This document shows positions 1 through 64,000 of a DNA stretch of 64,000 bases, in pieces. How positions within the stretch are numbered: the first letter of the stretch is position 1; each line of letters begins with the position of its first letter. Position numbers and translations under genes: made by a program. This DNA comes from Marsupella aquatica. Its lineage: Eukaryota; Plantae; Marchantiophyta. The stretch covers positions 1,402,953-1,466,952 of the forward strand of contig OZ316894.1 of NCBI GenBank assembly GCA_973895155.1, written 5' to 3'. The notes beneath the pieces were generated by a model, which was not told where the DNA came from, made no database searches, and worked only from the letters and a program-made list of their open reading frames with translations.

Positions 1-159
1 AGTGGGTAACCAAGGGGTACTCGATATAATTGGACTCTGTTTGAGAGTGAGGAGGGATGAACATGCCCGGTTTGACCTTGCCCGTCAAACTGGGCGTTTT
101 CGAGTGGCAAATTGACAACCCGGCACCCGGGTTCGGAAGCAGTCCGGGAAAGGAAACGT

Positions 160-410
160 CCGGTTCGGGGTTCGGGTTCGGGAGGAGGTTCGGGAGGGGG
201 TTCGGGGTGGGGTCCGGGTGGGGTTCGGGTCCGGGAGGCCGGGGTGGGTCCGGGTGGGGTTCAGGGTTCGGGGTCCGGTTCGGGGTTCGGGGTCCGGTTC
301 GGGGTTGGAAGTTCGAGGTTCGGGATTGAGGCTCGGAGAATTAGGGTTTCGCGATTTAGGGTTGGAGGATGGGGCCGGCCGGGAAAGGGTCGGGGGCTCG
401 GGAGAGGATA
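160..410. repeat. Left subterminal G-rich GGGTTCGG/GGGTCCGG repeats with TTAGGG telo-box-like motifs
   Basis: Visible short-period repeats; low-complexity Gly/Pro ORFs in all frames. Confidence 0.85.
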
Positions 411-604
411 AAAGGAGGAGATCCCTCCTCCCCCTCCTCATTTTTGGTTTTGCAGAAAGGAGGAGGACGAGGAGGAGAGGAGGAGGACGAGGAGGAGAGT
501 AGGAGAAGAGGAGGAGGAGGTAAGTGTTTGGTTTTGGTTTTTATTTTTTATTTTTGGTTTGTTTTTGTTTGTTTGTGTTTTAAACCCTAACCTTAGAGCC
601 AAAT

Positions 605-980
605 GGAGGGATATAAAGAAACACTTGTACGCGCACGCTTTGAGCCTCGGTTCGGTTTGCGATACTCCGTACAAGAATTTCTTAATATCACCTTAAAAAT
701 TTAGTCTCCTTTGTTCATTAAGTAAAACATTTGAGGAGATAGAGGAATCCATGTACGCATGCTTAGAGTTTCGGCTCGGTCTGCGATACTTTGCATGGAT
801 ACCACGATTCGCCGAGAATGTTTTTACTTGAATTACAAATGAGTGTTAAGTTATAGACACCAAATCACATATGTCAAAGCAGGAATATAACAACTTTGAA
901 AGAAAAGAACACTTTTGTGCGCATGCTTTGAGCGTCCGCTCGGTCTGCGATATTTCACAACTGTTGTCTTTCTCTTTTAT
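605..980 (+). other. Three copies of a conserved stem-loop motif inside a putative 5'-UTR intron (GTAAG donor about 520, CAG acceptor 1088) upstream of the kinase
   Basis: Core CGCA-YGCTTW-GAGY-loop-GYTC-GGTY-TGCG-ATAY at about 632, 756 and 920, each enclosed by a different self-complementary outer stem. Confidence 0.7.
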
Positions 981-1179
981 TGTTGTTATATTGAAAGGTA
1001 ATTAAAATCATGTGTGCAATAAAAATACATAATGCATGGGAGAAACAAACCGGGAAAAGATAATAACAATACGACTTGTAATTTTCAGGTTGGTCGTTGA
1101 ATCCTTATTGGAAGGATTTTATTTAAATCCCGGTAAGATCTTGTTCCTCCCTCACATATTCCTTTTGTGAAGGGAAAAC

Positions 1180-2835
1180 ATGGCCATCGAAAATTTTAGT
1201 TTAGAGTATAGGCAAGTGTTGGAGATGATCACAAAACATGTGAATGAGGGATATGAGCCGAATCTTGTTGCTCTGGATGCATTGAAGAACGCTCGAAACA
1301 CTCTCGAACATGCTAGGAATTCTAGCAAAGTGGCCGGGAAACAAAAATGGAAGGGGGCAAACGAAGAGGCAAAACAGGTTCGACACAATGTGGTAGTGTC
1401 GATATGGAAAGAGATACTTTATCGCTACACTCAACCGAAACAGTATGGGGTGGACGGGTTCGAGAGGGAGTTCACAAGACACGGAGAGAAAGGATACAAG
1501 AACTTTCTTGGTGAGATAACCCGTTGTATGCGGGAAAGTGTACAAAAGGAGGACAATTTCACACGAGAGCAAATGAAGTCATTTGAAGATGAAACTGAGA
1601 AACCGGGAGGATTTCTGGAAAATTTGACACTCAACTTGGAGAAGCATGTTTGGGATAATTTGGCAGCCAAAGTGGAAGAGGGTGACACTACATTGCTTGG
1701 AAACCCCGGGATGTACACACACAAGAGAGAATTGCTAGCGAAGTGGAGTAAGGAGTTGGCAATGGCGAAATCTGATAGCAATGTCAAATATGCTAACGAG
1801 ATTGTGCACTTTGGGGATGTCAGCATCAAAAGTGCTCGAAAAGGAACACGTCCATCGCGTGTAGTTCCAGAGGTTAGGAGTATCCATTTTCTTAAACCTG
1901 AGCAGGTGCACAACACACATCGCATTGGGAAAGGAATCCAAGGAGAGGTATACACTTGTCGTATATTACATTGTCCTCTCATTCCCGTCAACGTGACCTT
2001 AGTCGCAAAATGGTTCAAGGATGGAGACAAGCATAAGAGACGAACTGACGCATTACAAGAAGTGCTTATGGGAGGACTGAATCATAAGGGAATAGTTGGA
2101 GCTCTTGCGTTGACTATTGAGGATCCGCCAAAACTTATTTACGATCACTATAATGGAGGTGACTTGGGTAGCTTTATTGATAAGTGCGGCATATCGTCAA
2201 AGAGCAAGGGGAAGGCACAGATCACGACGGACCTTGATTTCAAGTTCATTTCGGAGAAGAAACTCTTGTTGGAGAACCGGTTGGGAATCACCTTGGCTTT
2301 GCTGGAGACACTACAATACTTGCATGAGCATGATCAATTTCATTGTGATCTTCACTTTAGAAACATCCTTCTTCATTTCGATCACGAGCACGATGTGGCT
2401 ATTAAGGTGTATGTTGGTTTATGTGATTTTGGCTTGTCTGAGCATAAATCACAGTGCAAATTACCAGCTAATCGGATGTGGCCCACAGCAACAGAAAAAG
2501 CAGCAGCATACCAAAAACAATTTCCACAGTTGGCTCCGGAGCTTGTTCAACCTACCCCTGTCGAGTTTAGTGAAAGTACCGATATATATGCTTTGGGGAA
2601 TATTTTTGAGACATTGTTGACAGAGAATTGGGATGGAATGTCTAAGGGTTCACGGTTTTTGGGGAGGGGTTGGAGTGCACAAGTGCATGGCCCCAAATTG
2701 GATGTCATAATCCGTGAAATGATGGCCACGGATGCCAAGAAAAGAATGGATTGTGCTTTTTGGAGTTTGAAGATAGTTCGAACGTTTCCAGATTGCACAT
2801 TGCATTTGCACAACAGTCCATATCTTAGAGATTAG
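1180..2835 (+). CDS. Intronless protein kinase (551 aa; about 240-aa helical N-terminus plus kinase domain), transposon cargo
   Basis: IGKGIQGEVY glycine loop, VAK lysine, HCDLHFRNIL catalytic loop, DFG, APE and DIYALG are all present in an open ORF. Confidence 0.9.
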   Translation: MAIENFSLEYRQVLEMITKHVNEGYEPNLVALDALKNARNTLEHARNSSKVAGKQKWKGANEEAKQVRHNVVVSIWKEILYRYTQPKQYGVDGFEREFTRHGEKGYKNFLGEITRCMRESVQKEDNFTREQMKSFEDETEKPGGFLENLTLNLEKHVWDNLAAKVEEGDTTLLGNPGMYTHKRELLAKWSKELAMAKSDSNVKYANEIVHFGDVSIKSARKGTRPSRVVPEVRSIHFLKPEQVHNTHRIGKGIQGEVYTCRILHCPLIPVNVTLVAKWFKDGDKHKRRTDALQEVLMGGLNHKGIVGALALTIEDPPKLIYDHYNGGDLGSFIDKCGISSKSKGKAQITTDLDFKFISEKKLLLENRLGITLALLETLQYLHEHDQFHCDLHFRNILLHFDHEHDVAIKVYVGLCDFGLSEHKSQCKLPANRMWPTATEKAAAYQKQFPQLAPELVQPTPVEFSESTDIYALGNIFETLLTENWDGMSKGSRFLGRGWSAQVHGPKLDVIIREMMATDAKKRMDCAFWSLKIVRTFPDCTLHLHNSPYLRD

Positions 2836-3022
2836 AGATTAGGGTTTACACAATTTTGTAAAGGTCACCTTAACGATTATATGTTTATTCATTGTATGTC
2901 AATTACAATGTTCTGCATTTTGTTGATAATATTCTATCAAACTTTGTCGTGAATGCCCAAAATTGTGCTAAATGTGTTTGTACATTGTCAAATATCGCAA
3001 ACCTTTTGTACACATCGCAAAC

Positions 3023-4981
3023 ATGGGACGATGGGAATTGTCTTCTGATGATGAAGACAAAGAGTTCACGACACAACATCTTACCATGCAAGATGGTCAA
3101 GGATCCTATTGTGACGATGAAGCTCTTCGTAATAATGTGTTGGATAATCTTACAACCATTGGCATTCACTATGAGGCTAAACCCAAGGTTGATGGAACAC
3201 CGGTGCCAAACACAAGAACATGGGAAGATGAGGGTATGAAGGATGAATGGAGTATATTAACGCCCAATGTAAATCCTCCCCATGACGAATGGGCAATGAA
3301 TGCAAAGGAATTGGAGATGTTGATGCCAAAGAAAGACTTTTGGCCATTAGCACAACAAGTTTTTCACGATCCGGATCTTTGGGCAACAAGATCATGGGCG
3401 CAAAAAAAAATCACCATGTCCAAAGTAACACATGCAGGTGTTAAATCACATTGGCAGCAACGATACCGAGAGTTTGCTCCACACAAAGCCCAAATGAAAA
3501 TGAGTTCCGTTTACCCTCCTTTTATCCGATGTCTGATTGCTGAATTCATTCTCAAGTGGAAGGTGGATTACCGTTGGGAAAACAGTGCTGGCAAGCTGAC
3601 TCATCAGGTGCATCCATCAGTGGTTGTGATTGCAACGAATAGGAATACAACTATTGCAAAGGACCCTTCAATGGAGACTTCCAACAAGGGATCCAAAAGA
3701 AAGCTAGATGACACTGGGGAGGGATATGCGCATGAGAAGGGGAAAGCGGCTGTACTTCCTTGAGTCTCCATGCCTGACCGTGTAGCACCACCAACCAATG
3801 TGGAGTCAATGCACACCAAAAAACCAATCCTTATAGGTGTTGGGAGTAGAACTCCACATGCAAAGAACAACAATGTTGCTGATGCTAACAAGGATAAGTT
3901 CAACCTGCACAACATATGCAAGAGCTTGGGGGCAGATGTTGCAGAGGTGATTGAGATAAATCTCCGCACGAAGTATGTAGTGGAGCTGTGTGAATGTGGC
4001 AGTATCGAAAAGTTCAAGTCACAATTGCAACAAGCTGATATAAAGATGAGATCACTTGAGAAGAAGCAGAACGAGCTGACGACCAATTGTGAAGTGATGT
4101 TGTACAAGTGTCAATTGTTTGACAAGATGGAAGAAATCAATAAGCGGATAAAACAACTTGCTGAAAAAGAACGTCAATGCAATGAACTGGCACGACTTGA
4201 GGAGAAGGACAAGATCATTAATGATCTTAAAAGTGAACTTGCAACGCAAGCAATCATCATATCAAATCTTCACGAAGAGGTGCAAGAATTTAACAATGGT
4301 GCTTTGGGGATGAGGTCAAACAAAGGGCAAGGTGAATTATCGTCGCCAAATTTTGTTAACATGCAAATCATAGATCTTACAGGGCACAGCAACCTTTTTC
4401 CAGATGTGGAGGTTGACGCAGAAGGTATTGATAGGTTTTTTGATAAGTGGAAAAAGGATGAAACTATGGCAGCATTTGTTCGTGAAAAGGACGACAAGTG
4501 TACTTGGTGCCTATATCCTTGGGGCCCTGAATCTGTTTCCATGTTGGGAACCTGAGGTCATATATGGCATCATGCTTGCTTGTCTAAATGGTTGAAGAAA
4601 AGCCGAAAATGTTGGTGTCGCACACCATTTCATGAACGCGAGTATGAGCAACGAGGATTGTTGAAGCAAATGCCATCAATGGAGACTCAACAAAATACTA
4701 AAGATATGACTGAAGATATGACTGAAGATACTATACCGGCGATGCAAATAGATGAAACTCCCATTGAACATTTCACAATCAATGAATATAATTTGTCAGA
4801 TGGGGAATTTGACAGGTTGTTATTCAGTGGTCGACTCGATGAGTGGAAACAATATGTGGCAGCCAACCAGCCATCAATAGATGAGCAAAATTTGCAACGA
4901 TCCATTCGGCGCCATCGACGACGTCAACAACAGGCAGAGGTGAAAACAGAAGCTGTTGACAATAACAACAAAAGGAACTAA
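3023..4981 (+). pseudogene. Coiled-coil plus RING-H2-like protein (about 650 aa) interrupted by two in-frame TGA codons (3761-3763, 4553-4555)
   Basis: ORFs 2972-3763, 3770-4555 and 4580-4981 share one frame. Read-through gives CTWC-x12-GT*GHIWHHACL-x8-CWCR, preceded by a heptad-like K/E/L-rich segment. Confidence 0.7.
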
Positions 4982-5497
4982 AACCAATAGTCTCTACATT
5001 TTGATGTTATTTTCATGTAGTTACTATTAGAGACATTTTGTTAAAATAGAAGCGGCATATCCTCTTTGACAATTATTTTCAACTTGTAATTGGTAAAGAG
5101 ATTTTGCGGGAGATTTTGGAGTGACATTACATTGCATATCTCGTTGAGTACATATATTTTTCATTGGGGGCATGGCGTCGCCTTTTGGAGAATGTGTATT
5201 TTTGTAAGAATATTCCATCGTCCAATCAGCCATAGGTTTTGGAAGCATATTGTCGGGCTCACAATCATATTTTTGGACAAGTATGAGGAAAATAGACGTG
5301 ATGAGAGACGGTAGCACAGTGGACTCAGGTACTGATCCTTCTCTGAAATCATTTCCAAAAGGAGATCGTGTAGCACAATGAGTTCAACAAAGTCAACATC
5401 GCAATGGTTTTAGCCGCCCAAGTTGAGAATGATTTTGTAGAAGGATGTATACCTAAGTCCACTCACTTTTCCTGTCTTTCATAATTTTTTCCGCTAT

Positions 5498-6825
5498 TGC
5501 TGCTACGGCCAATGACATTGATGCACATGCGAACCGAGGCCAACGCCTACTCCTTTGCCCACCGCAAAAATGGGCCCTCATTACAACTTGAAGTTGAACG
5601 GAGTTTATTTGAGTACGAGAGAAGTTCTAAAAGCAAATGCACTCTCAGGTCAAATTTTCAGGTCCTTCGAGCAAAAAATTACTGAGTATGTCATCGATCC
5701 GTTGGTTTCACAACTTCTCTCGTACTCAAATAAACTCTGTTCAACTTCAAGTAGCGTAGCTGCTACGGCCAATGACATTCATGCGCATGCAAACCGAGGC
5801 CAACGCCTCTACATTTGCCTACCCCAAAAATGGGCCCTGATTAGAACTTGAAGTTGAACAGAGTTTTTTTCATTGTGAGAAGGTTTATTCAAGCAATGGC
5901 ACTCTCAGGTCAAAATTTCAGGTCCTCCTGACTTTGTTATTATTGAATATGTCCGTGCTCTGTTGCTTGAATAAATCTTCTGATAATGAAATGAACTGAC
6001 CAATTACTGGAGTATGGCTGCTACAGCCTATGACATTAATTCGCACAATTGCATGTTTATATCCTCTCCTTTCCGAATTCCAATTCGAGCTTGGACATCC
6101 TCTCGTCAGCTGGTCTCCACTATTGCAGCTGCTCTTCACGCAAACCGAGATAGCAGTCTCTAGAATCCTTGAACCTATTTTATTTCAATGCATCATTCAT
6201 AGTGTTTGAGGAATCCAGAGGTTCGCGTGAGGAGCAACTGAAAGGGTGGAGACCTGCTGACGAGAGGGTGTCCAAGCTCGAATTGGAATTCGGACAAGAG
6301 AGGATATAAACGGGTGAACTTTGACTTGAAATTGGTGACTGTATTTTGCGTCTGCATATCAATTCGGTGACCGATCTTGCGGAATCCCCGTGACCCTGTC
6401 TGATCATCATCATGACATTGCTCTCCTTGGCCACCAATGGGCCCTCATTACAACTTCAAGTTGAACAGGGTTTATATGATTATGAGAAGGTTATTGATTA
6501 TGTAGGCGATGTGTTCATTTCACAACTTCTCTCATAGTCATATAAACTCTGCCCAACTTCAAGTAGTGCAGCTGCTACGGTCAACGATATTCACCCACCC
6601 CAAAAATGGGCCCTCGTTACAACTTCAAGTTCAACTAAGTTTATTTTATTACGAGAAGGTTTATTCAAGCAATGACATTCTCAGGTCCAATAATGAGGTC
6701 CTCTCGACCTCATTATTATTGAATATGACGGTGCTCGATTGCTGGACTAAATCTTCGCATAGTGAAATGAACTAACCAATTAATGGAGGGGGCTGGTATG
6801 GACTACGGCTGCTATGGCCAACAAC
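5498..6825. repeat. Internal about 260-bp repeat array with three fold-back hairpins (5586-5752, 6055-6311, 6453-6564)
   Basis: GCTGCTACGGCCAATGACATT-like unit starts near 5499, 5759, 6017, 6571 and 6808. Inverted arms read directly. Confidence 0.85.
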
Positions 6826-7060
6826 AAGGTACTTTGAAATAGTCAGTGTTGGAGATTTGGAAAACATGTTGCGTTGGTGTGTCTCTATGACATTCTCAAA
6901 TGCAAATACAAATAAATTATTCAATCATTGTACAATAATAAACACACTGCAAGACAATACAATCATGTTACAAAAAATATAATTGTTTATAATTTTGTCT
7001 ATGTCAGATACGACAATATAAGAGTAGCAACACTTGATATTATTCTAATGAAAAGATGCT

Positions 7061-9967
7061 TCAAGGCTGTGAAGAGAAATTTCGTGCATTGTTGTTACAA
7101 TTTTTGCACAAAAGCGCATTCCACTCGTCTTGTTTATCGCCCCAACTGAGTGGATCACGATTGTGTGACTGAACATTGTGCGACGTTTCTTGAAATGATG
7201 ATATTCCTCGAAACCCACCAAGGCCAATAGGCCTGTTCGACGTATATGGATTCATGACACTTGGCCCTGCATACACATTCAAGGGTGGACCTGCATGGTG
7301 TTGCCAGTTTGCATGTGGGTCGTTTGAAGTTTGACCTTCATGATTGTTGTATCCATGAAAAAAGGTTGATGTCCTTCCATCCGTCGGATGCCCTACTGTG
7401 CCTATGCGTTGCTCGTTGAAATATGGTCTGCTTGTGTCAACATCATTCGCAAAGTTCGACCAAGGTGACCTTGGTTGGGAAGGCATCACAAAGTTTGTGT
7501 CCAGTGATGCATCTTCCTCGTCTTGGATTTGCGATTCATCAATTGTAGGATACATCTCCAAATCCATTTCATTCTCCCATTCCTCTGCATCAGTGATGTC
7601 TGTATCTGGTGGAATACGAGTCAAGAACTCACTATCCTTATCCAGTGAAAATCCGTGTAGCAATTCATCAGCATCATCAATTGTATCATAATCTTCGACA
7701 TCTTCTTCACCAAGAGCCGCACGTGTTGCATCGTACTCTTCATTGCTGCACAACTCCATGGAGATAGGTCTAGGTCCATCATTTGTTCTTCTTCTTTGGT
7801 CATAACGTTCATATATAAACGTATGCGGGTTTTGAACATTTGTGAGCCCTTTCTCTACCCTCATGTTTGTAAATACAAACACCAAATCTTTTGCTCGATC
7901 ATTTGTCAATCGATTGCGACTTTTGGAATGTATAAATCCATACGAACTCCAGTTTTGCTCGCAAGCTGATGCGCACACTTTTTGGTGTAAGATTCTTCGC
8001 GCCAGGATTCTCAAATGTTTATAATCTGCACCATACGCATGCCACCACTCTGCTGGACTGACATTACCTATACTTGATTGGGCGGCTCCCATCGCTATTG
8101 ATGTGTTGGGATTTTTTTTTAGGGCGTCAATGGCTTGACTGTGGATGGCAGAAATAAGTTCTCTGACGTCGCGATCATGGTTGATCCCCTCCTTCACCTG
8201 TTGTTCTGAATATCTAGCAATGTATTTACTGAAACCCCTGTAGAGTTCTGGATCTCCAGCGACATCTATGTCCTCATCAAAAAACATTTGGGGATTGAGA
8301 TATGCTGCCGCTAGCATGAAATCAGTGGTAAGAGATTTTATTCGATCCAAATACACTTTTAGTATCTTTGGTTTCAATACCTCTGTTACCAATGGACAAT
8401 CCTCCATGCTTGCTTTCAAAACATCAATCCCTCTTTTCAAACTCCAATACAACCAACCTGATTGCGGAGAATCACCATCAAATTCTCGCAACATCTTGAC
8501 CAACGGAGTAAAGAATTTAATTGTATCCTTCACTTCAACCCAAAATGTATCTTGCTGTATCCACATTTTAAGTTCGTCTGCCTTTCCCCTCGTCATGTGT
8601 CCAGCTGATTTTGGTCGCAATGGAAGTCTATCACGATAAGACTGCCAATTATCATCAATGACCATCTGTTGTAAAGCTCCTCTTAGCTCCAACGCTCTTT
8701 GTGCCATTAGGAAATTGATCGCAAATCTAGTTGCATTCGGATTCAACAGTTTTTTGTCAGGAGATTTTCTTGCAAATATTGCAGAAAGCTTTTGCGATGA
8801 TGAAACTGCTTTTACTATCCACCTCAACCGTTTAAAAATCTTTTGGAATGGATTCTGTCCAACATCATCTAACACTACACGCTTGTGACCACACATATCC
8901 TCTAGCAGCAAATTAAACACGTGGGCAGCACACCAGCTCCAAGTGACATGAGGATACTTTTTCATGACTACCTCACAACCTGCTACGTGATTTGCGGGTG
9001 CTCCATCGGTTACGATTTGAATAATATGATCTGCACCAATATCCTCAATGTATTTCAACCACATGTCGCCAAGATATTTCCCATCTTTCTTGTCAGCTTG
9101 CGTAGCATTCCAACTATCCAAGAAGCAGTCACCTTTAGAAGTCAACAACATGACATTCATCAAAGGTTCTCTTTGGACGTTTTCCCATCCATCTGAAGAA
9201 AGAGAATACCCATAAGGTTTTGCCTCCTTTAAAGTTTGCGTCATGTCCTTTGTGAGATCCTCCTTACTGTCTTCCAATAATTTCAATCGCAAACTTCGCA
9301 TCGTAGGTAGAGAATAACCATTGACAATCCCTTTTGAAGTCTCTATGATTGCTTCTCGAAAAAAAGGATTATTTGAAACATTGAATGGAATACCACTGGT
9401 GTAGAAAGCTTTCGCCCAAAGCTTATCCAAATTTGTTCTATTTGGAATTTGATAGGCATCCATAATTGGGTTAGGAAGATTTACTGGCCTATCTCCTTCC
9501 CTTACATGTGTATCATCCATGTCAACATAGTTTGACCCTCGTGTGGATGCTTGCGAATATGAACTTCCAACGCTTGGCCTACGACCTCTCACATCCCGCA
9601 AGATATGACTTCCATCCCGTCGTTTGTACTTTAAGGTCGGTGGAACCTTTATCACATTGTACATAATGTTGATGGCATCCAAATCGACGACACCATAGAG
9701 TTGCATGCAAGGGGGCGCATCCCCTTTTTGGATGTTTCCCATCAAATGCGCCTTTGCTCGTGTTGCATGATGAGTAACGTATGTTAAACAATACTTGCAT
9801 CTTCGATAGATACGATTGACATCATGACATGTTGAAGGCGCATCACATCGTTCAAAATATCTCCACACTGGAGATTGTTTTGAAGGGTGTTCTTGCACAC
9901 GAGTTGGACCAGGCCTGGGAGTAGTGGAATGATATCCAGTTTCATGCGAATCCTCTTCATCGGACAT
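7061..9967 (-). CDS. hAT transposase (968 aa from MSDEED): BED zinc finger, DUF659/RNase H-like core, hATC dimerization domain
   Basis: VWRYF..CKYC..AKAHL, SSDGW, QIVTDGA, WCAAHVFNL, NATRF, EWWHAYG, SASACE-like CASACEQNWS and RNRL motifs; uninterrupted ORF. Confidence 0.95.
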   Translation of the reverse strand: MSDEEDSHETGYHSTTPRPGPTRVQEHPSKQSPVWRYFERCDAPSTCHDVNRIYRRCKYCLTYVTHHATRAKAHLMGNIQKGDAPPCMQLYGVVDLDAINIMYNVIKVPPTLKYKRRDGSHILRDVRGRRPSVGSSYSQASTRGSNYVDMDDTHVREGDRPVNLPNPIMDAYQIPNRTNLDKLWAKAFYTSGIPFNVSNNPFFREAIIETSKGIVNGYSLPTMRSLRLKLLEDSKEDLTKDMTQTLKEAKPYGYSLSSDGWENVQREPLMNVMLLTSKGDCFLDSWNATQADKKDGKYLGDMWLKYIEDIGADHIIQIVTDGAPANHVAGCEVVMKKYPHVTWSWCAAHVFNLLLEDMCGHKRVVLDDVGQNPFQKIFKRLRWIVKAVSSSQKLSAIFARKSPDKKLLNPNATRFAINFLMAQRALELRGALQQMVIDDNWQSYRDRLPLRPKSAGHMTRGKADELKMWIQQDTFWVEVKDTIKFFTPLVKMLREFDGDSPQSGWLYWSLKRGIDVLKASMEDCPLVTEVLKPKILKVYLDRIKSLTTDFMLAAAYLNPQMFFDEDIDVAGDPELYRGFSKYIARYSEQQVKEGINHDRDVRELISAIHSQAIDALKKNPNTSIAMGAAQSSIGNVSPAEWWHAYGADYKHLRILARRILHQKVCASACEQNWSSYGFIHSKSRNRLTNDRAKDLVFVFTNMRVEKGLTNVQNPHTFIYERYDQRRRTNDGPRPISMELCSNEEYDATRAALGEEDVEDYDTIDDADELLHGFSLDKDSEFLTRIPPDTDITDAEEWENEMDLEMYPTIDESQIQDEEDASLDTNFVMPSQPRSPWSNFANDVDTSRPYFNEQRIGTVGHPTDGRTSTFFHGYNNHEGQTSNDPHANWQHHAGPPLNVYAGPSVMNPYTSNRPIGLGGFRGISSFQETSHNVQSHNRDPLSWGDKQDEWNALLCKNCNNNARNFSSQP

Positions 9968-10042
9968 TGTTACGACTCTCAATGGTAAAAAAATAAAAGG
10001 GTTGATTCTTTTGATTTTGTGAATATAACAAATATAGTACAA

Positions 10043-10398
10043 TGGGTTACTTTCCTGAATTATCGCAGACTGGGCCTAAGCTCAAAGCATGCGCAGGAAA
10101 GTTTCCCAAATTCTTATATTTGTCAACATCCCTACTTCAACCTATGTTATGTAATATCTATAACTTCACAATAGTTTATCTTTGAAGTGAACATATGTAC
10201 GAGAAATCGTGATACCCATACGAAATATCATAGACCGAGCCAAAGCTCTAAGCATATGCACATGGGTATCTCTTTACTCGCAAGTAGTTCACTTTCAAAC
10301 AAAACAATGATGCAAAGTTGTTAAGGCGATATAAGGAACTTCTCGTACGAATTATCGCAGACCGAGCCGAGCTCAAAGCATGCGCGTACAAGAGTTCC
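10043..10398 (-). other. Three copies of the same stem-loop motif, inverted, upstream of the transposase
   Basis: Plus-strand TATCGCAGAC..GAGC..GCTCAAAGCATGCG-like cores at about 10061, 10226 and 10353, each with a self-complementary flank. Confidence 0.7.
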
Positions 10399-10543
10399 AA
10401 TGTATCCCTCCGATCTCTCCCTAATGCTAAACCACAAGAGAGAGAAACACAATGAGACTTTGGATTAGTGAAATGAATTAGTTATTCCTACTTATACTAA
10501 ATCATCTACTTCTTATCCTCTCTTAAAACTCTTAATCTTCGAT

Positions 10544-11100
10544 CCTAACCCTAATCGCGCCTCCCTTAACCCTAATCTCGCTCCCCTAACCCTAATCCCG
10601 CCCCTAACTCTTCCCCGGCCGCCAGTTCCCGAGCCCCGTCCCCGAACCCCGCACCCCGTTCCCCGAACCCCGCACCCCGTTCCCCGAACCCCGTTCCCCG
10701 CATCCCCGAACCCCCTACCCGAACCCCCTTCCCCGAACCCCCTACCTCGTTCCCCGAACCCCGTTCCCCGAATCCCCGAATCCCGGCCCCCCTTTCCCGC
10801 CCCCCCTTCCCCGGTTCCCCGAATGCCCCCCGTCCCCGGTTCCCCGAATCCCGTCCCCCGGGCCCCCTTTACCCCGGCCGGCCCCGGAAGGGTCCGGGCA
10901 GGGTTCGGGTGGGGGTCCGGGGAGGGTCCAGGAAAGGCCCGAGAGTCCGGGGAGTGTTCGGGGGAGGGTCCGGGGAGGGTCCGGGAAGGGCCCGGGAGTC
11001 CGGGTTCGGGTCAGGGGGAGTTCGGGTTCAGGTCCGGGGTGCTCGGGAGGAGTTCGCGAAAGGTCCGGGGAAGTCGGGGTTCGTTCGGGAGAATCTTCAG
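10544..11100. repeat. Right subterminal region: AACCCTAA telo-box-like motifs, C-rich CCCCGAACC repeats, then G-rich repeats
   Basis: Visible; mirror image of the left end, with a C-rich to G-rich switch at about 10880. Confidence 0.85.
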
Positions 11101-14095
11101 GAATATCCGTCAAATTGCGTGTTTTCGGGCCGTCATTTGACGATTTGACGTGCCCGACAAGGCGTCAAGGTGCCCGTCAGATTAAACCGGGTGAACATGG
11201 GAGCATTTAGAACAGGTATTGGGGGTACTAGTGGTATGAAATAAATGTATTTTTGCCATTGAAACCGAGCATCACGAGGGTTAGAGAGGGTCCTGAGGCT
11301 GCACAGTAGCTGAGTAGGGAGAAAGCAGATTGGTTCAGTGCTCTTGTGACCCACTGAAAAGCTTAGCTGTAATACTGTAAAGATACTTCCCTCTTATCTC
11401 GGTAGTGACTCCCATAGCTTTACTGTTCTACTGTTGTATCCAAAATACTCCACTGTACACAGTTCTCTCGATTTGTTTCTCCAATCTGAGCATGATTGAT
11501 CGATGGGTTCTGTGCAATTTCATCCGTGCATGTGTCGGACTGTATTTCCCATTACTTGTCAGAAGACATCGACTGCATCCGTTGCTTAGGATTTGCGCAC
11601 TGTTGCTGGGAAGACTGATGCTCCACATAGCACTTATCTCGTAGAGCATGGTACAAAATCACTGAGCCGCCCATGCACCGGTCACCAATAATTGAGCCGC
11701 CGTGTCCACGAGTCCATGTAAGCGCTCCTCCACATTGTAGGTGGAGCAGTGGAACGAATTTGGTCGTGCCTCTTCACCTCTGATTCTGGTAGTTTGAGAT
11801 TCTGGAAGCCTGCTAATTCAGCTGACATGATAACATATTAACGAATTCTCCTTGAACGCATAATTCATCTGTATTGGGTCCTCCATGAATTTGAGCCTAA
11901 GTACACTTAAAAGCTTGAGTGGATTTGCCCTCCATCCTGTTAGAACTGTTAGAGAACCTCAAATCCCCTTCAAAGCGCAATTACTTTGACGAGCTGACTT
12001 TCCTGGTGGACAGGAGAATCCACTCTTGCAGATAGCACCTCAAGCGACTGTACGTCACTACCATCATGAAAAATGTGAGGCCGATATTGGCTTTTTGTGT
12101 CCAATAATTGGCCCTGCCCACTCTCCTTCTCCCCTTCATGAAGAAACGGGGGGAAACTTATTTTTATAACAATGGAAACGAATGAAATGTCATAGAGTCC
12201 CCAAAAGGACAAAAAATACAGCGCAGACACCGAAATGACGAACAGGTAGCCACGTCGCCCGGACCGAGTCAGCATATCTAAATTGAAAAGCAGAACTGCA
12301 GAAGTCACATTCCGGAATGAAAATTAAAAGTTACGTTAGACCTTGATGACAGGAATGTCAGTCAAGCAACAAAAACTGCAACTAATAATATTATAATGTC
12401 GCCGAGACCAAAATGGAGTGCACAGCTGCACATGCGTCACAATACCTGAAAATCAGAACCTCGATCTGTGTAAGCATAGCTTGTGCCTACGGTATAAAAT
12501 TGCTGGCAAGATGAGAGTACCATCTGATTTGTTCATCGAGGAGCTGTAGAGCTCCATTGCATTAAAAGCATTTACTACTCAGAGTAGCTGGCTCAACCAG
12601 GCACTGTTCGATGTTCAGGGTTCCCAGGTCATTCCGTCATTGACATAGTCTAAGCAGGCTGGCGACAGTCCGCACCAGCATCAAAGGCCCTCCTACTTGA
12701 TTCCATCATGAGCGGACGGATCAAATGAAATAATACTGATTATAATTCCACTTAATGCATCGAACGGGTTAAAGGAACAACAATAACTCTTTATAGAGCA
12801 GACGGAACAAGAAGGCCCACGACTCGAGGGACCCGCCAAAACCAGTGCCACCTGAAAGAGCGCCCTACCACACAACTTTGACAACACATGGTGCACCTAC
12901 CCAGCACCGCCAGAAGAAACAGCTAATAGAGGATCCCGGGAGACGTCCACAAAGGTCCAAAGAATCGACTCATCGAGCTATTCCAACAAATATGGCATTT
13001 GATTTAACTGCATGATTAGAGCCAACCACAGGCTCTGTATGGAAAGTGTCGAGCTCATGCCATCAATATGACAACCGATTTCACTTATTAGAGCCATCCG
13101 TCATTCCGTAGGCTCTCTAGGGAAAAGTTAGCCTAGTACGAGTCTAGACTTCACCCGGCGGGCACGCCAATCAGTCAGCAAATGCAATTATACAACAGCT
13201 GTGAAAAAGGCGTCGCTTCATTTCCTCGATGGTGCTACATTGCTTGAATTCGCAGCTGCCCTCCTCCAAAGGTGAAGGGTGGGTTGCCTGGGCACGGCCC
13301 GGCTGCTCGATGTCAATCTCCCCCGTCCACGGAAACTTACTCCAAATCGTACCTGAGCTCAGCTGAATGGGCCGCCACCTTCGTGGACAATTATGCACGA
13401 GGCACTCAGTGCGTGTAAAGTATCCTCTCATTCTTCACTGAGTGACCACCACCATACCCTCGACGCTAAGTCATCCAGGGTAGTTTTGAAGGGTTTTCGC
13501 CAAGGTGGCTAATGTCACCCTTATTCGGAACGAGAAGATGCTAAGAATCTTCCTCGCGTAATTCTTGGGTGCTGTTAGATCTCCCAGAATGTTAGGGTAA
13601 CCGTCAGATTCAAGCTAATGGGTTTTGTGGTTAGGTTGTAAACTGGCTAATTTTCGACAAAAGTGGTTCAGAAGACTTTTCAGCGAGGTGAAATTTGGCC
13701 AATTTTCCCCTTAAAAAGAACACTTCTCACTCGTTTTTGCCAGCCCAGCCTACAAGTCGATCGGCCAGCTAGGCTAACAAGTAGACAAGAGGGCATAGAT
13801 TGACTGCAATCTTCTTCAGCGTCAAGTGTCAGAAGGTTTTCAATTTGCACAGGCTTTAGAAGATTGCCGCCCACGCAGTGAGTGGAGACAGCTGAAATTG
13901 TCTTCAGTATTGCTATTGCACCCAAGGTAGTAGCAGCTGAATCTGAATCCGTTCTACGTACAGCTCGTGTGCTTGGTTGACAGGTTAGGGCAGTGACAAC
14001 TTCACGTCTCCCAAATCTTCGAGCTTGAGGTGGACAGGACATAACAACAAGTGCTTCTCTTCTATTCGTGAATCCGGAGGTGATCGCATTTTACA

Positions 14096-16038
14096 ATGGC
14101 CCAGCGGCGGGCACTACTCGTGCTTTGCCTCAGCGCACTTCTGGTCACTTGTCAAGCGGGTTTCTTCGATCTATTTCAAGTATCCTGGGGCGGTCAAAAC
14201 ATACATCCCAATGACACTGCCAACTCTGTGGAAATCGCCCTCACGGCTGACGGAATAGGTTGGTTAGCATACACGTCATTGGCATGTTTTAGATTCTATT
14301 GAGAATTGCTTGAATGTACTGCTAGCAAGTTTAGTTGCTCTTTTTGTGAGATCCGAATTCGGTGGGTAATGGATATATGAGAGTTGATCAGTACTGGTTG
14401 TCACGACGAAATGGTAGAAAATGCTCGATCATGCAGCTGTTGTAGATACCTTGACGACCACGGTTATTGGGAGCTCATTCCGGTCACGTCCACTTCAACC
14501 TTCTTGCTTACTTCTCGGCTTTGTCTCGCAGGATCTACATTCCAGACGAACAACACCTATCTGTTTGGCGACTACAGCGCGGAAATAAAACTCGTACCGG
14601 GGGATTCTGCCGGTACCGTATCAGCTTTCTTCGTAAGTATTGGTCACACATTGTGCGCCAACAGCACAGCACAGCACAGAAGCTAGCCACCCAGCTCGTC
14701 ATCTTCGAGATTCCATCTGACGTCATGTTACATAGCTATCGACTAGACCTTCTTTGTCCGATTCGTCAATTTTTGTTATTAGAGTGTTGGTAGGAATCAA
14801 AACGGGTGGACTTGATACATTATTGTGAAGCTTTGCCGTCCTTGGCATTTCGGTGTCGCCTGAAGTCTACGCAGAGTTTTGCTGAATAAAGCTTTCTACT
14901 CGTATTTGTTGCAGCTCATTTCGAACGGAGACGCTCATGACGAAATAGACTTCGAGTTCCTTGGCAATTTGTCTGGCCAGCCATACCTGTTGCACACAAA
15001 CATATTCGCCAATGGCACGGGCGCACGAGAGCAGGAAATCTACCTTTGGTTCGACCCCACTACCGACTTCCACACATACCGAATCGTTTGGAACCATCAG
15101 CTCGTAATGTAAGTGCCTTCGTCTGACATTATGCCCTTCTTCTGGGAGCTGAAGTTTACAAGTTATTAATGTGACGCAGTCCTATGCTGTAGTTTGTTTC
15201 ATTATTGTCCGGCAGGTTTTAGACCCGAGAGACGCCCAATGCTTTCATTTGGGCTGAAATCCCAAAACAGTAAATCATGAATGCTAATAAATCGACGTCC
15301 GTCATTTTATTGTTGTATCATTTGGAGCCGCATGACTTAGTCAAATTAGTTCTACATTGCCGCGTGCACAAGTTGCTTGTCCTTCGGGAGCTCCCCGGTG
15401 GATTCCACTCGGGTATTTCGATGTATTGTAGACGATTGTGTAGTTCTCTGCCGACGAAACCGACAGTGATTAATCGTCCATCTTTCTCGTACAAGTTGTT
15501 CTCCGCAAGCTGCCTTCCTTGGATTCCACTCAGTGGTCAGCCGATTAGCTGGTCTTCAGAGATTTCGATGTGCGGGTCGGAGATGGATTGTCTGACTACA
15601 AAACTGACAGTGAATCGTCCACCTTTCTTGTGCAGATGGTTTGTGGATGACATTGTCATCCGCGTGTATCACAACATGGACACTGTCCTCCCTCTTTCAT
15701 TTCCCAATTCCAGGCCTATGGTGGTCTCCGGCTGCATATTCGAGGCCAGTCAATGGGCAACGGAGGGTGGGGCAGTTCCCATCAACTATGCCGATGCACC
15801 ATTCAATGTGAACTTCCGGAATTTCACCTTCAACGCGTGCATTGCGACTAGCGACAATGGCGCCTCCTGCTTGACGAATTATGCTGGCAATTCGTGGGAG
15901 CTACCCCCTTACACCAATGTCAGCTCCAATTGGGAGACTCAGTTGGCCTGGGTTCGTAAAAACTACCTCCATTACGATTATTGTTCGGATACTTCTAGAT
16001 CCCCCACGCCTCCGATGGAGTGCCAGAACAACCTTTAG
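14096..16038 (+). CDS. XTH: Xyloglucan endotransglucosylase/hydrolase (GH16); exons 14096-14258, 14532-14632, 14915-15108, 15636-16038
   Basis: Signal peptide, [10 protein letters not shown] catalytic motif, WATEGG and C-terminal YDYC..R..PMEC. GT-AG introns give the typical 101-bp and 194-bp internal exons. Confidence 0.93.
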
Positions 16039-16539
16039 AGTTATACGTCGGAAAACCGAGTGGAAAGATAGACGACCACTGTGGTTAGGCACTAAAACCT
16101 TGACATGCATTACCTCAGCATTTGACAGTGATTTGGTTGAGAGGTCCAGCGAGCCTGATTAGGCATTGTTTCATGATTCCAGTCTTAGTTCAGATTGAAC
16201 TCCATTGGTTGTGTGCCAGAAAAATTTCTGCCAATTGTTTGATGCAATAATTTCGAAACCTCTCGAATTCAAAGTAGAATCCTCTCTCTGATTTTACCTG
16301 AAACCTGCCTGATGCATTCAATTTCGAAACCTCTCTAATTTGAGTAGAATTCCCTCTAATTTGAGGATAAACTGGCCTGATAAATTTGAATTGATCCTTT
16401 CTCTCATTCAAGCAAAATGTGTATGCTGGTTGCAAGCAAATAAATCTAAATTTGTGTAGCACCCATCAGCTGATGCAGTGGACTCCAGAGTTGTACCAGG
16501 CTTGTCATTGGTCTTGAATATGTGTTTTGTTTTTTGTTT

Positions 16540-16990
16540 TCTCTCTTTTATTGGGTCGGTAACAGTTGGCATACCAGGCTTTTCAGGTTGTTGTTAGGTG
16601 AGGCCTTTCTTGGCCCCTTGGTTGTTCCCCCTTGATTGGGCCTTTTTGATCATGTCTCCTTTAGGGTGCCCTTTGTTTTTTGGCAGTCTGATATATAGTT
16701 TATTGGGTCTCTTACAAATGGATAGCAGGCTTTTCAGTTTGTTGGGTAGGCTTTCTTTCCTTGTTTTCTCTCGTGCATTGGCTCTCTTAGATTTTGGATA
16801 CCAAGCTTTTCAATTTGTTGCCAAGTGGGGCTTTCTTTTTCTTTGTTTTATCTACTTTATTGGGTCTCTTACATGATTTGGGATACCAGGCTTTTCAGTT
16901 TGTTGCTTAGGGCTTTCTTTCCTTGTTTTCTCCCCTTTATTGGGTCTCTTAAGTTAGGGATACCAGGCTCTCACCTTCTTTCTTATTAGG
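16540..16990. repeat. Degenerate tandem repeats (TTATTGGGTCTCTT...GGATACCAGGCTTTTCAG)
   Basis: Motif recurs about five times. Confidence 0.55.
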
Positions 16991-18169
16991 GCTTTACAGT
17001 AGTCTTTTGCCAGTAAAGGGGTTTGGGGGGATTTTGGATCAATGGTATTTATGGAAAATTTCCCTTGTTTTATCTTTATTAGTATCATTATTATTTACTT
17101 TTGAAGGGGAAATATGTGAAACTGCTATATGGTGAATACACCTTTCAAATTTTGTCTTATCAGATTTTGTGTCCAGTATTTTGATTTTAATGTGCCATAA
17201 CAAGTTGAATCATTTGTATTAAGTTGGTTTCAAATTAACTTTTGGATCCCTTTTAATTCTAGTGCAGTTAGAGTATTCTTAATGTATTTGGCTCTCCTCA
17301 TAAATGTTTAATCTTTTATTTTGAATCATTCCTTAGTGAATTCTCTTTTTCTCATGCAAGTGAGAGAAATGGATTCAAACAATGTGCACATTTGATGGAC
17401 TAAGTTCCCTTTGTGGTTTCTTTTACAAAATTTATAGTTTTAATTGAATTGACTGTTATTACCTAGAAGCAAGTGAAATTTTATACTGTATGTGCATAAC
17501 TCTTTAATACCTGTGTATTTTCTTGGTCATAAGGTGTTTTTCTTTGCATATGTATTTATGGTTTTGTGTTGTATGTCATTCACTCTTAATTAACGATATT
17601 AGTTTTCTGACAAATACTTTCCTTGAAATTTGTTTTTAGTTTATTAATATAACAAAGACCCTGTGGCAAGGGACACAGCCCACAGCACCAAAAAAACCAG
17701 AAACAATTGCGCCCAACATGAAGGACAGCCAGTGAAGCAACCTGTGTTTGCCCATAATCAGTTACAGGGGCCAGCAACAAGCCAAGCATATCATGGGCGA
17801 CCAGAATTCAGGGCCCAATACTTAGCAAGGCAAACTAACCAGCTATACAATGCTCTCATATGCTCGAGCCATCGGCCTTTTTGACATATACTTTACATGT
17901 ACCTACTTCATTTATCATAAAATAAATTAATGACATAATGCTACAAAACAAAAAAGGCATGTTCTAGGATGAACATGCTATATTACTTTTGAATGGGAAA
18001 TCTGTGAAACCATATGGAGAAATTGCATGTTAAATTCATGAAGAAACCACATGGAGAAAACATATTTGGATTGTAACCCCACATGTAAATTCATGTTTGA
18101 TACACCATTTTTTTCCTATTTTTAAGGGGAAATTAGTGAAATCCCACAGAAAGGGATATAATATGATGA

Positions 18170-18520
18170 TCCTCGAACATGCTTGGTTTTTGGTCTTGTA
18201 GTGAGCTGTAAGTGGAAAAAAATAAGAGAATAGAACTAGAATAGATATTATTAAGTGTGAGTGGGATAAAATAATATAAGTAGAGCACATGCAAAGAAAA
18301 GCACAAAAAGGGGATATAACAAGAGCACATGTAAAGAAAAGCACAGAAAGGGGATATAACAGGCTCATCCTCGAACATCTTCTAGTGAGCTCATCCTCAA
18401 ACATGTTGTCTTGTAGTGAGCTGTACGTGGAAAAAATAAGAGAGTAGAACTAGAATAGATATTATTAAATACAAATGAGATAAAAGAATATAAGTAGAGC
18501 ACATGCAAAGAAAAGTACAT
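18170..18520. repeat. Direct duplication with about 220-bp offset, within old AT-rich repeat DNA
   Basis: GTCTTGTAGTGAGCTGTA...AAGTAGAGCACATGCAAAGAAAAG occurs twice. Confidence 0.7.
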
Positions 18521-20021
18521 AGTGAACAATGAAAAGTACAGTCAATTTTTATGACAAGTTCTATTACACAAAGCTACTAGGATCTGTGCACTTATTAATT
18601 CAATGTGCCTTATTAATGACACTCAATTCAATAAAAAAACCACACTCTTAGGTTTGAAAGCCATGAGGGGAACTTAATACACTATGTGTTCATGTTATTT
18701 AGAATCATTTCTCTCACTCATGATAAACTTAAAACTTTGTTCAAGTGGTAGAATTTAAAGACATTGATTTCACACACATAAAATCTAAGAGATAGCAAAG
18801 TTAAAAAACTAAAAGGGTTGCCAAAATAAGTTCAAATACTCTACGATACCAAAAATTAATTAAAAATCTATCTGATACAAAGTAGAGTTGTAAAAAGATC
18901 AACATTTTCTCTAAATTACCTGATTGAAACTAAGGCATTTAAAAAATTAAGGGGGTTAGAAGAAATTACTAGATTTGAAATAATACAAAACAAATGCCTA
19001 GACTAGGTCAAATGCATATAAAAATACATGACAAGGAACATGAATAAGACAAGACAACCAATAGGTGTTCCCCCATATAGCAGCCTCAAACTCGACTGGA
19101 AAGGTGGATTCACCATATATAGCACCTTTAAAACTAATCACAATCAGTTGAACCCACGATCCCTCAGTCTCCACTCAAGTGAGCTACCACATAGGCATGT
19201 CTCTCTGGGCTTGACACACCAAAATAATATCCCAAACAAGGTTTGTGGTTAAAATGGGTTAAAGGATGCGGGGGCTTCCTCTGGGTCTTGCTTACCAAAT
19301 CCTGGTCTCTTGTAGTATGTTTACTGTTCTGATAGAAATCCGTACTCCAAGAGAAGGATAAAGGGCAAAGCATGTTAGTGGGTGTGTTACTGCAGAGAAG
19401 TGTAAATTTTAGGGGGCGTAATCTTGGGCGTTACCTTAGTGTGTTCTTCAATATCCTGAAATAATTTTTTAAAAAAATTTAGAAAGAAAACATTCTATAA
19501 ATATTCAAAATTTGAGTTATATGACCTATTTAATTTTCTTTTTGTTAAGAAATACCAGTGAATCTACTCTTGTGTTGTATCTACTTTATATTACTTACTA
19601 CACTGAATAAAGTTTTTGGTATTAAAGATATCCGTAAAGTGCATCCTGACTTTCGTCCAAGAATTAGGCTAACTCAGGCTTAGACCTGCTAATTTTTCAT
19701 TAGTTGTAAAGTAGGTCCTGCTTTGTAAAGCTTGATGAGTTACTGTAAATCAACCTGAGTTAATTCTGGCACACGATAGATCCATCATGCTTGTACTCAG
19801 CAGCTCTGCCTTGGCCTCGACATCGCACAACAATGTGCAGCTCTACCCTTGGCCTGGACATCGCAACAACAGCAGCCTCTGCCCTTGGCCTGGACATCGC
19901 AACAAATTGATCAGCGCCAAATTGATATGCGCCCTCGCCACTACGTGCGTCCTCCAGTCCTTCATCTACTCTTTGACGATGGCCACAAGAAGCCGGTGAG
20001 CTCTCCGTTTTTTCTTCAACT

Positions 20022-21268
20022 ATGGATCTCCGAGCAGTGCGCCTACCAATGGAGATGCAGATGCCAGGGAGAATTGATATGCAACAAGTCCTTCCTCCAT
20101 TTGCGCACGACGACGAGAATGAAGATTTCTGGAGAGGAGAGAATGATTGCCAAGATGATGGAGATACCTTGATGCTGTTGTTGCTTGCAATGGCTATGCA
20201 GGCTTATCTCATAATGCTCGAAACATTCCAGCCAATTGAGCTTGCTCGGGAGAATCAAGTGACTGTGAACCCAAGAAGGCCAGTAGATGACCTGCTCTCT
20301 AAACACTCTCAAACTCCACAATTGTTCAAGGACCTCACAAATTTCACTCTCGAAGAATTTGCAGAGCTTTGTGCAATCGTTTGTCCCACCATAGAACAGA
20401 ATGCTAGGTCTACTGGATTATCTCATAAACTAAAAGGTCACCCTAGCAAATTGACTCTAGAACAGAGATTGCTTAGCTACGTCTTTTACATGAAGCATGA
20501 CAACACAATTTATTTTGATGCTGCTCATTGGAATTGGGCAAGATCATCAGTATGTGATGATGCCATTTTTGTAGCTTCTTGTGTAAATCAAGCCTTGGCC
20601 AATGAGATCCGATGGCCTACTGCCGATGAGAGATTGGAGTTGGGGAATGTCATCACCAACTTTCCTGGATGCATAGGATTTGTTGATGGCACCTTATGCA
20701 AAATTTGCAGGCCCTTTGACGACCCCTATCACAATAAATGGTATCAGGGGCGGAAAAAGATGTATTGCTTTAATTCCACAGTGCTAGTAGATCATAATGG
20801 ACTTTTTATCTATGTTGACCCTAGCTATCCTGGTAGTTTCCATGATGTCACAATTCTGAAGGATTCTTGGGTGGACAAGAATTGGAGAACCCTGTTTGCA
20901 AATCAGGATGACTACTATGAGTATTTGCTTGGCGATCAGGGATACACCAGATGAAGAATTATGTCATGAGAGGTTTCAGGAAGGTGGAAATCCGAGCTAT
21001 GGAATTGGACGAAAGCCTAGTGAAGATCTTCAACAAGATGCACTCAGGATACAGAGTCAAGGTGGAGTGGGGAATTGGTGGTATGAAACAGAAATGGAGG
21101 CGGTTGCAGAAAAGATTTGATCTTGTGAGACCTAAGTTTGCCATCACATTTAGGGCAGCTGCATTGCTCACCAATTTCCTGCATAGGCGAAGGAGGAACA
21201 TGCGAGTAGAAATAATTGGTCCTAGGGTCAGAAGAGAAGAGAACAGGGGATGGGCTGGCGACTTTTGA
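20022..21268 (+). pseudogene. Harbinger (HARBI1-like) DDE transposase with a frameshift at about 20950
   Basis: FPGCIGFVDGT, YPGSFHD and LLGDQGY in one frame; RVKVEWGIGGMKQKWRRL in the next frame. Confidence 0.88.
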
Positions 21269-21796
21269 AAACCATGGAAGTCCATGAGAGAGCTCTTGGG
21301 CTCAACATTTTATGTACAGCCTGCACTGTCATATGCACAGTTCAGATAAGATTGATGATGTTATCAAATTGAAAGCATGTATGTAAAGTTGTGTCTGTTT
21401 TTAGGGGATATATGCATGACTCTTCATGAATAAAATTATCAGTTGCCTTTCAAATGGTTGAGTATTGATTTTTTGCAAATATGTGGATTCATTGCTCTAG
21501 TTCCAAAAACTACAGTCAAAAAATTTGCCTTTATGATGAAATTGAAGACCTTGGAAGACATGACAACACACGGAAGCTCAAATGCATAGATGTGTTTTAT
21601 ATTCACTCATGAATCATTTGTATTACATGCAATAAAATTGCTCACAAAATGCAGTTTACTTCATCAAAATTGGCCAAGTACATAGACCTTGACATAGAGT
21701 ACAAAATTGGTCGAACAACTGATGTTTGAAGTGAACTACTGATATTGGCAGAAGTGGTCAAGTACATGATCACTCTTGCCACCTCAAAAACTATAA

Positions 21797-22260
21797 CTAC
21801 AAGAGTCCAAAAGCAGCTTTGCATTTTTCCTTGAACTCGTCCTCAGTGATCAGCTCCAATGCTCGCTGCTCCTTGAGTAATGTAATGTCTGCCAACACAT
21901 TTTGCTTGGCTTGAAATGCACTTCTCTCTTCTGATTCTCCAAGCTGCAGATTCGGCTTGATGAGCCAATGACTCCTGTTGCTTTGTTTTCTCATCAAGGC
22001 CCTTCTCAGAAGTAATACTTTTGAACATCCCCATCATCTCATCAAGGTTCTCTCCTGCTCACTTCAGGCTGTCCTTCTTGGTGGGAGGCTTCTTTATTGT
22101 GTCATCACCTAGATTTGTGGATGGGGTGACTGGTCGGGGTGGTGCCACAGATCCAGAACACTTTGGATTACTCATTGCATGGCTGTTTGTGCCAGCCATA
22201 GCCCCTTCCTTAATTTCAAAATGTTCCTGGCCTTCCAGGAGGGGGTGTCCTTTAGCTTAA
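21797..22260 (-). pseudogene. 3' remnant of Harbinger ORF2, frameshifted, ending in a short helical SHOCT-like tail
   Basis: Convergent position inside the TIRs; C-terminus LLKEQRALELITEDEFKEKCKAAFGLL*. Confidence 0.5.
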
Positions 22261-22263
22261 ACA

Positions 22264-24400
22264 TCAGATTTGCATCTTGCAGAGTTTTTCAAATACAAAG
22301 ACATTGATAGCTTCTACCACATTCCCAAGTTTGATCATGATCTCAGGACATGCTCCCCACAAGGGATTTGCCCTTGTGCCCACTGAATTGACATTCCATT
22401 TGATGTCACAGTCAATCTTCCAATGCCCTTTTTGGTATGTCTCTTTAGACATTAGATTCAACTAAGATCCTAAGTCTAGGAGTGCCCGAATTCCTCCTTC
22501 AGCACCAAGCAATTGCACCTCAATCTCCGGGCAAGCTCTTGCCCAATACGGTCGGATTGTTTCCCGCAAATCCACCTCATGTAGGGCTACATTGCTATGA
22601 ATACCTGAAGTTGTTTCATGGTGACTCATGGTAGCACATAATACATTTCCCTCCAAATCTTCTTCTTCTTCTTCATCTTCTAGATCATCTTCATAGTCAT
22701 AGCTAAGAATCTTGGCAGTTAGTGCATGAGGTCCCTCCTTGTAAACCCTTTTTCTTCTTGCCCTATCCAAGATCTTGCCTTGTAAGTCTAAACGAAGACT
22801 TCCAAAAAGTTCTCCATTAGTGAACCCCCTAGCCTCTTGCTGCCAGAATTTCTCGGCAATCACCTCTGGATCAACGGTTTGCTCCACCTCTCTAGTAAGC
22901 AAATAGCCTGGGCTCTTCTTAGCACCTTTCTTTGGGGTGTAGGTATCCATTGAGCTTCCATGGGAGATTTCTTCTTGACTCTTGCTTGTGGATGCTTCAG
23001 GCTCCTCAAATCGAACTCCTTTCTCTTTGGCTTGACGTGTGAAGCGAGGTCCTGCTTTGGGTCTCTGTTGTTTTTCTCTCCTTTGGGTTTCTTCCATAGA
23101 AGTGCCTTCATACCTCCTCTTCTCTTCCACAGCGACATTCCATGCTGCTCCTACTTCCGCAGTGATAGAGTTGATCAACACAGGCACATCTTAACCAGAT
23201 TTTCTCCGGATACTTTCCGCAAGTCTTTTCCTCTCAATAATATCAAGATGTTCTATGGAAGGCAGATCCTTCTTAACTTGAAGACTGAAGACAAAAGGAT
23301 CACCATACATTGTCGCAGCACTAGAAACTTTCTCTCTCATCCTTTGTTCTACAATCTGCTTCATTCCTCCTCGGTTCACATTCATTGGTATTGGCTCTCC
23401 AAAATCAACAAATGCAATCTTCCATTCCACAAACTTGACATGTCGAAATCGCAATGCTTCTGTCAGTTCTCCACAATCCCTTCTATGATGCTCCTTGCTA
23501 TCACACCACAAAGAATTTGAGTTTTTATTCAAGGCTGCTAGTGATGTTCCACCAGGGTTTTTGTTCTCCAAGGCTTGAATTGAAAGAGCAAGCTTTGCTA
23601 TCATGTCTGTCAATGATGCTATGTCGCCCCCTTTTGTGATGCTGCTTTTGACTTCTTTTTCTCCTCCATCAGTAGTGCTTTCTTCTCTGACTTTTCTCAA
23701 GTCTAGAATGGGAGCTTCCGCCTCTTGATCGACCTCCCTTCTCCTCCTTTGGTTTGTCACCGGTCCTTGTGGATTGCAGCTTCTGCTTGTTCCCAAGTGA
23801 CTTCATCCGCATCTGGAGCAATAACATCTAGAGCATTGTCCAACTCTACCCTCAAAGGTATGTCAGCTTCAAAAGACCCCCTCTTCTGAGACTGATTATT
23901 GTTAGATCCTTTGAAGATAGCTGATGGTAGCGCCTATTGAATTCCCTCAATAATTCTTGAGGTCCCAACTTCTTGTTTTTCTCTTGTACCCAACCAAGGA
24001 ACGTGGCTGTAGTAACTCAATCTGGATCTTCAAATGTTTTCCAATCCTCTTTGGCTCCTTCAACAATCTTGGTGATGATGTCTTTCAATTCTGATTTCAC
24101 CAATGATGCAAATTCGTGAATGGCAACCTTCTCACTGATCTTGTGGATGGCTACCTCTATCCAATACTCTTTCAACTACCGGGTTGCTCTTCTCCCGTCT
24201 AACTGCCCAAACTTTGCTAACAAAGCTTGTATATAAGCACTTGGTCATACGACTTGCTTCCTCCTTCTTCTGGTTCTCAGGTGCCTCTCTTCGTGCTTTG
24301 GCCTCCATCAAACTCATAAACATCTCAGTCATCTCCTCCATAGTTTCTCCTACCATTGTGTACAATTTCTCCTTTGCTTCTATTTTCTATCAAGCTTCTT
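22264..24400 (-). pseudogene. Ty3/gypsy gag and aspartic protease remnant (RT, integrase and 3' LTR missing)
   Basis: Zinc-knuckle remnant LWCDSKEHHRRDC; protease IRALLDLGS*LNLMS..LWGACP; multiple stops and frameshifts. Confidence 0.8.
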
Positions 24401-24462
24401 CTCTCATAAATATCTTTTATCTTTGACACTAGCCTCAAGTTTCCCCAGTATGGTCGCCAACA

Positions 24463-25781
24463 TGTCTGGGGGGGAAAAATGCGGTTCTTGAGGAAGCACC
24501 GGGCCTATGGCTGCTAGTGTCAAGAGAGAACTTAAGTTAAGATCATAATTACTATTCTAGACTGGGTAGCAGACACCACAAGGAATGGTTATGTGGATGA
24601 AAGCAAAACATCATAACCTTTTTCTCCATACCTAAGGACTATTGCCTCCTTGGTAGCTACCTTGGGTCGAGTTACAAAATAAATATCTCCCAACGAGAAA
24701 GAAACGGAGGTTCATCGGAGGGAGGTTTGTTGAGATCTATCTCAATACAAGATAAAAATTGTGCAAGCCCAATTCTGCCCATAAACTACATAAGGATATA
24801 CAATGGCTTTATTGAATTTAACACCGCAGTTGCAAATGCTTCTCCAAAGTGAAAAGTCATATGCTGACGCATTATCTCTTTTTGGAATACATGAATTCTA
24901 ATAAGGAAAGGATTAGAGAGAGGAACAACAGGTACTGGTCTGGGCATTATTGTACTATCAAATATCCCATCCAACTAATATTCATTCTAATGATAAGATA
25001 TAGAATCATTCAACGAAAAGATCATTCATTTCAAACAAATACTATGCATTGAGTTAACTCTAAGTATATACATGCAGATGTTTATCTTAATAAGTTTATC
25101 TTCTTTTGAATGAAAACACCAGCTGAAGGTCCAACCCATACAAATTACCACTGACTGAGCTAAGCTCCAAGCCAGCGTGTATGCGTGGGTCTACTTCATA
25201 AGGGTTTCATCCAAAAGGAGCATATGATATTAAGGTATTGTTGAGCACTTTGCAACTCTTTAGGACTTAATAACCATCTCCTATAAAATGATAACACTTT
25301 TTGAAGGTCCAACTCATACAAAATATCTCTGGCCGAGCCGAAGCTCTAAGCAAGCGTGTATGAGTGGGTCTACTTCATAAGGGTTATATTCATAGAAGAA
25401 GTCATCAAGTCCAATGGATTCTTAAGGCTTCACAACTTAGTTGATGAAAGATGGGGAGTGAGGGGAGAGAGCCCCTCTCCTCTTTATTTATAGTGCTCAC
25501 ACGTCAAGCACACGGATCAAGCATGGCACACGGATGGAAGCCATGTGTCACATATCCAAGGCAAGTAAGTGTGCTAGTACTGTAGTTACGTGAGTAGAGC
25601 AACTGTAGCCAGTACACTGTAGCATGCACACTGTAGATCGTACACTGTAGCATGCACACTGTAGGTCGTGCACTGTAGCATGCATACTATAGACTGCATA
25701 TAATGCGAGAATTCAAACTACTATCCTATACTACTAAGCTATACTTAGGAGGAACTTACTAAACAAAGAATCCCCACGACA
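24463..25781 (-). mobile_element. 5' LTR (about 1.32 kb) of the gypsy element, with adjacent PBS at about 24443-24459
   Basis: Minus strand begins TGTCGTGGGG and ends CCCCCAGACA, followed by TGGCGACCATACTGGGG. TATAAATA at about 25485-25492. Internal CACTGTAG microrepeats at 25600-25700. Confidence 0.75.
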
Positions 25782-27959
25782 ACGCCTATGATCTTGGAGA
25801 TAAATCCCTAATCCAAACTGAAAAAGTTTTTTCCACTTGTTGCACACCAAGAAAGTTTCTCACCCGACTTCTGGTCACTTTGTATGTGATTAAACTAACC
25901 TGAGTTAGTTTTGAACCGGTTCATCTTGGGTTTATGTTAACTACCCTCCACTCATCCAACATTTTTGCACTTTACGTATATCTTTAATATAGAGAGAACT
26001 TGTGTGGAATAAGGGTTCACCAAATAATCCAAAATTGCCATGTCTCATTACCTGATTGGTTTAGAGTTACTTCTTTTTAAGTTGCTAAGGTTATTTGAAA
26101 AAGTCCCAAAGATTGCACATGATGGGATTGCAAATATTGGGACTCCTGAGGTCAACGAAGGGTATTATATATTCCATCCTATTTGAGATTTCACCCTGGT
26201 TGATCTTCATTTCAAATTTAGTGGTTACCTAATGTAATAGAAATCTACAAGATAGCTAGTAATAAGAAGTTTTGACTAATGAAGAAAAAAGCAATATTGA
26301 GTTGACTAGTACATTTTGGTTGAGAAGACAAATAAGGCAGTTACTTCACGGGGATGTGAGATGAACAAGTTAGTTAGTTCAAAAGAATGCAACCACATGG
26401 CTTACTCGGGGTACCCTGTCTCGATGGAGTAGTGACATGTGTTTCCAACATGGGATGGAAGGGGGGGGGGAGAGTCCTTGATCGGTGTCTGGCTGACCTT
26501 GTCTCCTCTCATGCCAGAGTTTGGGCCTTTGGGGAATGTGGTCATTAATTTCTGACCCTACCAACAGGGCAAATGTTGCAGCGGCTGCTCATGTACCTGG
26601 TCATGCTGCTGTAGGGGCATAAGGAGGAGGCATATGCCATCTGGTATTGTGGTGACCTATTCTACCTGTTTGTTGTGGAGATTTTTGAGGCTCTACACCC
26701 AACCTTTGACCCTTCTTATGAACTTGGGCGGTATAGTATACTGAGCTGAGTCTTTGTACTTTGTGTCTGTCATTAGCTTTTTCTTGATAGTGTGTGTCGG
26801 TCGCACTCTAGAGGGCTCAGGTTTTCACTGTTATTTGTAGGGTGAGGCTGTTGGTTATAGGGCTTCTGGCCAGATTCCTCTGTTTGACCCTCCTATGTAG
26901 TTCACTCCAGAGCTCTACTATGGAGGCTCTTCAGTTTGCCAATAGGCCGCGGTAGGGTTTTAGGTCTTCTTTTCCTGGTTGTTTTTGTGGTGCACTTCTT
27001 CATTGGTCACGTGGGCTTTTTGGTTCCTTGGTTGACCCCCTTGATTGGGACTTTGCATGAGAGACAATGTCTCCCGGTTTGACACCTTTTCTCCTTTTGC
27101 ATTTTAATATGTTACTGGGATGGATGGATGTTAACCAAGGTTCCAATGTCCAACAATGAGGAGGATCAGAAACTCCTAAGTTACTATCTAATTTCGGTCA
27201 GCAAGGTTGTAATCCATCTTCTCTAAGACTCCCGTAGTCTCCCCCAATGACCTTAAAAGCTTTTGGAGTTCTTGCTACACTTATGAACCCCGGGGCCAAG
27301 GGGCCTGGCCATAATTAAGTACAAAGTATCAACTAATGGCAAGCGACAGATCAAAACCGGCCCCTCTTGGCCAAAGGGTCTGGCATCGAGAAGAGTATCA
27401 ACTGATGACAAGTGGCGCATTAAATTGATCACTGGCCACTAACTCCACCTGAAAACATACTTACCTTGTCTTGACAAAAACGCTCTTCTCCTGGCCCCTA
27501 CTCCCAGTACAAGCTCACACGATAGCAAGAGAGATTGTGATGGAATGCAAGGTGAAACCCTTCGTGTGGTGTGCAATTTGAAAACCGAGAGATGGGCAGG
27601 ATTTTTTCTATGAGAAGAGCTCGTTCTATGAGGAGTGTCGTTCTACACAAGAGCTTACGGAACTGGTATGCAGGGCAAAGTTTGCAGGGTGACTGCAAGG
27701 ATCTTGAACAGTCACACTCTATAACTAACGCGCCCCTTTGGCGACATGTGTCACTGGCAATCATTTGTTTTATTCTAAAGTGAAAGGTCGAGACCTGCAA
27801 GGGCCGGAAATTTTCCGGCCCTTGCCCTCGAGACCCCACAGGGAGCGCCATCAGGACTGCCGGATGAGGGGGGAATGCCATAAAACTCTCACTCAAACAC
27901 ATCCACCCACGACTGAGGTTGAAGGCCGCATTTCTTAGGACCGTCCGGCCACATGCGAG

Positions 27960-28900
27960 TTGGGTCTATGGGCCTGGCCTCAAGTAGAGCATTGACTGAT
28001 GACTAGTGGTGCATTCATTCAGTCACTGGCCTCTAGCTCGGCTTGACCTTTCCTCTAAGGGACCAGGCCTTGAGTGGGTGTATCAACTAAGGACCAGTGG
28101 CACATTCATTTGATCACTGGCCCCTCTAGATCTCTATGCCAAAGGATGCGGGCCAGGCCTCAAGTAGGAATATTGACTGATTATTAGTGGTACATACATT
28201 TGGTCACCGGCCCTTGACCTCTCGGCCAGGGCCATGCCAGGCCTCAAGTAAGAGTATGGACTGATGACCAATGGCACATTTATCTGGTCACCCCCTTGCC
28301 TCTCGGCCAAGGGGCCAGGCCTGGAGTGATGACCAGTGGCACATTCATTTGGTCACTGGACAGTCTTGCCTCCTGGCTTACCTCTTGTCCAAAGGGCCAG
28401 GCCTGGAGTGATGACCAGTGGTACATTCATTTTGTCACAGCCAGTCTTGCCTCCCTGCTTGCCTCTTGGCCAAGGGGCCAGGCCTGGAGTGATGACCAGT
28501 GGCACATTCATTTGGTCACTGGACAGTCTTGCCTCCCGGCTTACCTCTTGTCCAAAGGGCCAGGCCTGGAGTGATGACCAGTGGTAAATTCATTTTGTCA
28601 GAGCCAGTCTTGCCTCCATGCTTGCCTCTTGGCCAAGGGGCCAGGCCTATGAATGATGACCAGTGCTAAATTCATTTTGTCACCGGCCAGTCTTGCCTCC
28701 CTCCTTGCCTTTCGGCCAAGGGGCCAGGCATCAAGTAAGAGAATCAACTGATGCCCAATGGCACATTTATGTGGTCACCGGCCAATCTTGCCTCCCCCCG
28801 GCTTGCCTCTCCGCCAAGGCCAGGCCTCGAGCAGAGAGAATCGTCTGACGCCCAGTGGCACGTTCACCCGGTCCCCGGCCCCTCATCCGGTCCCCGGCCC
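27960..28900. repeat. About 81-82-bp tandem repeat array (163-bp dimer in its core) directly upstream of calnexin; more divergent copies at about 27290-27440
   Basis: Unit GGCCAGGCCTGGAGTGATGACCAGTGGCACATTCATTTGGTCACTGG... Confidence 0.85.
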
Positions 28901-29178
28901 TTCTTGCCCCGCTTGACCTATCGCTCCTGGGGGACCAATTTTGCTCTTTCGTTGCAAGTTCTAGCAGCGAGATGCATTTCAGGGTTTTCTCCTTCTCCTC
29001 GATGCACTTCTTCTCGTCGGGGATGGCGAACAATCGGTGAGCGAGGGCGGCAGGTCGAGTTGTGTGAAGGAAGGAACAGAGATCTAGAGCGGCAGGAGGA
29101 GCGGCAGCAGATCTTGATACTTTCGGTTCGTTAAATAGCTCGTGCAGGCCGGTGGAGGTTTCGGTAGTGGCGGTGGCG

Positions 29179-30855
29179 ATGGCGAGGGTTTGGTCGCTCG
29201 CGGGGTTGCTTCTCACTGTGGCCTGCTTCAGCTCTGCGCTGCTCGTTGCAGCTGAGGATGCCGAGACTACGGTATTCTATGATTCGTTCGACTCCTCGTG
29301 GGAAGGCCGGTGGATCGTTTCGGAAAGCAGCGACTACAAGGGAACGTGGAAGTATGCTAAGAGTGAAGGTCATGAAGACGACTACGGGTTGTTGGCGAGT
29401 GAGCAGGCCAAGAAGTATGGAATAGCGGTGGACCTGCCCAAGATCGTGGAGTTTGGCGATGTCCCGGTGGTGTTGCAGTACGATCTGCAGCTACAGAGCG
29501 GATTGGAGTGTGGTGGAGCTTACTTGAAGTTCCTGCTGCCCCAAGAAGCTGGATGGACCCCCAGCCAATTTGACAATACCGCGCCTTACTCAATGATGTT
29601 TGGGCCTGACAAGTGCGGGTCTACGAACAAGGTGCATTTCATCTTCCGTCACAAGAGCCCGAAGACAGGAGAGTATGTGGAGCATCACCTGAAGTCTCCC
29701 CCGTTCCCCGTCGGCGACAAGCTTACTCATGTTTACACGGCTGTGATCTACCCGAACAACACATTGAAGGTGTTGATCGATGGAGAGGTGAAGAAGACGG
29801 TCGAGTTACTCTCTGATGACTTCGAGCCCCCTGTTGTCCCCTCGAAGACTATTCCAGATCCGGAGGACAAGAAGCCCGAGGATTGGGATGAGCGAGCCAA
29901 AATCCCCGATCCTGAGTCTGTCAAGCCCGAGGACTGGGATGAGGATGCGCCCAGAGAGATCGAGGATGAGGAGGCTGAGAAGCCTGACGGGTGGTTGGAA
30001 GACGAGCCGGATGAAGTTGATGATCCTGAGGCGGAGAAGCCAGAGGACTGGGATGAAGAAGAGGACGGTGAATGGGAAGCTCCGAAGGTCCCTAACCCTA
30101 AGTGTGAGGAAATGGGGTGTGGAGCATGGGTGCGCCCGACTAAGAAGAACCCTGCCTACAAGGGCAAGTGGTATGCTCCTCTGATCGAGAACCCAGCTTA
30201 TCAGGGTGTCTGGAAGCCGAGAGATATCGAAAACCCTGAGTGGTTTGAGCTGGACAAGCTGAGCATTGAGCCCATTGCTGCGATTGGTATTGAGATCTGG
30301 ACTATGCAGGATGGCATTTTGTTTGACAACGTCCTAGTCACTTACGATGAAGCTGAGGCAGCGGCATACAGAGAGACTGCGTGGAAACCGAAGTTCAGCG
30401 CAGAGATGGCGAAGAAAGACGTGGAAGAGAAGATTGCAAAGAAGGGCGACGATGCCTTGACTTCATTCCAAAACAAGATTTTCGAGCTTTTGTACCAAAT
30501 TCCCGAACTTCCATTTTTAGCTCCTTACAAGGATCAGATTCTTGGATTGTTGGAGAAGGCTGAGAAGTATCAGACGGCGACCATTGTGACTATCTTCGCA
30601 GCATTTGCCTCCACTCTTTTCATCCTTTTCAAACTTATATTTGGTGGGAAGAAGCCTACAGCCCCTGTGTCAGTTGGAGAGAAGGAAGATATTTTAAGCC
30701 CCGATGACCTAGTCGCAGATAAACCTACTGACATTTCAGAGAAGCTCAATGAACCCGTTGAAGGGACGGTGGATAACGTAGAGTCGTCGGGGGAAATTGA
30801 GAAAGAAGAGGAGCCCAGTGCAGCAGCACGAAGGAGGCATCGGAGAGAAACTTAG
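29179..30855 (+). CDS. CNX: Calnexin (558 aa), single coding exon
   Basis: Signal peptide, ECGGAYLK, MFGPDKCG, P-domain repeats (KPEDWDE, GEWEAP), IGIEIWTM, C-terminal TM helix and acidic tail ending RRRHRRET. Confidence 0.96.
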   Translation: MARVWSLAGLLLTVACFSSALLVAAEDAETTVFYDSFDSSWEGRWIVSESSDYKGTWKYAKSEGHEDDYGLLASEQAKKYGIAVDLPKIVEFGDVPVVLQYDLQLQSGLECGGAYLKFLLPQEAGWTPSQFDNTAPYSMMFGPDKCGSTNKVHFIFRHKSPKTGEYVEHHLKSPPFPVGDKLTHVYTAVIYPNNTLKVLIDGEVKKTVELLSDDFEPPVVPSKTIPDPEDKKPEDWDERAKIPDPESVKPEDWDEDAPREIEDEEAEKPDGWLEDEPDEVDDPEAEKPEDWDEEEDGEWEAPKVPNPKCEEMGCGAWVRPTKKNPAYKGKWYAPLIENPAYQGVWKPRDIENPEWFELDKLSIEPIAAIGIEIWTMQDGILFDNVLVTYDEAEAAAYRETAWKPKFSAEMAKKDVEEKIAKKGDDALTSFQNKIFELLYQIPELPFLAPYKDQILGLLEKAEKYQTATIVTIFAAFASTLFILFKLIFGGKKPTAPVSVGEKEDILSPDDLVADKPTDISEKLNEPVEGTVDNVESSGEIEKEEEPSAAARRRHRRET

Positions 30856-32019
30856 GTCGGCAGCAAATGAGGAGAGGTGGGTGCAGATGAATCTTGACTC
30901 TCTTATGTGGAGTTCTGGATTTGTCGAGATGCGGTGTCGAGAAATGTCGTTGTCGGCAGAGTTTGATGCAGATAACAATTTAAACTCTCTGCACGTCAGG
31001 GTCTGGATCTACACAGGTCGCGGAAGTTTTGCTAGAGAATTGAATTCCTGGAAGGAGAAGTCCTTGCTGAATGAAATTCTTTAAATCGGAAAGGCCGATC
31101 TGAATTACTTTCGAGTTAGGTGATTTCGGCATTAGTGATTGCTAAGACTTACTTGTTTTATGTGGCTTGGGGACAGGCGTCGTGGGTCTCTAGATGGCAG
31201 TTAGCTAGAACAGTCATGTTGTTTTTAATATCAGTGTAGCCGCTACACCCGGCTGTAATTCCCTTCTCATACGGAGAAAGACTGTAGGGAAACAGAGGTT
31301 CGATTGTAAACATTGGATGGGAAATTGGGCAACAAGTGTATGACTTGCGCACAAGTGTGAATTTTATTGCGTGATTACTTGCGACAAGTTCTATTTGGTT
31401 TCATCGTCATTTTATAGAGCGTCAGCTGAAAAGATCCTACAGTCTCCTAGCTTAGATGATCACTAACATTCTAACCTCTATGACGCACCTCCCGTTCACG
31501 TGGAGACTGCCATCTAGCAAGTGAGGGTGATGGGAGTATTTTGGTTGCGATGTATAATTGAATAATTAGTCCTGTCCTCGACTTGCAAGATCCCCGTCTT
31601 CACGAAACCAACCGGCCTTCAGGCAAGGGATGGCGGTCAGTTTGTGAAATTGCGACGTGAAGCTCAGTTAAGAAAACTCGGGGCTCTCATATGGGCGCAT
31701 TAGGAACTTCAGCAAATTGAGTGTACAAAGTCATTGAATACAATGAATCTTAAACAATGGTCCGGAAAATGAGCCTAGTGTTTAATCTGATTCTCTGATC
31801 GAGTGAAAGGTGTTCTTCAGTTTGTTGTGCATCTATTCTTACGAGTTCAAGTATTGTCCAGCCTAGGTGCTTTTCCAAGAGCGTATGAAGAATGTTTGTG
31901 ATACTTTCTTAACCATTTCTATCATAAGAAAAGATGAAGACATCTTCATGGGTTTTTGACAGGCTCTCTTCACCTTTGAAGTCTTGTCATTGAGTGCTGC
32001 AACCGTCTAAATTTGTCGT

Positions 32020-32815
32020 GGATAGAAAGTTGCTCTTCTATGCCGTAAGCCTGACAAGATAATAGAAAGTTGCTCTTCTATGCCGTAAGCCTGAGAAGAT
32101 AACTGGAACCATAAAAACATTTGTCACAGTTGCTCTTCGTATCATCGTTGCTGCACTACACGTTCTAGTTATAGTCTCTCAGACATTTACATCCAAGTAG
32201 TACCGGTACACCCATGACTGATGTCAGTCTCTCTTCAAGTTTGGATATTAGGGGTCTCAAACATTGGGTTTGACGGTCATCCTGTGCCCCTGAGGATGTT
32301 AACAGACGTCATTAACAGCTACTGACTGCCAATTCATGCAGACTATAACTTTTGATTGACTAACTCGGGTTTGGTGGTCATCCTCTGCCCCCATAGGAAG
32401 ATGTAAACAAATGTCACTAAGAGCTATTGACTGCCTTTAGGCAGACCATAACTTTTGATGGACTAACATACTTTTCAGATGGGCGATTACTTCTCAACTA
32501 GTTTTGAGCACCATGACTTTTGATGGACTAACTCGAGTTTGGCGGTCGTCCTCTGCCCCCATAGGAAGATGTAAACAAATGTCAGTAGAGCTCTTGACTG
32601 CCATTTTAGGCAGACCATAACTTTTGATGGAGTAACATATTTTTTCTGATGGGCAATTACTTCTCGACTACTGTAGTTTTGAGCACCATAAGTTTTGATG
32701 GACTAACATACTTTTCTAATGGGCGATTACTTCTCAACTAGTTTTGAGACGCCCGAAGACAATGCTTCCTTTTCCGATGGGTGATTACTTCTCAACTAGT
32801 TTTGCGATGCCTCCC
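32020..32815. repeat. Mosaic tandem repeats (about 40-bp duplication, then interleaved about 100-bp and about 55-bp units)
   Basis: GGTCATCCTCTGCCCC..., CCATAACTTTTGATGGACTAAC and GATGGGCGATTACTTCTCAACTAGTTTTG each recur several times. Confidence 0.8.
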
Positions 32816-35674
32816 CAAGACTAGGCTTCCTAGTGTGCGATGCCTCTTTCCAAGTGAAGCGCTTCTTCATTGTTTAATCTCTCTAAGGTGATGTGATCAT
32901 CGCCCCACCGATTCTTCTAAAACCACAGTGAATGTCAGCTTCTAGTAGCACCCCAGCTAAATCTCTACAACCTTTGCTGCTGTCTCTTTACACCCGGTCC
33001 ATCGCTGAATAGCCTCCATTTTCTCTGTAATTCGGATCAGCTCCTTCAGCAAGTAAGAAAGCTACCATTTTAGTTCTGTCCTTGTAGTTCAAGGTACTGA
33101 ATCCAGAATCCAGGTGCTTGCTGAAGAGGTGAGTAGCTGAAATAGCATACTAGTGAGGCCACAAGTGTCTGAAACCTCTTGGTTTTGGCCAGCCAAAGAC
33201 TACTAGCCCCTTTTATTTGAAAAAAACTACAATACTCACCCCCAGTTAGTCTTGGTAACACTGTTGTAGCCCAAATGTTTTGGTTTACTCTTCAATTAAC
33301 ATTACCAATGTTAATCATGGGCTATCATTAATAGTGCACACAGTAAATAACACTAGTGTAATGCTAATTAAGTTTGTACATAACACTAATTGGAGAGTTA
33401 CTTAGCCCCCAAGAAAACTCAATGAAATAATCAAGGGAGCCACATTTCAAAGTTGAATGCTTCATTCAAGCAATGGAATACTTCAATGCACAAATACAAA
33501 GACATAATTGTACACTCACCTCTCGCAGCTAGGGAACAAAGTCTGTTTTATGCACCTTGGATCACTACACAAAGAAAAGTTATAGCTAGGGAACAAAGCC
33601 TCAGCTACACTACATGCCAAACAATAGCATTAGTGAGGACTTCACAAATGTGAATTGCTCTTGTTAGTGGAATTCCATCCAGAAGTAGCATTAGGCAGAA
33701 AAGCCACCACAATTAGTGTTATTTCCTACTCATACTTACGGAACTCTAAATTACCAACATTAATAGACAAACACTAATTCTGAGATAGGATAGAAGTGTA
33801 GTTGGGGCCCTCAGTCCCTGCAGCCCTTGCACATTCCCTGCCACCTGGCCCCTCTAACCCTTGGAGTGCTTCACAGCTAACGTGCCTGGTATCCCCTAGC
33901 CCTAAGTCCCTAACAGCCTGTTTTTGGAAGTGTCTCCTTGTTGCCAAAGTGGAGAATGTTACCTTGTGAGGTAGAAAATTCTAACAATTATATTGGATTT
34001 GCACTAGCCAAGGCCTCAAGCGTCTAGGAAGGAAATTATGCGGGCCCCACCTAGTTAAATTATGGAAAGCCATAGTTAGATCTTTTCTGATATTAAGGAC
34101 AACCATCAGATCTTCAAAGATCTGGCAAATCTAAGTATAACTAAAGTCAGACTTTGCTTACTGTTTGTTCCCCTGAATTTTAGTTGTATCATAAATTTTA
34201 CCATAAGCTGGAGAAAGGACCATTTTGGCAATATGTCACCAATTGAAAAATCATTGCCAACAAAACCACAGTTACTACCTAGTGCCATCCTGACTTGTGC
34301 AAGAAGTAGATAATGTGTTTTTGACCTGATTGGGAATTTAAGAATGTTCTGAGCATTTTGATGTAAACACCTGTTTTCAGTGTATGCATTATTTTAGTAT
34401 TAAATCTATAGAACTAAAGTAGGAGAACATATATTAGCTTCCTTATTACAAGAGCATTAGAGCAACATAAGTAGGCGGTTCACAAACTAAATAATTTCAA
34501 TGACAAGTCAAGCATGAACTAATTTCCAGAGGATCTTTTAGTATCCAAATCATATGTCAACCCGTGCTCAACCAACCACATGATCCCGACTCTCAACTAC
34601 TGTAGCTCTTATATGTGTTGATCTAAAAGTGGAATAGTCATGCTCAGATAAACTTTATTATTAGTGGGACATATAATACAAAAGAGGCTTCTGCGCTACC
34701 ATACCCAGGGGGCATGTTCAAGTTAGCCTATGTCCTAGGACTCAATTTGATTCCGTATCCTCCTCTTGGTTTGGGGAAGATTCTGTCATACTCCACACCC
34801 TTTTCAGGTTGGTCACTTTCAAGCCTGCACAAACAATCAAGAAAAGAACACTAAATGTCAAAATTTGAGCAGTGAAGTTCATAACTTGGGGCGTAATATG
34901 TAGGGGTTTTTCACATCATTCAAAAGATAGACATGTTTTGCAGTCTCATTGGTAGAGATTATCTGGAGTTAGGTGCAGGGTAAACCATTACTTAGAGGGG
35001 TTTAAAATGGGCTGTAGTCCCCAAGGGGGTCTTAGACTATGGCCCCCAAAGAGAGGATGGGTTACCTCGGATAAGTTGGGAACTATTGAAAAACTATGCT
35101 TGGGCTTAGATTCAGGAACGCAAAGATTTAAATGAGGGAATCCCGAGCAGGTCTGTGAGAGGCTTTTGCCAGATGTTACTAATAATTTGCAAAGGGAGTC
35201 TACTTTCAATGCCTATGGTCTGGAGTGAAGCCTCTAGAACCTACCTCCCAATACAGACAACTGATAATGAGTTTTAATAAAGACAATGAATTTTAATAAA
35301 GATAAAACTCAACATGAGGATGGACAGAAGTGACATTGACTCTAGGAAAAAACAAAATTGAGGGTGGAAAAGAAATGAAGATGGGGCAAAGATGAACTGA
35401 TTAACATAAAATTTAAAAATGGTACAAATTGTTTTATTCTTCATATCTATTTAAGTTCAAGGTGGGTAACCCTAGTAACCTTTAATGCAAATACAATCTA
35501 ACGTCCCAACAAACGTTTTAGGACGTAGATGTCATTCTGCCCGTCTGTCGACTCCCTTCACTCCAATACTTCAGACTGGCATGGGTTGTATAGCAGGCTC
35601 CATTCCAGAAGCAAATGCACGGACTACTTGTACCTTGCTCTCTCAACTTAAAGGTGAGGCATATCAGTACTTAC

Positions 35675-38600
35675 ATGTAAGTCGTTGTGAGATGATGAAC
35701 GCAGATGCACGAAATCAGCTTGATCATTTCAATCCCCGGACACATATGAGGCCCAGTGTTGAATGGAATGTAAGTGTATGGTTTCAAAGGCAGCTGCAGA
35801 AGTTTCCCAATCGAAGGAGGTCAATGTACATTTCAATCGAAGGAAGTCTTCAGGTCAGGTGCACCAATGAATTCATTTGGGAAAACAAGTTATAAAATCT
35901 TTGACTCAAATCCTGACTGAGGAGGAAGGCAGTCCAGTACTCACATCGAATCGATCGGGGTTGAAATTAAGATCGGGATAATTGGCAGGATCCGTGTGAA
36001 TGAAATTGGTCAGCGGAGCGACGCTCCAACCCTTTGGTATTAGCTGACCTGCATGATGGATAGACTTTATTATCGATCATAACCGATAGCTACTACATGT
36101 CTGTTCGAAGAATCAGCTTAGATTTCTTGCGAAGCTTGTGCTGGAACAGACCCTTAGAGTTACAATAATCTACGTACTGTACCTACATCAAATCCGAACG
36201 TATGCACAATCTAAAGCTGGCGAATTTGCCGGCAGGGTGCGTGGACATTCAAGCTCTATTCATTCGCAATCCCATTCAAGAACCAGACGCGGAGCTGTTG
36301 CAACGGTAGGGTTGCACAATAATTTAACAATCTGGAAACTCAGATCACTCACCTTCAAACTTCACGTCTTCGATTGCCTCTCTAAAAACAACAGGGACGA
36401 GTGAAAGACTTCTCTGGACTTCATGAAAAAACTGCATCATTCCGGTATTTGAGAATTAATTAAGTAGGTCACCAATCGCGTGAAATTTCTAGCATTGTCG
36501 ACAACTCTGCATCTAATTATATGTAGGATTAATGCAGCGGAATTCACCTGCCTACCAGGTTGGAACATCTGCAAGTATGAAGCCGCTTTATAAATAAATT
36601 CATATTAGACTAGTGTCCGTTACAATCCACTCGGGAATCCACTTCGTTTGGATGTCCAGGGATAATCATGCATGTTACCTTGTGAGTGTAGACCATTTTC
36701 CTCGTATCGTCCCACGTAAGCCTGGGCCCTTCGACGGAGGGGTCTTTGTTTCTGAGAATCTCCTGGTGCTCAGCCTGCTCACATGGTATGAGGGTTAGTA
36801 CTGTCAGTAGACGACCTCATTAGAATGGACCACATAAAAGCTGAGAACCACATTCCTCGTCGAGAGGCTGGGCTGTCTGTCAAAGGTGAGACACATACAA
36901 TTGAGTAATGACAATACGGTGATATAGGGTGCTGGCATAATTTTATGGCGTTCAAAATTTTGCTACCAATTCAAGCTTCGGACCTCCAGGAATTCCGAAC
37001 AGCGATGCCGGATTCAAACCGGGAACCAAAGCATGTTCAGTACCTGGCAACGGCGAAAGACCTCCGGATAGTCGATCAGATACTTAAGGACCCATACAAG
37101 AGTCGTCGAGGTAGTGTCATAAGCAGCGGCGTTCATCAAAAACATATTATCGGCAAGCGTGGGATCATCGAGATGTTTCAGCTCTTCTAGCCCTTCATTC
37201 ATCCCGAGCTCCCAATACAGCTTCGAAGAAACCTCCCTTGGAAGTCTTTTGGCCCTTCGTCCGATCAATGAGAGTTCTCATGTATGCGATGAAAATTGCA
37301 CGTGCCTGATCAAGAAAAATGGGAATCAGTCAACACATTCAAATGCACAGATGTGATTTGTTCTCATCCAAAATAATCATTCTCAACCTCACTTTTGTAT
37401 ATATACTTCCCGGAATGGTTTGAGATTTGACAAGTCTTCATTACTGAAATCTATCCACCTGTATCTGACTTAACCGTCAGTTCGCCAAGCAATGTTCAAG
37501 AGCCTAATTAAAGGGATAATCTCAATTTCGAGTGCAAACTTCGCCTTCAGTTCTCGGAACAGTGTTCAAATAGCCTTGGGCAAGATTCAATTTCAATTCC
37601 AAACTGCTGGCCAGACTTTCGACAGTTTGCGTACCTTCATGCCTTTGCTATAAGTCGTTCCTGGAAGTTTCAGTGGCATCGCTCCGATCGTCTGCACGAT
37701 CTTCTTAAAGTTTTCAAAATTCTTCTTTCCTTCTGGTGAGTTACTTCCGTTTGTATCTCCGAATAGAAACCAACTGCTGATATCCCACGTAATCTGGCTT
37801 CCAATCATTCACCAGTCATTTACGTGGGATCAGTACTCACACATCACCACCGAAGTTAATTTTCAACAATGTTAAGAGAATAGAATGAAGACAGAAGAAT
37901 TAATTAAGATTACCGCAGACGAGCAAGAAGAAAATCGCACAGAAAGTACTAGGTACTTGAAGAAGAAGACGGATGCGCTGAAGACAACGAAAATGAATTG
38001 ATCGAACTGAGTGATGAAAGAAAGAATGTTTAGAAAGGAAAATAAACGGCCCACCTTTTGCATTGCATCGATTCCATCAACAGTCCCGGCGCCCACCCAC
38101 GAGGCCATGTTTTCGAGAGTAATGCTCTCAAAGTTATGGACCTGATGCCGGAGACTATCTGGACCTACAGATTTGAGGACCACCTTCTTGACAGACATAT
38201 GAGGTGGACCGTCCCGTAGCATAAATGTGTCGGGTCCTACTGTTTGCTTGAAGCTTTCGGGGTATGACCGTGTGAAGAGGTGGGGGCTTGTACTGACGAA
38301 TTTGGCGAACTCCGGAGTTGTTCCACATATCGTTGGCCGTTTAACTATGTTCGTTTTAAACATACTTCCATACCTGTAGTGATCAACCCACAACTTTCAG
38401 TAATTGTGTTAAGCGCTGAGATCCCAACCATTCAAAGCTAACATCTCGGGCACATACATATGTCGCTTAGATATTTCAGAGTAGTTTCTAAACGGGGATG
38501 TGCTACCTACACAAGGACATTGCCCACCAAAATTCTTTCCTTCAATTTCACTAGCTAGTGAATTGGAAGTTTTCTCCTGAACGAAAGAGAGTGCGTGACA

Positions 38601-39081
38601 AGCTACAAAGCAAGATGCCTAAGGTACACAATGACTGTAGCTAGTAATACTTGAGTTGCTTGCCCTCCCTGAGTTCCCATTACCATTCTAGGCAAGACGA
38701 GATCCATTGTGATGGAACATCTTCGATCAGCGGCCAAGCTGAGATCATTACTGAATTCATGAACAACAGATTACTTGCAGAAGCCAATTCAAGATCATGA
38801 CTCTTCAATTCATGAATAACAGATTACCTCCTGACGCGAGAATGAGCAAATTCTTTTGGATCACGGACAAAGTCGAGTGTTTCCCCAATGACAGGCCAGC
38901 CCATCGAGCCTTTGGGCAGCACGGCATCGGGCCTTCGTAACGAGTATAGAGTGTATAATCGCTGCGCCCATAGCAGAATAGCTCCGCCCAGCACCACGGC
39001 CAGTACTACCGATAATGTCGACAGCCCTGAGTCCCTCATCTCTGTGTATCTCAAGAATGGGGACAGCATTGACTCACCCAT
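35675..39081 (-). pseudogene. Cytochrome P450, CYP85-clan-like, with a 4-bp frameshift; exons 39081-38828, 38373-38055, 37793-37635, 37305-37044, 36774-36679, 36431-36353, 36048-35945, 35793-35675; last exon unresolved
   Basis: LPKGSMGWPVIGETL, AAYDTT I-helix, EVQR (ExxR), IPKGW, FNPDRF and heme motif FNTGPHMCPG, with GT-AG junctions. A TTCA duplication at 37194-37201 breaks exon 4. Confidence 0.85.
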
Positions 39082-39563
39082 CTCTCTGACTCTCTAAAGC
39101 TGGAGAGCTTAATTAGATCACTGAGATGTGTCTGCAATCTTTCAATCCACAGTTCTCACAGCTTGCACGGGCTCTGGAAGCACAGGTATCGTTGAAACAA
39201 AAAAAATCGTGTGCTCTTCTTCGTTCAGATTTGAGACATATATATTGTTTTCAATGCTGTTCGTCCCCACCTCCGTGTGCAATCCATTTCTGTCAGGTCA
39301 TTGGTTGCCCGATGGGTTGTTGAGAGTCAACTTGAATAGCGAATGCACGGAGTTGAAAGCAAACCCAGTCAAGGTGGAGACTGCACTGGCCACCACAACA
39401 TAGTATCAGGATAATACAAGGAAGGAGGCAATGAAGTTGGTCAAGCTAACAAGAATTACAAAGCTGCGTTATCCCACATACTGTTTCATTGTTATAACAC
39501 GTGATAAGATTTTCTCCCATTTGCTTGGTGGTTTCGGGTTACCAAGTCGTGAAATAGGTGCAG

Positions 39564-39600
39564 AGGGATATAACTCAGTGGTAGAGTGTCACTTTGACGT
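39564..39600 (+). pseudogene. trnV-GAC: 5' half of plastid-type tRNA-Val(GAC), probable NUPT fragment
   Basis: AGGGATATAACTCAGTGGTAGAGTGTCACTTTGACGT closely matches the recalled chloroplast trnV-GAC 5' half; T-arm and acceptor 3' strand are absent. Confidence 0.7.
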
Positions 39601-42600
39601 TGCTTTTTCCAATAAACGATGGTTACATCCCGCATTTGATTACTCACGGCCTTCCAAGAGTGTAGGTTGCACTTTAGAGGGCTCACGCTCGGGCTCACGC
39701 TTTCACCATTCTTTGTAGAGCCAAGGCAGATTGTTTTAAGACCTCTAGACAGATTCCCTTCTGTGACTCTCCTATGTGACCTCTAGACAGATTCCCTTTT
39801 GTGACTCTCCTATGTGATTTACTCTCTACTAGGTTTTTCAGTTTTCCAGGTTTAAGTTCTTTGCTTCAGAGTGTCCAGACTTTTAGTTGCTGTGGGTACC
39901 CCTTGGCTTGTTGGGCCTTGTAGTAGTAACATCACCTTGAAGGGGTAAGTCCCTGATTTTGTAGTCCAGGATAAACTTAGCATCGCAAAAAGTCCAACCA
40001 AGCCATCAACTCGATCAATCATTGAGGCAAGACTGGGTTCCTATATTTATTGTACTGAATGATTTAGTTACGGTTAACTACACAAAGAAACTAACTGAGA
40101 AAATTAAGTAACATAAAAGTCAACCCACCACTTTTTCTAAAGAGATTTCTCACTAACCGAAGAAATTAACTGAGAAAATAAATAACATAATAGTCAACCT
40201 ACCACTGTTTCTAACGGGATTTACAAGCTACAAATTCTAACGAAACAAATGACATGTGGGGAAAGGCCACGAGCCAGGAGGAGCGTCCAAGTGTGACTTT
40301 GTCCCTCTACTTTTTGTTCCTGGTGGAGTCTCTCTTCTGGACTTGCTCTGTGGACCATTTTGTTTGACCAGAGTCAGAAAGCCATTTTTGTTTGGCCATA
40401 GTCCGGGACTGTTTGAGTCCTAGGTGTGACTGTTCCTGTAGCTCCAACAAGCACCTAAGTGAAAGGCTGAACCCAATGGTGACTCCTATACCCTTTACTC
40501 CGAGTAAAGCTCTACCAGGCTTTTCTGTTCGTTGTCCATTACTATGCTGTTACTCTTCTAGGCCACTTAGTGGGACCTTTGGTCTTTTCCTTTTTGGCTA
40601 CTTAGTGGCACCTTTGTTTTTGGGTTCCATTTTGGCCACTTAGTGACACCTTTGGTTTTTTGGTTCCTTCTTAGTTGCGAGACTCCTTTTTCTTGTTGTA
40701 CCTCTTTGGTCTTGGGGCCGTTCCCTTCCTTCTCCCTCCTTTTATTGGGTTGCTTTGCCTAAAGGATCCCTGCCTCCCAGTTTGGCGTTTGTATCCTTTT
40801 GCACTGCTAAAAATATATATAACTGAACCCATTGGTTCTTAATTCTTTGGAATAAAGGTCTCCAAACTTGATAGTGGCTTCTCTGTTGAATAATATGGTT
40901 TGTTGGGTTCTGGTCCTCTCTGAAATTTTTTCTGGGTCCAATCTTTTAAGGGGAAGCTTCCTTTTTGAGGCTACACAACTACCAACTAGGATGGAAACAC
41001 CCCTGGAATCAGAGTTGGTAGAGAGAACTTTAGCAAGTTAGTTATTTTCCTTGAACATCCATACTTCATACATATCAGTGCCAAAGAACAAAAAGCACCA
41101 TACGAGGAGATCATAGGATCCCAAACTAAGGCAATCAGCCCACTAAGGGGCGGCGGCGGGTGGGGAATGCCCAAGAGCCACCAAGCCCTAGCTAGTGAGC
41201 CACAAACTGAAAAACCTGGTAGAGCTTTGTGACGGGCTTTGTGACAAGTGCATCAGAGGGTTGCAAAGAGGGATTTGATTAGATCCTCGGGCCAACACTC
41301 TTAGTAAAATAATTACACCTCCCTGCAATCTGCCCCCTGGCCCACTTTTTAACATTTTCTTAAATATTTCTCATGTCACTTTTTTCCTTACCGTTGTTCA
41401 ATTTCCCTTATCCTTGTTTGATTATAATAATATTGCATACTAAGTGGATTGCTCCACTTTAAGCAACCTTCCCAAAATCGTAATAAAAAGGTTTTACGAC
41501 TGTCTTACCTAAATAGACAAGCAAAAAACATTCTTTTTAATATCTAAAAGTGAGAGGATCCCCCAAAAGGAAATAAAGTAGCTTATCTGAGAGTGGGTTC
41601 CACTTAAAAAGATTCCCATGCTGACAGGAGTAAGTAATCATTCCTTTAGCGCGTTGAGATCATTTTTCCTACACCACTTTAGCAAGAATAAATTAGTTTT
41701 GGGCCACTTGGTACATGTGCCCTCTCCTCACGCGTCATGGCCATACAAAAGTGTTGGCCAGGCCACTTTTGAAACCCTCAAAGCAGTTGAAAGGGGAGAT
41801 GCTAACATTATTGTGAAGACTTTCTTTGCCTTACTCATGGGAAGAAGTACCAACTGAAGTCACCTAAGTATGAGCTTTGAAATTCAGGTCTACAATTCTG
41901 GGTCAAGATTGTAATATAGGGTCAAGCGAGTTACTTAAGGCTTTAATTAATCACAAGACAAAGAGCTTTAAAAGTGAAGGAACGATCTTGGGTCAAGGCT
42001 TCAAATAATTGCAAGACAAGGTTACTTTGACAAGGAAGTCAATCACGTGTACCCTCTTTTTTTGGTTTCACCATGGGTATTCCCAAATAGAAAGTAACTA
42101 CTGTAGCTTGCCTTGTAGTGCTTTCAACTCACAAGGATTCACATGTTGAGAAGATTTGAGGGTTGACACCATTTTTTCTCAACCAACTTAAAGCAAGAAT
42201 AAAGTGCCTTCTCCTCACTGGTCATGGACTTACCAAGTGTTGGCCCCACTTCTCAAGCCCTCTTACTAGTTAAAGGGGAGAGGTTGACCTAGTCACATCC
42301 CGTCACTCAGGGAGCTTGAAAGTCAAGTAGTGAATCCTGGGTCAAGACTACAATCAAGGGTCAAGAGGATCAGACATTGAATTAATTATAGGACAATTAG
42401 TTCAAGAACCCCTTGCTTATATAAACTGGTTTAATTGAACTATTTGGGGCCATGCATGAAGAGTTGCACATTGGAATGGATAGATGAGAGGACAAAGATT
42501 AAATGGAGTATTTTAAATGAAGTGAATGCTAAAGGTACTTAGGACAATTTCATTGAAGACAAAGGGGTACATTCATGGTAATGCGAGGGTAATTCTCCAT

Positions 42601-43092
42601 GCAATTTAACGTTTCCCTTAGTACCTCTATGTCTATACAATACACACGGAACATTCCATATTAATAGTTCATGCAAAATATTACTTTGTCCATTGTAGTT
42701 GAAAGGTCTTATCTAGAGTCCAGGCCGTAGGTATTCCTCTACCCATCGTCCTGCCCATGGTAGTCATGGTGTTTCTTACCTTTGCTTTTAACTCCTCTAT
42801 CCATAGTAGCCAAAGTGTTTCTTAGGTTACCTTGTTGAATGTTAGAGAAGTTGAAGAGTTTCTTGGGTTTCTTATGTTACCTCGGTAAAATGTTAGAGTA
42901 TGTAGTTGAAGAGTTTCATTTTACAAATTTGTAAATTAAATAAAAAATTGAAGCAGATTACCAGAAAACACTGATATATCAATCACAATTCATCCAAAGA
43001 TTATTATTTGCACCCCTATTTTACCCCTGTCTTTGTTTACTTCAAATATTACTTTTCAGTTTTTCATTGTTTTTACAGTTACAGGGTCTAAT

Positions 43093-43540
43093 TGTTTTTC
43101 TTTGCCTTGCCTCAAACACAAATAGCCAGACTTGGATCTTCTTGCATAACTAATGGTTCTTGTTTGTGACAAATCATGCTAATGTGGCTGCACGTGCATT
43201 CACGAATTTTGGAAGGAACTTCCCATGGGGGTCTGTAAAGGTTTTTCTTTGCCTTGCTTCAAACACAAATAGTCAGACTTGGATCTTCTTGCATAACTAA
43301 TGGTTTCTTGAATTGTTTGTGACAAATCATGCTAATGTGGCTGCACGTGCATCCAGGAATTTTGGAAGGAACTTCCCATGGGGGTCTGTAAAGGTTTTTC
43401 TTTGCCTTGCCTCAAACACAAATAGTCAGACTTGGATCTTCTTACATAACTAATGGTTCTTGTTTGTGACAAATCATGCTAATGTGGCTGGACGTGCATC
43501 CAGGAATTTTGGAAGGAACTTCCCATGCGGGTCTGTAAAG
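43093..43540. repeat. Tandem repeat, about 147-bp unit x3
   Basis: GTTTTTCTTTGCCTTGCCTCAAACACAAATAG...GGGGTCTGTAAAG occurs three times. Confidence 0.92.
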
Positions 43541-43847
43541 AGCTTTGAAACAGGCCGTCAATCTTGTATTAAGGCTTGAACTGAGGGTGAAGACTTTAAT
43601 AAATTACAAGTGATTGAAGGAGTTTGACAAGGCCATCAATCCTTGCCGGTAGTATGTTGGTGAATGAGAGTACTCATATTATCTTGTCCATTGAGATTGT
43701 TTTAATGTATTTTTGTTTCAATGTGCCTCAAATAAGGTGTATGGGTCTTTTGTACAATGGGAGCTATAAATTTGCTCAGCGTATTGTCTTTGCTAGTCCT
43801 GTCTTTCAATTCTTCATGGAAACTACTATAGCTACATTAGACTCCTT

Positions 43848-44405
43848 CCAATTCATAAATCAATCTCATCTCATTAATTTACCACTGTGGACAATCTATG
43901 GCTCAAAATATAGTGGTCCTATGAGGGGTATTTGTTCACTTAAGTGAATAGGACAAGTCTGCTGGTCACCCATGCAAATGAACATGTGCCGTAGTGATAG
44001 GGCCCCTTTTGTAGTGCAAAGGAAGGACTAACGACCAAGCCCTCGTGCACGTTCAGGACTTCATGAACATCAAAGATCTATTTAATACTTAACTAAGGCC
44101 AAAGTGATGATTGCACGTTTCCAATTCACCAATTCATAAATCAATCTCATCTCATTAATTTACCACTATGGACAATCTATGGCTCAAAATATAGTGGTCC
44201 TATGACGGGTTTTTGTTCACTTAAGTGAATAGGACAAGTCTGCTGGTCACCCATGCAAATGAACATGTGCCGTAGTGATAGGATAGGGCCCCTTTTGTAG
44301 TGCAAAGGAAGGACTAACGACCAAGCCCCTCGTGGACGTTCAGGACTTCATGAACATCAAAGATCTATTTAATACTTAACTAAGGCCAAAGTGATGATTG
44401 CACTT
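43848..44405. repeat. Tandem duplication, about 280-bp unit x2
   Basis: CCAATTCATAAATCAATCTCATC...GTGATGATTGCAC occurs twice, nearly identical. Confidence 0.92.
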
Positions 44406-45689
44406 TTCTTTAGTAATTTGTGATTTTAAAATGTATACAATACCCACTCCATTAGGTTTCAGAACTGGTCAAATCCATTCAATAGCCAATTCATGGCTTG
44501 CCAAACAAATGAGTTAAGAAAAGGGCACTAAACAGGGAAGCTGACCCATTTACTAAAAAATCAAACAAAGCCTCCAACAAACTTAGTACATTAACTCCTA
44601 TAATACACAGTTGCGCCACTTTTTAGACTAAGACAGCGGTCGTCATTCATTCAAATTTTCAGGGCACCAAAATTTAAAAATATGGTCAAAGGTAAGTAAT
44701 AAAGCCAAAGTGTAAATTGAGTTTTATTACTGTGACTCACAAAAAGTTGCACCATCGTCCAAGACAAGCAAGAAATAATCACACAAGACATCAAAACATT
44801 GAAAGATTTTAACACAATGATGAGTATCAATGCACGAGGATAAAGGTCATGATCCATGCAAATGCAAATAAGTATTGTACATGTTCAATATTGTGTGCAG
44901 CATAGTCCTGTATAATACTGGCAAGTGGAGTTTAATTGCTAATAATATTTTAGGCACTAGATCAATAAAAAAAGCTTCTCCCAATATTTGTGGTGAGTTT
45001 GACAGTCATTTGCAATGTCATTTTCAATGCCAAAAAACAAAGTAATAAGGCCCAAAGACATAGTGAAGCGCATGACATGGGCGTTGATCGCAAGGTGTCG
45101 GGCAAGGGGCACACTTGCAATGTAGGGCAGCCCCTTGAAGGGCTCCAGTCTCGCATGGGTGGGGAGGGGGGGGTGCGACGAGCAAGTGGAATGATGGTGA
45201 ATGAGAAAAAGAGAAGACCAAAAATAGGGGAATGGGAAAAAAAGGGAGGTTAAGGTTCAAAAGGAACATAAGAGAAAAAATGGTTAAAAAGGAAGGGAAA
45301 AAAAGGGAAAAAACTTATCATTTTGTTATACTTTTGTGGTGTCATAGCCAGTCTTTTGTGCAATGACATCTTTTATTCAAGAATTTTGTTTTGCAAGGAG
45401 AAAAAAATGGAAAGGGAACTTTTGTGGCTACCGTAACCAGTATTTTGCACAATGATATCTTTCACTCAACAAAAGTTTTTATGCAATAATACAGTTTATC
45501 AATTTTTATTTATTTAAATATTCAACGATATCTTTTGCACCACCATCTATTTTTATGCAGTGTAGGGGGATTGAAAGGATAGCGACAGAATGGTCATCTT
45601 TGCTAAGCCCTAAACCCTAACACCCTAAACCTGAAACCTATAATATAACATTGTGTCAATTTCTAGAGTGGTCGCCATTCAAATGCAGG

Positions 45690-46230
45690 GGCATTTTGGT
45701 AGAAAAACAAAACGGTAGGCATTTTGGGTAGAAAAAAAAAGACTGACTCCTTCTCTCCTTGACTTTTTATTTCATAACATTTTTCATATAACGACAACTT
45801 GGGTGAAACAACATTTTTTTTTATAACATCTTTTACTTTACAGTATCTTTGGCAAAATGACACCTTTTTCTTAACAACATCTTTCACATAATGACATCTT
45901 TGGCAAATGACTTTTGTATCTTTTTACTTCATGACATCTTTCACATAACAATATCTTGGGGCGACACACCATATTTTTTCTTAACAACATCTTGTGCAAC
46001 GCACGGGTATTTTCCCTCAACAATGTCTTTGCCGACACACCATCTTTTTTCTCAATGACGTCTTGGCTCACACAACATTTTTCTTCTCAACGACCTCTTG
46101 GCTGACACTACATCTCTTCTCTCCACAATCTCTTGGCCGACAGGACATGTTTTTTCTCAACAACTTCTTGGCCGACACAGCATCTTATTTTCTCAACGAC
46201 ATCTTGGCAGACACGACGTCTTTTGTGTAA
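45690..46230. repeat. Degenerate minisatellite (ACAACATCTT/GACATCTTGGC units), probably a DNA-transposon subterminal relic
   Basis: Recurrent 18-38-bp motifs; telo-box-like run at 45605-45640. Confidence 0.55.
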
Positions 46231-46701
46231 CGCATCCAGGGTATTGAGCTAGTAGCGAATAAGAGAAAAAGAGTTGAGAGAGTACAACACCAAAGTCAAA
46301 TAGAAGAGGGCGATGAGCTATGGTCCACTAAAGCCTCAAATTGGACTACATGACCACCACAAATTGCTCAGAACCTAAAAAACAATTTTTAGGCCCCACG
46401 AACGAAACAAAGAGAACAGTTTCTACGACAAATTTTAAAATTTTTTTTTGACTCGAAAGAACCAAATGAAAAGTTTCTACGACAATTCTTCCAAAGATGA
46501 AAATCTAATTGCTAACACAGTTGACATGAACTTTACAGTGAGCTGACATGAACTTTACAGTGAAGGCAAGTTTTGGATCCTGCTTGATTCGTCGCGAACT
46601 TCACAATCCAGAAGTTTGGACGATTAGGGGCGGCTTTAACTATTACAAACAGGTCCGTGTGCACGTCGTCGACTATGGCAGGTTAACTTTCACCTTCAAA
46701 G

Positions 46702-47598
46702 GAGATATATGCTTGATGGGCCCCCTGGTGAACCTTTCTTACCTGATGGGCCCCTAGGTAACTTTTTTTACCAAGTAGGACCCCTCTTAATGACCAGTAC
46801 ACCTGTTCTTGTGTGGTGCCTACACCTGTCCTTGTGTGGTGCCTACTATGTATGTTGACTCCAAGCAAACTGCACGTGCAGTCAACCTTGCATGGTCGAC
46901 CGAGAAACCACGGACTGAGATGATTCGGGAGAAACCGCGAAAAGCAACTGCCGTTGTCTAAACTGCGATTTGAAGACAATATGCATTATGTCTTCGGATT
47001 CACTGGGTTAATGCCTAAAAACACAATGGATTATGTCTTCGGGTTCAAATTTTTACCATATCGTGGGGTAGTTATTAGGTATGTTTTTCACATTGCGCAC
47101 ATGAGTTTTTCACGATGTTTTCATGCACGATTGTCATGGTCAGTGTGGGGTACCTCCAAATATCCACAAAGAATATTCAAGTTCAATTTCAAGTTCAAAA
47201 GAAGACAGACCCAAAGGTGTCGGGGTACACCCTAAACCCTAAACCTTGAAACACATGAAGACATAATCCATTGAGTCTTCAGGCATTAACCCATTGAATC
47301 CGAAGACATAATGCATATTGTCTTCAAATCATAGTTTCGACTGCGGCAATCATTTTCGCGGTTTCTCTCGAATCATCTCCGTGGTTTCTCGGTCGACCAT
47401 GCAAGGTTGACCGCACGGTTCAACTGTGCAGTTTGCTTGGAGTCACCATACATAGTAGGCACCACACAAGGACAGGTGTAGGCACCACACAAGAACAGGT
47501 GTACTGGTCATTAAGAGGGGTCCTACTTGGTAAAAAAAGTTACCTAGGGGCCCATCGGGTAAGAAAAGTTCACCAACGGCCTATCAAGCATATATCTC
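46702..47598. mobile_element. Non-autonomous Mutator-like element (MITE) with about 340-bp TIRs
   Basis: TIRs start GAGATATATGCTTGAT and end ATCAAGCATATATCTC; perfect 9-bp TSD CCTTCAAAG at 46693-46701 and 47599-47607. Confidence 0.9.
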
Positions 47599-48180
47599 CC
47601 TTCAAAGTCTTATGTCAGCTGAAGGAGAGACATGAATAAGGTGCAGGACTTGGCGAATGCCAGAACAGAGCGATAAGCGAGCTTTACGGTTTAGTTTGCT
47701 GGTCGGTCCGACGTTCTAAGGAGTGTTTTCGGTCATCCAAGAAGTCCTGAAAGCAAGAGACCAGGACAGAGCGGAGCTTGAAGAAATCGACACCTAAAAC
47801 AAAATCTTGAAGAATTGCTTTGTATCGGACTTGATACTTTAGAAAAGCTTAGATAGAGAACCGGATGACCACCGGGTGGCTCTTCCCTAGCTGCAACGAC
47901 GGTACGCCGAGACCTATCATTACAGTATAAGTCTGCAGTCTGTTGCATACGTAATCATCTCGATACCCGAAGTGGCCAGGTAGCAGCTCGCTTGATCTGC
48001 TGTAGTTTCTGTGGGCCGGGGTGTCTTGGTGTGCAAATCAACGGTGCGTTCAAGGAGTCCTTGCTCGAGGGTAATCTACCTGAAGCTTTTTTGCCTTGAA
48101 GTGACCGAAGGTAATCTAGCGGACGATATTTCCGTGAAATGTGATTCTGGAAAATTAAGGTTTTTGAGCTTTTGTTTCAG

Positions 48181-48433
48181 AAACTTCCGATGAAAACCCG
48201 AGATTAATGCTATTATGAAGAGCACGGAGCAGGGGGCTGCGACGACCGTTTGGGCGGCTGTGGGGAAGGAGTGGGAGGGGAAAGGAGGCAAGTATTTGGA
48301 GGATGTGCAGGTTAGCCTGCCGGTGAAGGAGGGGAGTGCGATCAGCGATCCTGGGTATGCAGAGCATGCTTACGACGAGGAGAAGGAGGATCACTTGTGG
48401 ACCGACTCATTAAAGATGGTCGGTTTGGCTTGA
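48181..48433 (+). pseudogene. C-terminal fragment of a WWOX/RDH-type short-chain dehydrogenase
   Basis: KSTEQGAATTVWAAV..EGKGGKYLED..AYDEE..LWTDSLKMV; no upstream TGxxxGxG or YxxxK exon recognised. Confidence 0.7.
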
Positions 48434-50439
48434 GAGCAGAATGTGTCATAGAATCGAATGCTTTGCCAGTGGTCGGTCTATAGTCGTGATGTGAGGAGGC
48501 CGGGCCACTCTTTTTTGTAGGTCATCATCAGTGCAGAATTGCAGTGACAGACATTTCTTATCAGATCTATCTTCATTCTTAATGCCAATCGAACAGCTGT
48601 TGAATGCACTACACGGACATGATGACAGATTGATGCCCAATTTGGTAATCCTCTATCGGATTTAGTTTTAAGTTTATCGGGAATAGAATTGAAGTCGCAG
48701 CTGACAATGCTGGACGGATGTACATGAACATGATACCATATACGTATCCAATTTGGAACATTCTATCAGATTGACTCTACGAATTGAATTCAATTGACAG
48801 CTGAGGCTACGCGAATGAGCTTGCTGACTGATACTTGTCGAGCTCACCTCCGACCTCACCTTGAAGTCGAATCTTGCTACGAATTTCACTTCCTGGCCGA
48901 ACCTTTCTGGGGCTGTCTATATTAGTCGCTTGAAGTTCTGGTATTATGAAAACTTACTTCAAAAGTTCGAATAACTAACTAGACCATCTTGAACTCAGTT
49001 GGTGCGGTGCGAAGCCTGCCAGAGGCCTTCGAAAACTCTTTACAATAAAACAATCTAACATTAAATTAATGTACACATTTACTTCCAAACTAAATTCTTG
49101 GACCAATTGCCGAAGCTCCGATGTTTCATCATTGAAGATGTCAAAGGTTTGCGGGGACCTAGAAAGGCAAACCAGTTCTTTGGCCGGACTGAAGGGTCTT
49201 CATCTCATTATTGAATCTACATCTTAAACTTTCCTGCGCCAACAGTAGTGTAGGGGCCAGATTGCTGGAGTTCACATTGATTGGGCATGGATCAATTGTT
49301 TGAACCGGCATTATATATATGGGGTTCTTATGTCACGAGTAGGTGCAGAGAGAAGGGGCACAGAGAACTAGAATCTATTGACTGACCCCGAATACGTCTC
49401 GAAGACCTGGAGCAAAAGAGTAAAAGATGAGACGGCCTCAAGTATGAGAAATCGTCTGTTGTCAGATTTTGAAATCAAAGAATCGGATCTTTGAACTCAA
49501 TCGACACATGGTAATCAAGGATTAAAGGAGTTCATGAATGTTGCAGTCTATACTTACGGACTGAGTTTAGGCAAAGAAATATAAATTTTTGGAGATGTGT
49601 CAGAGTAAGGAAATGGACCCAGGTGAAGCGTCTGGCAAGCGAGTGGATAAGTTAACAGTAAGCAATGCACAGTGTTTCCTCCCAACTCGTGAGGTTATTG
49701 TCCCTAGTTGTGTGACACGAGCTGGAGAAGGTTTGCTTGAGTTGTATCGTAAGCGAGCTTCCTTCCATATTCGGAGTCCCTGTGAAATCTTCCTCTGCTT
49801 GAAATCTCTAATGATATCCAGTGTTTGTTTGGGTTAAGGGAAGCTACACGCATCTCTTTGGTCTCAACTATAGATGTTGACCACAGTGACAGTTTGAAGC
49901 GATACGCTAAGGATTCAGCCTTTTGGTTCAAGCAATTCCTGCGCCGCTATCATACCGCCTCCTGAAGTGTGTTGGTACAAATAAACGCCGTCCCGAGCAC
50001 GAAGTAACGCATGGACCAGGGATTGAAAGACAAGTCAGGGTATTTTTCCCGAGGGGTATGTCGCACCTCGTGCCTTTGGGCCAAAGAAAAGAGAAAAATA
50101 GCAACGATGAATCTGAATGAAAAGGTGGCTACGATGCATTCGATTTGCTTGACTGTCAGGCTGTGACCTGAAAACTCCCATGGGGAACTGAGGGACTTGG
50201 TTTTAAGACGGAGTAATTCGTAGAGTACAGTGAGTAGCTGGAGTACGTAATGAAGCTCGTCGATTTGAATGACGACAGTAAAATTTGTAGAGGAAATGAG
50301 AGGACTGAACATACAAAGAAAAGGCCCAACGCTGATAGTTACGAGCTGAATGAGTTGCGGAGTAGTTGAAATTTGAAAGTATCGAACCATCTGGATACCC
50401 AATGAGATCCCGAAGTGGCCGATCAGAAGGCTGGCGCAA

Positions 50440-51253
50440 CAAGGGAATAGCGGGCTGGGCCTTGCAGCTGTGCTGTTCGAGTTCGGGGCAGAGTCGCAAA
50501 TTGATCCCCATACTCATCCTCGCGCAACCGAAGTGTTCTACGTTCTTCCAGGTACAGTTCAGTAGAATTCGTTATGACACTGCACGTAATCGATCAAAGC
50601 CGTGCGCATGTCAACATAATCCGGATCTATGGGTTTTCCTTTAATCGATCCACCATATCAAGTTACTTGATTCATTTGATGTAATCAAAATGCTGCAATG
50701 TCTTACGTGCTGAAGGACCGCAGGCTCGTCAGTAGTCGCACTTAGCGTTTAATTCCTGCAGCTATGTTTGATTAGAATCGTTACATGATGTGGCGAGCTG
50801 CTGGTGCCATCGTGCTAGAAAAAAACTATGCTTAGATCGATACGTCGACCAACATGTTGAGAATTCTGCTTTTCCCATTGATGATTATAATGAAGATTGA
50901 AGACATTATTCTTGTGTTGTATTTTGGATTCAGGGGCACTTGACGTGGGATTTGTCGATACTGCAAACGAGCTATTCGAGACAACCGTGCTGGCGGGCGA
51001 CATCTTTGTGTTTCCCAAGGGTACTTTGCACTGGCAGCGCAATAATGGTAAGACACCGGCTTCAGGCTTCTCTGCGCTCTCCAGTGAGAACCCCGGAACG
51101 CTCCTGATTGCCAAAGCTCTCTTCACCGCCGGTGGCAAAGGTCTCCCCGACAATGTTCTCAGCACGGCCTTCGGTGTCAATGGCAACAACCAGGAAATAG
51201 ACCAGGTCAAGCAGTCCGTTGCGATGAGGAACAACGTCACGTTAGCATGGTAG
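50440..51253 (+). pseudogene. Germin-like (cupin) protein, apparently 5'-truncated; exons about 50440-50551 and 50934-51253
   Basis: PHTHPRATE box 1 and GDIFVFPKGTLHWQRN box 2, SSENPG; no N-terminus or signal peptide found (in-frame stop just upstream). Confidence 0.78.
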
Positions 51254-54200
51254 TGGATTGAATCTGGTTAATGTTACACAATTGACGAACGAGCTACTGT
51301 CTTGAGCATTGGCCGAAAGACGGATTCGCAGATTCTCTTAGTCTGTAGTGAAGCTGTCTGTAGATGCACTTCGTTCGAACTTGGGGGCTCTACATTCTCG
51401 TACAGGCATTTGGTTTCAAGCCTGAATTTATTGTAAAAATGCCATCTTAGCTAGACTCAGTAGGGATGCAGGAATTCCTCAATCCGGGCAGTACTTAGCA
51501 ATTATAAATGTAAGGCTGCTGCCGGAGACCTGAGACAAACTGCATTTCTTCGATCTACGCTAGAATAATTCTGCCTGGTTGTAGGAGCTCAGTGGGCTTT
51601 TCGGTTTTTGGTGATTAGGGTTCAATCTAGTTTTTATTCTTTAGCCAGTTGCTGCGGATTCTTGGGCGTTTTGGCTCTTCTGCCTTCCTGTGTTGTTCGC
51701 CTAAGTGTTTCCCTCCATCATTGGGTTTCTTGGGGTTTGTTGCCTTCGGGATCCTGTCTCCCTCTGTGGCACCTTCTGTTCTTTGCATTAGTTTCTATAT
51801 TTTCAGAGCTCCACAGCTCATCGACATTGTTTGTTGCGAATTTTCATAACTCTCATTTAAGCATTTGTCTTAAATATGTCCAATGTATGAAAATGAACAC
51901 ATACATTAGTATGAATTCGTGTGCAGCGGGAGTTTGCTCGCCAAATAGATATGGATCTATGTATCTCTCCATAATTGGGAGTGCGATGTCTACGGATCCA
52001 AGTTCGGGCTTTGGAATTCAACTCAAGGATTGAATGATGTCTATATATGCAGCGAGCTAGACATAGCTTCTGTGTGTTACCTCCTCTCAGGATATACCTT
52101 ATGATATCTTTTTTGTCGTAGTTATATGCTAAAAAACGAACTTCTGAGAATACTAAGTGTGTGGAGAGTGAAGTGAAGTAACTGAGTGACTAATCTTTAC
52201 AAATTTATAGCTACTTTGTACACTAGCAAAGACAATACGCTGAGCTAGGGTCACACACATACAAGGGACTCAGACTAGCAACAAGAGCAAGGCCGGGCTC
52301 AAGGGGGATGGTTCCCAACCCCAAATGGATGTTGAGTTTCGAGGGCTCAAGTGAGAGCTCCTCTTGGGCTTAAGTCGGGACGCTCTCATGGACGCTTAAC
52401 GCATGAGCTATTGGCGGAGCATGGGCAGGGCGATCCGGGACCTCCAACAGCTAGAAAAGAGTCCTAGAAGGGTCCAGGCATGAGCACTTTGTCGGCCAGG
52501 TCACAACTACAGTACTTTCTCTAAAGACGCCTAACAAGGATGTTATGGCCAAAACAAGTTTGCTCCGCACCCAGTGAAAGAGTCAGACGTGTTTAGGGAA
52601 AGGGAGAAGGAGGCCCCCATAAGTGTTCTTGATTTGGTCCCTTGTAGCTGAGCCCATTGAATTGCCTAGTAGCAAAGTTGTAACAGTTACTAGTTACTAC
52701 ATCTGAAGTTGCACCTGATTCTGAGGTTTCAAGCGAGGTTTCAAGGCCAGGTGAGACATATGACTCCACTAAGCCAGAAGTCATAGATTTTGGAGACATT
52801 TGACCCCACGTACTGCAAAGAAATGCAAGGCTCCCCTGAACAAAGGTCTAACTTCTAAGTAGGTGGAAACCACATGAGAGATGTGAATGTAAATTGTTTG
52901 ATGGTAGCATGAAATCTTGCATGGACGTACCACCAATTGGCAAACAGTTTCCTTGTCTAGAGTCAATTGCAAATTGGAGTCTCCCAAGGTGTGGTAGATA
53001 GTCCCTGTTTGGTTTGCACCAGAGACACCGCACAATTCCACCTTTCAACCTGGCAATGGCCATTGCCTTGTGCCGAACACAGAATTTGTGGTTTTAAAGT
53101 CACTTCCCCTCCCTATCACATTGCCACAACACATACCATTTGGTTCTTTCAAGTTTCATTGCTACCAGATAGGGGATTCCTCAGAGATGTGCATACATCA
53201 AGACAAGATTGAGAAGTTCTTGTTGTGCCATTCGAGCACATTTATTTTTTGGTTCTGTTTGAATCTGATTACTTTTGTACTTGTCTGAGGTGTGGTGTGC
53301 ATTGTGATCATTGCAAGTCATATATGTGAACTTGTAATTGCAGGTGCCAGTTTGCAATGGCTTCTTTGAAGCATTGTGCTAGGCAAAGCGAGTCAAGAGT
53401 GGTAGAGAACACCAGGGATCTGTATTGGAGTTAATATCTATCACTGTAGGTACCTTATCTTAGGACGGTGCTGATGTACGTTGAGAAGGATGAAATCAAT
53501 AGCTGGCACAAGCTTATTTTTTACCTTGCAAGAGTGGTTTGGTAGCCACAGGGCGAGGAGAGGCAAAGCACACTCAAGGGTAGTGTCGGAAAGTATGATT
53601 CGTTACTAGAGCTAGATCTCGGATAGCATGTTTTGGAATTCAATGCATCTGACTCTTATTGGAGCAATGCATCTGACTCTTATTGGAGCAATGCATTACA
53701 TGCTTAACCTTGCAAGGAAAGATATTGTACAAATTTGGCAAGAGAACCTGCATGAGGTCTCCTTACCGAATGATGATCTTGATGAAACGGCTGAGCCTCA
53801 GAGCAAAGCACCACCTTGTGAAGGACATAAAGAGTGACGATCCTGATGCAATGGGTCGGAACAAAGCACCACCTCGTGAACATCCTCCCCAGGGAATGCA
53901 CCTCTAAAGAACCATATAACTTACCGAGTAATTCAAGGATATGTTATGAATAAATCAAGTACAGAGCTTTGTTTAAGAGCTTTCAAGCTGTGCTCGTTTC
54001 TTGGATGGACCGCCAGCAATGCATCATGGTAAATACCACTAGAGCGGTAGCAATTATCTGCAGCGAAAACAACTTCTTTGTAGCCTTTCGAATTGTGCCG
54101 ACTTATTATTAGATGGAACCGAAGCCTCCATTGCCAATTACCTTGAAGACTTGCTGATTGATGTCTGTTCATCCTCAAGTTGGAGGCTTCTTAAGTCGTC

Positions 54201-56879
54201 CTTATTCTTGTCATGATCGAGCACACTTCTCGCCATGCTGGATCTTCTCTGCCCAGGACGCTAAACCCAGTTGGAACTAAACTGATTTTCAAGTTACTAA
54301 CTGTTATGTAAGTGCGAACGAACACAGATCACTACTCCACAGCGGTGTCACCAATAAAAGCACCAAAGACCACTGAATGTGAATCTGCCTTGTGAATGTA
54401 ACTATATATATGGAATATGTTTGCAAAAATTAAGATCTCACTAGAGAGTTGCTTCAGTTTATGCTGAGAAAAATTGAAGCAACAGTCGGTTTCCAAGGAT
54501 TCAACATATGTGCAACATGCAAACTAAGGTTACATGAACTTAGAATAGGGATGTCAGAAGGTGAAAAGAACTACAAGACTGGCCAGAAGGGGAACAAGAA
54601 TGTTATATAGACTTTGTCCCTTGGTGGAAGATAGAAGAGCTAGAATGACACTGGAACATTGGCCAAACTAATCAATAAACAAGGAATAATCGCACCTTAT
54701 TCCTGAGGCAACTTACGACTCAAACACTAGTGCTTCTTCAGCCCCATTTCTGTATCAAGGCAGCGTGTGCAGCAGTAGACGTAAACTGACTGTACAATAT
54801 CTCTGGTCAGAATCCCAAGTCAAGCTCGTTCCTCCACAAGGAGCTCGCCGATCCTTTCTCCACTTAAGGGAATTCAAATTATCTGCAGCTCATGAACTAA
54901 GGAAATTAAGATGCTGTCAAAGATGTTCAGATGAAACCAAAAAGAATCATAGATGAGACTTCTGGCTGTCAAGCCCAATTAAAGTGATAAACGTTAGCCT
55001 AATCAAGTGAAATGAAAAGCCAATCTGTGTAAGTGACGTGTGATGAACCGTGTGAAAAACATGAGCACCTTCTGGCAATGGGGTGCATTGGTACAAACTG
55101 TTTTTGCTACATATTAAATATTAGTTCAAAGTATCAATCAAGAAACAGCCCCGTTTACTCTCTAAGCTAGAATCCCTGCGACGACCTTCCAAAGGAGATT
55201 GGGATGAGAAAAAATGATATGCGTCAGTGCCCACTTCAAGTCAAAAACCCTTCGCCTCGTGCTGAACGATGCTGCTCCCAGGCTCGTGCAAATCTACCGG
55301 TGGTAGTTCACTATTGCTCCTGTTACGGTAGGAAGCGAGCAACGAATCTCCCCAATTGGAACTTGGGAAACCACACAAAGCGTTAATTACTTTCCTATTC
55401 TGTCCTTACTGATATTCTTTCCTGTTCCTTGAATTCTCCAATTAATGATAGAATGGTCGTTTCTACCTACTTTTTGGTCTCCCGGGGCAGACACCTCCTC
55501 CTGTAGGCAAAACAAAAAGTAGAAAACAGAAGTTCTCCTACTTTGTTTTTTTTTCAGCGCAAAGATCTAGTAGTGTATATTGCAGTCTGTCGGTGTTCCT
55601 GTTCACGGCAATTCCGAATTACTTCCCGTTTTTGTCGCATAGCTTTCTTGAATCAGGTTGGCACTAACCTTGGACATCATTTTTCTTACCCAACCGTAGC
55701 TCTAATACTGTGTAAACTTAGAAGTAGACATTACAACCCGTGGCAAGCTTAATTTTTATGTGGTTCTGCGTGCAATTGCTGCACGCTAAAAGTATTTGGA
55801 AGATGCATGTTACAGCAGCCGTTGGTATAGCATTCTGACGCACATTAGAGCCGTCGTGGCTTGTCAACTGGTGAAATGTTTCTTCTGGAGCATCACGTCG
55901 GGGAGCATCATCAAGCACACGATCGACGTGACTACAGATTCTTTTTCAACCCCGCCTTAGTGGGTAGTTTCAGTCTCCAGCTAGGTTCCTTAACAGGGTC
56001 ATTTAATTCCTAACATTTACACCAGAAATAGATCCAGCAAACGCTGATGCAAAGCTCATGCACGATAGCATGTATCTTGCGCGGTCTGAAATCCATATTG
56101 AAGGTCGGAGCTCTTAATCTTAGATGCGCATTTTCCTGTAATGGCCCAAAGTGATATCATAGCCTGACCCTTTGAATTGCCAGGAATCAGGTCAGTGATG
56201 AAAGCGCCCCTGATTGAGCCACACTTCTGTCCTCTTGAGAAAACCATTCAGATCAACATGTCTAGCTACACCTGAGCACGCACCCCATGTTCAGCATTGC
56301 GAGGAACTGATCGATAGAAAAATCTTCGGGTAGTAGTATACTCAACTACAGACTGGACGACGCTCCAGAGCAGGGAGGCTCAAGAGACATAAAGCTACTT
56401 ACTATTCACCAAGCAAATCCAAAAGTTTGCTGTTTGTTACTCTGTTACAGGCTTACAATGTGCCACAATGGTAGGTGAGTGCATGGCATCTTGATCGTAC
56501 TATCAGTTCAACCTTTTTTGACTAACCTTTAAGTGAGAGAGCTACAGAGTTGAGTCCGACTCTTACTTAGCCTAATGAGTACTAGGCCTTTGATGTTAAA
56601 TTTGATCAGGGTCATTAGGAGTATATAAGGTAGCTTTTGTCATTGAATCTACTGGACAGCATCAATGAATTCAGTCTAATTTCGGAATTTTGTTTCCACG
56701 TACGTAGGAACAGTTTGTTGGGTTTGCGATGGCCGAGAAAGCGGTCAGTGGCAGAGTGGCATTCAATGTGCTGTTGGTGCACTGACTCATGACATAGGCA
56801 AGGTGGTCGGTGCCCGTTGTGACTTTGGGCTTCACCGTGAAGTTTTTGCAAGGAGAAATGTGCAGCGCTGATAGAGCAC

Positions 56880-57720
56880 GTGGACAGTACATCTGGGGCT
56901 ATCGACCGAGTTGAGGAAGAGAGAAAGTTGAAATCACGAAATTCGGCCTACGATGACCCCTACAAAATTCCTCTTCAACATTTTGTCCAAGTCGAAGATT
57001 CCCTGGTCGAGGCTTGATAACAGGTTGGATGTAATGTTTAATTTTTTGCTACGGAAACGGAGAAGTAGGAAGCTTCTACTTTAAAGAGGCTTTCAGATGA
57101 TGACAGCATTCTCAGATTTTATGGAACGTTCAAGCAGGGCCCTCATGGATACCTGGTAGTGGGGCGACCTGCCAAAACACTTCAAACGGTGTATAATTGG
57201 CACAGGGAGGCTGAAAAGCAGGCTCTAGAAATTGCTTTGCGTTTGGCCTACTATGCCCATGTTGCTAGTATCGATCCGTCACAGGAACTTGATTGCAAAC
57301 GTGTTATTGACAGGTGTCAGTCATTTCAGAATCGTTGGTTAATTTCTTTGAAGGACGAGTGATGAGCGAACCTAGCGACAAGAAGTGACAGATGCAGAGT
57401 AACTTAGATGGAGAGCTCCTGAGATGCTTGAGAGGAATTGACAGTCCTCCGTATAACGAGACGTGTGACATCTTTTCCTTGGGAGTCATCGAGTGGGAGT
57501 TAATCACGGGTGATTCACCTTTCTCTGAATGCTCCTCAATCAAAGAGTTGATGTAAGTGAGGCACAGGAATAAGACCCGGCTCCATTTCCAAGGATTTGA
57601 ATCCAACCTGCCCTTCCTTCTGCTTTCACGCAGGTGCCCCTTGATTGCATGGCAGACAATCCTGAGCCGAGACCAACATTTAACAGTGTCGTTGAGCGTA
57701 TTCTGCTTTTCGCACCGGAA
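56880..57720 (+). pseudogene. Degraded intronless TKL-type protein kinase
   Basis: Across frames: EASTLKRL..SILRFYGTF, IRHRNLIANVLL, LRWRAPEM, YNETCDIFSLGVIEWELITGDSPF and NPEPRPTF. Confidence 0.7.
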
Positions 57721-58611
57721 GAAATGTGCAATCACGGTGACGGAGGACCTGTTTGACATGATACGTGTGTTGCACATTGGACTTGGCATTTGGGTCGTAC
57801 GCAGTACTAAAGGATTTATAGCTGGCTCTGATGCAGTCGCCTGTCGGTAGCCAGGTCTGGACTGCTGTTTCACAATAGATGTTGTAAAGAGTTCAGGTGA
57901 GGAGGGTTACTGTAGGTTTACCATGCAGTTAACACATTGGCGTGGAGAACAAAAATTGAATGCGCAAAAATCAATGTGTTGAGGGAATAATTAGTTGCGT
58001 AAGAGAAACAACACAACTACATCTTCGCAACCTCGATCTTGATACAAAATTTAGCTTTTCATGAGGTTAGCGTGCACTGCGCTGCTTGAATTAGCATGAT
58101 ATTACAAAATATTACAGGAGGTCTTCTGAAGAGAGAATTCTACCTGTCCCTGATGGCCTTTGCATTTGCGAGCTTCCTATAAAATATATCCTTTTCAAGG
58201 GTAGAGGTCAACATTATTGATTTTGATATCCACAGCAAGCTACGTCAATGACGTACAGACCAGATGACGAGTCTGGAACGTGTTATTGTCGATGAGAAAG
58301 CTTGTGTACGTAACCTCTCCATCGATCGATGTGACAGAAGATATATTCAATCCCAAATTAAAGCGCCTCCGATCATCAAAACAACGTTGAACAAGGGCTA
58401 TGATTGTTGATGAACCCAGGCAGTACTCCGAGGCTGTAACTTGTCACAATCATGTTCTCTTTGGATCCGAATGCTCCACTACTGTAGCTGTTCCGATGTG
58501 GAGAACATTCCGTAGCTGTCAGATGTAAGATCCATGGCATACTTTCTTCAAGTGTTGAAAACTAGAGTGCACATTCCTAAACGGGTGCCCTACGAAGAGA
58601 ATGTCTTGTAC

Positions 58612-58695
58612 CGTACGCGTACCTAGATCACTCTACTGGTACGCGTACCTAGATCACTCTACTGGTACGCGTACCTAGATCACTCTACTGGTACG
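58612..58695. repeat. 26-bp tandem repeat x3
   Basis: GTACGCGTACCTAGATCACTCTACTG repeated. Confidence 0.9.
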
Positions 58696-60479
58696 CCAAT
58701 CTGCTGCTGTACATACCTAATTGGACGGTGTAATTGATGATCGGACAATCACGTAACAATACGCACCTAGCGGACAGTTGCATGTAAGAGCCAACGGCCC
58801 AATGCTGACATGTGCATGCCTGCGGCACAGTCCACGAAAGTTTTTTTTGGTACAACAAAAAGCAGTTGGAAGAAAGGTCCGCAAACTTACCTGGAATGAT
58901 TTTGAAACGTGCTCGACTGGACAGACTGAGCTCTGCTACTGCAACACAACCACTAAGGGGTTGATTCTCTGAAATCCTTTAGGTCGTCTTGCCGCCCCCA
59001 CGAGCAGTCTCGATCTCTTGATCGATATCTAGCGCTCTCGCTGGAGATATATTGTACAGTGAAATAGCATCTAGGGGAAAGTTCCCTGGCGCAGTCTTTG
59101 TCTGTCTGTCTCCCTTTCAACCATGCCTGCCTGCCAGAGCTCGAACGGCGAGCTTGACTTGCCCAGAAACTTGGGAGGTACGTGAGATTTTTGGTACTTT
59201 TACTTAGCCCATGACTCTGTTGGCTGGCTGGCTCGCCGACAAAAATAGTTCTCGATTCCGCTCGGGAAGGTTTTAGGAAGTCTCAAGGGTTCTGATTATA
59301 AAGATACTTTTGATTCATTAGCTCCCTGAGCACACCCATGATCAAGTACAATAGTCTTGCATGCTGTCCGTTACAGGTTTCATCGGCTGAGTAGCTTAAT
59401 TAGCAACAGATATTGTCCATTTGTTACGAAGACTGCACAGTTCCTCTGGCAATCTCTCCTCGAGTGGACAAATCTCGCTGTAGGGTAATTGCTTAGTGGA
59501 GGATTCAAATTCACACACGGTCAACACGGGATGTTCACAGAGACTTTTCAGTCTTGAGATTAGACTCTAGGAGCTTTATAGATCTGGAAAGGTGGCCTCT
59601 TGATTCAGCTCATTAAACTTTCCAGCCAGCCAGCATCTGGACAGTTGCTCCTTGTTGGAATTTGGATGTGCAGACTGATCGAGGATGTTTTCAGGTAAGT
59701 GGGCGCTCTCCATGTGCTAGCTAGTTGCCAGCGATCTGGCACATCAGCCCCACTGTGCATGGAGGAATTTTGCGCTGACGAGTGCTTCCTGCAAACCTTC
59801 GTTTCGGCGTAGTTTGATATTGATCTTGAAAATTTTTAAATCTGCAGACTTCGAAGTTCGATACTGGATAACACTTTTAAAATTTTCATAGAACGGATGG
59901 TGTAAGTTTGAAGGGGCTGAGATTTTGCTTATGCGCGACTTGAGATTCATATGGGGAGAAAGCTGCTGTAGATCCACATTAGCGTAGCATAGCTTTTGAT
60001 GGAGGGCCAAATTGCAGGTCTTCCGGAAGGTAGTTCCTTAGTAACAATGCTCTTGAGCTAAGCCATCCCCGTCCATCTAGCTGAGACCGAAATTGAGAAG
60101 TCATAATCATCACATTACAAACGCCAGCCTCGTCAGGCGACACATTCATGATCACAAGAAGGGGCGCTGCTCATAGACTGGAGCAGTCCGAGCTCCACAG
60201 AGAAGCGTGCTTGAATGAGAATCTGTGCATATACACCCTTCGAGTTTCAGTGATTGAGGTGACCGTGGAAAACTTTCAGCATTAGTATCCGAAGAGCTGT
60301 TACTCGTTCTTTGTTGGTGGCCGACTCCTTCTCACGCTGTTAAGCATTAATGCGCTATATTATGACACATCGCTATTGAGTTGCGATTAGTTTGACGTGC
60401 TTTTTGGATTGTGGAGTTGATCACACGCTGTATTTCTAAGACCACCGGGATCGAGGAGGGGAGTTCCAGGCGCAGTACT

Positions 60480-61426
60480 ATGGCCAGCGTGGAATTTTCA
60501 AGAGTGCAGACCGTCAGTAAAGCCATGAAGGAGCAGCAACGTCTCCTGAAGTTGGGACAAGCGAACGAGATCTTTGAGTTGCAGTGCAGCCGTGCTAGAG
60601 CTTGTTCTTGGCAAGAATCTGGTCTGCGTCATCGCTTGCCAAAGATTGCCATGGATAGTGAAGTCGTTAGCGATGATGGTGAAGAGAAGTGTCTCCTGGG
60701 CGACCGAACGTCCAAGTCCTCACAAAGCAGCTTGAATACCCAGAAGGGCTTTTCAAAATCTTTAGAGAAATATTTTAGTGCCTGCAGATTTAATGTGCGA
60801 TTCAAGCCTCGACGACCAGCGAAGCCCAAGAAAGTAGTGACGCCTTCCAAAAAGTTGCAGGTGCGCACTGTTCATCTCTTTAGTGGTCTACTCAAATGAG
60901 CCTTTCAGCACCAATCACTAACTATTTAACTTGTTTAGAATAGTCTACATTGGTTCAATGTCATACGGGGTCTAAAGACAGATTTCTGCCTGTATAATCG
61001 TCGCCATTGACGGCGAATTTCTCACTAAGTCTAAGTCAATAATTGCTTGGCGACTGTTCTCTATCGTCCTGAACCGATGTCTTTGTTAACTAGAATCATT
61101 GTTTGAGTAAATCGATGATGCCGACCAGTTTTACTATGCAGTCACTCGTTTGTCATGTTGAATATGTTCTTTTATCCTTTACATTGGATCAAGTTATGTG
61201 ATTCACATTCAGCAGATTGTCATTTCAAGTGTAATCTCAGTCTGTAATTAAGTGGAGTAAGCTGATCCGACAACTTCCACAAACGTCTCCTTTTACTTCG
61301 TTGACGCATTGTGGACCGTCCGTTGAAACAGACGGACCGGGAAGGCGACCAAGGCAGCAACATCTCATGTTTGGGGCAAGGCTGGAGAGGCCTACGGAAG
61401 AGACTGGGAGACATGATCAAGATTGA
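60480..61426 (+). CDS. Hypothetical protein of unknown function (exon 60480-60860; possible exon 61241-61426)
   Basis: 127-codon ATG exon ending at a CAG|GTGCGC donor, with a phase-compatible acceptor at 61240. Possible UTR donor CAG|GTAAGT near 59695. No recognisable domain. Confidence 0.3.
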
Positions 61427-62049
61427 AGAAGAAATCTTCATCTCGGTCCCCAGATCAGTTCTGTACTACGTTTAATTTCATTGAAAGGGTGTTCAGGATC
61501 AAGCGCAACAGCTGCTCCTTCTGCTGCAAAGCAGACCAACCATTAACTTCAGTCATTAATCAGATGGCCAAGAGGCATACACAGTACCTTAGATTTTGAG
61601 TCATTAGGGAGACATGCTTTATTGAACTTTCTTGAGTTTAATTGAAAGCGCAATTTGTCCAAAGACATCTCTTTCAAACAAGGAGGATAACAGAGGAAGC
61701 CTTTGTAGCGAGCCGTTTGCAACGAATTGGACAAGATACTTATATCGGAAAATTACCATCTCACCCAACTATGCAAGGAGTTTCAACTCTTCTTCCGATG
61801 GTCAACGAGCGATGACCACGGAACAGGCCATGGATGAGTTAATTTGTTTGTCAGCAGTGGAACCCCTTCACTTTTCCATGTTCCATCAGGGCATAGTAGA
61901 AAGTAGAGGAGTTCCTATAGAGCACACTAGAGCTAGCTCGTCTGCGGCATAATGTTCAGCTGCGGCCGGCTTAACAAGAAGTGACCATTCCAGAGCTGTT
62001 CTTAATGAACGAGGTCTTCAGAGCAAAGCTCAACAATGGACTGAGTATG

Positions 62050-62235
62050 GCAGTTCCGTGGATGTGGATTGAATTTGCCAATTCCGTGGATGTGACTTGA
62101 ATTTCACCATTTCGTGAAAGTGGATTGAACTTGCCAATTCCGTGGATGTGACTTGAATTTCACAATTATGTGAGAGTGCATGGATTGAACTTGCCAATTC
62201 CGTGTAATTGAATTGAATGTTCCAATTCCGTGGAA
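62050..62235. repeat. Degenerate tandem repeat (TTGCCAATTCCGTGGATGTG)
   Basis: Motif recurs about five times. Confidence 0.75.
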
Positions 62236-63459
62236 CTCTAAGTATATCTCTCTCTACCACGTCTGGAAATACAGTAGAAGGCGGGAAAATTTAACTACGT
62301 GCCAGAGACGAGCAGCCAAGCAATTCGATAAAATAGTTCGCTTGCTTCGAGAACCTACATGGCTGGCCCAAACGGGCGAGATTTTTTGTAGAACACTGTT
62401 CTTCATAATTACTGCAAATCGTTCAGCTATTTCTGTACTAGAAGTGGGTGCCATTTCTCTATCTTAGTATCGTTCTACTGTTGTACCGAATGGTTCTGAC
62501 TCGGCTGGTGGGCATGTGAATGCCGAAAAGTCGGCTCTCGCGTGAGAAACTGTTGAAGGCAAGGTTGCTGATGTACATGTACTGTACAATGGCGAATTGC
62601 ACTGTTGCTGAATATGATGAAGCCTTGGTTTCGCTCGTTGATGAAGTGTTAATACAGTACTTTGAGCCCCCGTGATGAAAGTGAGGGATATAATGAAACA
62701 CTCGAGGATTCTCGACTCTCAACTTCGCCTGATGATTACAGATTTAACTACCTCATTATATTTTGAAATTTGTCACTGAATTCCAGCATTTGCCGCAGAG
62801 AGTCTCTAAGATTAGTTTGTTGACTTGTCTTGGGCTCCATCATTAGAGAGACGGTCACTGATCTGCTGTAAGTACACGATGTAAAGTAATAAAGCCTTCA
62901 ATCCGCTTTTCTTTCTAGGATTTGTATTTCTTATTCAGCGAAAACCCAATGTGTGAGTACACAATGTAGATGATACAATCTATCATCTTCAATCCGCTTT
63001 CCTTTTTTAATATTTATTTTTTCCCTAGTATTCCGCAAAAACCATTCCCCAGGTATGAGTATACGACTTAAAATGATGCAATCATAATTCAGAATACTCT
63101 GTCAAAACCCCAGGGATGAGGGAACGCAAAAACCGCCATGTTACATGTTACGTGGGGCATGGCGATGACTGTGGTGTGGTAGTTCACTTGAGTTGAGTAG
63201 AGACTCATAGGTCTTGGGTTCCTGTGGCTTCATAGATTTCTCCTTAAAGAAAAATATAAAATATTACACCTTAACAAAAAATAAAAACTGTTACAATCTC
63301 TCCCTTTCTTTGAGGCTTCACAGATTTCCCCTTAAAGAAAAACTTAAAAATGTTACAATCTTTCTGTTGCCTCCCATTCCATGAGGCTCCAGAAGAAAAA
63401 ATGTTACAATTTTTAATCTTCAATCTGCCTTCCTTTGAAAGGTTTTTTTTTTCCGTAGA

Positions 63460-63601
63460 ACTCTATGAATATCCCAGCAGCATAGATTCTCCAAAGCACA
63501 AAAAGGGACAACTCCCTAGGGCACCCAGTACAACTCTATGAATATCCCAGCAGCAGAGATTCTCCAAAGTACAAAAAGGGACAACTCCCTAGGGCACCCA
63601 G
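63460..63601. repeat. About 72-bp tandem duplication
   Basis: ACTCTATGAATATCCCAGCAGCA...CTAGGGCACCCAG occurs twice. Confidence 0.85.
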
Positions 63602-64000
63602 AAAATCAAACATACAATGGCCAACAGAGAAAGGTGAACTAAAGAACTGTTCATCATCTGCAGCCCAAACTAGAAGAAGACCTCCAATCCCTGCCACACA
63701 TCACAAGCAGGGGGGCTGGGCCACAACCAGCCTCCCCAATGCCCTCCCCACTGCCCTCCCCCCCCCACCCCCAATCCCAGCCCATCTGAGGGACAGGCCC
63801 ACTTCTAGGCAAGCCAAAGGATTCGCCAAACCTGACAATTAATCCTAACTACAGGCAGACCAGCAGGAGGGGCATAGCTTTTTGCATTGACCATGCAAAC
63901 CAACTTCAATCCACTTTAATCTTCAATCTCAAGATCACTACAGTTTCACTCACTACACACTTTCAATCTCAAGATCTAAGTAAACTATTGATCACTTAAA

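Follow-up and report, generated by a model that had tools for sequence, protein, structure and literature searches.

DNA transposons with accessory genes are already known, hAT7 and VANDAL among them. In maize, the two units of MuDR converge from mirrored ends, a layout also seen in the element described here. VANDAL elements carrying VANC are also multi-gene DNA transposons with repeated cis motifs (PMC13547354). They differ from the present element in that VANDAL and MuDR encode a Mutator transposase; the motif of the present element covaries as RNA. No similarity between VANC and the cargo of the present element was found.

The fungal hAT7 family shows that a hAT can carry an intact accessory enzyme gene (TET/JBP), and in IS3EU, also fungal, an alpha-kinase gene lies opposite to the transposase (PMC12730594). 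In contrast to the element described here, hAT7 has dioxygenase cargo and a 7-bp target-site duplication (TSD), the alpha-kinase is not of the ePK type, and the consulted part of that report describes neither a RING gene nor a leader RNA motif (PMC12730594). Besides, accessory genes pass between transposon superfamilies (PMC12730594). The histone-H3 hAT of Pseudocercospora fijiensis, with about 9.5 kb, a DUF659 transposase, an 8-bp TSD and captured coding sequence, has a similar build, but its cargo is RIP-inactivated (PMC6710886); that of the present element has open frames in most copies and shows purifying selection. A preliminary description of the locus had stated that classical hATs (Ac, Tam3, hobo) encode only the transposase; for hATs in general this is too strong in view of TET/JBP hAT7 (PMC12730594) and the 9.5-kb histone-H3 DUF659 hATs (PMC6710886).

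Two further systems show other traits of the locus. Red-algal Plavaka elements share a three-gene accessory cassette (PAG1-3) common to several TE families, with adjacent inverted-repeat arrays, but the transposase is of the EnSpm type and the methylase/SET/oxygenase cargo has a direct chromatin link (10.1101/2025.02.11.637652). The rice CACTA element with miR820 contains a microRNA-precursor-like hairpin within a DNA transposon, one there (PMC3459959) as against five predicted hairpins here. Counter-silencing by transposons is known in very few cases (VANC and miR820), and for the TET cargo it is only proposed. No description of a bryophyte kinase/RING hAT, of the kinase/RING/stem-loop combination, of DUF6729 or of the leader stem-loop was found in the papers searched, and Repbase, subscription journals and supplements may hold such families; the cis RNA structure is apparently undescribed.

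Structure and copies of the element

The window (the whole stretch of 64,000 nucleotides from the liverwort Marsupella aquatica) contains a hAT DNA transposon of about 11.1 kb belonging to the DUF659 type (Table 1). Traits of hAT membership are an 8-bp TSD at both flanks, short terminal inverted repeats (TIRs) and subterminal repeats; typical hAT termini begin with CAG or TAG, and those found here begin with CCCGG. Judging by their sequence, the GTTCGGG/GTCCGGG units of the left array are likely transposase-binding sites. The transposase matches DUF659 (PF04937, E 4e-30) and Dimer_Tnp_hAT (PF05699, E 1e-9) in Pfam, and residues D259, D321, C346xxH349 and E670, which we take to be the DDE triad and the CxxH of hAT transposases, are kept in two relatives. 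The element is not a classical single-gene hAT such as Ac, Tam3 or hobo, since a kinase gene and a RING gene lie within its termini.

Table 1. Features of the element and related sequences (positions in the window)
Feature	Position	Strand	Remark
Left TSD, TGAACATG	58..65	.	
Left TIR, CCCGGTTT	66..73	+	8 bp, perfect
Left subterminal GC-rich array	142..324	+	GTTCGGG/GTCCGGG units
Promoter-like region, left	342..519	+	inferred; telo-boxes at 342 and 357, TATA-like near 406, AGG repeat
Predicted leader intron, GTAAGT ... TTTTCAG	520..1088	+	sequence signals
Leader stem-loop L1	610..690	+	
Leader stem-loop L2	734..814	+	
Leader stem-loop L3	898..978	+	
Kinase gene, 551 aa	1180..2835	+	helical N-terminal domain, non-RD protein kinase
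RING gene, 652 codons	3023..4981	+	broken here; N-terminal domain, coiled coil, RING-H2-like finger (4499-4618)
Long hairpin H1	5575..5762	+	paralogue of H2, H4, H5
Long hairpin H2	5835..6012	+	
Long hairpin H3	6045..6320	.	92-nt arms, 89% complementary
Long hairpin H4	6442..6575	+	
Long hairpin H5	6611..6788	+	
hAT transposase gene, 968 aa	7061..9967	-	open frame; BED-like finger, DUF659, dimerisation domain
Leader stem-loop R3	10035..10115	-	
Leader stem-loop R2	10200..10280	-	
Leader stem-loop R1	10327..10406	-	
Promoter-like region, transposase unit	10510..10602	-	inferred; three telo-boxes, TATA-like element
Right subterminal GC-rich arrays	10634..11089	.	both orientations
Right TIR	11184..11191	-	edge backed by 10 loose-ended X1 contigs at 11191
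Right TSD, TGAACATG	11192..11199	.	
Two further leader stem-loops outside the element (25298-25378, 25120-25199)	25120..25378	-	LTR-like 5' region of a presumed Ty3/gypsy-like remnant

Much of the preliminary description is borne out: the intact transposase frame, the kinase frame and the mirrored leaders (605-957 and 10056-10411, with 72% identity at E 1e-44) are all present. Its perfect TSD (TGAACATG) and inverted ends (CCCGGTTT) were also found, the perfection of the TIRs being limited to 8 bp. The cargo, reported as intronless, has coding frames without introns, but the leaders likely hold one, as suggested by splice-site-like sequence; the predicted left intron would take out 11 upstream ATGs. 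The cargo had been described as AT-rich, but its A+T content does not exceed that of the transposase (GC 0.44, 0.42, 0.42). The cargo does not seem to be a nested element with its own termini, since AAACCGGG occurs internally at 1047 and 1600 but with no visible partner or TSD, and there is no step in depth.

In sequencing run X1, contigs across the kinase gene, RING gene, hairpins and transposase reach 8-11 times the flank depth (183-243 in 6 of the 7 listed element-internal contigs, against 22 in the flank contig), a summed contig depth that is not a true copy number, and at the right end (11191) ten contigs exit into dissimilar flanks (agreement 0.44). Contigs bridge the left leader and the kinase gene, the kinase and RING genes (X1 and X4), the hairpins and the transposase, and the transposase and the right leader, none of them covering a whole second copy. 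X1 shows 0 differences from the window flank over 1827 bases and may be the window's own source. Depth and right-end contigs indicate several copies, not the single copy that would have counted against the preliminary reading, and the family is likely young, with about ten copies. Given the raised depth across the cargo and the ten right-end contigs, the cargo is likely mobile with the element.

Kinase and RING genes

All the catalytic motifs of the kinase are present (G-loop 250-255, K277, E294, D390, N395, DFG 416-418 and APE 452-454), so that an active ePK-type enzyme is predicted. The predicted model has a pLDDT of 81.6 and matches the kinase fold with Z 22; its fold is TKL/RLK-like and not that of a HipA-type toxin. 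Receptor-like and IRAK-type kinases tie as the best structural matches, with Z 22 and about 240 residues superposed at an rmsd of about 3 A, and the matches among viral structures, at 13-19% identity, are to generic kinases. Three pairs with distant relatives gave omega values of 0.14, 0.20 and 0.125 (LRT 127-162 against omega 1), well under the value near 1 that would have spoken against the preliminary reading. In these pairs dS is near saturation (1.7-3.0), and some of the selection signal may be older than the capture. For the N-terminal part, the comparison with L002 gave an omega of 0.57. Among 1.84 billion representatives no close conventional host parent of the kinase was found, matches outside its family dropping to E 3e-23 or weaker and covering the kinase domain only, and an Atlas search returned generic kinase clusters only.

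The RING gene, previously reported as a coiled-coil/RING-H2 frame, does occupy that frame but is not intact: two TGA codons that had passed unseen, at 3761-3763 and 4553-4555, interrupt it, and the second replaces the third zinc-ligand Cys. RING-H2 E3 ligases have C3H2C3 zinc ligands; the last ligand pair of the present finger is C-x-C. Its intact relatives, including one of 632 aa with 57% identity, match zf-RING_2 at the cut-off (E 2e-6 to 6e-6) and RNF165/Arkadia with E 3e-5; the model of the protein has a pLDDT of 41, too low for structural use. Nearly all the other copies sampled in the sequencing runs are free of the stops: position 3761 is C in 200/223 of the depth in X1, and position 4555 is C or T in 666/686 (X1), 9653/9685 (X4) and 15633/15694 (X5), so that other copies encode Arg and Cys at these sites. 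Variants of the RING region among copies (the best-supported 40 of 110, in rows that are not independent) are synonymous in 19 of the 38 listed, against 8.7 expected (P 0.00015), which answers the proposed dN/dS check with a synonymous excess. Of the 11 listed differences of the present copy, 9 are amino-acid changing or nonsense. The gene would have been lost in this copy after insertion, which would then depend on sister copies in trans. Nothing found here ties either cargo protein to chromatin.

Relatives of both genes were found in the liverwort Calypogeia fissa, where the kinase family has many copies, often fragments (8 gene models on contigs of 7 different lengths), as expected for transposon cargo. 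In addition, a 5.8-kb contig (L001) contains a kinase of 46% identity that is preceded by the same stem-loops and followed by a DUF6729 gene in place of the RING gene. By tblastn, L001 matched neither the RING protein nor the hAT transposase, and its downstream ORF had no transposase match in Pfam or PDB; we take it, by its motifs, to be another transposon, the contig being without the termini. A viral scan with this ORF gave 0/2, and kinase-profile scans gave 0/116 candidate stretches in viral contigs, 0/61 in genome contigs and 3/211 in metagenomes. One metagenome match (L003) was dropped as a relative, being an unrelated bacterial kinase with 22% identity.

Leader stem-loops and central hairpins

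Each mirrored leader contains three copies of a covarying, strand-specific predicted RNA stem-loop, a feature new to this analysis. Ten copies with 48-88% identity show two-sided changes in 12 of 19 pairs, a result equalled in 0/500 shuffles, the tested structure having been derived from the very sequences tested; the alignment holds 30 G-U cells against 1 A-C. The core has 52 nt, with natural compensatory changes. No Rfam family matched at the gathering score (weak opposite-strand miRNA matches had E about 0.35), and a search of viral and prokaryote collections with the stem-loop pattern gave 0 matches. Two copies lie outside the element, in a remnant without the kinase; it has no Pfam match, and from its sequence features we take it to be Ty3/gypsy-like.

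The hairpin block of the preliminary description consists of five long hairpins between 5575 and 6788 (plus-strand z -5.5 to -18.5). Compared with plant MIRNA precursors, they have an MFEI of 0.84-1.35, with all Rfam matches far under the gathering score. Covariation is weak, the RNAalifold consensus of 4 sequences having two-sided changes in 7 of 38 pairs; equally weak is the preference for the own arm, which is best in H1 and H4 and does not stand out in H2 and H5. Searches with hairpin 21-mers gave nothing clear as a target within the window, and no match to the kinase mRNA was found.

Possible roles of the module

It is highly probable that the cargo is integral to the element and selected. 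This agrees with the integral module, as opposed to a recent Pack capture, that had been proposed from the sequence: there are several copies, the dN/dS of the cargo is well below 1 and no nested termini were found. As far as sequence can tell, the intact transposase, the full-length selected cargo and the lack of a close host parent also separate the element from Pack-TEs (Pack-hAT, Pack-MULE). A passive Pack-type capture, in which functionless pieces of host genes are carried along, could account for the broken RING gene of the present copy, and amplification of captured genes that have been inactivated, such as histone H3, is on record for hATs (PMC6710886). Against it are the full-length ORFs, the low omega of the kinase (0.12-0.20), the synonymous excess among RING copies, the absence of the stops from most other copies and of any close host gene among the representatives searched, which leave it largely refuted and the least probable reading.

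What the module does is less certain. On balance we lean towards kinase gene, RING gene, hairpins and stem-loops forming a built-in accessory module that favours expression and spread of the element, and self-activation or counter-silencing is, by a slight preference, the predicted job of the cargo. Both ends would act as promoters, with two units transcribed inward; stem-loops of the nascent leaders would be bound by a protein, host transcription or silencing factors would be modified by the kinase and the candidate RING E3 ligase, and the central hairpins would be cut into small RNAs against host genes, for which a TE-borne microRNA against DRM2 is a precedent. A bolder version, tentative and rather doubtful as a whole, is a Tat/TAR-like portable switch common to liverwort transposons: the 5' RNA stem-loop would recruit the element-encoded kinase, with the RING ligase and the microRNA-like hairpins as helpers, and transcription would be pushed past silencing. 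Such a module would have moved between hAT and DUF6729 DNA transposons, the Ty3/gypsy retroelement carrying the RNA site alone and exploiting the kinase in trans.

The same parts could instead restrain the element, the kinase phosphorylating the transposase, the RING ligase degrading it and hairpin small RNAs hitting the element, so that the haploid host is spared. All genes lie within one element, the convergent units end at the hairpin block, and H5 has two weak sites with scores of 4.0, one at 6905, shortly beyond the end of the transposase, and one at 10460; but no hairpin 21-mer does better than this score on the element, and hits elsewhere in the window are at least as good. Besides, a transposase-specific kinase substrate is unlikely because the related kinase adjoins the unrelated DUF6729 gene, and self-restraint is altogether unlikely. 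A toxin-antidote or spore-killer drive, akin to the transposon-borne msft-1/tlpr-1 type, would have the kinase poison element-free spores or cells, with either the RING ligase or RNAs from the hairpins as its antidote. It would suit two enzymes in tandem, and in a life cycle dominated by the haploid phase a killer would be exposed. Nematodes offer precedents, with a toxin-antidote pair in a MULE transposon and Maverick-borne kinases (10.1101/2022.07.12.499685). However, about ten scattered copies would place the antidote in nearly every spore and weaken the drive, the predicted kinase fold is not HipA-type, L001 shows no RING match downstream of its kinase and the kinase mRNA has no match to the hairpins, so that drive appears distinctly improbable. 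The broken RING gene is not decisive here, given that sister copies could rescue it.

Very unlikely, finally, is a cargo of benefit to the host, as in fungal Starships, by which the transposon would spread signalling or defence genes selected for the plant. The non-RD kinase, its receptor-like and IRAK-type structural matches and the purifying selection on it are in favour of this, but the many fragmentary copies in C. fissa and the quick decay of the present copy, seen in its RING differences, are not, and a leader motif common to the kinase unit, the transposase and a retroelement points to a function at the level of the element.

The interest of the system lies in a family that is likely young and almost intact, with two predicted signalling enzymes under selection and an RNA structure common to unrelated element classes. 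It is testable in Marchantia with one kinase, one candidate ligase and one 52-nt stem-loop core. These results also suggest that transposon genes account for part of the orphan kinase and RING expansions annotated in bryophytes.

Organisation and copies of the element

The element is a genuine member of the hAT superfamily and of the autonomous type. As the preliminary description held, it is bounded by a target-site duplication and inverted repeats that enclose an intact transposase read inward, and GC-rich GTTCGGG/GTCCGGG arrays lie internal to its left and right ends. The catalytic-type residues D259, D321, CxxH and E670 are common to the transposase and two relatives (67% and 57% identity). 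The reading frame is about 170 codons longer (window 7061-7580, minus strand) than these relatives (801 and 807 aa), and the excess could come from read-through or from an intron left unspliced, or could be a tail peculiar to the family. The cargo had been described as AT-rich; in GC content it does not differ from the transposase and lies below the single host gene compared.

Features of the element and of the rest of the window
Feature	Position	Strand	Remarks
Target-site duplication TGAACATG	58-65 and 11192-11199		both flanks of the element
Inverted repeat CCCGGTTT, 8 bp	the element's two termini
Kinase, 551 aa	1180-2835	plus
Coiled-coil/RING frame, 652 codons	3023-4981	plus	TGA at 3761 and 4553
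Five long hairpins, H1-H5	5575-6788
Transposase, 968 aa, open	9967-7061	minus	DUF659 and hAT dimerisation domain
Xyloglucan endotransglucosylase	14500-16038		host gene
PIF/Harbinger-type transposase	19977-21270		DDE_Tnp_4, E 2e-12; stop at 20952
Decayed remnant, presumably Ty3/gypsy-like	22400-25750	minus	PBS-like site near 24450; TATA-like site near 25490
82-bp unit array	28295-28729
Intronless calnexin gene	27965-30855 (region)
Exon, presumably cytochrome-P450-like	37872-38396		presumably host gene
Unrelated kinase, exons	57437-57720		host gene

Logan contigs of four sequencing runs, X1 and X4 among them, were aligned to window 1-13000. In X1, possibly the source of the window itself, six of the seven listed within-element contigs have a depth of 183-243, compared with 22 for the flank contig, and are about 98-99% identical to the element; the seventh is a divergent relative (depth 19). 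Ten X1 contigs reach position 11191 and then continue into dissimilar DNA. The kinase-RING junction is bridged in X1 and in X4, which carries a second organism label, and further contigs bridge leader and kinase, hairpins and transposase, and transposase and right leader. About ten copies are indicated, each with the cargo, a picture joined from bridging contigs none of which is element-long, depth not being a strict copy number. The family is probably young and multi-copy, and the preliminary reading of the cargo as an integral module is supported.

Kinase, RING gene and hairpins

The kinase retains every catalytic motif, and its confident structure model (pLDDT 81.6) resembles TKL/RLK/IRAK-type kinases (Z about 22). 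When 1.84 billion representatives were searched by profile, 19 proteins scored at E of 1e-30 or better, and a close conventional host kinase was not found. Its closest named relatives come from the leafy liverwort Calypogeia fissa, with 78-81% identity across partial proteins. Eight gene models of that species, one full-length (547 aa) and the others short, belong to the family, and the contigs that carry them have seven different lengths. Five proteins (P0050, P0052, P0055, P0058 and P0068), one of them from Riccia fluitans, represent remoter clades of the same odd non-RD type. At residue 394 (window 2359-2361) the catalytic loop reads HCDLHFRN and the nearest relatives have G instead of R, possibly a private change. 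Pairwise codon models gave omega values of 0.14 against the kinase of metagenome contig L001, 0.20 against that of L002 (whose two stop codons were excluded) and 0.125 between these two, with dS near saturation.

L001 (1-5822) carries the kinase, then a DUF6729 ORF (E 2e-11) and then another ORF, which shows D, D, DxxH and E motifs that we take to be transposase-like and has no match in Pfam or PDB. It is likely that an intron-split DUF6729 gene with transposase-like motifs follows the kinase. L001 has no match to the RING gene or the hAT, and the literature search returned nothing on DUF6729.

The coiled-coil/RING-H2 gene of the preliminary description was recovered as a frame which is not open in this copy, the second TGA falling on a zinc ligand. 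Both stops are missing from nearly all other copies covered: in X1, C accounts for 200 of the 223 depth at position 3761, and position 4555 is C or T in 666/686 (X1), 9653/9685 (X4), 15633/15694 (run X5) and the single covering contig of run X7. Of the 11 listed differences within 3023-4981, nine show T in this copy where the others have C, and nine alter the protein; the gene in this copy looks to be decaying through cytosine deamination. Between 4420 and 4760, synonymous variants are in excess (19 of 38 versus 8.7 expected under the same mutation spectrum, P 0.00015), these 38 being the best 40 of 110 by support minus two at the stop, and not independent. Taken with the kinase, selection on the cargo is upheld. 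An intact relative of 632 aa is 57% identical, with a nearly invariant finger, and the nearest named one is a C. fissa gene model (49%). The named relatives of kinase and RING protein together suggest a leafy-liverwort host. A conserved C-terminal helix (DEQNLQRSIRRH, window 4880-4930) is, we presume, loosely ubiquitin-interacting-motif-like. In X5 (organism C), 180 contigs cover these 341 bp (4420-4760) with a summed depth up to 16,571, and the run contains only 0.14 of the element's words; organism C may have a much larger related RING gene family.

The hairpin cluster was also recovered. H1, H2, H4 and H5 are mutual paralogues, H3 is separate, and all five are predicted to fold as microRNA precursors do (MFEI 0.84-1.35). 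Their Rfam matches lie far below threshold, and no good target was found within the element or the window.

The leader RNA stem-loop

Each mirrored leader holds three copies of a stem-loop motif that the preliminary description did not include. It also lies 5' of the 46%-identical L001 kinase (two whole copies and one cut) and twice at 25.1-25.4 kb of the window, in the LTR-like region of the Ty3/gypsy-like remnant, just downstream of the TATA-like site; this remnant has no Pfam match and no second LTR within the window. All ten whole copies are in sense relative to the downstream gene. Folded singly, the ten give a common upper stem-loop (z -1.6 to -4.3), in which a 6-nt 3' bulge separates the lower stem from a middle stem containing one mismatch, and a 2-nt bulge leads on to a stem of 4 bp that is closed by a loop of 3-4 nt. 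With pairwise identity of 48-88%, pairing holds in 94.7% of 189 cells (slid controls 26-46%), with two-sided changes in 12 of 19 pairs; none of 500 shuffles was as high, a figure that is no probability, since the tested structure derives from these same, related sequences. G-U cells outnumber A-C cells by 30 to 1, a strand preference of the kind expected of RNA. The conserved motif has no Rfam match, and a covariance model over 81.6 kb returned exactly the ten sites plus one weak reverse-strand match. It would be an apparently undescribed leader RNA element common to different element classes.

Precedents and possible action of the cargo

Accessory genes aboard transposons are described in several sources: TET/JBP genes in hAT7 elements of fungi and an alpha-kinase in IS3EU elements, genes of a kind that transfers between superfamilies (PMC12730594); a mobile three-gene cassette in Plavaka elements of red algae (10.1101/2025.02.11.637652); an amplified inactivated histone H3 in a 9.5-kb DUF659 hAT (PMC6710886); miR820, within CACTA elements, which targets DRM2 (PMC3459959); and VANC with other accessory proteins (PMC13547354, in whose main text the word 'kinase' is absent). 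A kinase/RING hAT and the stem-loop were unreported in the literature searched, which lay outside Repbase and paywalled papers. To this theme the element adds a kinase and a RING gene under selection, together with a leader RNA motif that is apparently undescribed.

Each end would act as a promoter, with telo-boxes, TATA-like sites and predicted leader introns, and the two would drive two units transcribed inward. Maize MuDR has the same layout of two inward units.

Why a selfish element should retain kinase, ligase and hairpins by selection, and why the kinase also stands beside a different putative transposase, is most simply read, and we lean towards this, as a sign that they would act upon host silencing or transcription machinery that restrains any transposon. 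Bolder still, the kinase might work via the leader stem-loop as a Tat/TAR-like switch, which we hold to be rather unlikely. Restraint of the transposase by its own cargo is doubtful to a similar degree. A toxin-antidote drive, for which one nematode study offers a MULE-borne pair beside Maverick-borne kinases (10.1101/2022.07.12.499685), seems improbable here. Cargo of benefit to the host is very improbable, and passive capture is the least credible reading.

Elsewhere in the window, the cytochrome-P450-like exon has no Pfam match, and the 82-bp unit array lies directly 5' of the calnexin gene.

What the first reader, a model, noticed from the sequence alone, without database searches (positions are those of the whole stretch)
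605..25380. Covarying RNA stem-loop motif shared by both hAT leaders (6 copies) and an unrelated gypsy LTR (2 copies)
Seen: eight copies, at + 605-694, 747-800, 897-980 and at - 10043-10107, 10199-10280, 10334-10398, 25126-25197, 25303-25377. All are in sense orientation upstream of the TE ORFs. Shared fold: variable outer stem, P2 (CGCA/UGCG), GCU plus 2-nt bulge, GAGC-loop-GCUC (UUCG in some copies), RGUC, P2', 6-nt bulge (AUAAUU/AUAUUU/AUACUY), outer stem. Outer stems differ in sequence but still pair (CUUGUACG/CGUACAAG, AUCCAUGUA/UGCAUGGAU, ACUUUCCUG/CAGGAAAGU, GAUACCCAUGUG/CGUAUGGGUAUC, ACUCAUACA/UGUAUGAGU). P2 changes on both strands (CAUA/UAUG, CGCU/AGUG), and G-U wobbles favour the sense strand. 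Inference: a structured RNA element that I do not recognise, used by both class I and class II TEs. It could be a protein-binding site for splicing, export, elongation or escape from silencing.
Basis: partly seen in the sequence, partly recalled or inferred. Interest (0 to 1): 0.88.

Follow-up and report, generated by a model that had tools for sequence, protein, structure and literature searches.

The report
TAR-like hairpin shared across transposon classes
A conserved bulged hairpin lies in the predicted transcript leaders of both arms of one DNA transposon and of an unrelated retrotransposon, probably in a liverwort, and likely docks an arginine-rich protein encoded by the DNA transposon to boost expression, much as HIV Tat docks on TAR RNA.

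Summary
All eight copies fold alike on the sense strand. 14 of 22 pairs change on both sides (0/500 shuffles), and four copy-pair contrasts give 6 compensatory pairs against 0.9-1.5 expected. There is no Rfam match.

Correction: the two "hAT leaders" are the two arms of ONE 11.1-kb hAT element (66-11191, 8-bp target-site duplication). The arms are homologous and face each other. One drives the transposase; the other drives a protein kinase and a RING-finger protein (two stops in this copy).

The RING protein ends in an arginine-rich helix, RSIRRHRRRQ, kept in 4 of 4 full-length family members. The hairpin carries a TAR-type bulge (U, then G-C, A-U). It is not TAR itself: the loop varies, and the pair under the bulge and the position differ.

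Best reading (about 0.4): an RNA docking site for this element-encoded protein, which would raise transcript output, with the LTR element carrying the same site to exploit it. Binding, expression and effect are untested. A host-protein site is the main rival. A homolog of the RING protein comes from the liverwort Calypogeia.

The parts
58..65 (.). Left 8-bp target-site duplication of the hAT element
   Evidence: identical to 11192-11199 and the only 8-bp direct repeat between the end zones that abuts an 8-bp perfect inverted repeat
66..11191 (.). One hAT element with two convergent transcription units; short terminal inverted repeats (8 bp perfect, 10 of first 12) with collinear subterminal TTTGAC/GTCAAA words
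160..440 (+). Left G-rich GGTTCGGG array with telomere-like TTAGGG boxes; inferred promoter region
   Evidence: function inferred
521..1088 (+). Predicted leader intron (GAG|GTAAGT ... TTTTCAG|G) holding hairpins 1-3 and 11 upstream ATGs
   Evidence: sequence only, no RNA data
623..676 (+). Hairpin copy 1 (stem extends to about 605-694)
747..800 (+). Hairpin copy 2
911..964 (+). Hairpin copy 3 (stem extends to about 897-980)
1180..2835 (+). Cargo protein kinase, open ORF, 551 aa
   Evidence: Pfam PK_Tyr_Ser-Thr 4e-17; 8 homologs at 47-72%
3023..4981 (+). Cargo protein: unknown N-domain, coiled coil, RING-H2, conserved C-terminal helical domain ending in RSIRRHRRRQ; two in-frame TGA stops in this copy
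5499..6788 (.). Central block of direct repeats and hairpins between the convergent 3' ends
7061..9967 (-). hAT transposase, open ORF (DUF659 + hAT dimerisation domain)
10049..10102 (-). Hairpin copy 6 (counterpart of copy 3)
10214..10267 (-). Hairpin copy 5 (counterpart of copy 2)
10341..10393 (-). Hairpin copy 4 (counterpart of copy 1)
10545..10790 (-). Right G-rich GGTTCGGG array with TTAGGG boxes; inferred promoter region
22280..24403 (-). Broken gag/protease-like region of the LTR element (CCHC-like knuckle, protease-like LLDLGS); no reverse transcriptase seen
   Evidence: read by eye; Pfam not significant
24441..24464 (-). LTR 3' end (..CA) followed by a primer-binding-site-like TGGCGACC word
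   Evidence: family assignment recalled
25134..25186 (-). Hairpin copy 8 (LTR)
25312..25365 (-). Hairpin copy 7 (LTR), 120-130 nt downstream of the TATA box
25486..25492 (-). LTR TATA box (TATAAAT)

Best explanation
The repeat is a conserved bulged hairpin, predicted to fold in the nascent leader RNA, that likely serves as a docking site for the arginine-rich C-terminal helix of the RING protein encoded by the same hAT element, and would thereby raise output of transposon transcripts in a Tat/TAR- or Rev/RRE-like way. Shown here: the fold and its compensatory change; one hAT element with both arms carrying three copies; the kinase and RING cargo; and the conserved arginine-rich tail. Inferred: that the hairpin forms in RNA; that the bulge U makes a U.A-U triple beside a G-C pair that binds arginine; that the RING protein is the partner; and that the tethered ligase, perhaps with the kinase, favours elongation, processing or escape from silencing. 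The LTR element likely acquired the module and duplicated it to draw on the same protein in trans.
For: Structure under selection: (6 double changes vs 0.87 or 1.53 expected, P 5e-5 and 1e-3). Core sequence held more than spacers between arms: 85% vs 64%, P=1e-4, while P1 sequence is not significantly held (76%, P=0.11). Fixed bases inside paired regions plus fixed bulge sizes are what a protein-read groove would give (inference). Sense fold beats antisense in 7 of 8 trimmed copies and in the consensus, -24.9 vs -20.15 kcal/mol. Of 27 common variants from other runs that fall in the motif, 12 are at unpaired sites, 9 keep a pair, 4 restore one, 1 breaks one and 1 leaves a mismatch. Bulge U in 8/8, G-C in 8/8 and A-U in 7/8 match the U23, G26 and A27-U38 geometry described in PMC6189040. 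The tail R[SA]IRxHRRRQ is kept in 4 of 4 full-length members at 40-57% overall identity. Its 60-residue block is about 50% invariant vs 23% overall and is predicted helical at pLDDT 72-80. Kinase and transposase families show no comparable tail.
Against: No binding or expression data exist, and the link between protein and RNA is co-occurrence in one element. Arginine-rich tails have other uses: calnexin in this window has 5 R in 10, and the tail may be a nuclear localisation signal. The TAR likeness is a post-hoc match of a few bases. The pair under the bulge is U.G/U-A, not A-U; the loop is variable; and the site is about 90-500 nt past the inferred start rather than at it. HEXIM and cyclin T are reported as mainly holozoan innovations (bioRxiv 2023.02.19.529146), which argues against literal 7SK/P-TEFb mimicry. 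In LTR copy 7, one P2 pair looks unpaired in most relatives of two runs (partner change 83% and 77% vs restoring change 21% and 15%). Antisense folds lower in 2 of 8 copies with flanks. With a 90% transition null, the count of changed pairs kept is not above chance (P=0.44). The RING gene is broken in this copy while the hairpins are intact. The variant tables mix in paralogous hairpins, so they are not fully independent.
Confidence: 0.4

Rival explanations
1. The hairpin is a site for a host RNA-binding protein (export, splicing or elongation factor) that both elements exploit, and the cargo's basic tail is only a nuclear localisation signal.
For: Sharing across classes is simply explained by a host partner. 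Hairpins stay intact where the RING gene is broken. Left copies sit in a predicted intron. Run X5 shows depth about 4000 on the copy-2 core vs 16-51 beside it, while its LTR depth peaks at 198, hinting at a further carrier family (depth is no copy number).
Against: No host RNA with this fold is in Rfam. No copy occurs near the host genes or the Harbinger element in this window. The tail sits in a conserved folded block longer than a simple localisation signal.
Confidence: 0.27
2. The element-encoded protein binds the hairpins but represses or re-routes the transcript (splice choice between kinase and RING frames, retention, or decay) as a feedback control.
For: Kinase and RING genes follow one leader, and the hairpins lie between a canonical donor and acceptor. 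Both leaders hold many upstream ATGs.
Against: No canonical donor was found in the right leader or ahead of the LTR hairpins. A high-copy LTR family would gain little by keeping a repressive site (inference).
Confidence: 0.13
3. The structure is a DNA-level or neutral product: a quasi-palindrome captured once, with arms homogenised by template switching.
For: Watson-Crick double changes are equally valid on both strands (16 of 22 antisense pairs). Template switching makes apparent compensation (established knowledge). Orientation rests on only two independent lineages. No RNA run was available.
Against: Template switching would erase bulges, yet the 2-nt and 6-nt bulges are kept in 8 of 8. Invariant G.U pairs become A.C on the other strand and P3 collapses there. 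Core sequence is held above spacers.
Confidence: 0.1
4. It is a small self-cleaving ribozyme or a small-RNA precursor.
For: Retroelements often carry small ribozymes (recalled); some stems extend to about 30 bp.
Against: No Rfam ribozyme hit, no hammerhead core word, and no conserved pairing partner for the 6-nt bulge. Conservation is in the bulged core while the long stem changes freely, unlike a microRNA duplex. Cleavage in a leader would decap the mRNA (inference).
Confidence: 0.05

Closest known systems
HIV TAR with Tat; 7SK arginine-sandwich motifs (PMC6189040; passages and section 9 read)
   Same: 5' pyrimidine bulge starting with U, followed by G-C, A-U, G-C in a short upper stem; location in the 5' part of a mobile element's transcript; a candidate partner with a zinc-binding domain and an arginine-rich stretch encoded by the element.
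   Different: U.G/U-A rather than A-U under the bulge; variable 3-4 nt loop, no conserved hexaloop; extra P2/P3 and 6-nt bulge; 2-3 tandem copies well past the start site; partner tail predicted helical and joined to a RING; plant DNA transposon.
Rev/RRE and lambda N/boxB (recalled)
   Same: Helical arginine-rich motif; several sites per transcript; left copies in a predicted intron.
   Different: No purine-rich internal loop or GNRA-like loop; no sequence relation tested.
VANC anti-silencing proteins of VANDAL/Mutator elements (PMC5735166; abstract read)
   Same: Extra element-encoded protein with repeated cis targets in non-coding parts of the element.
   Different: VANC targets are DNA motifs that differ between families; here the target covaries as RNA and is shared across classes; hAT, not Mutator.
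Maize MuDR layout (recalled)
   Same: Two convergent genes driven from homologous terminal arms, with repeats between them.
   Different: hAT transposase, 8-bp duplication, kinase and RING cargo.

Membership tests
hAT DNA transposon | 8-bp target-site duplication | tested here: met
   58-65 = 11192-11199; feature stated in PMC8616336 passage
hAT DNA transposon | Short terminal inverted repeats | tested here: met
   8 bp perfect, 10 of 12
hAT DNA transposon | Transposase with hAT dimerisation domain | tested here: met
   PF05699 1e-9, PF04937 4e-30
TAR / arginine-sandwich motif | Bulge U able to form a triple with an A-U pair two steps up, G-C between | tested here: met
   secondary-structure level only: U 8/8, G-C 8/8, A-U 7/8 vs PMC6189040
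TAR / arginine-sandwich motif | A-U pair (A22-U40) as base of the sandwich | tested here: not met
   U.G in 6, U-A in 2
TAR / arginine-sandwich motif | Conserved apical hexaloop | tested here: not met
   loops are 3-4 nt and variable
TAR / arginine-sandwich motif | Position at the very 5' end of the transcript | tested here: inconclusive
   start sites only inferred; LTR copy begins about 90 nt past the likely start
TAR / arginine-sandwich motif | Arginine-dependent protein binding and transactivation | not testable with these tools
   needs EMSA, NMR, reporter
Any Rfam 15 family | Covariance-model match | tested here: not met
   3 chance hits at E 0.2-0.5, none on a copy of the hairpin
Hammerhead / pseudoknotted ribozymes | Catalytic core words or conserved pseudoknot | tested here: not met
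   cleavage itself untested
Ty3/gypsy LTR retrotransposon (Tat/Ogre-like) | LTR ending CA followed by primer-binding site; gag knuckle then protease | tested here: inconclusive
   seen by eye; Pfam not significant
Ty3/gypsy LTR retrotransposon (Tat/Ogre-like) | RT-RNaseH-integrase order, second LTR | tested here: inconclusive
   no RT ORF and no second LTR in the window; element appears truncated
MITE | Own terminal repeats and duplication, random orientation | tested here: not met
   outer stems differ between copies, fixed order in homologous leaders, all sense

The most novel reading that the evidence does not exclude
A plant DNA transposon has evolved its own Tat/TAR-like system: a RING ubiquitin ligase with an arginine-rich helix (helped by a cargo kinase) is tethered to nascent transposon RNA through tandem bulged hairpins to defeat silencing, and unrelated retrotransposons have captured the hairpin to parasitise that protein, making it a cross-class RNA password for transposon activation in liverwort genomes.
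Probability: 0.3. Interest if true: 0.93.

Novelty: new variant of a known kind. Interest (0 to 1): 0.8.

Why it matters
RNA hairpin plus arginine-rich protein switches are known from animal retroviruses and phages (partly recalled). The plant transposon anti-silencing system compared here, VANC, reads DNA motifs specific to one family. An RNA-addressed system in a DNA transposon, shared with a retrotransposon, would show cross-class exploitation of a trans-activator. It would also give a compact, testable protein-RNA pair that might serve as a tethering tool in plants. Even if the partner is a host protein, the motif is a new structured RNA family that points to a nuclear step which unrelated elements need to control. 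A hAT carrying a kinase and a RING gene on a convergent arm is itself unusual. Six literature searches aimed at the motif or the element listed nothing that describes them. The library lacks most subscription papers and no supplements were read, so a prior description cannot be excluded.

Tried and rejected
No whole genome is held, so no genome-wide census was possible.

Pattern scans: 0 in viral contigs. There were 4 hits in metagenome contigs, all in bacterial-looking DNA (two are the same sequence; L001 and L004 checked and inside ORFs), taken as chance; L001 scored E 3e-5 on the model only because it was selected for the core pattern.

Related-locus scans for the transposase and kinase gave no loci. 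So no independent full-length leader sequences were obtained, and no R-scape-scale alignment could be built.

Sequencing runs: no RNA holder listed, which is no evidence on expression.

Fold searches of the RING protein model (mean pLDDT 50) gave nothing clear in PDB or viral libraries, only generic coiled coils; single domains were not folded apart.

Earlier findings: none returned. No tRNA genes. The bacterial promoter scan was uninformative.

Rejected by inspection: two separate hAT elements (refuted by the shared duplication), hammerhead, pseudoknot via the 6-nt bulge, H/ACA snoRNA, K-turn, microRNA, MITE.
Full report
OBSERVATION. The eight copies are present as reported. Each folds, on the stated strand, into a free-sequence outer stem P1, a 4-bp P2, a 1x1 position, a 3-bp P3 (G.U, C-G, U.R), a U-N bulge, a 4-bp P4 (GAGC/GCUC) with a 3-4 nt loop, and a 6-nt bulge on the 3' side. 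Mean predicted probability of the consensus pairs is 0.78-0.95, and single-copy z-scores are only -1.3 to -3.95. The core pattern occurs 6 times exactly against 0.00 in 100 shuffles. A covariance model finds no further copy in the window. Rfam has no match on any copy.

IS THE STRUCTURE SELECTED? On the 8-row alignment, 14 of 22 pairs change on both sides and 94.9% of cells pair; 0 of 500 shuffles reach either, and slid controls pair 27-42%. The copies are related, so I compared only counterpart pairs (c1/c4, c2/c5, c3/c6, c7/c8). Of 19 changed pairs, 6 changed on both sides and still pair, 7 changed on one side and still pair, and 6 are unpaired in one copy. The null gives 0.87 double changes (P 5e-5), or 1.53 with 90% transitions (P 1e-3). 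The total of changed pairs kept is significant only under the first null (P 0.005 vs 0.44). Between the two hAT arms the core is 85% identical, P1 76% and spacers 64% (core vs spacer P 1e-4; P1 vs spacer P 0.11).

STRAND. Sense folds lower than antisense in 7 of 8 trimmed copies, 6 of 8 with flanks, and in the consensus (-24.9 vs -20.15), where P3 collapses on the other strand. G.U:A.C is 20:1, or 7:1 without P3 (P 0.07).

OTHER GENOMES. Contigs of five coded runs from three coded organisms were laid on the left leader and on the LTR pair. Both regions attract many divergent contigs at high depth, as repeats do. The tool listed 80 of 210 variant rows, and 27 of the 80 fall inside the motif: 12 at unpaired sites, 9 keep a pair, 4 restore one, 1 breaks one and 1 leaves a mismatch. 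These tables mix paralogous hairpins, so they are supportive, not independent. Against strict pairing, the second P2 pair of LTR copy 7 appears unpaired in most depth of two runs. In run X5, depth on the copy-2 core is about 4000 against 16-51 beside it, while the LTR region peaks at 198. This is a hint of a third carrier family, since depth is no copy number. No independent full leader could be fetched.

WHAT THE CARRIERS ARE. The two 'hAT leaders' belong to one element. Positions 58-65 and 11192-11199 are an identical 8-bp duplication, directly abutting an 8-bp perfect inverted repeat, and this is the only such case between the end zones. The leaders align at 72% over 359 nt with the three hairpins in register, so they are diverged terminal arms. 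The right arm leads to an open hAT transposase. The left arm leads, after a predicted intron 521-1088 that holds the three hairpins, to an open protein kinase and then to a frame of about 650 codons with two TGA stops. That protein has a coiled coil and a RING-H2 finger. One of its 4 search hits is named from the liverwort Calypogeia fissa, which points to a liverwort-like host (inference). One kinase homolog and one RING homolog each come from a contig of 5391 bases, suggesting but not proving the same linkage elsewhere. The second carrier has a TATA box at 25492, the hairpins 120-360 nt downstream, an LTR-like end with a primer-binding-site-like word, and broken gag/protease-like frames. Pfam gives nothing significant and no reverse transcriptase is in the window, so 'gypsy, Tat/Ogre-like' is likely but recalled. 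Only 41-43 nt of core align between LTR and hAT.

MECHANISM. Fixed bases within stems, fixed bulge sizes, a free loop and a free outer stem point to a groove read by a protein (inference). The upper part matches the geometry of the TAR arginine sandwich, where bulge U23 pairs in a triple with A27-U38 and arginines contact G26 and G28 (PMC6189040, passages and section 9): U 8/8, G-C 8/8, A-U 7/8. I then looked for an arginine-rich protein in the element. The RING protein ends in RSIRRHRRRQ, kept as R[SA]IRxHRRRQ in all 4 full-length members aligned (window, P0028, P0030, P0034; 40-57% identity). Of the other hits and members, P0027 departs and P0026, P0029, P0031 and P0033 end or diverge before it, while a fragment, P0032, has it. 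The last 60 conserved residues are about 50% invariant against 23% overall, and the model makes them a helical domain at pLDDT 72-80 in an otherwise weak model. Kinase and transposase reach at most 3-5 R in 10, not conserved, but host calnexin has 5 in 10, so such tails are not specific. I commit to: hairpin = docking site on nascent RNA, RING-tail protein = reader, result = higher output, LTR = free-rider (0.4). That the hairpin is a functional protein-binding RNA of some kind I put near 0.8. Literal 7SK/P-TEFb mimicry is disfavoured because HEXIM and cyclin T are reported as mainly holozoan (bioRxiv 2023.02.19.529146, passages). That liverwort transposons are marked by H3K27me3 I saw only in search listings.

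COMPARISON AND NOVELTY. It works like TAR/RRE/boxB if the reading holds, but fails TAR membership (loop, pair under the bulge). It parallels VANC anti-silencing (PMC5735166, abstract) but with an RNA target shared across classes. The two-arm layout recalls MuDR (recalled). Searches returned no paper; others listed unrelated ones. No earlier scan finding was returned.

VERDICT. A real, selected, undescribed RNA motif in two transposon classes, with a plausible element-encoded reader; function untested. Interest 0.8.

Noticed in passing
window 66-11191: hAT element with intact duplication, open transposase and open kinase ORF; a kinase + RING cargo family with several divergent homologs and no name in the databases searched.
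   Followed up: partly
window 5499-6788: About 260-nt direct repeats, each with internal hairpins, plus a 92-bp-arm inverted repeat at 6055-6311, between the convergent genes; possible DNA target array or terminator region.
   Followed up: partly
window 160-360, 585, 2839, 10419-10790: GGTTCGGG arrays and TTAGGG telomere-like boxes in both arms and right after the kinase stop.
   Followed up: no
window 744-799 (run X5): Depth spike confined to the copy-2 core, far above flanks and above the LTR region: possible third high-copy carrier.
   Followed up: no
window 25602-25693: 14-nt tandem array upstream of the LTR TATA box.
   Followed up: no
window 19977-20954: PIF/Harbinger-type transposase ORF (DDE_Tnp_4); no hairpin copy nearby.
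   Followed up: partly
window 15274-16038: Xyloglucan endotransglycosylase fragment (Pfam XET_C, GH16).
   Followed up: no
window 27377-30855: Calnexin-like gene in one long ORF, preceded by about 80-nt tandem repeats.
   Followed up: no
window 46692-47608: Nested inverted repeats (150-nt arms, 98%), foldback/MITE-like.
   Followed up: no
window 43089-44282, 45762-46220, 62026-62253: Further tandem or direct repeat arrays (152, 154, 35 and 28-nt units).
   Followed up: no
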